Origin: Thalia democratica | Lineage: Eukaryota | Length of the DNA stretch: 64,000 bases | Direction: 5' to 3' | Assembly: GCA_965202585.1 (NCBI GenBank) | Contig: OZ241832.1 | Span: 6,324,001-6,388,000, forward strand | Part shown: positions 1 to 64,000 of the stretch, piece after piece | How positions within the stretch are numbered: the stretch's first letter is position 1 | How the letters are laid out: each line of letters begins with the position of its first letter | Program-made: the position numbers and the translations under genes | The notes under the pieces: generated by a model | Database searches by the model: none | Seen by the model: the letters and a program-made list of their open reading frames with translations, nothing else | Told to the model about the DNA's origin: nothing

Positions 1-418
1 TCTTAATATAATAGATGTTTTATCTTCAATTATTAGAAAGTTATTTGCTTAAAAAGATAGTTTATAAACATAACTTAAGTTTATTTTACATAAGTAGCAA
101 TAACCTAAAAAATTATATAAAAAAGAGACTGCCTCATTATGACGCAACAATATGGTAAAACAAAATAAAAAAAAATTAAGGATTTAATGTTGAAAAATAG
201 CAGAAAAAGAAAAGTTCGTATAATTGATGCAAATGATTTTTTAAATTTCCTAACTTTAAGTGGACAAATTAAGAAGAAAATGTTTAATGTATAAGTAGCA
301 TAAATTTGAAACAAGTGGCTCATTAGTAATTTATATCTGTTATCTTTCATACAACTTGATAGTTTAATAAGTCTGTCATATGTTTTCGTTAAGTGAAAAT
401 TAAATTCAGTCATGTATT

Positions 419-470
419 AGTCATGACTTAAAAGTACTAGCACATTTTCTCGTACATCCAAGTCATAACT
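419..470. other. Imperfect inverted repeat (hairpin H1)
   Basis: AGTCATGACTT (419-429) pairs with AAGTCATAACT (460-470) at 10/11 positions, with an inner GTAC/GTAC pairing. Retained in every array unit. Confidence 0.65.
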
Positions 471-507
471 CAAAAAGGTGCCGACCAGCAGAGTAACCGG
501 GCCTAAA

Positions 508-611
508 GGACAAGAATTAAAAAAAAACAAAGGGCAGGCCGGGAGATGACAGGTGCGAAGCACCGTGTCATCGACCGGCCGTAGCCCTTTGTTTTTTTTT
601 AATTCTTGTCC
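508..611. other. 104-nt near-perfect palindrome with GCGAAGC apex (hairpin H2)
   Basis: 28-bp perfect outer stem GGACAAGAATT-A9-CAAAGGGC / GCCCTTTG-T9-AATTCTTGTCC, then GGCCGG/CCGGCC, a GA/GA internal loop, GATGACA/TGTCATC, GGTGC/GCACC and a GAA loop. Confidence 0.95.
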
Positions 612-898
612 GCTACCTAAAACTTACTTTTCAAACTCATCAATATAAAACCACTCAGTCAATAACTAAAAAACTATCAACCGATATTACCGTCAGGCCT
701 TTAATGGTCATACATCAATAAGTTAGATAACATAAGCTCAAGGTTGTTTAAAAGATAACAGATAAAGACCGTACAAATATAACGCAAAAACGTACATTTG
801 TTTGGCAGTTACGCTACTCACGGTCCATTTGACAGAAAAAGGTGGCCTTCAAGAAAAAAGGCCGCGAAGAAAAAGAGAGAAGGAAAAAGTGAAAATTT

Positions 899-921
899 TT
901 TCGCCGGCGGAGCCGGCGAAA
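899..921. other. Perfect 10-bp GC-rich hairpin with GGA triloop (H3)
   Basis: TTTCGCCGGC-GGA-GCCGGCGAAA; identical at 58127-58149. Confidence 0.9.
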
Positions 922-964
922 TGCCTTAAAAAATTATTTTAAATAATATACATCAAAAAATTCC

Positions 965-1010
965 CACCCATTTTCACATTAGGGGAATCCCCAATTTGAA
1001 AAAATGGGTG
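965..1010. other. Imperfect hairpin (H4)
   Basis: CACCCATTTT/AAAATGGGTG outer stem and GGGG-AAT-CCCC apex; largely retained in copy 2 (about 58194-58241). Confidence 0.7.
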
Positions 1011-1020
1011 ACAGGGCTTT

Positions 1021-1215
1021 GAAATTTAGTGCGCACCTTACGCGGATGCGTACTTCTTAAAAATTACCTCTACTGTAACAGGGAATGAGTAATAAAAAAT
1101 TTAGTGCGTACCTTACGCAAATGCGTACTTCTTAAAAACAACCTTTACTTGTAACAGGGAATGTATATTAAAAAAATTAGTGCGTACTTTATGCGGGTGC
1201 GTACCTTATGCGCTT
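1021..1215. repeat. About 75-76 bp tandem repeat, about 2.5 copies, carrying paired RTGCGYAC motifs
   Basis: TTAGTGCG recurs at 1026, 1101 and 1177. Six RTGCGYAC motifs occur as pairs 17 nt apart. Confidence 0.9.
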
Positions 1216-4200
1216 AATATGGTTTAGAGCCTAAATTAAATGAAATTGGTTCAGCCATCAACCTCGTTGGTCACCTATTGTTTTACATATACACAGAAAA
1301 CATTTCATAGATCTAACTGATGTACTTCTTAATGACAGAAAATGAACCAAATAAAAAGATTACTATCAAAAACAAGTTCTTTAAATGTTTACATGGACAA
1401 ATCTGTTTATATGATTGAACTGTGTTCTATGTACATTGAAACAATAGGCGCTTAACTTGCTTGTGTAAATTAACTTTACTTGGTAATCTTTTCAAAACAT
1501 TATAAACTTTATTTAATCAAAAATAAGTATGCACTTGAGATTTTGATTTAGATATTCTTGTCAAAAACTATATTTAAATTGTCACACACTGTTTATAGCT
1601 TTATTTAAATTCAATTTTAAACTGTTCCTACTACAAGATATCATACTACTGTATTTTACATAATAACTTGACTAATTAACAAACAATTATCTCTTTATCT
1701 ACTAAAACATATGCTTTTTATGCACTGTTACTAGAACTACTCACTGGTGTATTTTATTAACTTTATATTTTTACTAATAGACTTAAAATTAGACTGTCTA
1801 GTGCATTAATCATTGAATTTAGACAGCTTATTAAGTTTACATATAAACTAAAGGTGTTTACTATTTTGAATTCATCAATACATTGTTACAAACTAAAACA
1901 ATTAAACCATACTACTCTATGTGACTGATTTTCCTGTTATTCATTTCAAAATTTGTTTTAAAACTACCTGCATCATTTAAAACCTTTATGTCTGTATTAA
2001 CCTGATAAAACAAATAACTTTTATACTATTCCCAAAATTTAGTCTTAACACAAGTACTTTGAGTTTTTAACTACATTTAGTGTTGTTTCATTAGCATTAA
2101 ACCTTTTGATCTTTTAACAAATGATTTATCTTTGACACATACATAGAAAACAGTACAGCAAGTTTTTGATAAAAGCTTGTTAGTGCACTTATATGAACAA
2201 AAGAAATTGTTGATAGATAAAAGACTAGAAAGAAGTTAGTGATAGAAGAACAGAAAAATTTTAAACAAAAGTATACTTCATACACATATGCACTAACAAC
2301 CTTTAAGTTTTGCTTGCTGTGAACTGCTTTGTAAGTATATATGAATGCAAACTTAAAATTTGGAACATTTTTCCATTTTCTTTTACTAAAAAACCTATTC
2401 CTGATATGGTTTAATTGGTTTCTTTTGTAAACAATTCAATAAAACAGTTAGTTTTTGAAACTAGTAGAGAAGTACTACAATTTTGTTTTAAAATCGCTAT
2501 TGCTACTTATCTTACATGCGCATTTTAAAATGTACTTCTTATTGCAAATGATTAATCTAAAAATTTGTAAACTACATTTATACGATCTGAATTTAAATTT
2601 TATGTTGTATACTTACTTCTACACTTAGCTTAGCTTGTTGTCTATTTGGGCTTCATTCATGAATACAATACATCTTTATACAATCTTACAAAATTAAACA
2701 CAAGTGTTGCTCTTTGCTACTTTTTAATGATCTTATTCACATTTGAGTCTAATTTAAGTTAACTGTTAAGGTAGCCTATTAATTTTAGGAGAATGAAGCC
2801 CAAGTACAATGATATGTTTATGATATGTAACATTTGGTCATTATAAACCAAGGTTACCAATCTTTGAATAGAAAATGCTTGTCTGAATTATTTGTGTAAA
2901 ATTTACAAAAAAAGTGTTAACATATAAAAGCTTAACAAGTTTGAAGTTATTCAGGCCTGAGTACTCAAAGATTTACAATGCTAACAAAGGGTCTCAATTA
3001 ACAAACAAAAATTTAATGACAACAAAGGGTTTAAAGTTTACTTGTTTTTACTACTAAATACCTAACTAGTCTGATTGGTAACCCTGGCGAAAACAATTAG
3101 TTAATTCTGGAAGTATTTTATCTAATACATCAAACTAACCTCAACAACTGCTACTGTAGTAGGTACTCCCCATCCAATTGGAACCATGTTAATAATAGTG
3201 TTTTCCATTTATAAAACTTAACATGAAGAAAAAAATAACAGTTACAACTTATAAAGATACAACCTTTGAAACAAACTGAGAAGTTTTAAGATTTTGCAAA
3301 GGCTTAGAGAACTAGTTTTTTTGCTCAGCTTACTTTACAATGATGTTTCAATCTTAACTTTTGGCAAAAACTATACAGATTGCAAGAGATGCTAGTTTTT
3401 AAAGCCTCTTGGTTTCATTCTAGCATCATGTAAGTGCATTCAGACTAATTGACTTTTCTGAACATGTCATGCTAGTTTGTATTAAAGATTTTCACAAATT
3501 TTAGACTAAAGACTGTTTTTGTGACTAAGATTGTTTAATTAATATGCTTAATGAAAATAAGAATATAAAATTAAGAGCTTTGTCAAAGGTTTTGCAAAAG
3601 ATATATATAAAATAAATTATCAACAAATACTTCAAAGACTGTTGATTCTAAACTAGATCAACACACTTCTTAAACTTAATCAGTAAGTACAAAGAAATTA
3701 ATGTTTTAGAAGATAATATGAAAAATAACCATCAATTATAACATTTATATTAAACAATATTGACAGTTAATAGATGAAGTACTTTGTTTAGTGTACTCAA
3801 ACTGCACAATGAAAGAAAGAAAGAAAAATTAAGTCCAGAGCCTAGAGCTCCTTCTTCTACAACTACTTTTATCAAATGAGTTTGCCCAGGCAAAAATTTT
3901 TTCTACAAAATGCTATCTTGTTGTGATGTCACATTAAAATGTAAGATTTTCCAGAATTCTTAAAAAACTACAAATCGAAACACTATCTGAGCATAGCAGA
4001 GCGATTTTTGACATTTTCGAACACAAAGTATTATTTATTTGACGTAGTGCTAAACATTACTTTATTTTTTCACTTGTAAAAGCTAAAACTACTTGTTTAA
4101 ATTGTTTAAACCTTATTTTAATTTGACGGTTCTTTTATTTATTCTTTTTATAGTTTTTTTTTTTCTTAAGTTTTAGTTTTTTTACTGTAAGAGTGATGCT

Positions 4201-6684
4201 TGGTTAAACATATTATTTAAAATTAAGGTTAAAAAAATCATTATGATCATATAAACTACAATCGACAACATTTAAATAGTATATAAAACAAGTATTTAAC
4301 TCTAAATTACACAAAACTGCTTTTAATTTATTTTAAAATTGTTTTTCACTTAATAGTTTGTTCAAGATGAATTATGTGTATTTTAGAAACCTTTATACAT
4401 CAGTTTATAGCACTACATATAAAGCTTTGTAAACTCATTTTAGTTAAATTTTAGTTTAAAAAGTTTTGCCATGTTTGCCAAAAACTACAGAGTTTTCGTA
4501 GTCATTGATAAAACAACTTGTTCAACTTTAAATTTGAAGCAAATAGATAAAAAACCATATTGTGCATAGTGATTGAAAGCTTAACAAAGACACTGTAATA
4601 ATAACATTTATGAATGACTGAAAAAAACTTTGCTTGTATTGATTATAGCAAAAAAATCCATATGTCACATCAAGAAAAAAAAACAGTTTAATAATCTATG
4701 ATTCCCACTCACAAAATTGTTAGCATGTTCACTGTTTTGAACCTTACATGTTAAATAAAAGTTGATCATGCCATTTCAATGCTTAATGTTTTTTTTTACT
4801 ATGAAGCATAAAGAAATCCTTACTTAAACAATACCTTCATTGTATTAAGATCTTTTAATTATTTTCAAATAAATAAGCAATAGGTAAGATGTCAAGTGTA
4901 TTCACTGACTTGATTTCTTTTTTGTCTTAAGTACTAATTTATTACACTAGCATTAAATGTAATACTGCTTTTTATTAATTTACTTAATAAATAATGACAC
5001 ATAAATCATTGATAAGTTCCTGAAACTAATGATCTCTGTTAAACTGTTAAACTAATGATCTCAACATACAACTTTGTTTTTTTTACAGTATAGTCTTAAG
5101 TTAAAAATATATTGTTACAATGAAAATATGATCAACTGTTGTTATAATTGAACAATGAGTTTCAAGCAGCTTTAAGCCACAAGGAAGATGGTAGCAAAAC
5201 TGATCAGTTTAAATTATCCTCAAGTAAGTTGAATGTATTTAACTAAAAGATTAATGTTTACTAAACAAGTATTTTCAATAGACTGCTGTAAAATTCTCAT
5301 GTAGCTAGAATAAGTTAATATTTAAAACTTTTATTTTTTTGGAAAGTTTTAATTGTGTTCTTTTTTATAACTTCCAACAATAGACTAAAGTAGTAGTTGA
5401 AAAATTTGCAAAATTTAATTTTTCAAATGTTTTTATATCAAATAATTTGTTCTAAAACAGGTGTACAGTCTTGCAGATTTAACAAGCAAAAGAAAAACTA
5501 AACTTACCAAACCAAGCTATGAAAAAGAACAGCTGATCAACATCATTTAGTTTCAATGAAAACCTTATCCCAAAATAACCTTTGCAATGGTTAGTTTCAA
5601 GTATAAACCTAATAAGTTTGAAAGCTCTAAACAAAAAAGATTTAATAAAAATTTATTCCAATGTCTTAATAGTATAACTTGAAAGTTTACTTTAAAGTTA
5701 TTTCACAGAACATTACATTAACTTAAAACTACTTAAAGTTCCTTTGAAAATGTCTGTATCTCACAAACTAGTAAATGTAAATTTTTTAAATAATTTTGAT
5801 TTGGTGTAAAACACATCACTGCAAAGAAAATTTTAATTTTAGACAGTACTCTTAGAAATTTTTTTAATTCAAATAAGTTTAAACTTTATACAAAGGTTAT
5901 ATTAGTTTCTATAAAATTTAGTATACAACTATAACCTAATCTAGTTCAACAAAAAAAAATTGCCTCAATTTTTTCTATATTTGTTGGTTATATTTAAAGT
6001 TAATTGAGTTTAGATAGTGAAACTGATTCTTTTACAAAATAACAGCTTTAAATAAACTTTTTCAAAACTAGACTAGTTTTGTGATTTATGTTAGATTTTT
6101 TTGCTAGTTCCTAAATGCATTTAACTATTTAATATTTTGTCTGTTAATTTACATTGCATTAGACTTGGTTTTTATGCAAACCTCTTTTGCACAGTATTCA
6201 AGAAACTAAACTCAGATTTAGACTAGCTTGTAACATACATGATTTCTACAACTATGAAATGATCAAAAGAAAAATAAATACGTTGTAAGTATATTCAAAT
6301 AGGTATTTTGTACAATATCAAATGTTTAATAAAAATAAATTATAATTTGTCTTAAGTAGTGTGGGTAATTTCTGTTGTTTGTACTATATATTAAAAAACA
6401 TTTCAATCCTACTTTTAGATGCTACTCTTGTAGAAAATAAAAGTCTGGCCATCTGATAAAAATATGTGCTAAAAAATATTTACAATCAAAACACAACAAC
6501 ATTTTCTGAAAGAATTCTGCAATTATTCTAAAGTTAGTTTTTGAAATACACACTTAAAGATTGTTGTTTAAAGTAAATACAAAAATACTTACTACTTTAG
6601 GAGCTTTTATAACTTCATATGTATTTTTCTTAACTTTCTTATAAATAAAAACAAAATAAAAGTCTTAATCTAGCAAATTTTCAG

Positions 6685-6877
6685 GCAACACAAATCAAGT
6701 GTGAAAGTGAATTTGAGTGGGCATGGGGAAATGCAGTCCAAGATGTTCTGTGAACGACCATGCACTTGATTGCAGTGATGGAGTAGTGACCTACGTATCA
6801 ATTCGAAAGACCAAAGCCATCTTGGAAGATTGGAAGTTGAACTGAAGGACAAATTATTAAATGATCAACTCAATAAA
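6685..6877 (+). other. Candidate terminal exon (unknown product)
   Basis: TTTTCAG acceptor, locally higher GC, 22 codons (ATQIKCESEFEWAWGNAVQDVL) to TGA at 6751-6753, AATAAA at 6872. The 100 nt comparable with copy 2 (63901-64000) are identical. Confidence 0.3.
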
Positions 6878-8495
6878 TAGAGTTTGCATAATATGAACAG
6901 AACTTTTTTCATTTATTTATAAGCAGTAGGCTAGTATTTATTTTTCATCTCAGTAGGTATTTGTATGTTTTTGAGTGTTTTAATTGGATCAGTCTAGTTT
7001 ATAGAAAGTTTTAATATGTTTTTTTCTCTGTTTACAGTTTGTTAGTGTATCAGTAAACAATTTCATTCAATAGTCTACATTTCATCTGTGTAAATAAAAT
7101 TATAAATTTCTATATAAATTTTTGCTAGAGAAAAAGAAAGATAAATATATAAATCATAAGCTGAAACTACTGATAAAATTTCAAACTAGTAATAGGTAGA
7201 CTTATTTTATGATTACTATTGTTTTTTATTTTTTTAATTTAATTTTTATTTATTAACCATTACAAGTGTTTCTTTGTGATTGTTTATTTTGTTATTTAGT
7301 TTTAGTTAAACTCCTATTTTTAGATATTTACACAAATTTGAAAAAATAAACTGATAGTTTTAATTGAAAGGATATATTTATTTTATACTTTTTGTTTAGT
7401 TTAGTGAAACTCTTTTGTTTTTTTTGGATACAGCTTTGTTTTGCTTTTTTATTTAATTTTTAAATATTGCAGCTTGATTTTTTTTTTAATGTTATAGCGC
7501 TCTATTTTATTGTTACTTATTTTAACAAGTTGAAATAAGTTAATAGTTGAATCCAAATTGTTAAACGAACTTTTTAAAACTTCCACTTTTTTTTTGTTCA
7601 AGCCATATAAAAGGTTATACTGTTTGCTAAAGTTATTGATAAATTTTAAAGTTAGAAACATTTCAGATTGTAACTTTACCTTCTAACGTAGAATTCAATA
7701 TATACATTATGAGTGTATAATGGTAGATACGATTATATGAAACTTATTATTGATTTGGATATTTTGTTTACAAAAATATTTAATGTTGCAAAGTTTCATA
7801 GATGTTTTCGTTTTAGAGTTTAAACTTTGACTGTAAAGTTTTTTCTTTCAGTTTTTATCTAATTATAATTTTGATTAAAGTTGGGTATGGAACTCGATGA
7901 CCGAGAGGTCTTTTTTGTGTATCCAGGTCCTTTAACCAAAAAATTATAAACAGTTTTTCGTTTTGTATTTTTTTTTGTATTGAATTTTGTACCATTTATT
8001 TTTATTTTAAAATCAAACTTTACTAGGGTTTTTTGCTAACTGTAGTATGAAATAATTTACACTTAACTACTACTTAACAACTAACTAAAACTTAAAAAAA
8101 TATTTTTAATAAGTTTTAAATTATAACCAGTAAGCAGGAAAGACTTTGAAATAAAAGTTAGTATAAAAAAACATACAAATAACTTTTTTTAAATAGTTTT
8201 CATTAGAAAGTTTAAGAGCATGTTTCACACTTGTCATATTTATTTTAAATAGGTAAAAGTATCATTATAAAAATTAGTTATAGTTAGAAAAAAAAACTGT
8301 TCAGTTAAGTTACAACTTAACTTAAAACACTTTATATTTTTCTACACATTTAACCATAATTAAGTTTATGTTTATTATAAGTTTGACTAGTGTAATTATG
8401 TTACTATTACAACTTATTATTTAATTTATATTATTTTTAAGTATCTAGTTTTTAAAACAAGTTGCAATATAAAACGGCAGGTCTGCTCGTAAGTA

Positions 8496-8821
8496 CAGAC
8501 TAGCCACTAGATTTTATGAATTTTTCAAAAATTTTGAAAGTACACATTTATTGGTCTATTTTAAATTCAAAATTAAGTTTAAGTTCAAATACTGTGTTTA
8601 ATGCTATTTTAAATGAGTTTTTAAATGTGAAAAATTTTGAGACAAAAAATATTATAGATTTTTTATGTCAAGTCAAAATTTTACTACTTAACATGTAATA
8701 ATGTTTAAAATTCATGGTTTTTTAGTAATTTTTGTTCAAATTTTCTCAGGTTCAAGATTTTTTTTACCTAAATTAACAGAATCCAGGTTTTTCCAGGATT
8801 CAAAGTTAAGTCGCCACCTTG
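8496..8821. mobile_element. Degenerate MITE copy (CAGGGTTGCCA-end family)
   Basis: Internal sequence resembles 20234-20515 (TTGGTCTATTTT...AAAATTAAGTTTAAG, CTACTTAACATGTAA). Degenerate ends CAGACTAGCCA and TCGCCACCTTG. Confidence 0.6.
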
Positions 8822-9379
8822 TATGTATTATATTTAGTCAGGGCTTAACTAGTGTATTTGGAAGTGGTATTCATTGTTGATCATTTAACTTTATGTTAAT
8901 CGAGATTTTCTCACACAACTTATTAATCAATGCTTTGCTCTGATTAACTTTCGTTTATGTTTTTATTAAGTTTACTCCAAGATAGCTTTATTCAATATAT
9001 TAGTTCAAAGTTCTAACTTTTTCAAATTGCAAATTTATTTTAATTAAAAACTACTTCAATAATGTTTAATGCGTCAGTGAAAAGTATAAGAATAATACAA
9101 GGTTCACATATACTCATTTTCATAAACTCCCCCTCGGCAACAAGTTTAAAAATGTTAGCTCTTTTACTAGTTATTTACTTTTTTAATATTCATCCAATCA
9201 CCATTTAGTGTTGCCTGATGATTAAAATAAACCAAGAGGGTTATAAAATCTGTTTCAGGAAACTCTGAAAAAGCTAGCGAGCTCAACGAACATTTTCATA
9301 TATAAACTTTATTGTCTTAATTAACTAAACTTTGTTTTCTCTTTAACATTTAAATCTACAGAAAGTGCTACCATAGACA

Positions 9380-9600
9380 AGGACATACTTTTGCCAAATT
9401 TAAATTTTAACGCGATTTTCTAAATAGCGTTAAGGATTTAAATATGCAAAATTATAATGTAATCATTGATATCAAAATCAATTTAGCAATATATCATTCG
9501 TTGAAAATCTTCAAGCTATAATATTTAACTAAAGTTTCTATGAATTTAATTGAGCGATGTTTTCCAACGATTGCTTATTTTAACAAATTTCACAGTTCAT
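9380..9600 (+). pseudogene. Highly degenerate BTB-end/BACK-start relic upstream of Kelch gene 1
   Basis: Translates with stops as ...INLAIYHSLKIFKL*YLTKVSMNLIERCFPTIA..., matching KNCLVTHCSSNIFKLSNSSKNSMNLIERCFPMAS of the downstream paralog. Confidence 0.65.
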
Positions 9601-9956
9601 AGTTGTAATTTTTCCGAACCCAGAGACAGTTTTTTTATTAAGAATTTTGCTAAACAACCAAGGTGTTCATTGCATTATAAAATATGTTTATTTGTAAGCT
9701 TTATTAAACATATTTTTGTCATCTGCCGCTAGGCAAAAGTCAAAAAATAATTGCTCCGTTATCAGACATAGCCTTTTTTAGAGAAAACTACTTATTTAAT
9801 TTCCTCTTTGCTAGACAGTTATCCTGATAACAAAAACTGACGCAAAAGGGTCGTTGCCTGATAAAGCTAGAGAAATTTTTATAAGTTTGTATGTCTAGAT
9901 AACATAATACTGTATTTTGAAATGTTTACATTTTAATCTTTACAGGAAACTTCAAT

Positions 9957-11352
9957 ATGGACGAGAACGAACTTGTGATGTCAATGAAACTGAACAAGAT
10001 TTTACTTAACGAAATTGAAGATAATAAAATAAACAAAACTATGATGTCCAAAACCGATGTAAAAAATTGTTTAGTAGCATATTCCTCTTCTACTATTTTC
10101 AAGCTGTTAAATTCATCTAAAGCTTCCATGAGCCTTATAAAACGCTGTTTCCAATGATTAGTGATTCAGACAATTTTTTGGAGTTAGATTTTATCTCTAT
10201 TACAATTATACTTTCACGCAGTGCTTTAAACATTGATTCAGAACTGCAAGTATTTAATGCACTTCATAGCTGGATATGTCATGACATAACTGAACGTAGG
10301 AAGTATGCGAAACAACTTTTATCTAAGGTTCGGCTTCCGCTTCTGTCTATTCCTGCATTAAAGCAAATTTTAGACAGAGTATCATCAAATTATTATGAAT
10401 GTAGTAACTTAATCGAAGCTGTATTAAACAGAAAAAAGCTGTTAAACTCAAACATATGTAATATCACAAGCAGGTACTTCAACCAAACTAATTTTAACAT
10501 ATTACTGTGTGGGGGCAAAAATGTTAACCTAAATAAAGTTTCTAATGATGTTAAGTTATTTAATGCAAACAACTTTAGGGAGGTCAATTATTTGCCACAC
10601 ATGAAAGAAGCCAGATGCAATTTCGGAGCAGTTTGTATAAAAAGTGAAATTTATGTGTTCGGTGGCATTGATTCTTCTTTAGAACCAAAAATGTCAGTTG
10701 AAAAATACTCAACTGTTACCAATACTTGGGAACAAATAGTTAACATGGTAGATGATCGCATCTTGTTTTCTGCTTGTTCTTTTATGGATAATGTTTATAT
10801 CCTTGGCGGCCGTATAAATAGTGCTATAGGAATCCACGAAACAGCAACTTGTTTTCAGTTTAATGTAACTAGTCTGAAATGGAAAGACGTATTAAGAATA
10901 AACAACGCAAGAATATTTTCAGCTTCTCGTTATTTAAAGAAAGAATAGTTGTATCTGGTGGAAGGTATAGTGATGATAGTTTAAACACTGTTGAAGCTTA
11001 TGACCCTGTTGGAGATACTTGGAAAAACATGCCAAATATGATTAATGAAAGAGATGGTCACAAATCAGTTGCAGTAAAAAACAAATTGTTTGTAATTGGC
11101 GGATCTTTTACAAACAATTGTGAAGTTTTTGATTCAACCATTAATAGGTTTACTCTATTAAAACAGCCTACATTAGATTCTGGGTTTAACTTATATGACC
11201 CTTCTGGAGTGATTACAATTGGCAGTAAGATTTTTGTTTTTCAGATTAACAGTGATGTCAAAACCTACGATATTATTAACAATGAATGGTCAAAAAAAAA
11301 ATTTGAATCAACAGAAAGTATAGAATTTTTTTCTTTGGTGAAATGTTTCTGA
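9957..11352 (+). pseudogene. Kelch-like protein (BACK + about 6 Kelch blades), paralog 1, two frameshifts
   Basis: ORFs 9957-10157, 10154-10948 and 10879-11352 join into one protein. BACK motifs (NFLELDF, ELQVFNA..W, LLSKVRLPLLS) and Kelch GG motifs (IYVFGG, VYILGG, IVVSGG, LFVIGG) are present. Frameshifts at about 10150 (T3 vs T4 in paralog 3) and about 10930. Confidence 0.85.
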
Positions 11353-12269
11353 AACCTTAAAGAGAACTTTTTAAAAAAACTCAGTAAAAAAAAAACCGAG
11401 TACAGTTTTTTCAATCATTGATTTAATTTTGTTGATATCTACTGTTTAAACGTACTGTAGATACTGGGTAGAATTAAAAAAAAAACAAGAAACTAATAAC
11501 GTTATTTTGAAATCTTTCAAGATTTAAACTTAAATAATGTTTAAGTTATGCGAAATTTTTAGTATTTTTAAACAAATCTTCCTTAAATATTTTCTTATAC
11601 AAACATTTTCTTATTTAGATAATTTATTAAATTTTAAGGTGCACTATATTAAACGATTTTTATAAAAACATAACAATTTATTCTCTACTTCAAATACGTT
11701 TTTTAAACGTAAATAATTAATTTGTTTTAGATTTTTTAGACCAACTAAATTTTTTACAGTCAACGATTTATAAACTTTATTGGTTTTTACTAGTCATACT
11801 AGAAAAAATTTTGAAAAACACGATAAAAATACTTTTAAAAAATACTTAGCTCTAGTATTAACCTTTAACTGTAATAAGTATGTTGAATATTTATACCGAC
11901 ACTAAGGTTTAGCTTAAATTTACAGATTATATCAAGACATATCAATAAACTAATAACCAAAGTAAAAAATCTTTATTGAACTGTTAGTGAACTAATAACA
12001 TTAATATATACTTTTAAAAAATGCAGTTTTCATCTATAAACAAGACCAGCTGCAGTCATTAAAATTTATGCAAATTCGTATGCAACAAAATCGAATGATA
12101 ATGACAAGTATATATTTTTTTTGATTTTTTTTCTAAACTTACAAACACTTAAAACTAAACACATCCATCGTTTCTGGGCAGAAAATTTGACCAAGCATAA
12201 CACCAAAAATAACGGTGTATCAGGAAATAATCTGACAAACGAGTTTTCAGTAGCATACTCAAACTAGTA

Positions 12270-13080
12270 TTAAGAAAATCGATATAAAAATTTGTTTAGT
12301 AACACATTTAATCATCAAATATTTTCAATCTATCAAACTCATCAAAGTTTCCATTTGAGCGCTGTTTTCCTTTGGCTTCTGATTCTGAAAGTTTTTTAGA
12401 GTTAGACTTTAACTCTGTTAGAAGAACACTTATAAGCAATGAATTAAACGTTGATACAGAGCTGCAAGTATTTAATGCAGCAGATAGCTGGTTGTGTCAT
12501 GCCTTAACTGAACGTAGAAAATACGCAAAAACTCTTTTGTCTAAAGTTCGACTTCACCTTCTGTCAGTTCCTGCATTAGAACAAGTTTTTGAAAGAGTGT
12601 CATCAAAATATCATGAATGTGCTTACGTTATTAAAGCAGTTTTAGACAATAAGCAACAACTAAACTCAATCAGTTGCCATATTACAATTAGGTACTGCAA
12701 CCAAAGTAATTTTAACATATTAGTTTGTGGAGGAGCAATTTATTGCCTAGATAAAGTTTTTAATGATGTTAAGTTTTTTAGTGCAAACAATTTTAGTGAA
12801 TTCAGTAATTTGCCAAAAATGAGAGAATGTCGAAAATCTTTTGGAGCAGTTTATATTAAAGGTGAAGTTTATGTGTTTGGTGGCGATGATGGTAAACAAG
12901 TTGAAAAGTATTCCCATTTAACCAACACTTGGGAACATGTATCTGACATGATAGATGATCGTATGTTTTTTTCTGCTTGTTCTTTTGTGGATAGTGTATA
13001 TATTATGAGCGGTCTTATGGGTGAGGCTACAGGAGGGAACGATATAGCAACTTGTTTTGAGTTAAATACAAAAAGTCTTA
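12270..13080 (+). pseudogene. Kelch-like paralog 2, degenerate N-terminus and truncated after about the third blade
   Basis: ORF 12372-13178 starts at TTG; it is homologous to paralog 1 up to ...CFELNTKSL (13080) and then runs into unrelated sequence. Upstream codons are frameshifted. Confidence 0.85.
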
Positions 13081-13839
13081 TTTTTATGGTTTATAAACTT
13101 ATAGATTTTATAGTCATTTTAAACCTTAAAAATGTTAAAAAATCTCAAAAGATTAACGCAAAACGAAGCAAAAGATGAAAAAAGTTGCTTGGAAGAGCCA
13201 AGTAGAAAGACAACAAGACTCGAACATATCACACAAAATATATTCAAGTCGCTAACAAATCCTGTCAACCAAAACAGTCCTGAATTTGTTATGTTGAACA
13301 AGAAAGCAACTTTTGAAAAGCTGAACGGCAAAGTGTTTGATAAAGTTAAAGACTTCGAGAAGCAAGGTTTTCCATTTTTATGTTTAAACATACTTTATCT
13401 AAAATATTGTAAATTATAGAGTAATTTTGATCTAGTTGAAAATTTAATATAATTTTTCAAATTTAATAATTTTTTACAGCAGTTAATTGAATATAACAAG
13501 TAACTGTTTTTGTTAGTTAAAAGCGACTTCAATAAAGTTTAATGGGTTAGTGAAAAATATAAGATTAATTCTGGGTTTTAACTCATTTTCATAAATGCTC
13601 CCTCGGCAACAAGTTCAAAAATAATAGCTCTTTTACTAGTTATATACATTATTAATTTTCGTTTATCTACCAGTTAGTGTTGCCTAACATTATCTTAATC
13701 TAAAGGGTGATATCGTCTATTTTACAACACTCTGAAAAAGCTCGTGAGCTTAATAAACGTTTTTATATTTAAAAAAATATGCTTAACTTTCATTTTCTTA
13801 TTTAAAGTATAAATTCTACAGAAAACCCTATTATTGACA

Positions 13840-14060
13840 AAAGCATACTTTTGCCAAATGTAACTTTTAATGCTATTTTCTAAACGATGTTAAGAATTTA
13901 AATATGCAAAATTTCAAATAATTAAAAAAATAGTTAAAATTAGAAATAAAAAACAGTTTAGCAACATAATATTCGTCGAAAATTTTAAAGATATTAATTA
14001 TGGCTAAAGTTTCTATGAACTTAATTGAGAGATGTTTGCAAACGATTACTTATACTAACA
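13840..14060 (+). pseudogene. Second copy of the degenerate BACK-start relic
   Basis: Paralogous to 9380-9600 (CATACTTTTGCCAAAT..., AAAGTTTCTATGAACTTAATTGAGAGATGTTT). Confidence 0.55.
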
Positions 14061-14440
14061 AATGGTACAGTTCATGATTGTAACTTTTTAAAACCCAGAA
14101 ACACTTTTATATTTATTTAGAACGTTGTTAAATAAAAAATTAAGATGTTCATTGCACTATAAAAAGTATTATACTAAACAAATGTTACGAAACAAGTTTC
14201 ATTTATCTCTCGCTAGGCAAAATTCAATAAATAATCACCCGTTTTATCAGATATAGCTCTTTTGATGTAAAACTTAATAGAAAACAAATCACAGGCAAGT
14301 TGGTTGCCCTAATTGTAAAAATCGAGGAAAAGTAGACATTGTTTAACAAGGCTAGAAACCTTGATATAATTTTATATAGTTTGAATAGTAAAGTATTATA
14401 TTTAGTATAAGTAATTGTTATTTTTACAGAAAAGTCAACT

Positions 14441-15253
14441 ATGGACGAGGTCGAGCTTGTGATGTCAATGAAACTTAACAAAATTTTACTTAACGAAGTT
14501 GAAGATAATGAAATAAACGAAGTTATGATGTCCAAAACTGATATAAAAAATTGTTTAGTAACACATTGCTCATCAAATATTTTCAAGCTTTCGAATTCAT
14601 CTAAAAATTCTATGAACCTTATTGAGCGCTGTTTTCCAATGGCTTCTGATTCTGATAACTTTCTAGAGTTAGACTTTAACTCTGTTAAAAGAACACTTTT
14701 AAGCAATGAATTAAACGTTGATACAGAGCTGCAAGTATTTAATGCAGCAGATAGCTGGTTGTGTCATGCCTTAACTGAACGTAGAAAATACGCAAAAACT
14801 CTTTTGTCTAAAGTTCGACTTTCCCTTCTGTCAGTTCCTGCCTTAAAACAAGTTTTTGAAAGAGTATCATCAAAATATCATGAATGTGCTTACGTTATTA
14901 AAGCAGTTTTAGACAATAAACAACAACTAAACTCAATCAGTTGCAATATTACAATTAGGTACTGCAACCAAAGTAATTTTAACATATTAGTTTGTGGAGG
15001 AGCAAATTATTGCCTAGATAAAGTTTTAAATGATGTTAAGTTTTTTAGTGCAAACAATTTTAGTGAATTCAGTAATTTGCCACAAATGAGAGAATGTCGA
15101 AAATCTTTTTGAGCAGTTTATATTAAAGGTGAAGTGTATGTGTTTGGTGGCGATGATGGTAAACAAGTTGAAAAGTATTCCAATTTAACCAACACTTGGG
15201 AACATGTATCTGACATGATAGATGATCGTATGTTTTTTTATGTTTGTTGTTTT
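14441..15253 (+). pseudogene. Kelch-like paralog 3, nonsense mutation and 3' truncation
   Basis: ORF 14441-15112 ends at TGA where paralog 2 has GGA (KSF-G-AVYIKG). Homology continues to about 15253 and then breaks. Confidence 0.88.
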
Positions 15254-15405
15254 CCTGCATTAAAACAAATTTTTAATGGTGACATTATTGAAGCTGTTCA
15301 ACAAACAACAGCTAAACTCAACTACTTGCGATATCACAACCAGGTACTGCAACCAAAGTAATTTCAACATATTAGCTTGTAGAGGTGAAAACTGTTACCT
15401 AGAGA
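15254..15405 (+). pseudogene. Fragment of a fourth Kelch-like paralog (BACK end/linker)
   Basis: PALKQIF..., then after a frameshift QQLNSTTCDITTRYCNQSNFNILACRGENCYLEK, matching the BACK-Kelch linker. Confidence 0.75.
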
Positions 15406-16929
15406 AACATCGGAGTCTTACAAAGCACTGAACAAGCTCGAATAAGGACAAACTATATTGAAAATGCCGTGTATTTCCAAACTGTTCAACAGGAGTCACC
15501 ACACCTGACACCCAAAAGTTACATGAGCTGCCTTATTTGACGCAAAAACGTTACGAGCAACAAGTGCCGGCATACTCCAATCATAAACTCCAATCAAAAC
15601 CCGTATTTACAACCGAATGACTACGACTCTGTTTGTGATGAGCAACCACCAAACTGTATTTACGAAGAATGTGACTGATTTGTTATAGAAACTTCTTAAA
15701 TAAAGCTGTTGAAAATTTTTTGTTGAATGTTTTAAGCGTTGTTGTCAGATTTTAACCAGAATAAAGCCAAATGTATTTAAAACACGTTTCTATTTTTTGT
15801 AATCTAGCAACTTTACTTAAAACTACTTGTTATTAACTGATGTTTTGATCAAATTGCTGTATATGGTTTGTAGCACAGTTGTCAGGCTGGATTTTTTTAC
15901 AGATGATGGAAAACTTTAAGTTTTTGAATTTAAACTTTTACTAGTGATGCTAATACTATCAATAAAATTATCAGCGTTTTAATTATTACGTCACTATACA
16001 TAAAACTTTATTGCTTTCACAATTTTGTAGAGTAAAAGTGGACTGAACAGAAAAACTTTGATTTTTGTATTTATTTAAAAAATTGCATAAAAAATGGGTT
16101 AATTTTACATTTAGAATGATAAATCAAAATAACTGTTTTATAAGCACTGAAGTTAAAGTTTCGAGCAAGTTTTAAAAAACTAGTATATAATCGAAAATTT
16201 AGATAAAAAGTTAGATAAAAAGTCGAAACAAATACAAAGCATTGTAAAAATATGTCAAGTATATGCGACATGAACTGTAATCAAAAACTAATAGTAATAC
16301 TACATGTGTTTGAAAGATGTGAAAAAGTGACAGTTTACATAAATTCAACAGTTGAACTAAATTTTAAAGTTACTCAGCTGATGCAAGTAATTTAATTCAG
16401 CTTTGAAACAAAAACAAAGTAAAATCTAAGGGCTAGAAAAATCTTTAAATGGTATGTTTGAACTTGCTTTAAACAAGAAACTAATTCTAAGTGTTTTTAA
16501 TATCACAAAGTAAAGGTTTACAGTATTTTAGACATGGAATTTGAACAGGCGACGATACAGCGAACAACCAAGATTAATTCAAGGAAACATAGAACAACAA
16601 CGTCACACTGAATTAGTTCCGTATAATTGTTGAACTTGATTTAGAGCATGATAGCCGGATTATTTACTACAAATATGTATAACTTGTAGTCAATATCCAG
16701 CAAATAATACTAAAAACCACGGTACAAAAATACGAAACTTTTTTTGAAAATTTCTTCCAGGTTTTTTAAGAACTTTTGCTCTTTTTTAGTACAAAATAAA
16801 ATTAAAGCTGAAAATTTGTTTTAATTAGTAAACAACGTACTATTACGAAAATTTAAATATATTTTTTGAATGATATATAATTTTTTTCTATATAAATCGT
16901 ATTTAATAGAATTTTCAATACTTAACATA

Positions 16930-17065
16930 AAAAAATCTTATTTCTTTTTTAAATTTTAGATTTTTACAGGTTTTTTAATGTTTTTAGTTCAAAATTCTAG
17001 GTTTTTTTAGAGTATTTCAACCCAAATTGTCAAATACCAGGTTTTCAAGTCTTTTTGCAACCCTG
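16930..17065. mobile_element. MITE family right end
   Basis: Repeated CAGGTTTTT-like motifs ending in TTGCAACCCTG. Confidence 0.5.
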
Positions 17066-17629
17066 TTTATATACTACTTTGGTACTTTAAAAGATTTTCG
17101 CTTATTATACAACTGTGGTAATTAAGTGTAGTAGTAACTAACGAAGTTACTTTACAGAAATTAAACTACTAAAAAACTTTAGAAAGAAAGTAAATGAACC
17201 GATGGTTTATCACAGAGATTACTTTAACATTTAAACAGAAACTAGATTGAAAAACCAAAAAAGCTTAGATATTGTTTAAATTAATCTTGAAAGAAATATA
17301 TACAATAAGTAGAAAATAAAGAACATAAAACAATGGACTGGTACAGAAAAGATTAAAAAGTGGTTTTAACAGCTGAAAAAAACAAAAAGTATTCAAGCTT
17401 GATGTGCAATATATCTACACAACCAACAAGATATAACTAACAAAAGAATGTTTCACATTTATGTATCAAAGTAAAGATATAAGATAAAAATGTCGGACAA
17501 ATTGATGTTATTCAATAAGGCTTGAGTATTTATTAAAACAAAAAAAAAGTTAATCTAGCTGTTTTTAGATTTGATACACACTTAGCGTGAAAAAAGTCAC
17601 GTGTAACGGTCAAATATCAAATAAAAATT

Positions 17630-19141
17630 ATATATACCATGAAAATGGACTGAACAAGTCATAAAGACTTTAAATAGGAATTATATTTGAACTGTGTTAG
17701 TTACTTGAAGGTAAAATAAGTATCGTTTGAGACTTAAAGTTGAACTAATCATACAAACCAACACAACAAGATGATGATTGACAATGAAATACTAAAAAAG
17801 AATGTAGTGGGCTAGAAGTAGAACTAACTTACGAAACAACAAAATAGAAATTTAATATCGTTGTCGACTTATAAACAAAGGCTATTGAATTTAGAAAACA
17901 ATAGAGAATATTTTTTAAACAAACTTTTAATTAATTTTACACTAACACAAACAAAATAATGAGCTTCAAACTAAAATACAAAACTGGATCTACTTTCAAT
18001 ATTGTTGGAATAAGGTATGTTTGAATACGAATATGACATAATTCACAACTATTTTTCCCACAGTTTTGTTCTACTCTAAACCAATACCTTTTAAAAAATA
18101 AGTTATTTGAAATATTAAAGTTATTGTTAAAAATAATAAAGTTAACAACCTCAAAGTAAGAATTAGTTGGCGTAACGGTATTTGATACAATTAATCGAAA
18201 GTACAGAGATTTGAACCGTTGAAACATTATTTTTATTATCAAATAAATCCATGCGGTTGCTTATAAATTTTAAGTAAAACAAATAACACGTAGTATGTCT
18301 AATTGTAAATAAACTAAAATAGTGACATGAACAACTTTTAACTGACTTTTATAAACAAACCGTCTACAAGATATTTGGTAATTATGATACTTAGTTTTTA
18401 ATACCATAAAATACTTTAACTATTTAAATTACAATAGAGGTTTATAAACTTAACTACAATGCAAAACTTTTGTGTTACTTATAGAATAATACCAAGGTTG
18501 TCCACTATAAAACTTAACCATTCATATTGAAACACCAAGGATATATACTATAAAACGTTAAGCTTTACTTTTGGTTTAAACCTTTTAACGTTTTTTGGTT
18601 ATTTTTTACCTAAACTGTCGAGTTCAAGGCAAAGTGGCAACCCTGTGTGTAAAATTTATATAGACCATGAAGCTGGACTGAATAAATCATAAAGATTTCA
18701 AATAGGAAGTATGTTTGAACTTTGTTCATTACTTGAACGTTATAAAAGTACTGTTTGAGACTTAAATTTGAACTAATCATACAAACCATCACAGCAAGAT
18801 GATGATTGATAATAAAATACTAATGATGACTGTAGTGAACTAGAACTGAGTTACGAAACAACAAAATAGAAATGTAATAAGGTATTAGACTTATAAACAA
18901 ACGCTATAAAATTCTTTATCAAACAAACTTTTAATCAACTTTACGTCTGCAGTAATACGAACAAAATGATGAACTACCAACTAAAGAACAAAACCTTACT
19001 TCAATACTGTTTTAGAATAAGGAATGTTTAATCACGAAAATGACATAATTGACAACTAATCATACAGTTTTGTTCTACTCTAAACCAATACCTTTTACAA
19101 AATAAATTACTTGAAACCTTAAAGTTGTTGTTAAAAAATAA
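17630..19141. repeat. Old tandem duplication, period about 1028 bp (about 17630-18135 and 18655-19141)
   Basis: Shared blocks such as CCATGAA..TGGACTGAA, GTTTGAGACTTAAA.TTGAACTAATCATACAAACCA and CAGTTTTGTTCTACTCTAAACCAATACCTTTTA. Confidence 0.85.
18493..18645. mobile_element. Short MITE copy
   Basis: CAAGGTTGTCCA ... GTGGCAACCCTG ends; the subterminal TTTTTTACCTAAA is shared with the copy ending at 8821. Confidence 0.55.
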
Positions 19142-19844
19142 CTAAAGATAAAAACTTCAAAATAAGATTTAGTATTTTGACTACTAACTTATATCTTTGC
19201 AAAGAACAGTCAAAACAGGCAAGAAAATAAAGATTGAGACAGCAGTTCTAGTAATTGATAAGTTGCCAGAACAAAGTAAAGCATGAGTAACAATTTAGAT
19301 TAATTTAGACACATAGGATTTTTTGAGGTGTATTCGATCAGTTTTGGGTTGCTCACACTGTACGAAGCAGAAAATGTCTAATCTACTTATGTAAGCCACT
19401 TAAACAATTGTATTAGATAAAAAGCAGTGTCCGAGGTCTGTCAAAACTTGAACTGTATTTAGTTGTTTAACAGCAGATGAAAAACTGAGAATGCAAATAC
19501 TCCAACAAAGACAAATGTAGTCAAACTTAAAGCTTTATTGTCAGAAAAGCTGGATATTGGATAAGCTGAGACATAAATAAGAATGTATAACATTTTATTT
19601 AGTCTTTAATTAACTTTAGGCTAGCGATAGAGTTACTTTACAATAAAGCTTTAAGTATAATATAATGACGTTTAAGACTTATAAATTCACGCTATTAATC
19701 AAAGAGAAATCATAGAAAAGAATTTTAAACAAGGTTCTAATAAAACTTACAAGCATTTTTTTTGAAAGTAACATTCTCAAAATGCAGTTTATAGTTATGA
19801 TAAGCTTTCATATTAAGATCATATCAAATCTCATGACATTTTCG

Positions 19845-19881
19845 AAAACCCCTAATTTTTCCTGGTTTTGTGGCAACCATG
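19845..19881. mobile_element. MITE family right-end remnant
   Basis: CCTGGTTTTGTGGCAACCATG. Confidence 0.4.
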
Positions 19882-20233
19882 TATATAACGGTTAAGTGTA
19901 TCCGTGAAACTGTATACTTTAAAACAGGATGGTAACTTTACTATAAAAAGACATTTTATTTTATTAAATTTCGAGTGAAATAAATATTTTTTAATGCAAT
20001 AAATGATAATAGTATAATTTAGCGCAACAAGATGATAATTAATGATGAAATCATAAGAGTTGGTTGTAGTTTAAATATTTGTTCAATTTAAGTTTAGTAA
20101 GGGAGTGTACAAAACTACATGAATAAAACTGTTTAATTAAGAAACAGTGCTCTATCAAATTAAAATAGTAGGAAAACAAACAACAATGATTGTTTAATAT
20201 CGAAATTAATTTTATAAAATCAAGACTTATGAT

Positions 20234-20515
20234 CAGGGTTGCCACAGGATTTCTTCTAGATTTTTTTAATTACACGTTTGTTGGTCTATTTTTAATTTAA
20301 AATTAAGTTTAAGGTAAACTGCGTTAAACAGTATAACAACATAACTGTATAGCTACTTTAAATGTGTTTAAAATAAAAAAATAATGATGACAAATGATAT
20401 TTATACATTTAATAGATTATTCGCGTCGAATCAAGGACTACTTAACATGTAAAAGTTGCTTAAAATTCAAGGTTTTTTCAAAGTTTCACAAGTTCCAGGT
20501 TTTTTGGCAACCCTG
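20234..20515. mobile_element. MITE (non-autonomous TIR DNA transposon), best-preserved copy
   Basis: Perfect 11-bp TIRs CAGGGTTGCCA / TGGCAACCCTG (12 bp including the flanking T/A), 282 bp, no ORF. No clean 8-bp TSD; ATGA flanks both sides of the 12-bp version. Confidence 0.8.
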
Positions 20516-21919
20516 AATGATGAAAATTTTACAATAAACATAAAAAGTAGTCATTAGTATCAATAAAGTATTGTGCACTTTTTATTTAACAGATCACATA
20601 ATAATAATGACTAAATAATAAGGAGAATAATCAGTTTAATATTTTAAATTTTATTAACAAAACAATCTTTACTCGTTTCAACTGAATCAAACGAGACCAG
20701 GCAATAAAATATTACTAGTTGATTACCATATATGCTTAAATAGAAGAATTTTATTAAAAAAACATGTTATTCATTATTTATTATGCATATGTTAGTAATG
20801 CCTGCATTATATGATACGTATATACTTCGCTAATAAAGTACAAAACATTTTAAAACTAAACAATATCTGATATTTACTATGTGTCCATAATTTGTGGTAT
20901 TATAAAAATCTAATTTATAATAAATGAGACCTCCCAAAAAGATGACGTAATAATCATGAATAAATAAAAATACCGAAATTTTGTGAAAAAGACAGTAATT
21001 TGTTTGTTAGATTTTTAAAAATGGCCACGTTTTCTGAGTACAAATTAAGGTGCAAATATACACTTTTATGAAGAAGAGCAAAATAGCTATATGGAAAAGT
21101 AACAACAATTAAAGTTTCCAACGATGCATTATGTTTGATAATAATAACGACTACAGTGAACAACTTAAATATTTTGTGGCTCATACACCGGTTGCAAAAA
21201 ACTAGAAAAAAAAGAGTAACTTGTACGGGCTTTATCTCTTTTAAACAACGTCAGAGTGAAATAAGTCCATTAAGCCAACGTTCTTTACTTAACTTTGTTC
21301 TACATATAACAACAAAACTAAATTATAGTTACGAACTAGACCTATATGTAAACAATAGAATTATTTTATAAGAAACCATAGCATTTTTTAAACAGCCATT
21401 AGAAAAAAACAATAAAAAATAATTTAAATTATGACAATGAATCCAATTTTAACTTTGTTGAACTTTTGCAAAACAAATCATTAGTTAACACTATGTTTTA
21501 ATTTATCCCAGAGCTTTGTTAATTTTTAAACCAATACTTATCTAACGAAAAACGTCCACATAAAGTTTCTAATTATTGTAAATTATAGTAAAGCTTACCA
21601 TGAATGCTGACGTTTTATTACTTTTAACGGAACATTTACATTCTATTGTATTTCATATTAGTGATAAGCAGAAGACTTATCAATAGTGGAGAAGCTAATA
21701 AAAGGTTGACGATAAAAACGTACTTAGTTAATATTATAAAATTTTTGAGGCATTGTTTGAGTAATGAACTTGTATTTATACTAAAAATATAATGCATAAC
21801 ATTTAGTTGAATAAATATATATTTTTTCATTTAAACTCAGTTTCAGTTAGTAAGATTTAACATATATATTAACGGATAGATGTAATAAAATTAAAATATC
21901 ATTAGGCAGAATTACATAA

Positions 21920-22715
21920 GGCCTAGAAGTGTACCTTACTTAAAGTGCGTACTTTACAGTTACATAGATAAATAAAAATGTCTTCATTATATTTAAATAT
22001 AAAGACGCCAAACAAGCACAACAATTAGAATTTTTTTATTAATAAACTTTTAAATATAAAACAACCAATTCATCATCAAAAATAAAAACTAAGAATACTA
22101 ATACAAACCGTGAAACTAGACTGAAAACTCTCAAAGCTTTATACAATGCTGGAAGTGTACTCGAACTGTAATGTAAAAGTTTAATAAAAAATAATTAAAA
22201 TATTAAGAAATAAGGTTGAAAACAGTTATACAAACCAGCGCAACAATGATAAAATGCTAAAAGCTGATTGTAGCTTGAAAATTATTTTTTTTTTGAAAAT
22301 ACTAAGAAAATCTACACACATTAAAGTTTTTATTTAAGAAATACTTTATATTCAAACTGAAGCAGTCTCAAAAAAAAAATAAACAAAGTTTATGTAGAAA
22401 AACAAAAAGATTGAAAAGTGAACTTGAGAATCAATTGATCAATTTGATAGCTAAACTAAACTTTTGATCGTACTGAAATACATAAAGCCCAGAGACGTAC
22501 CTTACTTTAAATGCGTAACTTACATTTTTAGATACCCTAACATTTTTACACAGATAATTAAAATGTCTTTATTATTTTAAAATATAAAAGTTCCAAACAA
22601 GCACGAAACTTATATCTTGTTTTTAAAAATTAAAAAAAGTTAATTAAACAAGTCGCTCATTGAAATCATACAAAACTGAGAAGACTTATACGAATCGTGA
22701 AACTAGAATGAACTT
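21920..22715. repeat. Diverged tandem duplication, period about 586 bp
   Basis: AGATAA.TAAAATGTCTT, CCAAACAAGCAC and CGTGAAACTAGA.TGAA blocks each occur twice (about 21965-22130 and 22551-22712). Confidence 0.7.
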
Positions 22716-23164
22716 TAAACAATTATTGTTTGAGACATAAGGTGTAAAGGTTCATAAAAACAAGCACAACAACGTGATAGTAAATAGCAAAACACTAATG
22801 ACTTACTGTAGATCGAAGATTAGTATATTTTGAAAATATCAAGAGAATATTGTCTTTTGAATCTTTTATTGGTGAGAAACAAAATACTAAGAGCTTAGCA
22901 GTAAGAAATGCTATGAAGAGTAGAACACTTATTGTGGAAATACTAAGTGTTGTTTGTAAATTTCTTTTAGGTTTTAAAAAACACGTTTTTTGGTCCATTT
23001 TTAGTTGGTCATTTAATTTAAGTAAAATAATTGTCTTTAATGGCATAACAACATTGTAAAGATACTGTAAAGGTACTCCTAGTGTGTTATAAAATGAAAT
23101 TATATATTGGTGATACAAAAAAATTCTTTATTTTACATAAAATAAAAAATAATGTTTTTATTAA

Positions 23165-23216
23165 CTTTGTTCTGGGTTTTTCCAGGGTTCTAGGTTCCAA
23201 AAAGTGGACAACATCG
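23165..23216. mobile_element. Very degenerate MITE right end
   Basis: TTTTTCCAGGGTTCTAGGTTCCAAAAAGTGGACAAC resembles the end at about 8790-8821. Confidence 0.3.
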
Positions 23217-24438
23217 CTCTTTATAGGGGCAACAATCAATTATAAAAGTGAGGAATCGAAAAAGTAAATGTGTAATCAACAGTAAGGATTGTTTTGTTTC
23301 TTGTGCCAAGTGGACATTTAAAAAGTTAGTTTGTGAAACCTCGGAACTAAGAGCTTAATCTTAATAGAATCGAAGCTATTTATAATACTTAAACTAATCA
23401 AAGTATATAAGAATCATCCCTATTTGATTTAATATCGAAAAAGCGAGTTTAATCTGGAATATTTAAACTGGATTTATTGAATTAGTTAAGAAAGTAGTTT
23501 GACTGAAAGGGTCATGACTTTGAATGAATAAAGTATACGAAGCATTAAGTTTATTTATGACTAACAAAAAACAAACATACAACAAAATAATGTAGTATCC
23601 CGACATGAAATGTGACATGTTTAATTCAGAACTAACCTGAGAGTACTAAGAGCCAAGTAAGTTAGAAACAAGTTTAAATATATCAAATATAAAAGAACAT
23701 TAGTCATTACTTTCCACATAAAATATCACTAAGAAATTGTTAAACAAAATATGTTTGTTTAAAGACTCAATATTTAAGAAAGGACCCACTGATTGTATAT
23801 ACTAAATACTATTAACGTAGCTATAGAAATCGTAAACATAAACTGTATTTGTTTAACAATAGTAAATATTATAAAGAAATAAACGGTTTAGCTAACAAAT
23901 TAAAAACAAATACATAAAAATAAAAAAAATTGTATATGACTAAATCCTGAAATATTTATTAGTACTACGTTACGGTTCATAGTTAGTATGTAAAGTAACT
24001 TTGATTAACTTAAATTTATAAAAAATATTAGATATTTTTATCAAAACAAGAAAAATACCTAAAATAGAAAACTAAATGGAATTAACTAACTGCTGGACAT
24101 AGCAATCGTAAAAAATTTAAAAATCATATATGTGCTGAAAAAAAACAACTACTTTGTTTGAATTTAATATGTAAAGTTGCAACTTTAGAGAACATCTGTT
24201 AACCTATTATGACTTAACAGTTTAGCCAAGATGTAGTCTGTTTATTAGTTTACTAAATAAGTTTTTATATACTTTGCATATTAAACTATAAGGTTCTGTC
24301 TAGATTAACTATATTCTTTATGAAAATACGCAGTAACAAGTAGTACATACACACATATAATTAAGCTGTTACAAAAAAAAAATTATATAGAAAGTGTTGT
24401 GTATACGTTTACCATTGCTATTTAAGCATTTCTAACTA

Positions 24439-24986
24439 CTTGCAAAAGATAGTTTATAAATATAACTTGCATGTATTTTACATAAATAGCAAAAACCTAA
24501 CTAATTATTATAAAAAATAGACTACCTTATTATGACGCAACAATATGGTAAAAAAATAATAATAAAATTTAAGGATTTAATGTGGAAAAATAGCAGAAAA
24601 GAATAATTCGTATAATTGATGCAAATGATCTTTTAAATTCCCTAACTTTATGTGGACAAATTAAGAAGAAAACGTTTAATGTAGAAGTAGCATAAATTTG
24701 AAACAAGTGGCTCATGAGTAATTTATATCTGTTATCTTTCACACAACTTGATAGTTTAATAAGTCTGTAATATGTTTTCGTTAAGTGAAAATTAAATTCA
24801 GTCATGTACTAGTCATGACTTAAAAGTACTAGCACATTAACTCGTACATCCAAGTCATAACTCAAAAAGGTGCCGACCAGCAGAGTAACCGGGCCTAAAG
24901 GACAAGAATTAAAAAAAAACTAAGGGCAGGCCGGGGAGATGACAGGTGCGGAGCACCGTGTCATCGACCGGCCGTAGCCCTTTGTT
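24439..24986. repeat. Third, truncated copy of the repeat head (A'), leading into the array
   Basis: Homologous to about 48-593. It lacks the internal duplication of the array unit in its 5' part, but is identical to the array unit from about 24812. Confidence 0.9.
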
Positions 24987-27900
24987 ACAATAAGTTCACT
25001 TTGTGCATGTTTATTGTAATGTATAATGAATGTTAGCACAACTGTGTTTGTATAGCTCATTAGTAAGAACAATCTATTCAACAAATTAGTTAGTACTTAG
25101 GTCGGAGAGCAAGTGTAATCTTGAAACTAACTGTATTGTAAAATTAAGCAAGTATTTTTACCAATAGGATGCAGCTTAATTTTAAGGCTTTTACCTACTT
25201 TAAACGGGTTGTGTGAACGGACTAATACTTTACAAAGAAGAATATACACAAAGATTGATCAACGGAATTTCGGAAGTGTGAAGTACAAGAAGTTATTTAC
25301 TTAAAAAGATAGTTTATAAATATAACTTGCATGTATTTTACATAAGTAGCACAAACCTAAGAAATTATTTAAAAAAAGAGACTACCTCATTATGACGCAA
25401 CAATATGGTAAAGAAAAAAAAAATAAATTTAAGGATTTAATGTGGAAAAATAGCAGAAAAAGAAAAGTTCGTATAATTGATGCAAATGATTTTTTGAATT
25501 CCCTGCCTTTAAGTGGACAAATTAAGAACAAATTGTTTTATGTATGAATAATGAAATTAAAAACAAGTCGCTCTTGTACGATTAATGCAAATGATTTATA
25601 AATTTACCTAATTAAGACGTAAATATTTTGCAGAAGTATTTAAAACAAATGGCTCATGAGTAATTTTAATCTTTCATACAACTTAATAGTTAATAAAATT
25701 CTGTTATATGTTCTAGTTAAGTGAAATTTATATTCAGTCATGACTTAAAAGTACTAGCACATTAACTCGTACATCCAAGTCATAACTCAAAAAGGTGCCG
25801 ACCAGCAGAGTAACCGGGCCTAAAGGACAAGAATTAAAAAAAAACTAAGGGCAGGCCGGGGAGATGACAGGTGCGGAGCACCGTGTCATCGACCGGCCGT
25901 AGCCCTTTGTTACAATAAGTTCACTTTGTGCATGTTTATTGTAATGTATAATGAATGTTAGCACAACTGTGTTTGTATAGCTCATTAGTAAGAACAATCT
26001 ATTCAACAAATTAGTTAGTACTTAGGTCGGAGAGCAAGTGTAATCTTGAAACTAACTGTATTGTAAAATTAAGCAAGTATTTTTACCAATAGGATGCAGC
26101 TTAATTTTAAGGCTTTTACCTACTTTAAACGGGTTGTGTGAACGGACTAATACTTTACAAAGAAGAATATACACAAAGATTGATCAACGGAATTTCGGAA
26201 GTGTGAAGTACAAGAAGTTATTTACTTAAAAAGATAGTTTATAAATATAACTTGCATGTATTTTACATAAGTAGCACAAACCTAAGAAATTATTTAAAAA
26301 AAGAGACTACCTCATTATGACGCAACAATATGGTAAAGAAAAAAAAAATAAATTTAAGGATTTAATGTGGAAAAATAGCAGAAAAAGAAAAGTTCGTATA
26401 ATTGATGCAAATGATTTTTTGAATTCCCTGCCTTTAAGTGGACAAATTAAGAACAAATTGTTTTATGTATGAATAATGAAATTAAAAACAAGTCGCTCTT
26501 GTACGATTAATGCAAATGATTTATAAATTTACCTAATTAAGACGTAAATATTTTGCAGAAGTATTTAAAACAAATGGCTCATGAGTAATTTTAATCTTTC
26601 ATACAACTTAATAGTTAATAAAATTCTGTTATATGTTCTAGTTAAGTGAAATTTATATTCAGTCATGACTTAAAAGTACTAGCACATTAACTCGTACATC
26701 CAAGTCATAACTCAAAAAGGTGCCGACCAGCAGAGTAACCGGGCCTAAAGGACAAGAATTAAAAAAAAACTAAGGGCAGGCCGGGGAGATGACAGGTGCG
26801 GAGCACCGTGTCATCGACCGGCCGTAGCCCTTTGTTACAATAAGTTCACTTTGTGCATGTTTATTGTAATGTATAATGAATGTTAGCACAACTGTGTTTG
26901 TATAGCTCATTAGTAAGAACAATCTATTCAACAAATTAGTTAGTACTTAGGTCGGAGAGCAAGTGTAATCTTGAAACTAACTGTATTGTAAAATTAAGCA
27001 AGTATTTTTACCAATAGGATGCAGCTTAATTTTAAGGCTTTTACCTACTTTAAACGGGTTGTGTGAACGGACTAATACTTTACAAAGAAGAATATACACA
27101 AAGATTGATCAACGGAATTTCGGAAGTGTGAAGTACAAGAAGTTATTTACTTAAAAAGATAGTTTATAAATATAACTTGCATGTATTTTACATAAGTAGC
27201 ACAAACCTAAGAAATTATTTAAAAAAAGAGACTACCTCATTATGACGCAACAATATGGTAAAGAAAAAAAAAATAAATTTAAGGATTTAATGTGGAAAAA
27301 TAGCAGAAAAAGAAAAGTTCGTATAATTGATGCAAATGATTTTTTGAATTCCCTGCCTTTAAGTGGACAAATTAAGAACAAATTGTTTTATGTATGAATA
27401 ATGAAATTAAAAACAAGTCGCTCTTGTACGATTAATGCAAATGATTTATAAATTTACCTAATTAAGACGTAAATATTTTGCAGAAGTATTTAAAACAAAT
27501 GGCTCATGAGTAATTTTAATCTTTCATACAACTTAATAGTTAATAAAATTCTGTTATATGTTCTAGTTAAGTGAAATTTATATTCAGTCATGACTTAAAA
27601 GTACTAGCACATTAACTCGTACATCCAAGTCATAACTCAAAAAGGTGCCGACCAGCAGAGTAACCGGGCCTAAAGGACAAGAATTAAAAAAAAACTAAGG
27701 GCAGGCCGGGGAGATGACAGGTGCGGAGCACCGTGTCATCGACCGGCCGTAGCCCTTTGTTACAATAAGTTCACTTTGTGCATGTTTATTGTAATGTATA
27801 ATGAATGTTAGCACAACTGTGTTTGTATAGCTCATTAGTAAGAACAATCTATTCAACAAATTAGTTAGTACTTAGGTCGGAGAGCAAGTGTAATCTTGAA

Positions 27901-30900
27901 ACTAACTGTATTGTAAAATTAAGCAAGTATTTTTACCAATAGGATGCAGCTTAATTTTAAGGCTTTTACCTACTTTAAACGGGTTGTGTGAACGGACTAA
28001 TACTTTACAAAGAAGAATATACACAAAGATTGATCAACGGAATTTCGGAAGTGTGAAGTACAAGAAGTTATTTACTTAAAAAGATAGTTTATAAATATAA
28101 CTTGCATGTATTTTACATAAGTAGCACAAACCTAAGAAATTATTTAAAAAAAGAGACTACCTCATTATGACGCAACAATATGGTAAAGAAAAAAAAAATA
28201 AATTTAAGGATTTAATGTGGAAAAATAGCAGAAAAAGAAAAGTTCGTATAATTGATGCAAATGATTTTTTGAATTCCCTGCCTTTAAGTGGACAAATTAA
28301 GAACAAATTGTTTTATGTATGAATAATGAAATTAAAAACAAGTCGCTCTTGTACGATTAATGCAAATGATTTATAAATTTACCTAATTAAGACGTAAATA
28401 TTTTGCAGAAGTATTTAAAACAAATGGCTCATGAGTAATTTTAATCTTTCATACAACTTAATAGTTAATAAAATTCTGTTATATGTTCTAGTTAAGTGAA
28501 ATTTATATTCAGTCATGACTTAAAAGTACTAGCACATTAACTCGTACATCCAAGTCATAACTCAAAAAGGTGCCGACCAGCAGAGTAACCGGGCCTAAAG
28601 GACAAGAATTAAAAAAAAACTAAGGGCAGGCCGGGGAGATGACAGGTGCGGAGCACCGTGTCATCGACCGGCCGTAGCCCTTTGTTACAATAAGTTCACT
28701 TTGTGCATGTTTATTGTAATGTATAATGAATGTTAGCACAACTGTGTTTGTATAGCTCATTAGTAAGAACAATCTATTCAACAAATTAGTTAGTACTTAG
28801 GTCGGAGAGCAAGTGTAATCTTGAAACTAACTGTATTGTAAAATTAAGCAAGTATTTTTACCAATAGGATGCAGCTTAATTTTAAGGCTTTTACCTACTT
28901 TAAACGGGTTGTGTGAACGGACTAATACTTTACAAAGAAGAATATACACAAAGATTGATCAACGGAATTTCGGAAGTGTGAAGTACAAGAAGTTATTTAC
29001 TTAAAAAGATAGTTTATAAATATAACTTGCATGTATTTTACATAAGTAGCACAAACCTAAGAAATTATTTAAAAAAAGAGACTACCTCATTATGACGCAA
29101 CAATATGGTAAAGAAAAAAAAAATAAATTTAAGGATTTAATGTGGAAAAATAGCAGAAAAAGAAAAGTTCGTATAATTGATGCAAATGATTTTTTGAATT
29201 CCCTGCCTTTAAGTGGACAAATTAAGAACAAATTGTTTTATGTATGAATAATGAAATTAAAAACAAGTCGCTCTTGTACGATTAATGCAAATGATTTATA
29301 AATTTACCTAATTAAGACGTAAATATTTTGCAGAAGTATTTAAAACAAATGGCTCATGAGTAATTTTAATCTTTCATACAACTTAATAGTTAATAAAATT
29401 CTGTTATATGTTCTAGTTAAGTGAAATTTATATTCAGTCATGACTTAAAAGTACTAGCACATTAACTCGTACATCCAAGTCATAACTCAAAAAGGTGCCG
29501 ACCAGCAGAGTAACCGGGCCTAAAGGACAAGAATTAAAAAAAAACTAAGGGCAGGCCGGGGAGATGACAGGTGCGGAGCACCGTGTCATCGACCGGCCGT
29601 AGCCCTTTGTTACAATAAGTTCACTTTGTGCATGTTTATTGTAATGTATAATGAATGTTAGCACAACTGTGTTTGTATAGCTCATTAGTAAGAACAATCT
29701 ATTCAACAAATTAGTTAGTACTTAGGTCGGAGAGCAAGTGTAATCTTGAAACTAACTGTATTGTAAAATTAAGCAAGTATTTTTACCAATAGGATGCAGC
29801 TTAATTTTAAGGCTTTTACCTACTTTAAACGGGTTGTGTGAACGGACTAATACTTTACAAAGAAGAATATACACAAAGATTGATCAACGGAATTTCGGAA
29901 GTGTGAAGTACAAGAAGTTATTTACTTAAAAAGATAGTTTATAAATATAACTTGCATGTATTTTACATAAGTAGCACAAACCTAAGAAATTATTTAAAAA
30001 AAGAGACTACCTCATTATGACGCAACAATATGGTAAAGAAAAAAAAAATAAATTTAAGGATTTAATGTGGAAAAATAGCAGAAAAAGAAAAGTTCGTATA
30101 ATTGATGCAAATGATTTTTTGAATTCCCTGCCTTTAAGTGGACAAATTAAGAACAAATTGTTTTATGTATGAATAATGAAATTAAAAACAAGTCGCTCTT
30201 GTACGATTAATGCAAATGATTTATAAATTTACCTAATTAAGACGTAAATATTTTGCAGAAGTATTTAAAACAAATGGCTCATGAGTAATTTTAATCTTTC
30301 ATACAACTTAATAGTTAATAAAATTCTGTTATATGTTCTAGTTAAGTGAAATTTATATTCAGTCATGACTTAAAAGTACTAGCACATTAACTCGTACATC
30401 CAAGTCATAACTCAAAAAGGTGCCGACCAGCAGAGTAACCGGGCCTAAAGGACAAGAATTAAAAAAAAACTAAGGGCAGGCCGGGGAGATGACAGGTGCG
30501 GAGCACCGTGTCATCGACCGGCCGTAGCCCTTTGTTACAATAAGTTCACTTTGTGCATGTTTATTGTAATGTATAATGAATGTTAGCACAACTGTGTTTG
30601 TATAGCTCATTAGTAAGAACAATCTATTCAACAAATTAGTTAGTACTTAGGTCGGAGAGCAAGTGTAATCTTGAAACTAACTGTATTGTAAAATTAAGCA
30701 AGTATTTTTACCAATAGGATGCAGCTTAATTTTAAGGCTTTTACCTACTTTAAACGGGTTGTGTGAACGGACTAATACTTTACAAAGAAGAATATACACA
30801 AAGATTGATCAACGGAATTTCGGAAGTGTGAAGTACAAGAAGTTATTTACTTAAAAAGATAGTTTATAAATATAACTTGCATGTATTTTACATAAGTAGC

Positions 30901-33900
30901 ACAAACCTAAGAAATTATTTAAAAAAAGAGACTACCTCATTATGACGCAACAATATGGTAAAGAAAAAAAAAATAAATTTAAGGATTTAATGTGGAAAAA
31001 TAGCAGAAAAAGAAAAGTTCGTATAATTGATGCAAATGATTTTTTGAATTCCCTGCCTTTAAGTGGACAAATTAAGAACAAATTGTTTTATGTATGAATA
31101 ATGAAATTAAAAACAAGTCGCTCTTGTACGATTAATGCAAATGATTTATAAATTTACCTAATTAAGACGTAAATATTTTGCAGAAGTATTTAAAACAAAT
31201 GGCTCATGAGTAATTTTAATCTTTCATACAACTTAATAGTTAATAAAATTCTGTTATATGTTCTAGTTAAGTGAAATTTATATTCAGTCATGACTTAAAA
31301 GTACTAGCACATTAACTCGTACATCCAAGTCATAACTCAAAAAGGTGCCGACCAGCAGAGTAACCGGGCCTAAAGGACAAGAATTAAAAAAAAACTAAGG
31401 GCAGGCCGGGGAGATGACAGGTGCGGAGCACCGTGTCATCGACCGGCCGTAGCCCTTTGTTACAATAAGTTCACTTTGTGCATGTTTATTGTAATGTATA
31501 ATGAATGTTAGCACAACTGTGTTTGTATAGCTCATTAGTAAGAACAATCTATTCAACAAATTAGTTAGTACTTAGGTCGGAGAGCAAGTGTAATCTTGAA
31601 ACTAACTGTATTGTAAAATTAAGCAAGTATTTTTACCAATAGGATGCAGCTTAATTTTAAGGCTTTTACCTACTTTAAACGGGTTGTGTGAACGGACTAA
31701 TACTTTACAAAGAAGAATATACACAAAGATTGATCAACGGAATTTCGGAAGTGTGAAGTACAAGAAGTTATTTACTTAAAAAGATAGTTTATAAATATAA
31801 CTTGCATGTATTTTACATAAGTAGCACAAACCTAAGAAATTATTTAAAAAAAGAGACTACCTCATTATGACGCAACAATATGGTAAAGAAAAAAAAAATA
31901 AATTTAAGGATTTAATGTGGAAAAATAGCAGAAAAAGAAAAGTTCGTATAATTGATGCAAATGATTTTTTGAATTCCCTGCCTTTAAGTGGACAAATTAA
32001 GAACAAATTGTTTTATGTATGAATAATGAAATTAAAAACAAGTCGCTCTTGTACGATTAATGCAAATGATTTATAAATTTACCTAATTAAGACGTAAATA
32101 TTTTGCAGAAGTATTTAAAACAAATGGCTCATGAGTAATTTTAATCTTTCATACAACTTAATAGTTAATAAAATTCTGTTATATGTTCTAGTTAAGTGAA
32201 ATTTATATTCAGTCATGACTTAAAAGTACTAGCACATTAACTCGTACATCCAAGTCATAACTCAAAAAGGTGCCGACCAGCAGAGTAACCGGGCCTAAAG
32301 GACAAGAATTAAAAAAAAACTAAGGGCAGGCCGGGGAGATGACAGGTGCGGAGCACCGTGTCATCGACCGGCCGTAGCCCTTTGTTACAATAAGTTCACT
32401 TTGTGCATGTTTATTGTAATGTATAATGAATGTTAGCACAACTGTGTTTGTATAGCTCATTAGTAAGAACAATCTATTCAACAAATTAGTTAGTACTTAG
32501 GTCGGAGAGCAAGTGTAATCTTGAAACTAACTGTATTGTAAAATTAAGCAAGTATTTTTACCAATAGGATGCAGCTTAATTTTAAGGCTTTTACCTACTT
32601 TAAACGGGTTGTGTGAACGGACTAATACTTTACAAAGAAGAATATACACAAAGATTGATCAACGGAATTTCGGAAGTGTGAAGTACAAGAAGTTATTTAC
32701 TTAAAAAGATAGTTTATAAATATAACTTGCATGTATTTTACATAAGTAGCACAAACCTAAGAAATTATTTAAAAAAAGAGACTACCTCATTATGACGCAA
32801 CAATATGGTAAAGAAAAAAAAAATAAATTTAAGGATTTAATGTGGAAAAATAGCAGAAAAAGAAAAGTTCGTATAATTGATGCAAATGATTTTTTGAATT
32901 CCCTGCCTTTAAGTGGACAAATTAAGAACAAATTGTTTTATGTATGAATAATGAAATTAAAAACAAGTCGCTCTTGTACGATTAATGCAAATGATTTATA
33001 AATTTACCTAATTAAGACGTAAATATTTTGCAGAAGTATTTAAAACAAATGGCTCATGAGTAATTTTAATCTTTCATACAACTTAATAGTTAATAAAATT
33101 CTGTTATATGTTCTAGTTAAGTGAAATTTATATTCAGTCATGACTTAAAAGTACTAGCACATTAACTCGTACATCCAAGTCATAACTCAAAAAGGTGCCG
33201 ACCAGCAGAGTAACCGGGCCTAAAGGACAAGAATTAAAAAAAAACTAAGGGCAGGCCGGGGAGATGACAGGTGCGGAGCACCGTGTCATCGACCGGCCGT
33301 AGCCCTTTGTTACAATAAGTTCACTTTGTGCATGTTTATTGTAATGTATAATGAATGTTAGCACAACTGTGTTTGTATAGCTCATTAGTAAGAACAATCT
33401 ATTCAACAAATTAGTTAGTACTTAGGTCGGAGAGCAAGTGTAATCTTGAAACTAACTGTATTGTAAAATTAAGCAAGTATTTTTACCAATAGGATGCAGC
33501 TTAATTTTAAGGCTTTTACCTACTTTAAACGGGTTGTGTGAACGGACTAATACTTTACAAAGAAGAATATACACAAAGATTGATCAACGGAATTTCGGAA
33601 GTGTGAAGTACAAGAAGTTATTTACTTAAAAAGATAGTTTATAAATATAACTTGCATGTATTTTACATAAGTAGCACAAACCTAAGAAATTATTTAAAAA
33701 AAGAGACTACCTCATTATGACGCAACAATATGGTAAAGAAAAAAAAAATAAATTTAAGGATTTAATGTGGAAAAATAGCAGAAAAAGAAAAGTTCGTATA
33801 ATTGATGCAAATGATTTTTTGAATTCCCTGCCTTTAAGTGGACAAATTAAGAACAAATTGTTTTATGTATGAATAATGAAATTAAAAACAAGTCGCTCTT

Positions 33901-36900
33901 GTACGATTAATGCAAATGATTTATAAATTTACCTAATTAAGACGTAAATATTTTGCAGAAGTATTTAAAACAAATGGCTCATGAGTAATTTTAATCTTTC
34001 ATACAACTTAATAGTTAATAAAATTCTGTTATATGTTCTAGTTAAGTGAAATTTATATTCAGTCATGACTTAAAAGTACTAGCACATTAACTCGTACATC
34101 CAAGTCATAACTCAAAAAGGTGCCGACCAGCAGAGTAACCGGGCCTAAAGGACAAGAATTAAAAAAAAACTAAGGGCAGGCCGGGGAGATGACAGGTGCG
34201 GAGCACCGTGTCATCGACCGGCCGTAGCCCTTTGTTACAATAAGTTCACTTTGTGCATGTTTATTGTAATGTATAATGAATGTTAGCACAACTGTGTTTG
34301 TATAGCTCATTAGTAAGAACAATCTATTCAACAAATTAGTTAGTACTTAGGTCGGAGAGCAAGTGTAATCTTGAAACTAACTGTATTGTAAAATTAAGCA
34401 AGTATTTTTACCAATAGGATGCAGCTTAATTTTAAGGCTTTTACCTACTTTAAACGGGTTGTGTGAACGGACTAATACTTTACAAAGAAGAATATACACA
34501 AAGATTGATCAACGGAATTTCGGAAGTGTGAAGTACAAGAAGTTATTTACTTAAAAAGATAGTTTATAAATATAACTTGCATGTATTTTACATAAGTAGC
34601 ACAAACCTAAGAAATTATTTAAAAAAAGAGACTACCTCATTATGACGCAACAATATGGTAAAGAAAAAAAAAATAAATTTAAGGATTTAATGTGGAAAAA
34701 TAGCAGAAAAAGAAAAGTTCGTATAATTGATGCAAATGATTTTTTGAATTCCCTGCCTTTAAGTGGACAAATTAAGAACAAATTGTTTTATGTATGAATA
34801 ATGAAATTAAAAACAAGTCGCTCTTGTACGATTAATGCAAATGATTTATAAATTTACCTAATTAAGACGTAAATATTTTGCAGAAGTATTTAAAACAAAT
34901 GGCTCATGAGTAATTTTAATCTTTCATACAACTTAATAGTTAATAAAATTCTGTTATATGTTCTAGTTAAGTGAAATTTATATTCAGTCATGACTTAAAA
35001 GTACTAGCACATTAACTCGTACATCCAAGTCATAACTCAAAAAGGTGCCGACCAGCAGAGTAACCGGGCCTAAAGGACAAGAATTAAAAAAAAACTAAGG
35101 GCAGGCCGGGGAGATGACAGGTGCGGAGCACCGTGTCATCGACCGGCCGTAGCCCTTTGTTACAATAAGTTCACTTTGTGCATGTTTATTGTAATGTATA
35201 ATGAATGTTAGCACAACTGTGTTTGTATAGCTCATTAGTAAGAACAATCTATTCAACAAATTAGTTAGTACTTAGGTCGGAGAGCAAGTGTAATCTTGAA
35301 ACTAACTGTATTGTAAAATTAAGCAAGTATTTTTACCAATAGGATGCAGCTTAATTTTAAGGCTTTTACCTACTTTAAACGGGTTGTGTGAACGGACTAA
35401 TACTTTACAAAGAAGAATATACACAAAGATTGATCAACGGAATTTCGGAAGTGTGAAGTACAAGAAGTTATTTACTTAAAAAGATAGTTTATAAATATAA
35501 CTTGCATGTATTTTACATAAGTAGCACAAACCTAAGAAATTATTTAAAAAAAGAGACTACCTCATTATGACGCAACAATATGGTAAAGAAAAAAAAAATA
35601 AATTTAAGGATTTAATGTGGAAAAATAGCAGAAAAAGAAAAGTTCGTATAATTGATGCAAATGATTTTTTGAATTCCCTGCCTTTAAGTGGACAAATTAA
35701 GAACAAATTGTTTTATGTATGAATAATGAAATTAAAAACAAGTCGCTCTTGTACGATTAATGCAAATGATTTATAAATTTACCTAATTAAGACGTAAATA
35801 TTTTGCAGAAGTATTTAAAACAAATGGCTCATGAGTAATTTTAATCTTTCATACAACTTAATAGTTAATAAAATTCTGTTATATGTTCTAGTTAAGTGAA
35901 ATTTATATTCAGTCATGACTTAAAAGTACTAGCACATTAACTCGTACATCCAAGTCATAACTCAAAAAGGTGCCGACCAGCAGAGTAACCGGGCCTAAAG
36001 GACAAGAATTAAAAAAAAACTAAGGGCAGGCCGGGGAGATGACAGGTGCGGAGCACCGTGTCATCGACCGGCCGTAGCCCTTTGTTACAATAAGTTCACT
36101 TTGTGCATGTTTATTGTAATGTATAATGAATGTTAGCACAACTGTGTTTGTATAGCTCATTAGTAAGAACAATCTATTCAACAAATTAGTTAGTACTTAG
36201 GTCGGAGAGCAAGTGTAATCTTGAAACTAACTGTATTGTAAAATTAAGCAAGTATTTTTACCAATAGGATGCAGCTTAATTTTAAGGCTTTTACCTACTT
36301 TAAACGGGTTGTGTGAACGGACTAATACTTTACAAAGAAGAATATACACAAAGATTGATCAACGGAATTTCGGAAGTGTGAAGTACAAGAAGTTATTTAC
36401 TTAAAAAGATAGTTTATAAATATAACTTGCATGTATTTTACATAAGTAGCACAAACCTAAGAAATTATTTAAAAAAAGAGACTACCTCATTATGACGCAA
36501 CAATATGGTAAAGAAAAAAAAAATAAATTTAAGGATTTAATGTGGAAAAATAGCAGAAAAAGAAAAGTTCGTATAATTGATGCAAATGATTTTTTGAATT
36601 CCCTGCCTTTAAGTGGACAAATTAAGAACAAATTGTTTTATGTATGAATAATGAAATTAAAAACAAGTCGCTCTTGTACGATTAATGCAAATGATTTATA
36701 AATTTACCTAATTAAGACGTAAATATTTTGCAGAAGTATTTAAAACAAATGGCTCATGAGTAATTTTAATCTTTCATACAACTTAATAGTTAATAAAATT
36801 CTGTTATATGTTCTAGTTAAGTGAAATTTATATTCAGTCATGACTTAAAAGTACTAGCACATTAACTCGTACATCCAAGTCATAACTCAAAAAGGTGCCG

Positions 36901-39900
36901 ACCAGCAGAGTAACCGGGCCTAAAGGACAAGAATTAAAAAAAAACTAAGGGCAGGCCGGGGAGATGACAGGTGCGGAGCACCGTGTCATCGACCGGCCGT
37001 AGCCCTTTGTTACAATAAGTTCACTTTGTGCATGTTTATTGTAATGTATAATGAATGTTAGCACAACTGTGTTTGTATAGCTCATTAGTAAGAACAATCT
37101 ATTCAACAAATTAGTTAGTACTTAGGTCGGAGAGCAAGTGTAATCTTGAAACTAACTGTATTGTAAAATTAAGCAAGTATTTTTACCAATAGGATGCAGC
37201 TTAATTTTAAGGCTTTTACCTACTTTAAACGGGTTGTGTGAACGGACTAATACTTTACAAAGAAGAATATACACAAAGATTGATCAACGGAATTTCGGAA
37301 GTGTGAAGTACAAGAAGTTATTTACTTAAAAAGATAGTTTATAAATATAACTTGCATGTATTTTACATAAGTAGCACAAACCTAAGAAATTATTTAAAAA
37401 AAGAGACTACCTCATTATGACGCAACAATATGGTAAAGAAAAAAAAAAATAAATTTAAGGATTTAATGTGGAAAAATAGCAGAAAAAGAAAAGTTCGTAT
37501 AATTGATGCAAATGATTTTTTGAATTCCCTGCCTTTAAGTGGACAAATTAAGAACAAATTGTTTTATGTATGAATAATGAAATTAAAAACAAGTCGCTCT
37601 TGTACGATTAATGCAAATGATTTATAAATTTACCTAATTAAGACGTAAATATTTTGCAGAAGTATTTAAAACAAATGGCTCATGAGTAATTTTAATCTTT
37701 CATACAACTTAATAGTTAATAAAATTCTGTTATATGTTCTAGTTAAGTGAAATTTATATTCAGTCATGACTTAAAAGTACTAGCACATTAACTCGTACAT
37801 CCAAGTCATAACTCAAAAAGGTGCCGACCAGCAGAGTAACCGGGCCTAAAGGACAAGAATTAAAAAAAAACTAAGGGCAGGCCGGGGAGATGACAGGTGC
37901 GGAGCACCGTGTCATCGACCGGCCGTAGCCCTTTGTTACAATAAGTTCACTTTGTGCATGTTTATTGTAATGTATAATGAATGTTAGCACAACTGTGTTT
38001 GTATAGCTCATTAGTAAGAACAATCTATTCAACAAATTAGTTAGTACTTAGGTCGGAGAGCAAGTGTAATCTTGAAACTAACTGTATTGTAAAATTAAGC
38101 AAGTATTTTTACCAATAGGATGCAGCTTAATTTTAAGGCTTTTACCTACTTTAAACGGGTTGTGTGAACGGACTAATACTTTACAAAGAAGAATATACAC
38201 AAAGATTGATCAACGGAATTTCGGAAGTGTGAAGTACAAGAAGTTATTTACTTAAAAAGATAGTTTATAAATATAACTTGCATGTATTTTACATAAGTAG
38301 CACAAACCTAAGAAATTATTTAAAAAAAGAGACTACCTCATTATGACGCAACAATATGGTAAAGAAAAAAAAAATAAATTTAAGGATTTAATGTGGAAAA
38401 ATAGCAGAAAAAGAAAAGTTCGTATAATTGATGCAAATGATTTTTTGAATTCCCTGCCTTTAAGTGGACAAATTAAGAACAAATTGTTTTATGTATGAAT
38501 AATGAAATTAAAAACAAGTCGCTCTTGTACGATTAATGCAAATGATTTATAAATTTACCTAATTAAGACGTAAATATTTTGCAGAAGTATTTAAAACAAA
38601 TGGCTCATGAGTAATTTTAATCTTTCATACAACTTAATAGTTAATAAAATTCTGTTATATGTTCTAGTTAAGTGAAATTTATATTCAGTCATGACTTAAA
38701 AGTACTAGCACATTAACTCGTACATCCAAGTCATAACTCAAAAAGGTGCCGACCAGCAGAGTAACCGGGCCTAAAGGACAAGAATTAAAAAAAAACTAAG
38801 GGCAGGCCGGGGAGATGACAGGTGCGGAGCACCGTGTCATCGACCGGCCGTAGCCCTTTGTTACAATAAGTTCACTTTGTGCATGTTTATTGTAATGTAT
38901 AATGAATGTTAGCACAACTGTGTTTGTATAGCTCATTAGTAAGAACAATCTATTCAACAAATTAGTTAGTACTTAGGTCGGAGAGCAAGTGTAATCTTGA
39001 AACTAACTGTATTGTAAAATTAAGCAAGTATTTTTACCAATAGGATGCAGCTTAATTTTAAGGCTTTTACCTACTTTAAACGGGTTGTGTGAACGGACTA
39101 ATACTTTACAAAGAAGAATATACACAAAGATTGATCAACGGAATTTCGGAAGTGTGAAGTACAAGAAGTTATTTACTTAAAAAGATAGTTTATAAATATA
39201 ACTTGCATGTATTTTACATAAGTAGCACAAACCTAAGAAATTATTTAAAAAAAGAGACTACCTCATTATGACGCAACAATATGGTAAAGAAAAAAAAAAT
39301 AAATTTAAGGATTTAATGTGGAAAAATAGCAGAAAAAGAAAAGTTCGTATAATTGATGCAAATGATTTTTTGAATTCCCTGCCTTTAAGTGGACAAATTA
39401 AGAACAAATTGTTTTATGTATGAATAATGAAATTAAAAACAAGTCGCTCTTGTACGATTAATGCAAATGATTTATAAATTTACCTAATTAAGACGTAAAT
39501 ATTTTGCAGAAGTATTTAAAACAAATGGCTCATGAGTAATTTTAATCTTTCATACAACTTAATAGTTAATAAAATTCTGTTATATGTTCTAGTTAAGTGA
39601 AATTTATATTCAGTCATGACTTAAAAGTACTAGCACATTAACTCGTACATCCAAGTCATAACTCAAAAAGGTGCCGACCAGCAGAGTAACCGGGCCTAAA
39701 GGACAAGAATTAAAAAAAAACTAAGGGCAGGCCGGGGAGATGACAGGTGCGGAGCACCGTGTCATCGACCGGCCGTAGCCCTTTGTTACAATAAGTTCAC
39801 TTTGTGCATGTTTATTGTAATGTATAATGAATGTTAGCACAACTGTGTTTGTATAGCTCATTAGTAAGAACAATCTATTCAACAAATTAGTTAGTACTTA

Positions 39901-40675
39901 GGTCGGAGAGCAAGTGTAATCTTGAAACTAACTGTATTGTAAAATTAAGCAAGTATTTTTACCAATAGGATGCAGCTTAATTTTAAGGCTTTTACCTACT
40001 TTAAACGGGTTGTGTGAACGGACTAATACTTTACAAAGAAGAATATACACAAAGATTGATCAACGGAATTTCGGAAGTGTGAAGTACAAGAAGTTATTTA
40101 CTTAAAAAGATAGTTTATAAATATAACTTGCATGTATTTTACATAAGTAGCACAAACCTAAGAAATTATTTAAAAAAAGAGACTACCTCATTATGACGCA
40201 ACAATATGGTAAAGAAAAAAAAAATAAATTTAAGGATTTAATGTGGAAAAATAGCAGAAAAAGAAAAGTTCGTATAATTGATGCAAATGATTTTTTGAAT
40301 TCCCTGCCTTTAAGTGGACAAATTAAGAACAAATTGTTTTATGTATGAATAATGAAATTAAAAACAAGTCGCTCTTGTACGATTAATGCAAATGATTTAT
40401 AAATTTACCTAATTAAGACGTAAATATTTTGCAGAAGTATTTAAAACAAATGGCTCATGAGTAATTTTAATCTTTCATACAACTTAATAGTTAATAAAAT
40501 TCTGTTATATGTTCTAGTTAAGTGAAATTTATATTCAGTCATGACTTAAAAGTACTAGCACATTAACTCGTACATCCAAGTCATAACTCAAAAAGGTGCC
40601 GACCAGCAGAGTAACCGGGCCTAAAGGACAAGAATTAAAAAAAAACTAAGGGCAGGCCGGGGAGATGACAGGTGC
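24987..40675. repeat. 925-bp tandem array, part 1 (16 full units plus one cut by the gap; 18 hairpin copies counting A')
   Basis: CTCGTACATC recurs at 24841, 25766, 26691, 27616 and 28541. GGTGC at 24945 vs 40671 is 17x925+1. One extra A at about 37441. Confidence 0.99.
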
Positions 40676-40875
40676 NNNNNNNNNNNNNNNNNNNNNNNNN
40701 NNNNNNNNNNNNNNNNNNNNNNNNNNNNNNNNNNNNNNNNNNNNNNNNNNNNNNNNNNNNNNNNNNNNNNNNNNNNNNNNNNNNNNNNNNNNNNNNNNNN
40801 NNNNNNNNNNNNNNNNNNNNNNNNNNNNNNNNNNNNNNNNNNNNNNNNNNNNNNNNNNNNNNNNNNNNNNNNNNN
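40676..40875. other. Assembly gap (200 N)
   Basis: Run of exactly 200 N, a fixed-size scaffolding gap, so the true distance is unknown. Confidence 0.99.
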
Positions 40876-41539
40876 AAATGGGACATAGGATATCAATAAT
40901 GCCATTATTTTATACTTTCAAAAGATATTATGAAATTGATGGTGAAGAGCAAAAAAATATATTAGTCGTCTTAAAGGTAGTTTTTAAGCTTTTACTAAAT
41001 TTTATGGGAAATTTTAAGAAGTTTAGGGACTATAAGCTGTAAAAGGAGGGCTACAAGGCCACAATTTTAACTTCACACTTATTTTTCTAAAGTTTAATTT
41101 GATGAGCAAATAGTAGGTCTTAGGCGTATTTGGGGAAATTTTGATATTCTATAAATTTTATCGAAAGTTTTCAGAATATTTGGTTGCTATAATAAGTGAA
41201 TGGGGGCCACAAGCCATAAAATGAAAAATACACAAGAAAAGATAATGAGGAAAAATAAAAAGGTGTTTTTAAAGGTAGTTCTTTGAGAAAACTTGTTAGA
41301 GTGAATTGTAGATCTTCTAATTACTTTTCTAGTTATTCTTTGTAAAATCTAAAAACGTGTTTCATAAAAATAAACTTAACTATAATATGAAATATATCAA
41401 TCAATTAAATAATAAAGTACATTAAATATTGAAAAATTTCTTACTAGAATACTTCAATTCTTATTTAGTATAAAAAATAATCAGCGTTTTACATAGTGTT
41501 TTTGATAATTATTTTTGTAACTTTCACATGACTAATTAT
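40876..41539. other. Non-array AT-rich segment between the gap and the second array
   Basis: No match to the 925-bp unit; joins mid-unit at TAAGAAATTATTT (41540). Confidence 0.8.
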
Positions 41540-44500
41540 TAAGAAATTATTTAAAAAAAGAGACTACCTCATTATGACGCAACAATATGGTAAAGAAAAA
41601 AAAAATAAATTTAAGGATTTAATGTGGAAAAATAGCAGAAAAAGAAAAGTTCGTATAATTGATGCAAATGATTTTTGAATTCCCTGCCTTTAAGTGGACA
41701 AATTAAGAACAAATTGTTTTATGTATGAATAATGAAATTAAAAACAAGTCGCTCTTGTACGATTAATGCAAATGATTTATAAATTTACCTAATTAAGACG
41801 TAAATATTTTGCAGAAGTATTTAAAACAAATGGCTCATGAGTAATTTTAATCTTTCATACAACTTAATAGTTAATAAAATTCTGTTATATGTTCTAGTTA
41901 AGTGAAATTTATATTCAGTCATGACTTAAAAGTACTAGCACATTAACTCGTACATCCAAGTCATAACTCAAAAAGGTGCCGACCAGCAGAGTAACCGGGC
42001 CTAAAGGACAAGAATTAAAAAAAAAACTAAGGGCAGGCCGGGGAGATGACAGGTGCGGAGCACCGTGTCATCGACCGGCCGTAGCCCTTTGTTACAATAA
42101 GTTCACTTTGTGCATGTTTATTGTAATGTATAATGAATGTTAGCACAACTGTGTTTGTATAGCTCATTAGTAAGAACAATCTATTCAACAAATTAGTTAG
42201 TACTTTAGGTCGGAGAGCAAGTGTAATCTTGAAACTAACTGTATTGTAAAATTAAGCAAGTATTTTTACCAATAGGATGCAGCTTAATTTTAAGGCTTTT
42301 ACCTACTTTAAACGGGTTGTGTGAACGGACTAATACTTTACAAAGAAGAATATACACAAAGATTGATCAACGGAATTTCGGAAGTGTGAAGTACAAGAAG
42401 TTATTTACTTAAAAAGATAGTTTATAAATATAACTTGCATGTATTTTACATAAGTAGCACAAACCTAAGAAATTATTTAAAAAAAGAGACTACCTCATTA
42501 TGACGCAACAATATGGTAAAGAAAAAAAAAATAAATTTAAGGATTTAATGTGGAAAAATAGCAGAAAAAGAAAAGTTCGTATAATTGATGCAAATGATTT
42601 TTTGAATTCCCTGCCTTTAAGTGGACAAATTAAGAACAAATTGTTTTATGTATGAATAATGAAATTAAAAACAAGTCGCTCTTGTACGATTAATGCAAAT
42701 GATTTATAAATTTACCTAATTAAGACGTAAATATTTTGCAGAAGTATTTAAAACAAATGGCTCATGAGTAATTTTAATCTTTCATACAACTTAATAGTTA
42801 ATAAAATTCTGTTATATGTTCTAGTTAAGTGAAATTTATATTCAGTCATGACTTAAAAGTACTAGCACATTAACTCGTACATCCAAGTCATAACTCAAAA
42901 AGGTGCCGACCAGCAGAGTAACCGGGCCTAAAGGACAAGAATTAAAAAAAAACTAAGGGCAGGCCGGGGAGATGACAGGTGCGGAGCACCGTGTCATCGA
43001 CCGGCCGTAGCCCTTTGTTACAATAAGTTCACTTTGTGCATGTTTATTGTAATGTATAATGAATGTTAGCACAACTGTGTTTGTATAGCTCATTAGTAAG
43101 AACAATCTATTCAACAAATTAGTTAGTACTTAGGTCGGAGAGCAAGTGTAATCTTGAAACTAACTGTATTGTAAAATTAAGCAAGTATTTTTACCAATAG
43201 GATGCAGCTTAATTTTAAGGCTTTTACCTACTTTAAACGGGTTGTGTGAACGGACTAATACTTTACAAAGAAGAATATACACAAAGATTGATCAACGGAA
43301 TTTCGGAAGTGTGAAGTACAAGAAGTTATTTACTTAAAAAGATAGTTTATAAATATAACTTGCATGTATTTTACATAAGTAGCACAAACCTAAGAAATTA
43401 TTTAAAAAAAGAGACTACCTCATTATGACGCAACAATATGGTAAAGAAAAAAAAAATAAATTTAAGGATTTAATGTGGAAAAATAGCAGAAAAAGAAAAG
43501 TTCGTATAATTGATGCAAATGATTTTTTGAATTCCCTGCCTTTAAGTGGACAAATTAAGAACAAATTGTTTTTATGTATGAATAATGAAATTAAAAACAA
43601 GTCGCTCTTGTACGATTAATGCAAATGATTTATAAATTTACCTAATTAAGACGTAAATATTTTGCAGAAGTATTTAAAACAAATGGCTCATGAGTAATTT
43701 TAATCTTTCATACAACTTAATAGTTAATAAAATTCTGTTATATGTTCTAGTTAAGTGAAATTTATATTCAGTCATGACTTAAAAGTACTAGCACATTAAC
43801 TCGTACATCCAAGTCATAACTCAAAAAGGTGCCGACCAGCAGAGTAACCGGGCCTAAAGGACAAGAATTAAAAAAAAACTAAGGGCAGGCCGGGGAGATG
43901 ACAGGTGCGGAGCACCGTGTCATCGACCGGCCGTAGCCCTTTGTTACAATAAGTTCACTTTGTGCATGTTTATTGTAATGTATAATGAATGTTAGCACAA
44001 CTGTGTTTGTATAGCTCATTAGTAAGAACAATCTATTCAACAAATTAGTTAGTACTTAGGTCGGAGAGCAAGTGTAATCTTGAAACTAACTGTATTGTAA
44101 AATTAAGCAAGTATTTTTACCAATAGGATGCAGCTTAATTTTAAGGCTTTTACCTACTTTAAACGGGTTGTGTGAACGGACTAATACTTTACAAAAGAAG
44201 AATATACACAAAGATTGATCAACGGAATTTCGGAAGTGTGAAGTACAAGAAGTTATTTACTTAAAAAGATAGTTTATAAATATAACTTGCATGTATTTTA
44301 CATAAGTAGCACAAACCTAAGAAATTATTTAAAAAAAGAGACTACCTCATTATGACGCAACAATATGGTAAAGAAAAAAAAAATAAATTTAAGGATTTAA
44401 TGTGGAAAAATAGCAGAAAAAGAAAAGTTCGTATAATTGATGCAAATGATTTTTTGAATTCCCTGCCTTTAAGTGGACAAATTAAGAACAAATTGTTTTA

Positions 44501-47500
44501 TGTATGAATAATGAAATTAAAAACAAGTCGCTCTTGTACGATTAATGCAAATGATTTATAAATTTACCTAATTAAGACGTAAATATTTTGCAGAAGTATT
44601 TAAAACAAATGGCTCATGAGTAATTTTAATCTTTCATACAACTTAATAGTTAATAAAATTCTGTTATATGTTCTAGTTAAGTGAAATTTATATTCAGTCA
44701 TGACTTAAAAGTACTAGCACATTAACTCGTACATCCAAGTCATAACTCAAAAAGGTGCCGACCAGCAGAGTAACCGGGCCTAAAGGACAAGAATTAAAAA
44801 AAAAACTAAGGGCAGGCCGGGGAGATGACAGGTGCGGAGCACCGTGTCATCGACCGGCCGTAGCCCTTTGTTACAATAAGTTCACTTTGTGCATGTTTAT
44901 TGTAATGTATAATGAATGTTAGCACAACTGTGTTTGTATAGCTCATTAGTAAGAACAATCTATTCAACAAATTAGTTAGTACTTAGGTCGGAGAGCAAGT
45001 GTAATCTTGAAACTAACTGTATTGTAAAATTAAGCAAGTATTTTTACCAATAGGATGCAGCTTAATTTTAAGGCTTTTACCTACTTTAAACGGGTTGTGT
45101 GAACGGACTAATACTTTACAAAGAAGAATATACACAAAGATTGATCAACGGAATTTCGGAAGTGTGAAGTACAAGAAGTTATTTACTTAAAAAGATAGTT
45201 TATAAATATAACTTGCATGTATTTTACATAAGTAGCACAAACCTAAGAAATTATTTAAAAAAAGAGACTACCTCATTATGACGCAACAATATGGTAAAGA
45301 AAAAAAAAATAAATTTAAGGATTTAATGTGGAAAAATAGCAGAAAAAGAAAAGTTCGTATAATTGATGCAAATGATTTTTTGAATTCCCTGCCTTTAAGT
45401 GGACAAATTAAGAACAAATTGTTTTATGTATGAATAATGAAATTAAAAACAAGTCGCTCTTGTACGATTAATGCAAATGATTTATAAATTTACCTAATTA
45501 AGACGTAAATATTTTGCAGAAGTATTTAAAACAAATGGCTCATGAGTAATTTTAATCTTTCATACAACTTAATAGTTAATAAAATTCTGTTATATGTTCT
45601 AGTTAAGTGAAATTTATATTCAGTCATGACTTAAAAGTACTAGCACATTAACTCGTACATCCAAGTCATAACTCAAAAAGGTGCCGACCAGCAGAGTAAC
45701 CGGGCCTAAAGGACAAGAATTAAAAAAAAACTAAGGGCAGGCCGGGGAGATGACAGGTGCGGAGCACCGTGTCATCGACCGGCCGTAGCCCTTTGTTACA
45801 ATAAGTTCACTTTGTGCATGTTTATTGTAATGTATAATGAATGTTAGCACAACTGTGTTTGTATAGCTCATTAGTAAGAACAATCTATTCAACAAATTAG
45901 TTAGTACTTAGGTCGGAGAGCAAGTGTAATCTTGAAACTAACTGTATTGTAAAATTAAGCAAGTATTTTTACCAATAGGATGCAGCTTAATTTTAAGGCT
46001 TTTACCTACTTTAAACGGGTTGTGTGAACGGACTAATACTTTACAAAGAAGAATATACACAAAGATTGATCAACGGAATTTCGGAAGTGTGAAGTACAAG
46101 AAGTTATTTACTTAAAAAGATAGTTTATAAATATAACTTGCATGTATTTTACATAAGTAGCACAAACCTAAGAAATTATTTAAAAAAAGAGACTACCTCA
46201 TTATGACGCAACAATATGGTAAAGAAAAAAAAAATAAATTTAAGGATTTAATGTGGAAAAATAGCAGAAAAAGAAAAGTTCGTATAATTGATGCAAATGA
46301 TTTTTTGAATTCCTGCCTTTAAGTGGACAAATTAAGAACAAATTGTTTTATGTATGAATAATGAAATTAAAAAACAAGTCGCTCTTGTACGATTAATGCA
46401 AATGATTTATAAATTTACCTAATTAAGACGTAAATATTTTGCAGAAGTATTTAAAACAAATGGCTCATGAGTAATTTTAATCTTTCATACAACTTAATAG
46501 TTAATAAAATTCTGTTATATGTTCTAGTTAAGTGAAATTTATATTCAGTCATGACTTAAAAGTACTAGCACATTAACTCGTACATCCAAGTCATAACTCA
46601 AAAAGGTGCCGACCAGCAGAGTAACCGGGCCTAAAGGACAAGAATTAAAAAAAAACTAAGGGCAGGCCGGGGAGATGACAGGTGCGGAGCACCGTGTCAT
46701 CGACCGGCCGTAGCCCTTTGTTACAATAAGTTCACTTTGTGCATGTTTATTGTAATGTATAATGAATGTTAGCACAACTGTGTTTGTATAGCTCATTAGT
46801 AAGAACAATCTATTCAACAAATTAGTTAGTACTTAGGTCGGAGAGCAAGTGTAATCTTGAAACTAACTGTATTGTAAAATTAAGCAAGTATTTTTACCAA
46901 TAGGATGCAGCTTAATTTTAAGGCTTTTACCTACTTTAAACGGGTTGTGTGAACGGACTAATACTTTACAAAGAAGAATATACACAAAGATTGATCAACG
47001 GAATTTCGGAAGTGTGAAGTACAAGAAGTTATTTACTTAAAAAGATAGTTTATAAATATAACTTGCATGTATTTTACATAAGTAGCACAAACCTAAGAAA
47101 TTATTTAAAAAAAGAGACTACCTCATTATGACGCAACAATATGGTAAAGAAAAAAAAAATAAATTTAAGGATTTAATGTGGAAAAATAGCAGAAAAAGAA
47201 AAGTTCGTATAATTGATGCAAATGATTTTTTGAATTCCCTGCCTTTAAGTGGACAAATTAAGAACAAATTGTTTTATGTATGAATAATGAAATTAAAAAC
47301 AAGTCGCTCTTGTACGATTAATGCAAATGATTTATAAATTTACCTAATTAAGACGTAAATATTTTGCAGAAGTATTTAAAACAAATGGCTCATGAGTAAT
47401 TTTAATCTTTCATACAACTTAATAGTTAATAAAATTCTGTTATATGTTCTAGTTAAGTGAAATTTATATTCAGTCATGACTTAAAAGTACTAGCACATTA

Positions 47501-50500
47501 ACTCGTACATCCAAGTCATAACTCAAAAAGGTGCCGACCAGCAGAGTAACCGGGCCTAAAGGACAAGAATTAAAAAAAAACTAAGGGCAGGCCGGGGAGA
47601 TGACAGGTGCGGAGCACCGTGTCATCGACCGGCCGTAGCCCTTTGTTACAATAAGTTCACTTTGTGCATGTTTATTGTAATGTATAATGAATGTTAGCAC
47701 AACTGTGTTTGTATAGCTCATTAGTAAGAACAATCTATTCAACAAATTAGTTAGTACTTAGGTCGGAGAGCAAGTGTAATCTTGAAACTAACTGTATTGT
47801 AAAATTAAGCAAGTATTTTTACCAATAGGATGCAGCTTAATTTTAAGGCTTTTACCTACTTTAAACGGGTTGTGTGAACGGACTAATACTTTACAAAGAA
47901 GAATATACACAAAGATTGATCAACGGAATTTCGGAAGTGTGAAGTACAAGAAGTTATTTACTTAAAAAGATAGTTTATAAATATAACTTGCATGTATTTT
48001 ACATAAGTAGCACAAACCTAAGAAATTATTTAAAAAAAGAGACTACCTCATTATGACGCAACAATATGGTAAAGAAAAAAAAAATAAATTTAAGGATTTA
48101 ATGTGGAAAAATAGCAGAAAAAGAAAAGTTCGTATAATTGATGCAAATGATTTTTTGAATTCCCTGCCTTTAAGTGGACAAATTAAGAACAAATTGTTTT
48201 ATGTATGAATAATGAAATTAAAAACAAGTCGCTCTTGTACGATTAATGCAAATGATTTATAAATTTACCTAATTAAGACGTAAATATTTTGCAGAAGTAT
48301 TTAAAACAAATGGCTCATGAGTAATTTTAATCTTTCATACAACTTAATAGTTAATAAAATTCTGTTATATGTTCTAGTTAAGTGAAATTTATATTCAGTC
48401 ATGACTTAAAAGTACTAGCACATTAACTCGTACATCCAAGTCATAACTCAAAAAGGTGCCGACCAGCAGAGTAACCGGGCCTAAAGGACAAGAATTAAAA
48501 AAAAACTAAGGGCAGGCCGGGGAGATGACAGGTGCGGAGCACCGTGTCATCGACCGGCCGTAGCCCTTTGTTACAATAAGTTCACTTTGTGCATGTTTAT
48601 TGTAATGTATAATGAATGTTAGCACAACTGTGTTTGTATAGCTCATTAGTAAGAACAATCTATTCAACAAATTAGTTAGTACTTAGGTCGGAGAGCAAGT
48701 GTAATCTTGAAACTAACTGTATTGTAAAATTAAGCAAGTATTTTTACCAATAGGATGCAGCTTAATTTTAAGGCTTTTACCTACTTTAAACGGGTTGTGT
48801 GAACGGACTAATACTTTACAAAGAAGAATATACACAAAGATTGATCAACGGAATTTCGGAAGTGTGAAGTACAAGAAGTTATTTACTTAAAAAGATAGTT
48901 TATAAATATAACTTGCATGTATTTTACATAAGTAGCACAAACCTAAGAAATTATTTAAAAAAAGAGACTACCTCATTATGACGCAACAATATGGTAAAGA
49001 AAAAAAAAATAAATTTAAGGATTTAATGTGGAAAAATAGCAGAAAAAGAAAAGTTCGTATAATTGATGCAAATGATTTTTTGAATTCCCTGCCTTTAAGT
49101 GGACAAATTAAGAACAAATTGTTTTATGTATGAATAATGAAATTAAAAACAAGTCGCTCTTGTACGATTAATGCAAATGATTTATAAATTTACCTAATTA
49201 AGACGTAAATATTTTGCAGAAGTATTTAAAACAAATGGCTCATGAGTAATTTTAATCTTTCATACAACTTAATAGTTAATAAAATTCTGTTATATGTTCT
49301 AGTTAAGTGAAATTTATATTCAGTCATGACTTAAAAGTACTAGCACATTAACTCGTACATCCAAGTCATAACTCAAAAAGGTGCCGACCAGCAGAGTAAC
49401 CGGGCCTAAAGGACAAGAATTAAAAAAAAACTAAGGGCAGGCCGGGGAGATGACAGGTGCGGAGCACCGTGTCATCGACCGGCCGTAGCCCTTTGTTACA
49501 ATAAGTTCACTTTGTGCATGTTTATTGTAATGTATAATGAATGTTAGCACAACTGTGTTTGTATAGCTCATTAGTAAGAACAATCTATTCAACAAATTAG
49601 TTAGTACTTAGGTCGGAGAGCAAGTGTAATCTTGAAACTAACTGTATTGTAAAATTAAGCAAGTATTTTTACCAATAGGATGCAGCTTAATTTTAAGGCT
49701 TTTACCTACTTTAAACGGGTTGTGTGAACGGACTAATACTTTACAAAGAAGAATATACACAAAGATTGATCAACGGAATTTCGGAAGTGTGAAGTACAAG
49801 AAGTTATTTACTTAAAAAGATAGTTTATAAATATAACTTGCATGTATTTTACATAAGTAGCACAAACCTAAGAAATTATTTAAAAAAAGAGACTACCTCA
49901 TTATGACGCAACAATATGGTAAAGAAAAAAAAAATAAATTTAAGGATTTAATGTGGAAAAATAGCAGAAAAAGAAAAGTTCGTATAATTGATGCAAATGA
50001 TTTTTTGAATTCCCTGCCTTTAAGTGGACAAATTAAGAACAAATTGTTTTATGTATGAATAATGAAATTAAAAACAAGTCGCTCTTGTACGATTAATGCA
50101 AATGATTTATAAATTTACCTAATTAAGACGTAAATATTTTGCAGAAGTATTTAAAACAAATGGCTCATGAGTAATTTTAATCTTTCATACAACTTAATAG
50201 TTAATAAAATTCTGTTATATGTTCTAGTTAAGTGAAATTTATATTCAGTCATGACTTAAAAGTACTAGCACATTAACTCGTACATCCAAGTCATAACTCA
50301 AAAAGGTGCCGACCAGCAGAGTAACCGGGCCTAAAGGACAAGAATTAAAAAAAAACTAAGGGCAGGCCGGGGAGATGACAGGTGCGGAGCACCGTGTCAT
50401 CGACCGGCCGTAGCCCTTTGTTACAATAAGTTCACTTTGTGCATGTTTATTGTAATGTATAATGAATGTTAGCACAACTGTGTTTGTATAGCTCATTAGT

Positions 50501-53500
50501 AAGAACAATCTATTCAACAAATTAGTTAGTACTTAGGTCGGAGAGCAAGTGTAATCTTGAAACTAACTGTATTGTAAAATTAAGCAAGTATTTTTACCAA
50601 TAGGATGCAGCTTAATTTTAAGGCTTTTACCTACTTTAAACGGGTTGTGTGAACGGACTAATACTTTACAAAGAAGAATATACACAAAGATTGATCAACG
50701 GAATTTCGGAAGTGTGAAGTACAAGAAGTTATTTACTTAAAAAGATAGTTTATAAATATAACTTGCATGTATTTTACATAAGTAGCACAAACCTAAGAAA
50801 TTATTTAAAAAAAGAGACTACCTCATTATGACGCAACAATATGGTAAAGAAAAAAAAAATAAATTTAAGGATTTAATGTGGAAAAATAGCAGAAAAAGAA
50901 AAGTTCGTATAATTGATGCAAATGATTTTTTGAATTCCCTGCCTTTAAGTGGACAAATTAAGAACAAATTGTTTTATGTATGAATAATGAAATTAAAAAC
51001 AAGTCGCTCTTGTACGATTAATGCAAATGATTTATAAATTTACCTAATTAAGACGTAAATATTTTGCAGAAGTATTTAAAACAAATGGCTCATGAGTAAT
51101 TTTAATCTTTCATACAACTTAATAGTTAATAAAATTCTGTTATATGTTCTAGTTAAGTGAAATTTATATTCAGTCATGACTTAAAAGTACTAGCACATTA
51201 ACTCGTACATCCAAGTCATAACTCAAAAAGGTGCCGACCAGCAGAGTAACCGGGCCTAAAGGACAAGAATTAAAAAAAAACTAAGGGCAGGCCGGGGAGA
51301 TGACAGGTGCGGAGCACCGTGTCATCGACCGGCCGTAGCCCTTTGTTACAATAAGTTCACTTTGTGCATGTTTATTGTAATGTATAATGAATGTTAGCAC
51401 AACTGTGTTTGTATAGCTCATTAGTAAGAACAATCTATTCAACAAATTAGTTAGTACTTAGGTCGGAGAGCAAGTGTAATCTTGAAACTAACTGTATTGT
51501 AAAATTAAGCAAGTATTTTTACCAATAGGATGCAGCTTAATTTTAAGGCTTTTACCTACTTTAAACGGGTTGTGTGAACGGACTAATACTTTACAAAGAA
51601 GAATATACACAAAGATTGATCAACGGAATTTCGGAAGTGTGAAGTACAAGAAGTTATTTACTTAAAAAGATAGTTTATAAATATAACTTGCATGTATTTT
51701 ACATAAGTAGCACAAACCTAAGAAATTATTTAAAAAAAGAGACTACCTCATTATGACGCAACAATATGGTAAAGAAAAAAAAAATAAATTTAAGGATTTA
51801 ATGTGGAAAAATAGCAGAAAAAGAAAAGTTCGTATAATTGATGCAAATGATTTTTTGAATTCCCTGCCTTTAAGTGGACAAATTAAGAACAAATTGTTTT
51901 ATGTATGAATAATGAAATTAAAAACAAGTCGCTCTTGTACGATTAATGCAAATGATTTATAAATTTACCTAATTAAGACGTAAATATTTTGCAGAAGTAT
52001 TTAAAACAAATGGCTCATGAGTAATTTTAATCTTTCATACAACTTAATAGTTAATAAAATTCTGTTATATGTTCTAGTTAAGTGAAATTTATATTCAGTC
52101 ATGACTTAAAAGTACTAGCACATTAACTCGTACATCCAAGTCATAACTCAAAAAGGTGCCGACCAGCAGAGTAACCGGGCCTAAAGGACAAGAATTAAAA
52201 AAAAACTAAGGGCAGGCCGGGGAGATGACAGGTGCGGAGCACCGTGTCATCGACCGGCCGTAGCCCTTTGTTACAATAAGTTCACTTTGTGCATGTTTAT
52301 TGTAATGTATAATGAATGTTAGCACAACTGTGTTTGTATAGCTCATTAGTAAGAACAATCTATTCAACAAATTAGTTAGTACTTAGGTCGGAGAGCAAGT
52401 GTAATCTTGAAACTAACTGTATTGTAAAATTAAGCAAGTATTTTTACCAATAGGATGCAGCTTAATTTTAAGGCTTTTACCTACTTTAAACGGGTTGTGT
52501 GAACGGACTAATACTTTACAAAGAAGAATATACACAAAGATTGATCAACGGAATTTCGGAAGTGTGAAGTACAAGAAGTTATTTACTTAAAAAGATAGTT
52601 TATAAATATAACTTGCATGTATTTTACATAAGTAGCACAAACCTAAGAAATTATTTAAAAAAAGAGACTACCTCATTATGACGCAACAATATGGTAAAGA
52701 AAAAAAAAATAAATTTAAGGATTTAATGTGGAAAAATAGCAGAAAAAGAAAAGTTCGTATAATTGATGCAAATGATTTTTTGAATTCCCTGCCTTTAAGT
52801 GGACAAATTAAGAACAAATTGTTTTATGTATGAATAATGAAATTAAAAACAAGTCGCTCTTGTACGATTAATGCAAATGATTTATAAATTTACCTAATTA
52901 AGACGTAAATATTTTGCAGAAGTATTTAAAACAAATGGCTCATGAGTAATTTTAATCTTTCATACAACTTAATAGTTAATAAAATTCTGTTATATGTTCT
53001 AGTTAAGTGAAATTTATATTCAGTCATGACTTAAAAGTACTAGCACATTAACTCGTACATCCAAGTCATAACTCAAAAAGGTGCCGACCAGCAGAGTAAC
53101 CGGGCCTAAAGGACAAGAATTAAAAAAAAACTAAGGGCAGGCCGGGGAGATGACAGGTGCGGAGCACCGTGTCATCGACCGGCCGTAGCCCTTTGTTACA
53201 ATAAGTTCACTTTGTGCATGTTTATTGTAATGTATAATGAATGTTAGCACAACTGTGTTTGTATAGCTCATTAGTAAGAACAATCTATTCAACAAATTAG
53301 TTAGTACTTAGGTCGGAGAGCAAGTGTAATCTTGAAACTAACTGTATTGTAAAATTAAGCAAGTATTTTTACCAATAGGATGCAGCTTAATTTTAAGGCT
53401 TTTACCTACTTTAAACGGGTTGTGTGAACGGACTAATACTTTACAAAGAAGAATATACACAAAGATTGATCAACGGAATTTCGGAAGTGTGAAGTACAAG

Positions 53501-56500
53501 AAGTTATTTACTTAAAAAGATAGTTTATAAATATAACTTGCATGTATTTTACATAAGTAGCACAAACCTAAGAAATTATTTAAAAAAAGAGACTACCTCA
53601 TTATGACGCAACAATATGGTAAAGAAAAAAAAAATAAATTTAAGGATTTAATGTGGAAAAATAGCAGAAAAAGAAAAGTTCGTATAATTGATGCAAATGA
53701 TTTTTTGAATTCCCTGCCTTTAAGTGGACAAATTAAGAACAAATTGTTTTATGTATGAATAATGAAATTAAAAACAAGTCGCTCTTGTACGATTAATGCA
53801 AATGATTTATAAATTTACCTAATTAAGACGTAAATATTTTGCAGAAGTATTTAAAACAAATGGCTCATGAGTAATTTTAATCTTTCATACAACTTAATAG
53901 TTAATAAAATTCTGTTATATGTTCTAGTTAAGTGAAATTTATATTCAGTCATGACTTAAAAGTACTAGCACATTAACTCGTACATCCAAGTCATAACTCA
54001 AAAAGGTGCCGACCAGCAGAGTAACCGGGCCTAAAGGACAAGAATTAAAAAAAAACTAAGGGCAGGCCGGGGAGATGACAGGTGCGGAGCACCGTGTCAT
54101 CGACCGGCCGTAGCCCTTTGTTACAATAAGTTCACTTTGTGCATGTTTATTGTAATGTATAATGAATGTTAGCACAACTGTGTTTGTATAGCTCATTAGT
54201 AAGAACAATCTATTCAACAAATTAGTTAGTACTTAGGTCGGAGAGCAAGTGTAATCTTGAAACTAACTGTATTGTAAAATTAAGCAAGTATTTTTACCAA
54301 TAGGATGCAGCTTAATTTTAAGGCTTTTACCTACTTTAAACGGGTTGTGTGAACGGACTAATACTTTACAAAGAAGAATATACACAAAGATTGATCAACG
54401 GAATTTCGGAAGTGTGAAGTACAAGAAGTTATTTACTTAAAAAGATAGTTTATAAATATAACTTGCATGTATTTTACATAAGTAGCACAAACCTAAGAAA
54501 TTATTTAAAAAAAGAGACTACCTCATTATGACGCAACAATATGGTAAAGAAAAAAAAAATAAATTTAAGGATTTAATGTGGAAAAATAGCAGAAAAAGAA
54601 AAGTTCGTATAATTGATGCAAATGATTTTTTGAATTCCCTGCCTTTAAGTGGACAAATTAAGAACAAATTGTTTTATGTATGAATAATGAAATTAAAAAC
54701 AAGTCGCTCTTGTACGATTAATGCAAATGATTTATAAATTTACCTAATTAAGACGTAAATATTTTGCAGAAGTATTTAAAACAAATGGCTCATGAGTAAT
54801 TTTAATCTTTCATACAACTTAATAGTTAATAAAATTCTGTTATATGTTCTAGTTAAGTGAAATTTATATTCAGTCATGACTTAAAAGTACTAGCACATTA
54901 ACTCGTACATCCAAGTCATAACTCAAAAAGGTGCCGACCAGCAGAGTAACCGGGCCTAAAGGACAAGAATTAAAAAAAAACTAAGGGCAGGCCGGGGAGA
55001 TGACAGGTGCGGAGCACCGTGTCATCGACCGGCCGTAGCCCTTTGTTACAATAAGTTCACTTTGTGCATGTTTATTGTAATGTATAATGAATGTTAGCAC
55101 AACTGTGTTTGTATAGCTCATTAGTAAGAACAATCTATTCAACAAATTAGTTAGTACTTAGGTCGGAGAGCAAGTGTAATCTTGAAACTAACTGTATTGT
55201 AAAATTAAGCAAGTATTTTTACCAATAGGATGCAGCTTAATTTTAAGGCTTTTACCTACTTTAAACGGGTTGTGTGAACGGACTAATACTTTACAAAGAA
55301 GAATATACACAAAGATTGATCAACGGAATTTCGGAAGTGTGAAGTACAAGAAGTTATTTACTTAAAAAGATAGTTTATAAATATAACTTGCATGTATTTT
55401 ACATAAGTAGCACAAACCTAAGAAATTATTTAAAAAAAGAGACTACCTCATTATGACGCAACAATATGGTAAAGAAAAAAAAAATAAATTTAAGGATTTA
55501 ATGTGGAAAAATAGCAGAAAAAGAAAAGTTCGTATAATTGATGCAAATGATTTTTTGAATTCCCTGCCTTTAAGTGGACAAATTAAGAACAAATTGTTTT
55601 ATGTATGAATAATGAAATTAAAAACAAGTCGCTCTTGTACGATTAATGCAAATGATTTATAAATTTACCTAATTAAGACGTAAATATTTTGCAGAAGTAT
55701 TTAAAACAAATGGCTCATGAGTAATTTTAATCTTTCATACAACTTAATAGTTAATAAAATTCTGTTATATGTTCTAGTTAAGTGAAATTTATATTCAGTC
55801 ATGACTTAAAAGTACTAGCACATTAACTCGTACATCCAAGTCATAACTCAAAAAGGTGCCGACCAGCAGAGTAACCGGGCCTAAAGGACAAGAATTAAAA
55901 AAAAACTAAGGGCAGGCCGGGGAGATGACAGGTGCGGAGCACCGTGTCATCGACCGGCCGTAGCCCTTTGTTACAATAAGTTCACTTTGTGCATGTTTAT
56001 TGTAATGTATAATGAATGTTAGCACAACTGTGTTTGTATAGCTCATTAGTAAGAACAATCTATTCAACAAATTAGTTAGTACTTAGGTCGGAGAGCAAGT
56101 GTAATCTTGAAACTAACTGTATTGTAAAATTAAGCAAGTATTTTTACCAATAGGATGCAGCTTAATTTTAAGGCTTTTACCTACTTTAAACGGGTTGTGT
56201 GAACGGACTAATACTTTACAAAGAAGAATATACACAAAGATTGATCAACGGAATTTCGGAAGTGTGAAGTACAAGAAGTTATTTACTTAAAAAGATAGTT
56301 TATAAATATAACTTGCATGTATTTTACATAAGTAGCACAAACCTAAGAAATTATTTAAAAAAAGAGACTACCTCATTATGACGCAACAATATGGTAAAGA
56401 AAAAAAAAATAAATTTAAGGATTTAATGTGGAAAAATAGCAGAAAAAGAAAAGTTCGTATAATTGATGCAAATGATTTTTTGAATTCCCTGCCTTTAAGT

Positions 56501-57822
56501 GGACAAATTAAGAACAAATTGTTTTATGTATGAATAATGAAATTAAAAACAAGTCGCTCTTGTACGATTAATGCAAATGATTTATAAATTTACCTAATTA
56601 AGACGTAAATATTTTGCAGAAGTATTTAAAACAAATGGCTCATGAGTAATTTTAATCTTTCATACAACTTAATAGTTAATAAAATTCTGTTATATGTTCT
56701 AGTTAAGTGAAATTTATATTCAGTCATGACTTAAAAGTACTAGCACATTAACTCGTACATCCAAGTCATAACTCAAAAAGGTGCCGACCAGCAGAGTAAC
56801 CGGGCCTAAAGGACAAGAATTAAAAAAAAACTAAGGGCAGGCCGGGGAGATGACAGGTGCGGAGCACCGTGTCATCGACCGGCCGTAGCCCTTTGTTACA
56901 ATAAGTTCACTTTGTGCATGTTTATTGTAATGTATAATGAATGTTAGCACAACTGTGTTTGTATAGCTCATTAGTAAGAACAATCTATTCAACAAATTAG
57001 TTAGTACTTAGGTCGGAGAGCAAGTGTAATCTTGAAACTAACTGTATTGTAAAATTAAGCAAGTATTTTTACCAATAGGATGCAGCTTAATTTTAAGGCT
57101 TTTACCTACTTTAAACGGGTTGTGTGAACGGACTAATACTTTACAAAGAAGAATATACACAAAGATTGATCAACGGAATTTCGGAAGTGTGAAGTACAAG
57201 AAGTTATTTACTTAAAAAGATAGTTTATAAATATAACTTGCATGTATTTTACATAAGTAGCACAAACCTAAGAAATTATTTAAAAAAAGAGACTACCTCA
57301 TTATGACGCAACAATATGGTAAAGAAAAAAAAAATAAATTTAAGGATTTAATGTGGAAAAATAGCAGAAAAAGAAAAGTTCGTATAATTGATGCAAATGA
57401 TTTTTTGAATTCCCTGCCTTTAAGTGGACAAATTAAGAACAAATTGTTTTATGTATGAATAATGAAATTAAAAACAAGTCGCTCTTGTACGATTAATGCA
57501 AATGATTTATAAATTTACCTAATTAAGACGTAAATATTTTGCAGAAGTATTTAAAACAAATGGCTCATGAGTAATTTTAATCTTTCATACAACTTAATAG
57601 TTAATAAAATTCTGTTATATGTTCTAGTTAAGTGAAATTTATATTCAGTCATGACTTAAAAGTACTAGCACATTAACTCGTACATCCAAGTCATAACTCA
57701 AAAAGGTGCCGACCAGCAGAGTAACCGGGCCTAAAGGACAAGAATTAAAAAAAAACTAAGGGCAGGCCGGGGAGATGACAGGTGCGGAGCACCGTGTCAT
57801 CGACCGGCCGTAGCCCTTTGTT
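41540..57822. repeat. 925-bp tandem array, part 2 (partial unit plus 17 units; 18 hairpin copies)
   Basis: GGTGC at 42052 vs 57781 is 17x925+4. Single-base homopolymer indels seen only between about 41670 and 46375. The last unit continues into the full-length repeat. Confidence 0.99.
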
Positions 57823-57840
57823 TTTTTTTAATTCTTGTCC
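57736..57840. other. Complete palindrome H2 in copy 2 (GCGGAGC apex)
   Basis: The only array-type copy that keeps the T9-AATTCTTGTCC right arm. Confidence 0.95.
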
Positions 57841-58251
57841 GCTACCTAAAACTTACTTTTCAAACTCATCAATGTAAAACCACTCAGTTATTAATTGAAA
57901 AACTAAAACTGATATTACCGTCAGGCCTTTAATGGTTAAACACTAATAAGTTAGATCATATAAGCCCAAGGTTGTTTAAAAGATAACAGATAAAGACCGT
58001 ACAAATATAACGCAAAAACGTATACTTGTTTGGCAGTTACGCTACTCACGGTCCATTTGACAGAAAAAGGTGGCCTCCAAAAAAAAAGGCCGCGAAGAAA
58101 AAGAGAGAAGGAAAAAGTGAAAATTTTTTCGCCGGCGGAGCCGGCGAAATGCCTTAAAAAATTATTTTAAATAATCTACATCAAAAATTTCACACCCATT
58201 TTCACATTAGGGGAATCCCCAATTTGAAAAAAATATGGGTGACAGGGCTTT

Positions 58252-58447
58252 GAAATTTAGTGCGCACCTTACGCGGATGCGTACTTCTTAAAAACAACCT
58301 ATCATTATAGCAGAGAATGTGTAATTAAAAATTTAGTGCGTACCTTACGCGGATGCGTACTTCTTAAAAATTATCTTTACTTGTAACAGGGAATGTATAT
58401 TAAAAAACATTTAGTGCGTACTTTATGCGGGTGCGTACCTTATGCGC
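58252..58447. repeat. About 75-bp tandem repeat with RTGCGYAC motifs, copy 2
   Basis: Same organisation as 1021-1215. The motifs are conserved while the spacers differ. Confidence 0.9.
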
Positions 58448-61400
58448 TTAATATGGTTTAGAGCCTAAATTAAATGAAATTGGTTCAGCCATCAACCTCG
58501 TTAGTCACCTATTGTTTTACATATACATAGAAAACAGTTCATAGATCTAACTGATGTACTTGTTGAAAAATCAGAAAATGAACCAAATAAAAAGATTACT
58601 ATCAAAAACAGATTCTCTAAATGTTATATATGATTGATCTGCATTCTATGTATATTAAAACAATAGTCACTTAACTTGCTCATGTAAATTAACTTTTTTT
58701 GGTAACCTTTTCAAAACAGTATAAACTTGAATTTTTCAAAAATAAATTAACACTTGAGATGTTAAAATTGTTTTGATTTATATATTTTTGTCAAAGATTA
58801 TATTTAAATTGTCACACAGTGTTTATAGCTTTATTTAAATTCAATTTTATACTGTTCCTACTACAAGATAAAATTCTACTGTATTTTACATAATAACTTG
58901 ACTAATTAACAAACAATTTTCTCTTTTTATCTACTAAAAACATATGCTTTTTATGCACTGTTACTAGAACTACTCACTGGTGTATTTTATTAACTTTATA
59001 TTTTTACTAATAAACTTTAAATTAGACTGTCTAGTGCATTAATCATTGAATTCAGACAGCTTATTAAGTTTACATATAAATTTTCTATATTGTTACATAC
59101 TATAATATTATAATATATACATAATATAGGTGTTTACTATATTGAATTCATCAATACATTGTTACAAACTAAAACAATTAAACCATACTACTCTATGTGA
59201 CTGATTTTCCTCTTATTCATTTCAAACTTTTTCAACTACTTGCATCTTAAATACTCTGCAGATAACATCATTTAAAACTTTTATGTCTGAATTAACCAGA
59301 TATAACAAATAACTTTTATACTATTCCCAAAATTTAGTCTTAACACAGGTACATTGAGTTTTTAACCATATTTAGTGTTGTTTCATTAGCATTAAACCTT
59401 TTAATCTTTTAACAAATGATTTATCTTTGACACATACATAGAAAACAGTACAGCAAGTTTTTGATAAAAGCTTGTTAGCGCACTCATATGAACAAAAGAA
59501 ATTGTTGATAGATAAAAGACTAGAAAGAAGTTAGTGATAGAAGAACAGAAAAATTTTAAACAAATGTGAACTTCATACACATATGCACTAACAACCTTTA
59601 AATTTTGCTTGCTGTGAACTGCTTTGTAAATGTGTGAATGCAAACTTAAAATTTAAAACATTTTTTCCATTTTTTTTACTAAAAAACCTATTCCTGATAT
59701 GGTTTAATTGGTTTCTTTTGTAAACATTTCAATAAAACAGTTAGCTTTTGAAACTTGTAGAGAAGTACTACAATTTTGTTTTAAAATCGCTATTGCTACT
59801 TATCTTACATGCACATTTTAAAATGTACTTCTTATTGCAATTGATTAATCTAAAAATTTGTAAACTACATTAATACAATCTGAGTTTAAATTCTATGCTG
59901 TAAATAAACTTCTACACTTAGCTTGCTGTCTATATGGGCTTCATTCATGAATAAAATACATATGTATACAATCTTATAAAATTAAACACAAGTGTTGCTA
60001 CTTATTAATGATCTTATTCACATTTGAGTCTAATTTAAGTTTACTGTTAAGGTAGCCTATTAATTTTAGGAGAATGAAGCCCAAGTACAATGATATGTTT
60101 ATGATATTTAACATTTGGTCGTTATAAACCAAGGTTACCAATCTTTGAATAGAAAATGCTTGTCTGAATTATTTGTGTAAAATTTACAAAAAAAAAGTGA
60201 TAAAATATAAAAGCTTAACAAGTTTAAAGTTATTCAGGCCTGAGTACTCAAAGATTTACAATGCTAACAAAGGGTCTCAATTAACAAACAAAAATTTAAT
60301 GACAACAAAGGGTTTAAAGTTTACTTATTTTTACTACTGATACCTAACTAGTCTGATTGGTAACCCTGGCGAAAACAATTTGTTAATTCTAGAAGTATTT
60401 TATCTAATACATCAAACTAACCTCAACAACTGCTACTGTAGTAGGTACTCCCCATCCAATTGGAACCATGTTCAAAATCCATTTATAAAACTTAACATGA
60501 AGGAAAAAATCAAAGTTACAACTTATAAAGATACAACCTTTGAAACAAACTGAGAAGTTTTAAAATTTTGAAAAGGCTTAGAGAACTTTTTTTTGCTCAG
60601 CTTACTTTACAATGATGTTTCAATCTTAACTTTTGGCAAAAATTATACAGATTGCAAGAGATGCTAGTTTTTAAAGCCTCTTGGTTTCATTCTAGCATCA
60701 TGTAAGTGCATTCAGACTAATTGACTCTCTGAGCATGTCATGCTAGTTTGTAGTAAAAATTTTAGACTAAAGATTGATTTTGTGACTAAGATTGTTTCAT
60801 TCATATGCTTAATGAAAATTAAGAATATAAAATTAAGAGCTTTGTCAAAGGTTTTGCAAAAGATAAATAAAGTTTAATATCAACAAATACTTCAAAGACT
60901 GTTGATTCTTAACTAGATCAACACACTTCTTAAACTTAATCAGAAAGTATAAAGAAATTAATGTTTTAGAAGATAAAATGTAAAACCATCAATTATAAGA
61001 TTTGTATTAAACAATATTGACAGTTAATAGATGAAGTACTTTGTTTAGTGTGCTCAAACTGCACATTGAAAGAAAGAAAGAAAAATTAAGTCCAGAGCCT
61101 AGAGCTCCTTCTTCTACAACTACTTTTAGCAAATGAGTTTGCCCAGGCAAAAATTTTTTTTACAAAATGCTATCTTGTTGTGATGTCACATTAAAATGTA
61201 AGATTTTCCAGAATTCTTAAAAAACTACAAATCGAAACACTATCTGAGCATAGCAGAGCGATTTTTGACTTTTTCGAACACAAAGTATAATTTATTTGAC
61301 GTAGTGCTAAACATTACTTTTTTTTATCATTTGTAAAAGCTAAAATTACTTGTTTACATTGTTTAAACCTTATTTTAGTTTGACGATTCTTTTATTTATT

Positions 61401-64000
61401 CTTTTTATAGTTTTTTTTTTCTTAAGTTTTTGTTTTTTTACTGTATAAGTGATGCTTGGTTAAACGTATTAGTTAAAATTGAAGTTAAAAAAATCATAAT
61501 GCTCATGTAAACTACAATCGACAACATTTAAATAGTATATAAAACAAGTATTAAACTCTAAATTACACAAAACTGCTTTTAATTTATTTTAAAATTGTTT
61601 ATCACTTAATAATTTGTTAAAGATGAATTATGTGTATTTTAGAAACCTTAATACATCAGTTTAAAGCACTACATTTAAAGCTTTGGAAACTCATTTTAGT
61701 TATAATTTAGTTTAAAACGTTTTGCCATGTTTGCCAAAACTACAGAGTTTTTGTAGTCATTGATATACATCAACTTGTTCAACTTTAAATTTGAAGCAAA
61801 TAGATAAAAAACCATATTGTGTATAGAGATAGTATAAGCCTAACATAGACACTGTAATAATAACATTTATGAATGACTGAAAAAAAACTTGGCTTTTTTT
61901 GATTATAGCAAAAAAATCCATATGTCACAGCATAAAAAAAAACAGTTTAATAATCTTTGATTCACTGTTTGTTCACTGTTTTGAACCTTACATGTTAAAC
62001 AAAAGCTGATCATGCCACTTCAATGTTTAATGTTTTTTTTACTATGAAATATAAAGAAATCCTTACTTAAATAATACCTTCATTGTATTAAGATGTTTTA
62101 ATTATTTTCAAATAAACAAGCAATAGGTAAGATGTCAAGTGTATTCACTGACTTGATTTCTTTTTTGTCTTAAGTACTAATTTATTACACTAGCATTAAA
62201 TGTAATACTGTTTTTTTTTAATTTACTAAATAAATAATGACACATAAATCATTGATAAGTTCCTGAAACAACTTAAACTAATGATCTCAACATACAAGTT
62301 TGTTTTTTTACATTTGAAAACAGTATAGTCTTAAGTTAAAAATATATTGTTACAATGAAAATATGATCAACTGTTGTTATAATTGAACAATGAGTTTCAA
62401 GCAGTTTTAAGCCACAAGGAAGATGGTAGCAAAACTGATCAGTTTAAATTTTCCTCAAGTAAGTTAAATGTTTTATTTAACTAATACATTAATAATTACT
62501 AAACAAGTATTTTCAATAGACTGCTGTAAAATATTCTCATGTAGCTAGAACAAGTTATATCTTAAAACTTTTCTATACTTGGAAAGTTTTAATTGTGATT
62601 TTTTTTGATAACTTCCAACAATAAACTAAAGTAGTAGTTGAAAAATTTGCAAAATTTAATTTTTCAAATGTTTTTATATCAAATAATGTGTTCTAAAACA
62701 GGTGTACAGTCTTGCAGATTGAACAAGCAAAAGAAAAACAAAACTTACCAAACAAAGCTATGAAAAAGAACAGCTGATCAATATCATTTAGTTTCAATGA
62801 AATTCTTATCCCAAAATAACCCTTGCAATGGTTAGTTTCAAGCATAAACCTAATAAATTTGAAAGCTCTAAATAAAAAAGATTTAATAAAAATTCTTTTC
62901 AATGTCTTAATAGTATAACTTGAAAGTTTACTTAAAAGTTATTTCACAGAACATTACATTAACTTATAACTACTAAAAGTTCCTTTGAAAATGACTGTAT
63001 CTCACAAACTAGTAAATGTAAATTTTTAAATAATATTGATTTGGTATAAAACACATCACTGCAAATAAAATTTTATCTTTAGACAGTACTCTTAGAAATT
63101 TTTTTAATTTGAATAAATTTAAACTTTATACAAAGGTTATATTAGTTTCTATAAAATTTAGTATACAACTACAACCTAATCTAGTTCAACAAAAAAAAAT
63201 GCCTTAATTTTTTCTATATTTGTTGGTTATAACTAAAATTAATTGAGTTTAAATAGTGAAACTGATTCTTTTACAAATGACAGCTTTAAATAAACTCTTT
63301 CAAAACTAGACTAGTTTTGTAATTTTATGTTAGATGTTTTTTGCTAGTTCCTAAATGCATTTAACTATTTAATATTTTGTCTGTTAATTTACATTGAAAT
63401 AGACTTGATTTTTATGCAAACCTCTTTTGCACAGTATTCAAGAAACTTAACTCAGATTTAGACTAATTTGTAACATACATGACTTCTACAACTATGAAAT
63501 AATCAAAAGTAAAGTAAAATTGTTGTAAGTATATTCAAACAGGTATTTTGTACAATATCAAATGTTTAATGAAAATAAATCATAATTTATTTTAAGCAGT
63601 GTGGGTAATTTTTGTTGTTTGTACTATATATTAAAAAACATTTAAACCCTACTTTTATATGCTACTCTTGTAAAAAATAAAAGTCTGGCCATCTGATAAA
63701 AAATGTGCTAAAAGATATTTACAATAAAAACTTAACAATTTCTGAAAGAATCCTGCAATTATTCTAAAGTTAGTTTTTGAAATACACACTTAAAGATTGT
63801 TGTTTAAAGTAAATACGAAAATGCTTACTACTTTAGGAACTTTTATAACTTCATGTGTATTTTTCTTAACTTTCATGTAAATAAAAACAAAATAAAATTC
63901 TTAATCTAGCAAATTTTCAGGCAACACAAATCAAGTGTGAAAGTGAATTTGAGTGGGCATGGGGAAATGCAGTCCAAGATGTTCTGTGAACGACCATGCA

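Follow-up and report, generated by a model that had tools for sequence, protein, structure and literature searches.

Genomic context of the palindrome

The window (the whole stretch of 64,000 nucleotides that we analyzed) is AT-rich, with 24-32% GC in 2-kb windows, and it contains just six open reading frames (ORFs) of at least 120 amino acids. Four of the six are fragments of BTB-BACK-Kelch proteins and belong to three tandem paralogs (9034-15407) with 75-94% mutual identity. The Kelch frames are broken into pieces (for example, 10154-10948 overlaps 10879-11352, which is in a different frame), and the paralogs are either pseudogenes or bear assembly indels. Relatives of these proteins turned up solely in marine metagenome assemblies (Tara and ENA), typically at 65% identity, although one 170-aa fragment was 96% identical. 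On this basis, we take the source to be a planktonic marine eukaryote, probably an animal. The closest relatives are intronless ORFs of 370-460 amino acids on those Tara and ENA contigs.

The two ends of the window are paralogous, and we will refer to them as locus A (left) and locus B (right). The substitution divergence between A and B is 5.4% in 1301-6764. A satellite-like tandem array separates the two segments. The features that matter here are:

38-6764, plus strand: locus A arm of the segmental duplication, with its partner at 57201-64000
508-611: palindrome copy 1 (locus A), 104 nt, imperfect, with its apex at 552-564 and the variable loop base at 558
612-748, minus strand only: adjacent hairpin of 137 nt, with a paralog at 57841-57976
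899-921, plus strand: second hairpin with a perfect 10-bp stem, TTTCGCCGGC-GGA-GCCGGCGAAA, with a paralog at 58127-58149
24444-57840, plus strand: tandem array of ~35 units, with a period of 925 bp and 98-100% identity between units
40626-40675, plus strand: array palindrome that is interrupted at the apex, stopping at ...GGTGC before a gap of 200 N (40676-40875)
57736-57840: palindrome copy 2 (locus B), 105 nt, with a GGA loop, a T.T mismatch, and a GGA/GA internal loop

The DNA around copy 1 has little sign of coding. To its right (612-6764) there are no ORFs of at least 70 amino acids, and to its left, a 102-aa ORF (105-413, minus strand) has no known relatives and was rated as spurious. 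Via this 102-aa ORF, we reached three metagenome contigs of locus A (L003, L004, and L005), which provide additional haplotypes. L003 is 98.3% identical to positions 1-628 of the window, and L005 is a Tara scaffold. Another ORF, which spans the palindrome (417-563, minus strand), had no match in ENA assemblies when used as the query. Upstream of copy 1, L003 and L005 carry a degenerate repeat copy of ~430 nt (X0) that lacks the palindrome, and further upstream they are 86% identical to positions 22214-24768 of the window. It follows that both loci are parts of one large segmental duplication, spaced ~57 kb apart.

Database searches identified no known element. No Rfam family matched the window at the gathering score, and nothing credible was found for 1-1400 at E ≤ 5; the best weak match was to MIR7996, which scored 18.5 bits where the cut-off is 119 (E = 2.2). 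A scan of the window for tRNAs found none. Patterns for the apex and its flanks were absent from IMG/VR, JGI metagenomes, and GTDB genomes, which is a weak negative given that these collections are poor in eukaryotic DNA. Strings taken from the apex, from the arm, from the second hairpin, and from a putative leader had no matches in the literature. Across the ~30 kb of unique sequence in the window and 22 kb from related contigs (L001-L005), there was neither another copy of the palindrome nor a solo arm.

Anatomy and folding strength of the palindrome

A preliminary description of this DNA had reported a 104-nt palindrome at 508-611, and we confirmed its arms, its GC-rich inner stem, and a fold beyond chance. 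The outer arms of copy 1 (508-535 and 584-611) are AT-rich, 28 nt each, and 100% complementary. Within them, a bulged A (536) faces GTA (581-583). The inner stem is GC-rich: GGCCGG pairs with CCGGCC, and a 2x2 internal loop of GA/GA follows (543-544 and 573-574), as the preliminary description had noted for copy 1. Between this loop and the apex, GATGACA pairs with TGTCATC, with one bulged G (565). The apex itself is GGTGC-GAA-GCACC (552-564). Position 529 is A in copy 1 and pairs with T590.

Folded as DNA, copy 1 has an energy of -48.5 kcal/mol on the plus strand (z = -14.5) and -48.0 kcal/mol on the minus strand (z = -14.6). Folded as RNA, the corresponding values are -76.3 and -73.4 kcal/mol, with z around -16 (-16.1 for -76.3). 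None of 200 shuffles folded as well. Copy 2 (57736-57840) also folds much more strongly than expected by chance. Among 4,852 windows of 140 nt (positions 1-24400, both strands), copy 1 gave the lowest-energy hairpin, at -81 kcal/mol, as compared to a mean of -18 and a standard deviation of 6.3. Overall, this is a real and strong 104-nt palindrome in non-coding DNA, far beyond a chance fold.

On both strands, every one of the palindrome's 46 pairs is Watson-Crick, without a single G.U. The pairing stops sharply at the ends of the palindrome: the flanks are unpaired, and the left flank (X, 38-507) and the right flank (612 onward) have no mutual complementarity.

An adjacent hairpin that looks like RNA

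The palindrome directly abuts another hairpin (612-748), with no spacer. This hairpin folds on one strand only. On the minus strand, 612-748 and its paralog have RNA minimum free energies of -42.9 and -41.0 kcal/mol (z = -5.8 and -5.4), while on the plus strand, the values are just -13.0 and -18 kcal/mol (z = -0.6 and -0.85). The hairpin contains 14 G.U pairs and no A.C pairs. Its A and B paralogs differ by 14 substitutions, yet the pairing is kept: in the consensus fold, there are nine one-sided changes that keep the pair, one double change, and no broken pairs. For 612-1015 on the minus strand, where the structure was predicted from paralog A alone, 10 of the 14 pairs that were hit by a substitution are preserved, as compared to ~24% in control regions. 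As an aside, 612-748 diverges faster than the background (10.3% vs. 5.4%), almost only by A<->G changes that keep the pair.

These patterns suggest that 612-748 is a hairpin at the RNA level, and perhaps a precursor of small RNAs, which would imply transcription of the minus strand. Given this neighbor, transcription through the palindrome is likely as well. Nevertheless, the palindrome and 612-748 evolve under different rules, because they have zero and 14 G.U pairs, respectively, and because of the pair-keeping changes in 612-748. The juxtaposition provides an internal control: the asymmetry in G.U pairs separates a DNA-type hairpin from an RNA-type hairpin right beside it.

Might the palindrome be part of the same RNA? 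It would then be one module of a minus-strand non-coding transcript, along with hairpins at 748->612 and 826->768, and would act as a precursor of small RNAs (processed by Dicer or Drosha) or as a structural domain. We give this a real but minor chance of being right. The strand bias and the preserved pairing of the neighbor fit with it, and so do the lack of a spacer and the conserved pairing within the palindrome. On the other hand, the palindrome lacks the G.U pairs of its neighbor; its loop on the minus strand would be UUC or UCC, which would make the GNA cap irrelevant; and its arms contain A9/U9 runs, and on its 5' side Microprocessor would find no single-stranded flank. Also, Rfam has no match at the gathering score, and the best weak match has an E value of at least 1. 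We rejected the narrower idea that the palindrome belongs to a described family of pre-miRNAs or hpRNAs, as there is no match to Rfam at the gathering score and there are no G.U pairs among the 46.

Differences between haplotypes

The metagenome contigs, copy 2, and the array provide four haplotypes of the palindrome, in two lineages, with a GAA loop at locus A and a GGA loop at locus B and in the array:

Window copy 1: CAAAGGG around position 529; internal-loop G run GGGAG; apex loop GAA
L003: CTAAGGG around position 529; internal-loop G run GGGAG; apex loop GAA
L005: CTAAGGG around position 529; internal-loop G run GGGGAG; apex loop GAA
Copy 2 and array: CTAAGGG around position 529; internal-loop G run GGGGAG; apex loop GGA

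Three mutational events account for these differences: A<->G at the center of the loop (558), an indel of one G in the internal loop, and T->A at 529. The GA/GA internal loop is thus polymorphic, with GGA/GA in L005, copy 2, and the array. The change at 529 is derived in copy 1 of the window, as L003, L005, copy 2 at locus B, and all of the array units have T. It converts a T.T mismatch (with T590) into an A-T pair and so perfects the arm, an outcome that just 2 of the 312 possible substitutions would have.

All three events lie at unpaired sites, which comprise ~15 of 105 nt, and none are at the ~90 paired nucleotides. The probability of this placement by chance is (15/105)^2 or ~0.02 for the two substitutions, or ~0.003 if the indel is included; this estimate, like all of our statistics, is post hoc and draws effectively on two lineages and four haplotypes. 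There are no differences between A and B at the ~90 paired positions, and only 0.8% of background windows of 90 nt are free of differences, but the duplicated segment has a dozen other stretches of 80-109 nt without a difference. Considered over its full length, the palindrome, with two substitutions and one indel in 104 nt, shows no unusual conservation and ranks at the 15th percentile of background windows. By the same measure, the percentile is the 6th for 420-611 and the 3rd to 4th for 749-1050.

The preliminary description had emphasized that the triloop is kept across diverged copies. This was overstated, since the array represents one truncated lineage and there is one apex change in two lineages. 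When we tabulated the loop variants across the window, L003, and L005, as that description had suggested, we did find GNA in all four haplotypes, but this rests on one transition. A random substitution in the triloop would spare G-N-A with a 1 in 3 chance. Because the retention of GNA reflects a single A<->G transition between two lineages, with that 1-in-3 chance, it carries no statistical weight. A single base difference of this kind does not show that the tip is under selection.

The array and its junction within the right arm

Copy 2 belongs to the final array unit, which continues directly into the paralogous sequence downstream, and it is the sole full-length palindrome in the array. The other 34 array palindromes (truncated copies from 24900-24986 through 56811-56897) keep 87 of the 105 nt and are missing the final 18 nt of the right arm. 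Of these, 32 are identical and two have one additional A. Judging from this near-identity, the 34 copies are one lineage, nearly identical by descent. The right arm breaks off after GCCCTTTGTT: the copies end with ...GTAGCCCTTTGTT, and ACAATAAG... follows. At the junction of the 925-bp unit, ...CCCTTTGTT is joined to ACAATAAG..., at a point within the right arm where its T9 run begins. Every truncated palindrome is followed by a linker of 303 nt, which has no homologues within the window or in the related contigs and loci. The truncated palindrome folds via its inner 69 nt only, with a DNA energy of -25.1 kcal/mol (z = -6.7). The only rearrangement junction of the region thus sits within an arm of the palindrome, as a single junction event. 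The palindrome marks the breakpoint of the array, and it may have caused the array to form.

The array is also informative about assembly. One array palindrome stops right after GGTGC, where the gap of 200 N begins, and the metagenome contig L004 terminates at the apex as well (...GGTGCGA). This contig end and this gap, both at the apex, show that the inverted repeat defeats assemblers. The 665 bp after the gap (40876-41540) are unrelated to the rest of the window, and the array then resumes in the middle of a unit (unit position 372). The gap and the 665-bp stretch are probably a scaffold join or a mis-assembly at the inverted repeat.

Within the array, we also noticed that the first unit (24444-24986) is 93% identical to the locus A copy, as compared to 88% for the other units, and that inner units contain an insertion of ~85 nt that partly repeats a segment with ATGCAAAT.

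Two kinds of element that were suggested by the array unit were rejected. A Helitron terminates on its 3' side in CTRR, with a 16-20-nt hairpin ~10 nt ahead of it; the 5' end is TC, and tandem copies are joined as CTRR followed by TC. Here, the hairpin is 104 nt and the junction joins CCCTTTGTT to ACAATAAG, which is the wrong junction for the end of a Helitron or for a rolling-circle array. The second was a spliced-leader or snRNA-type gene: the unit has the octamer ATGCAAAT, a possible AG/GT at 478-480, and the T run of the right arm, but there is no match to an Sm site.

GCGNAGC at two apexes

As the preliminary description had stated, the loop is GC-GAA-GC in copy 1 and GC-GGA-GC in copy 2 and in the array. 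Throughout the 64 kb, every GCGNAGC sits at the apex of either the palindrome or the second hairpin: GCGAAGC is at 555-561, and GCGGAGC is at 57784-57790, in all array units, at 907-913, and at 58135-58141. With the repeats collapsed, there are four occurrences versus 3.25 expected, so the motif is not over-represented. The GCGGAGC at the apex of the second hairpin is on the same strand as the palindrome's motif and lies within a conserved region (749-1050, 2.3% divergence). The unique part of the window has two GC-rich triloop hairpins with a perfect stem of at least 5 bp, namely the palindrome apex and 899-921, and both are G-R-A on the plus strand. A post hoc estimate of the chance of this is ~1/8 x 1/16. 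The shared position and strand of the caps are suggestive, and they hint that the cap is no accident.

The apex has exactly the GCGAAGC and GCGGAGC heptamers of the d(GCGNAGC) mini-hairpins (Hirao and co-workers; reviewed in PMC13037366), including the motif's C-G closing pair and the G and A at loop positions 1 and 3. The known mini-hairpins have a sheared G.A pair and are extraordinarily resistant to heat and nucleases; the apex belongs to the motif by its sequence. The promoter hairpins of phage N4 have stems of 5-7 bp and 3-nt loops of GGA or GAA (PMC13037366). The apex of the palindrome, GGTGC-GAA/GGA-GCACC, matches the geometry of the N4 vRNAP promoter hairpins, with a 5-bp stem and a 3-nt loop. 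The preliminary description had cited both N4 promoters and the origin of phage G4. This was right for N4, whose promoters do include GCGGAGC and GAA loops, but the motif at the G4 origin is GCGAAAGC, not GCGAAGC (PMC13037366). The context of the N4 promoters is absent as well: here the cap tops a 46-pair palindrome in ORF-poor eukaryotic DNA, without a phage, a single-stranded DNA replicon, or a vRNAP. The palindrome region had no blastn matches among 50,697 phage records, and there are no replication or phage-type genes near the palindrome.

A comparison of DNA and RNA folding energies, which had been proposed as a check, turned out to be uninformative. In the nearest-neighbor DNA model, the energy of the apex is -3.5 kcal/mol for GAA, GGA, TTC, and TCC alike. 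Because the model cannot tell GAA or GGA from TTC or TCC, DNA versus RNA folding energies cannot decide between the two kinds of hairpin.

Proposed explanation: a hairpin-forming DNA quasipalindrome

Our best explanation, which we hold tentatively, is that the locus contains a quasipalindrome whose hairpins influence how it mutates and rearranges, and that the data can be explained without a dedicated cellular function for the palindrome or for its GNA tip. The palindrome would be older than the duplication that gave rise to loci A and B. Whenever the DNA became single-stranded in vivo, for instance at a stalled fork or on the template of the lagging strand, a hairpin of ~46 pairs could snap together on either strand. 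The hairpin would nucleate at the GC-rich center, and on the plus strand, the GC-GNA-GC cap might speed nucleation. Mutations would survive at unpaired positions only, and template switching within a strand could correct mismatches by copying the other arm; the T->A change at 529 could be an example of such templated correction. The palindrome would also be a site for breaks or template switches, and one such event may have put foreign DNA inside the right arm. The junction in the right arm would then have been amplified to form the 925-bp array. Assemblers would tend to break at the apex of such a structure.

A substitution that makes imperfect arms complementary is the signature of template switching at quasipalindromes (PMC7202029, PMC7954356). 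The derived change at 529, which completes the arms, fits this definition, as one event. Unlike the published hotspots, this event was read from natural haplotypes instead of from a mutation assay, and selection for pairing predicts the same pattern. The array also resembles the satellite DNAs that have dyads and form non-B-form DNA at centromeres (PMC5889037), as each 925-bp unit likewise holds a dyad, of ~69 nt and with a DNA energy of -25 kcal/mol. However, the published dyads are under 10 bp, whereas this dyad is a truncated by-product of the junction, and nothing indicates a centromeric location. The locus cleanly illustrates, in natural sequence, a long quasipalindrome with a substitution that perfects an arm, an exact breakpoint of a satellite array, and assembly breaks at the apex.

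We favor a DNA-type palindrome over an evolved RNA hairpin because of the absence of G.U among the 46 pairs, the T->A change at 529, the breakpoint within the arm, the contig end and gap at the apex, and the second GCGGAGC on the plus strand.

Another possible origin, which would be compatible with a quasipalindrome that shapes its own mutation, is that a small palindromic MITE or foldback transposon inserted before the duplication of A and B. MADE1, for instance, is an 80-bp palindromic MITE that is the source of the miR-548 hairpins. The palindrome shares with MADE1-type MITEs a near-perfect inverted symmetry over ~100 nt, long terminal inverted repeats (here, 28 bp and perfect), and the ability to fold as either DNA or RNA. 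Its boundaries are sharp, and it is absent from X0, the degenerate repeat copy upstream in L003 and L005. Also, each flank has the 6-nt sequence CCTAAA (502-507 and 617-622), although the right one is offset by 4 nt (GCTA). But there is no clean target-site duplication that abuts the palindrome: the adjoining bases are AAA on the left and GCT on the right, as ...CCTAAA precedes GGAC at the left end and GCTACCTAAA... follows GTCC at the right end, so that the flanks are not identical next to the ends. Unlike for MADE1-type MITEs, neither an abutting target-site duplication nor dispersed copies were found in the window or in L001-L005, and within that sequence neither copies nor solo arms lie outside the two paralogous loci. 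The lack of matches in IMG/VR, JGI metagenomes, and GTDB points the same way, weakly, as those collections are poor in eukaryotic DNA. We consider an origin as a MITE to be unlikely.

The preliminary description suggested that the structure may be selected as single-stranded DNA or as a cruciform, instead of as RNA. Part of this stands: other evidence favors a strand-symmetric, DNA-type palindrome. The argument from GNA retention fails, and selection as single-stranded or cruciform DNA is not demonstrated. In this proposal, the GC-GNA-GC cap would be functional, perhaps as a signal for priming, initiation, or protein binding on the plus strand. Both heptamers are textbook mini-hairpins with N4-like stems and loops, the two GC-rich triloop hairpins agree in strand and in G-R-A, the stem is Watson-Crick on both strands, and if the minus strand is transcribed, then the plus strand would be the one that is displaced. 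In the model, extrusion of a cruciform would cost +46 kcal/mol for copy 1 and +57 kcal/mol for copy 2, and a GC-rich, bulged center is unfavorable for extrusion. The 34 amplified copies lack part of an arm, so the full structure is not required for amplification or retention. And as discussed above, the retention of GNA amounts to one transition, and the setting is ORF-poor eukaryotic DNA with Kelch genes, without similarity to phages or a replication gene nearby. A young palindrome, or templated correction, would account for the DNA-type evidence equally well. We view a selected single-strand signal as quite improbable. The second GCGGAGC hairpin on the same strand is not something that a purely passive palindrome predicts.

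A stronger version of this idea, which strikes us as very unlikely, is that a eukaryotic nuclear locus uses two unrelated plus-strand hairpins with GC-GNA-GC caps, ~350 nt apart, as single-strand signals; these could fold on the strand that is displaced by minus-strand transcription (an R-loop), or they could be the initiation site that drove amplification of the array. If the cap truly is selected, this would be a rare cellular, and eukaryotic, use of the mini-hairpin motif, which to our knowledge has so far been documented in single-strand origins and promoters of phages and plasmids.

We considered and rejected several other identities. The palindrome has the shape of an intrinsic terminator on both strands (the inner GC stem and then TTTGTTTTTTTTT), but it lies in a eukaryotic and ORF-free context. 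A terminal hairpin or concatemer junction of the poxvirus type would have inverted flanks, which are not seen here, and the ORF density is very low; the likeness (104 nt, AT-rich, with Kelch genes and tandem repeats) is superficial. The CCTAAA flanks might suggest a telomerase template, but they are single hexamers only.

Other hairpins in the window

Several other hairpins are present. Within locus A, a nested hairpin at 965-1010 (CACCCATTTT...AAAATGGGTG) is conserved in the paralog. Its center is a perfect palindrome, GGGGAATCCCC (982-992), which reads like a dimer site of the kappaB type. Nearby, 1022-1204 and 58253-58438 each contain 2.4 copies of a tandem repeat of 75-76 nt, and each copy of the repeat has a mini-hairpin, GCGTA-CCT-TACGC, followed by GCGGATGCGTAC. 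Far from the palindrome, 16596-16745 forms a long hairpin on the minus strand, with an RNA energy of -43.5 kcal/mol (z = -5.5), as compared to -24.4 kcal/mol (z = -1.7) on the plus strand; its sequence is unrelated to that of 612-748.

What the first reader, a model, noticed from the sequence alone, without database searches (positions are those of the whole stretch)
24987..57822. 925-bp tandem amplification whose unit boundary lies inside the palindrome arm
Each unit is about 350 bp of upstream flank plus about 575 bp of repeat head. It ends at GCCCTTTGTT, precisely where the T9-AATTCTTGTCC outer arm should begin, and then jumps back 925 bp. Only the last unit restores the full arm and continues into the 6.8-kb body. 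Each unit thus keeps the GC-rich GNA hairpin but loses the long outer stem. Candidate mechanisms (inference): nicking at or near the hairpin followed by rolling-circle replication of a 925-nt circle and reintegration, or cruciform breakage or fork stalling with repeated re-replication. A satellite born at a defined structural site next to its parent element is a rare snapshot and may point to an undescribed amplification system.
Basis: partly seen in the sequence, partly recalled or inferred. Interest (0 to 1): 0.82.

Follow-up and report, generated by a model that had tools for sequence, protein, structure and literature searches.

The report
Young satellite from a repeat's head
A 925-bp stretch made of the first ~620 bp of a dispersed non-coding repeat plus ~300 bp of other repeat DNA is copied head to tail at least 34 times in this pelagic tunicate genome; this looks like an ordinary, very young repeat-derived satellite and not a new amplification system.

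Summary
The array is real in the sequence. There are 34 identical GTT|ACAATAAG junctions with a 925-bp period. Units differ only by single-base homopolymer slips. It is not one continuous run. The left contig stops at the hairpin apex. After the N gap come 664 bp of unrelated DNA, and the array resumes in a different phase. That gives two blocks of about 17 and 17.6 units.

The unit is a 303-bp spacer plus a 622-bp repeat head. The head is cut 2 nt into the T9 run of the right arm of a 104-nt palindrome. Only copy A and the last unit keep the whole palindrome.

All junctions descend from one break, so the palindrome link rests on a single event. The leftmost head is a mosaic: about 13% diverged for 370 nt, then identical to the units for its last 171 nt. 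That marks homologous exchange.

The spacer is not the family's upstream flank. In other samples it lies in another context.

No ORF, known RNA family, tRNA or Helitron termini were found.

Best reading: one break at the palindrome put a truncated head upstream of a full copy, and unequal exchange then expanded the interval. Rolling-circle origin is not excluded.

The scan has noted other repeat-derived satellites in this genome, but not this one.

The parts
38..598 (+). Head of copy A of the dispersed non-coding repeat (called H here). It is 88% identical to the head in the array units and about 93% identical to the edge head.
508..611 (.). Complete 104-nt palindrome of copy A: GGACAAGAATT-A9-C-AAAGGGC ... 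GCCCTTT-G-T9-AATTCTTGTCC. Its apex is GCGAAGC, a known very stable DNA mini-hairpin motif.
   Evidence: motif per PMC13037366
612..6764 (+). Body of copy A. It is 90-93% identical to 57823-64000. It has no ORF longer than 112 codons, and identity is uniform along it. Its true end is unknown because copy B leaves the window.
24444..24986 (+). Edge head, a mosaic. Bases 24444-24815 are an independently diverged H head that lacks the unit's 82-nt internal duplication and has 15 private changes. Bases 24816-24986 are identical to the array units and end at the same GTT|ACA break.
24987..25289 (+). Spacer, first copy (303 bp). It has no other copy in the window outside the array. In other samples it lies in a different left-hand context from base 24990 on, so ACA is filler or junction sequence.
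24987..40675 (+). Array block 1: 16.96 units of 925 bp. The contig ends just before the GGA triloop of the hairpin.
40676..40875 (.). Assembly gap (N). The sequence on its two sides is not continuous and not in phase.
40876..41539 (.). 664 bp of non-array DNA at the start of the second contig. It is unique in the window and holds a weak internal ~180-bp repeat. It joins a unit-type head about 68 nt inside the head.
41540..57822 (+). Array block 2: 17.6 units. All homopolymer slips in this block lie in the units nearest the contig start.
57736..57840 (.). Complete palindrome of the last unit (copy B), with apex GCGGAGC.
57823..64000 (+). Body of copy B, which runs off the window.

Best explanation
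This is a very young, locally grown satellite derived from a dispersed non-coding repeat (H).

Step 1 (inferred). A single rearrangement joined an H head to the middle of another dispersed repeat. The head was broken 2 nt into the T9 run at the foot of the GC-rich hairpin. The join carries 3 nt (ACA) of filler. The result was a truncated head lying about 300 bp upstream of the head of a full H copy, in the same orientation. The palindrome probably caused that break, either by stalling a fork or by being cut as a hairpin or cruciform and then repaired by end joining.

Step 2 (supported by the mosaic edge and the in-register ends). Unequal homologous exchange, or replication slippage, between the two heads expanded the 925-bp interval (spacer plus head) to dozens of copies and keeps them identical. 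The leftmost head retained its old 5' part. The rightmost head is still attached to the full palindrome and body.

The units are non-coding, and no function is indicated.
For: - The period and junctions are exact: 34 identical junctions and no substitutions in about 30 kb.
- The array is bounded by H heads on both sides, and its last unit runs seamlessly into the full element. That is the geometry expected from exchange between two direct repeats.
- The leftmost head switches sharply between 24810 and 24839. Before the switch it is about 13% diverged (27 unit-specific changes against 1 copy-A-specific change in 24644-24815, plus 15 private changes). After it the head is identical to the units over its last 171 nt (0 against 5-6). 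Fisher p is about 5e-6 (alignments). This is a recombination or conversion tract boundary.
- H is a multi-copy family. Copies A and B and the edge head have three different 5' flanks. Many 90-99% variant contigs appear in independent samples.
- The spacer belongs to another repeat. Alternative left-hand contexts and diverged paralogues appear in runs X1 and X6 (loose ends at 24990 and 25239).
- Exact unit contigs occur in runs from three differently labelled organisms (X1, X3, X4). The spacer-to-head junction is spanned exactly in two of them, X1 and X3 (records 7, 8, 13, 14, 16, 22, 24).
- Transposon dimers that expand into arrays by exchange are documented (PMC5932611; review PMC12628747).
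Against: - The first step is inferred from one junction only. Nothing shows that the palindrome caused the break.
- The truncated head at the left edge is array-type in exactly the part that carries the break. It therefore gives no independent evidence that a truncated head existed before the array did.
- The second block begins at a non-homologous junction (664 bp of foreign DNA joined inside a head). Simple unequal exchange does not explain that.
- The contig end at the hairpin apex (about 3 chances in 925 if random) hints that the hairpin does something, biological or technical, that this model does not address.
- The head-to-spacer junction was not directly shown in independent reads.
Confidence: 0.55

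Rival explanations
1. Rolling-circle origin. A 925-bp circle (spacer plus head, closed at the palindrome) was amplified by rolling-circle replication. Alternatively, a Helitron-like transposition terminated at the hairpin. The multimer then integrated by homologous recombination into a resident H copy.
For: - A single crossover between a multimeric circle and a resident head predicts the observed layout. The left hybrid would have a resident-type 5' part and an array-type 3' part. The inner units would be identical. The right hybrid would run into the resident's palindrome and body.
- The apex GCGAAGC/GCGGAGC is a very stable single-strand DNA hairpin motif (PMC13037366).
- Plant Helitron arrays are described as having many 5' ends and one 3' end (Xiong 2016, as summarised in PMC12628747). 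This array resembles that on the surface.
- The complete lack of substitutions fits one burst of copying.
Against: - H has neither TC...CTRR termini nor a subterminal 3' hairpin. The hairpin lies about 470-570 nt from the 5' end, and full copies read through it.
- No Rep/helicase or other ORF is present in 6.7 kb of body.
- One third of the unit is foreign spacer. No copy of the spacer lies downstream of copy A within 24 kb, so it is not H's 3' tail.
- The lack of substitutions may also reflect consensus polishing of a long-read assembly.
- No circle data are available.
Confidence: 0.15
2. Replication template switch. A fork stalled after copying the GC-rich hairpin, and the nascent end re-invaded 925 bp upstream (FoSTeS/MMBIR type). 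That made the first tandem duplication directly. Later exchange expanded it and recombined its left end with an older H head upstream.
For: - A simple tandem duplication of the segment [ACAATAAG...GCCCTTTGTT] gives exactly the GTT|ACA junction, and it leaves the last copy continuous with T7AATTCTTGTCC.
- The break lies in a homopolymer at the foot of a strong hairpin.
- The mosaic edge shows that later recombination with a different head did take place.
Against: - This model needs the spacer's native upstream DNA to have stood left of the first unit. That DNA is not there, so an extra deletion or recombination step has to be assumed.
- There is no microhomology at the junction: TT|ACA against AAT|ATAAG in the alternative context.
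- The model is not distinguishable from the best explanation with present data.
Confidence: 0.15
3. Largely an assembly artefact. The tandem array is over-expanded or does not exist as drawn, and the two blocks are haplotype or paralogous contigs wrongly scaffolded in tandem.
For: - There is a scaffold gap inside the array.
- A contig ends at a hairpin.
- 664 bp of unrelated DNA follow the gap, and the phase is discontinuous across it.
- The only differences between units are homopolymer slips, typical of noisy long reads. Their absence elsewhere could be the result of consensus polishing.
- The two blocks are suspiciously similar in size, 17 and 17.6 units.
Against: - Two separately assembled contigs each carry about 17 units.
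- Unit sequence is held exactly in independent runs (X1, X3, X4). In X1 and X6 it is also several-fold deeper than the neighbouring DNA: X1 exact unit contigs have depth about 5100 against 290-1260 for flank contigs, and X6 shows a similar excess. In X3 and X4 unit depth is only about that of the few flank contigs.
- The spacer-to-head junction is confirmed in X1 and X3.
- Long-read assemblers collapse tandem repeats more often than they invent them.
Confidence: 0.1

Closest known systems
Transposon tandem dimers that expand into satellite arrays (McGurk & Barbash 2018, PMC5932611; e.g. hobo expanded to about 16 tandem copies in one Drosophila line)
   Same: Two same-orientation copies of a dispersed repeat lie close together and give a substrate for unequal exchange. 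The result is a young, homogeneous array of a few dozen units that is still attached to a full element.
   Different: Here the upstream copy is truncated inside a palindrome, and 303 bp of unrelated repeat DNA is part of the unit. H is not shown to be a transposon, since no ORF, inverted terminal repeats or target-site duplications were identified. No population data are available.
Rolling-circle amplified arrays of truncated Helitrons (Xiong, Dooner & Du 2016, as summarised in PMC12628747)
   Same: There are many copies of the element's 5' part and a single complete 3' continuation. A hairpin lies at the truncation point. Unit numbers run from several to hundreds.
   Different: No TC/CTRR termini were found and no RepHel gene. 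The hairpin is internal, not subterminal at the 3' end, and full copies read through it. The unit contains foreign DNA.
Palindrome-mediated rearrangement (PATRR-type translocations, hairpin-capped breaks; from general knowledge)
   Same: A long near-perfect palindrome lies at a rearrangement breakpoint in AT-rich DNA.
   Different: Those breaks lie at the palindrome centre. Here the break is 35 nt 3' of the apex and 18 nt before the palindrome's end, and only one event is available.
Other repeat- or gene-derived satellites noted by this scan in the same genome (s1-271226, array derived from an R2 ORF; s1-271225, array of a truncated RING gene; s1-268676, macro-repeat attributed to unequal crossing-over)
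   Same: The same genome repeatedly turns fragments of dispersed or genic sequence into tandem arrays, with the parent stub still attached.
   Different: The parents and unit sizes differ. None of those cases involves a palindrome breakpoint.

Membership tests
Dispersed-repeat-derived satellite grown by unequal exchange | Head-to-tail units of constant period | tested here: met
   34 junctions; intervals of 925 bp, up to 927 with homopolymer slips
Dispersed-repeat-derived satellite grown by unequal exchange | Unit homologous to a repeat that also exists outside the array | tested here: met
   Copy A at 38-6764 (88-93%), three different 5' flanks, and many variant contigs in independent runs
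Dispersed-repeat-derived satellite grown by unequal exchange | Signature of homologous exchange: homogenised interior with a diverged or recombinant edge unit | tested here: met
   The edge head is a mosaic with a switch at 24810-24839, Fisher p about 5e-6
Dispersed-repeat-derived satellite grown by unequal exchange | Tandem arrangement present in independent DNA or long reads, with copy number varying between individuals | tested here: inconclusive
   Exact unit contigs are present in X1, X3 and X4, and the spacer-to-head junction is spanned in X1 and X3. The head-to-spacer junction was not among the rows shown. Contig depths are not copy numbers.
Helitron / Helitron-derived rolling-circle array | 5' TC and 3' CTRR termini with insertion between A and T | tested here: not met
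   The shared 5' boundary reads AGAA(A)GTTATTT and the truncated end reads GCCCTTTGTT. Neither strand shows TC...CTRR.
Helitron / Helitron-derived rolling-circle array | GC-rich hairpin 10-20 nt before the element's 3' end | tested here: not met
   The hairpin lies 6 nt before the truncated end, but full copies continue at least 6.2 kb beyond it. The true 3' end of H is outside the window.
Helitron / Helitron-derived rolling-circle array | Rep/helicase gene in autonomous members | tested here: not met
   No ORF longer than 112 codons in either body copy. Autonomous members elsewhere in the genome could not be searched.
Helitron / Helitron-derived rolling-circle array | Array units made only of element sequence, with many 5' ends and one 3' end | tested here: inconclusive
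   Many heads and one full continuation are present. However, 303 of the 925 bp are foreign and absent from 24 kb downstream of copy A.
Ribozyme-bearing tandem repeats (retrozyme-like) | Self-cleaving ribozyme motif in each unit | tested here: not met
   Rfam found nothing at gathering score in the whole window. With permissive E-values on the units and on copy A it found only chance-level snoRNA and miRNA hits.
Centre-break palindrome rearrangement (PATRR-like) | Breakpoint at the centre of the palindrome | tested here: not met
   The break follows base 57822 (593 in copy A), 35 nt 3' of the triloop

The most novel reading that the evidence does not exclude
The GC-rich GCGNAGC-capped hairpin may be a site-specific stop or nick signal for a single-strand DNA process. 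That process would release spacer-plus-head circles of 925 nt. The circles would be copied by rolling-circle replication and return to resident H copies by homologous recombination. The mosaic left edge, and a contig that ends exactly at the hairpin apex, would both be traces of this. It would be a hairpin-directed satellite generator in a chordate with no recognisable Rep gene nearby.
Probability: 0.1. Interest if true: 0.7.

Novelty: new member of a known kind. Interest (0 to 1): 0.3.

Why it matters
It is a clean, very early-stage example of satellite birth. The parent repeat, the single founding breakpoint, the recombinant edge unit and the homogeneous interior are all visible in one 64-kb window of a pelagic tunicate, a group whose repeats are barely described. 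The founding break sits at the foot of an unusually stable hairpin. The locus could therefore serve as a test case for whether DNA secondary structure seeds tandem duplications. As it stands it adds an example and not a mechanism.

Tried and rejected
- TRF missed the array because its longest period is 500. BLAST and motif counting were used instead.
- Exact-word scans of JGI metagenome contigs (two patterns) and of viral contigs found nothing. The test for 'same breakpoint, other flanks' therefore could not be run outside the window.
- Rfam at gathering score and at permissive thresholds gave no ribozyme or other RNA family. ARAGORN found no tRNA. A retrozyme or SINE reading was rejected.
- ORF scans of both body copies, the 9-kb left flank and the units gave only low-complexity AT-rich ORFs. 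A 51-codon ORF in the unit head is stopped in copy A. A coding-element reading was rejected.
- I tested whether the spacer is the 3' tail of H, as a circle deletion model would predict. A sensitive BLAST found no copy in the 24 kb after copy A, so this was rejected within the window.
- I tested whether the window holds a large tandem macro-unit starting at each head. The sequences upstream of copy A and of the edge head are unrelated, so this was rejected.
- The one read-laying run was meant to give copy number against a unique flank. The flank proved to be multi-copy in all samples (787 variant contigs in X1), so no copy number could be derived. Runs are coded and of unknown kind, so nothing can be said about transcription.
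- The bacterial promoter/terminator scan is not relevant to this eukaryote.
Full report
**What is there**

The window is AT-rich (24-32% GC). Earlier scan notes place it in a pelagic tunicate genome; I did not test that here.

BLAST of one 925-bp unit against the window returns back-to-back 100% matches from 25076 to 40675 and from 41540 to 57822. Counting the motif CCCTTTGTT|ACAATAAG gives 34 junctions. Of the 33 intervals between them, 27 are identical and one holds the gap. The other five differ only by one or two single-base homopolymer insertions or deletions. There is not one substitution in about 30 kb. Most of these slips lie in the units nearest the start of the second contig. That pattern looks like long-read noise at low coverage and not like biological variation.

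**The gap**

The two sides are not continuous.
- The left contig stops at ...GATGACAGGTGC. That is unit phase 888 of 925, immediately before the GGA triloop of the hairpin.
- After the N run come 664 bp (40876-41539) that match nothing else in the window, apart from low-complexity AT stretches.
- The unit then resumes at phase about 372, roughly 68 nt inside a head of the array type.

The finding's interval therefore holds two blocks, of 16.96 and 17.6 units. What joins them is unknown. The 664 bp may be the end of an insertion into a single array or the left edge of a second array. The blocks could also be contigs that were scaffolded together wrongly.

**Anatomy of the unit**

A dispersed repeat, called H here, is present as copy A (38-6764) and copy B (57200-64000).
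- The two copies are 90-93% identical, evenly along their length.
- The homology runs to the last base of the window, so '6.8 kb' is a lower bound set by the window.
- H has no ORF above 112 codons on either strand.
- About 470 nt from its 5' boundary H carries a 104-nt palindrome: GGACAAGAATT-A9-C-AAAGGGC, then a GC-rich core, then GCCCTTT-G-T9-AATTCTTGTCC.
- The palindrome folds as single-stranded DNA at -49.5 kcal/mol, z = -14.
- Its apex is GCGAAGC in copy A and GCGGAGC in the units and copy B. GCGNAGC is the documented 'extraordinarily stable mini-hairpin' motif (PMC13037366).

Each array unit has two parts.
- A 303-bp spacer (first copy at 24987-25289).
- A 622-bp H head. The head carries an 82-nt internal duplication and two small deletions relative to copy A.

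The head ends at GCCCTTTGTT, two T's into the T9 run. That is 35 nt 3' of the apex and 18 nt before the palindrome's end. The complete right arm occurs only twice in the window, in copy A and after the last unit. The truncated form keeps only the core hairpin, at -25.7 kcal/mol.

**The spacer is not the family's upstream flank**

Copy A, the edge head and the units share sequence only from the head's start. Upstream of that point the three are unrelated.

The spacer has no other copy in the window. In particular none lies in the 24 kb downstream of copy A, so it is not the 3' tail of H.

When Logan contigs of four public runs were laid on 21500-25911, runs X1 and X6 gave contigs in which the spacer, from base 24990 onwards, is preceded by a different sequence (...GATTATAATTTAAAT). 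Diverged paralogues of the spacer also appeared (loose ends at 24990 and 25239). The spacer is therefore a fragment of a second dispersed repeat. The junction carries three bases, ACA, of filler or uncertain origin.

**The left edge is a recombinant**

The first head (24444-24986) was compared site by site with copy A and with the unit.
- 24444-24643: 6 changes specific to the unit lineage, 13 specific to copy A and 11 private to the edge head.
- 24644-24815: 27 unit-specific, 1 copy-A-specific and 4 private. The edge head also lacks the 82-nt duplication.
- 24816-24986: 0 unit-specific, 5 copy-A-specific (6 counted, one of which is a slicing artefact at the end of the alignment) and 0 private. 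The edge head is identical to the units in this stretch.

The contrast between the last two segments gives Fisher p of about 5e-6. The leftmost head is therefore an old, independently diverged H head. Its last 171 nt or more, including the break, have been replaced by array-type sequence. A crossover or conversion boundary lies between 24810 and 24839. This is direct evidence that homologous exchange between heads has acted on the array. It also means that the edge junction is not an independent second instance of the break.

**Independent samples**

The unit's 31-mers are held by runs labelled as five different (coded) organisms and by many marine metagenomes.

In the laid contigs, exact unit pieces with no differences occur in X1 (depth about 5100), X3 (6-9) and X4 (3-6). 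The spacer-to-head junction at 25289/25290 is spanned exactly in X1 and X3 (records 7, 8, 13, 14, 16, 22, 24).

The supposedly unique left flank turned out to be multi-copy. In X1, 787 contigs were laid, mostly 90-99% alike, with summed depths of 1100-3800. Depth ratios (unit over flank, about 2-10 fold) are therefore not copy numbers. The head-to-spacer junction was not among the rows shown. The kind of these runs (DNA or RNA) is not on record. The unit sequence is thus certainly real and abundant outside this assembly. Its tandem arrangement is supported only by the two contigs of this assembly.

**Mechanism**

The geometry is [old head / array-type 3' part]-spacer-(head-spacer)n-head-full palindrome-body. 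This is what unequal homologous exchange between two direct repeats about 300 bp apart produces, and the mosaic edge shows that such exchange took place.

The founding event is one break in the T9 run at the foot of the hairpin, joined to the inside of another repeat. With one event, the link to the palindrome is suggestive only.

A replication template switch at the hairpin would give the same junction. It needs an extra step to explain the left edge.

A 925-bp circle amplified by rolling-circle replication and integrated by a single crossover into a resident H copy also reproduces the layout. The GCGNAGC apex and the contig end at the apex (about 3 chances in 925 if random) keep that idea open. 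Against it:
- H fails the Helitron tests. It has no TC/CTRR termini, its hairpin is internal and read through by full copies, and no Rep gene is present.
- One third of the unit is foreign DNA.
- No ribozyme or other RNA family is present.
- No circle data exist.

**Comparison with what is known**

Transposon dimers that expand into arrays are documented in Drosophila, including a 16-copy hobo expansion (PMC5932611). A 2025 review lists unequal crossing-over, end joining and aberrant Helitron rolling-circle replication as routes from dispersed repeats to satellites. It cites plant arrays with many Helitron 5' ends and one 3' end (PMC12628747).

The present locus is a new example of that known kind. 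Its special features are the breakpoint at a strong palindrome and a well-preserved recombinant edge. This scan has already noted other fragment-derived satellites in the same genome, but not this unit.

**Verdict**

- The inference of an undescribed amplification system is not supported.
- Interest is modest.

Noticed in passing
window 40660-40675: The first contig ends exactly at the last paired base before the hairpin's GGA triloop. By chance this would happen about 3 times in 925. The cause may be technical (reads or consensus failing at a very stable hairpin) or it may hide a real structural change at the apex. It was also flagged as finding s1-287358.
   Followed up: partly
window 9034-15407: There are three tandem, partly decayed copies of a BTB/BACK-Kelch (KLHL-type) gene. 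ORFs at 10154-11352, 12372-13178 and 14441-15361 match Pfam BACK and Kelch. The copies are 75-94% identical, and the later ones are interrupted.
   Followed up: partly
window 1022-1204 and 58253-58438: A 75/76-bp tandem repeat of about 2.4 copies sits at the same position in both copies of the H body.
   Followed up: no
window 16000-58000: The + strand is consistently A- and G-rich (AT skew about +0.1, GC skew up to +0.13). The bias starts about 8 kb before the array and ends sharply at 58 kb, where the H body begins. The left flank therefore shares the array's strand bias.
   Followed up: no
window 21500-24436: The stretch left of the array, unique within the window, is multi-copy in independent samples. 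Hundreds of variant contigs at 90-99% identity were laid, with a sharp depth spike at 22980-23127. The array lies in repeat-dense DNA.
   Followed up: partly
window 24987-25911 (unit): Exact unit sequence is held by public runs labelled with five different coded organisms and by many marine metagenomes. The labels could not be decoded. They could reflect one species under several labels, prey or contaminant DNA, or sharing between species.
   Followed up: partly
window 40887-41219: The 664-bp non-array stretch after the gap holds two diverged ~180-bp direct repeats (65% identical), each with a GGGCYACAAGSCVHHA-like core. Its identity is unknown.
   Followed up: no
window 26317-26472 (each unit): A 51-codon ATG ORF (MTQQYGKEKK...) recurs in every unit head but is stopped after 9 codons in copy A. 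It is most likely not a gene.
   Followed up: partly
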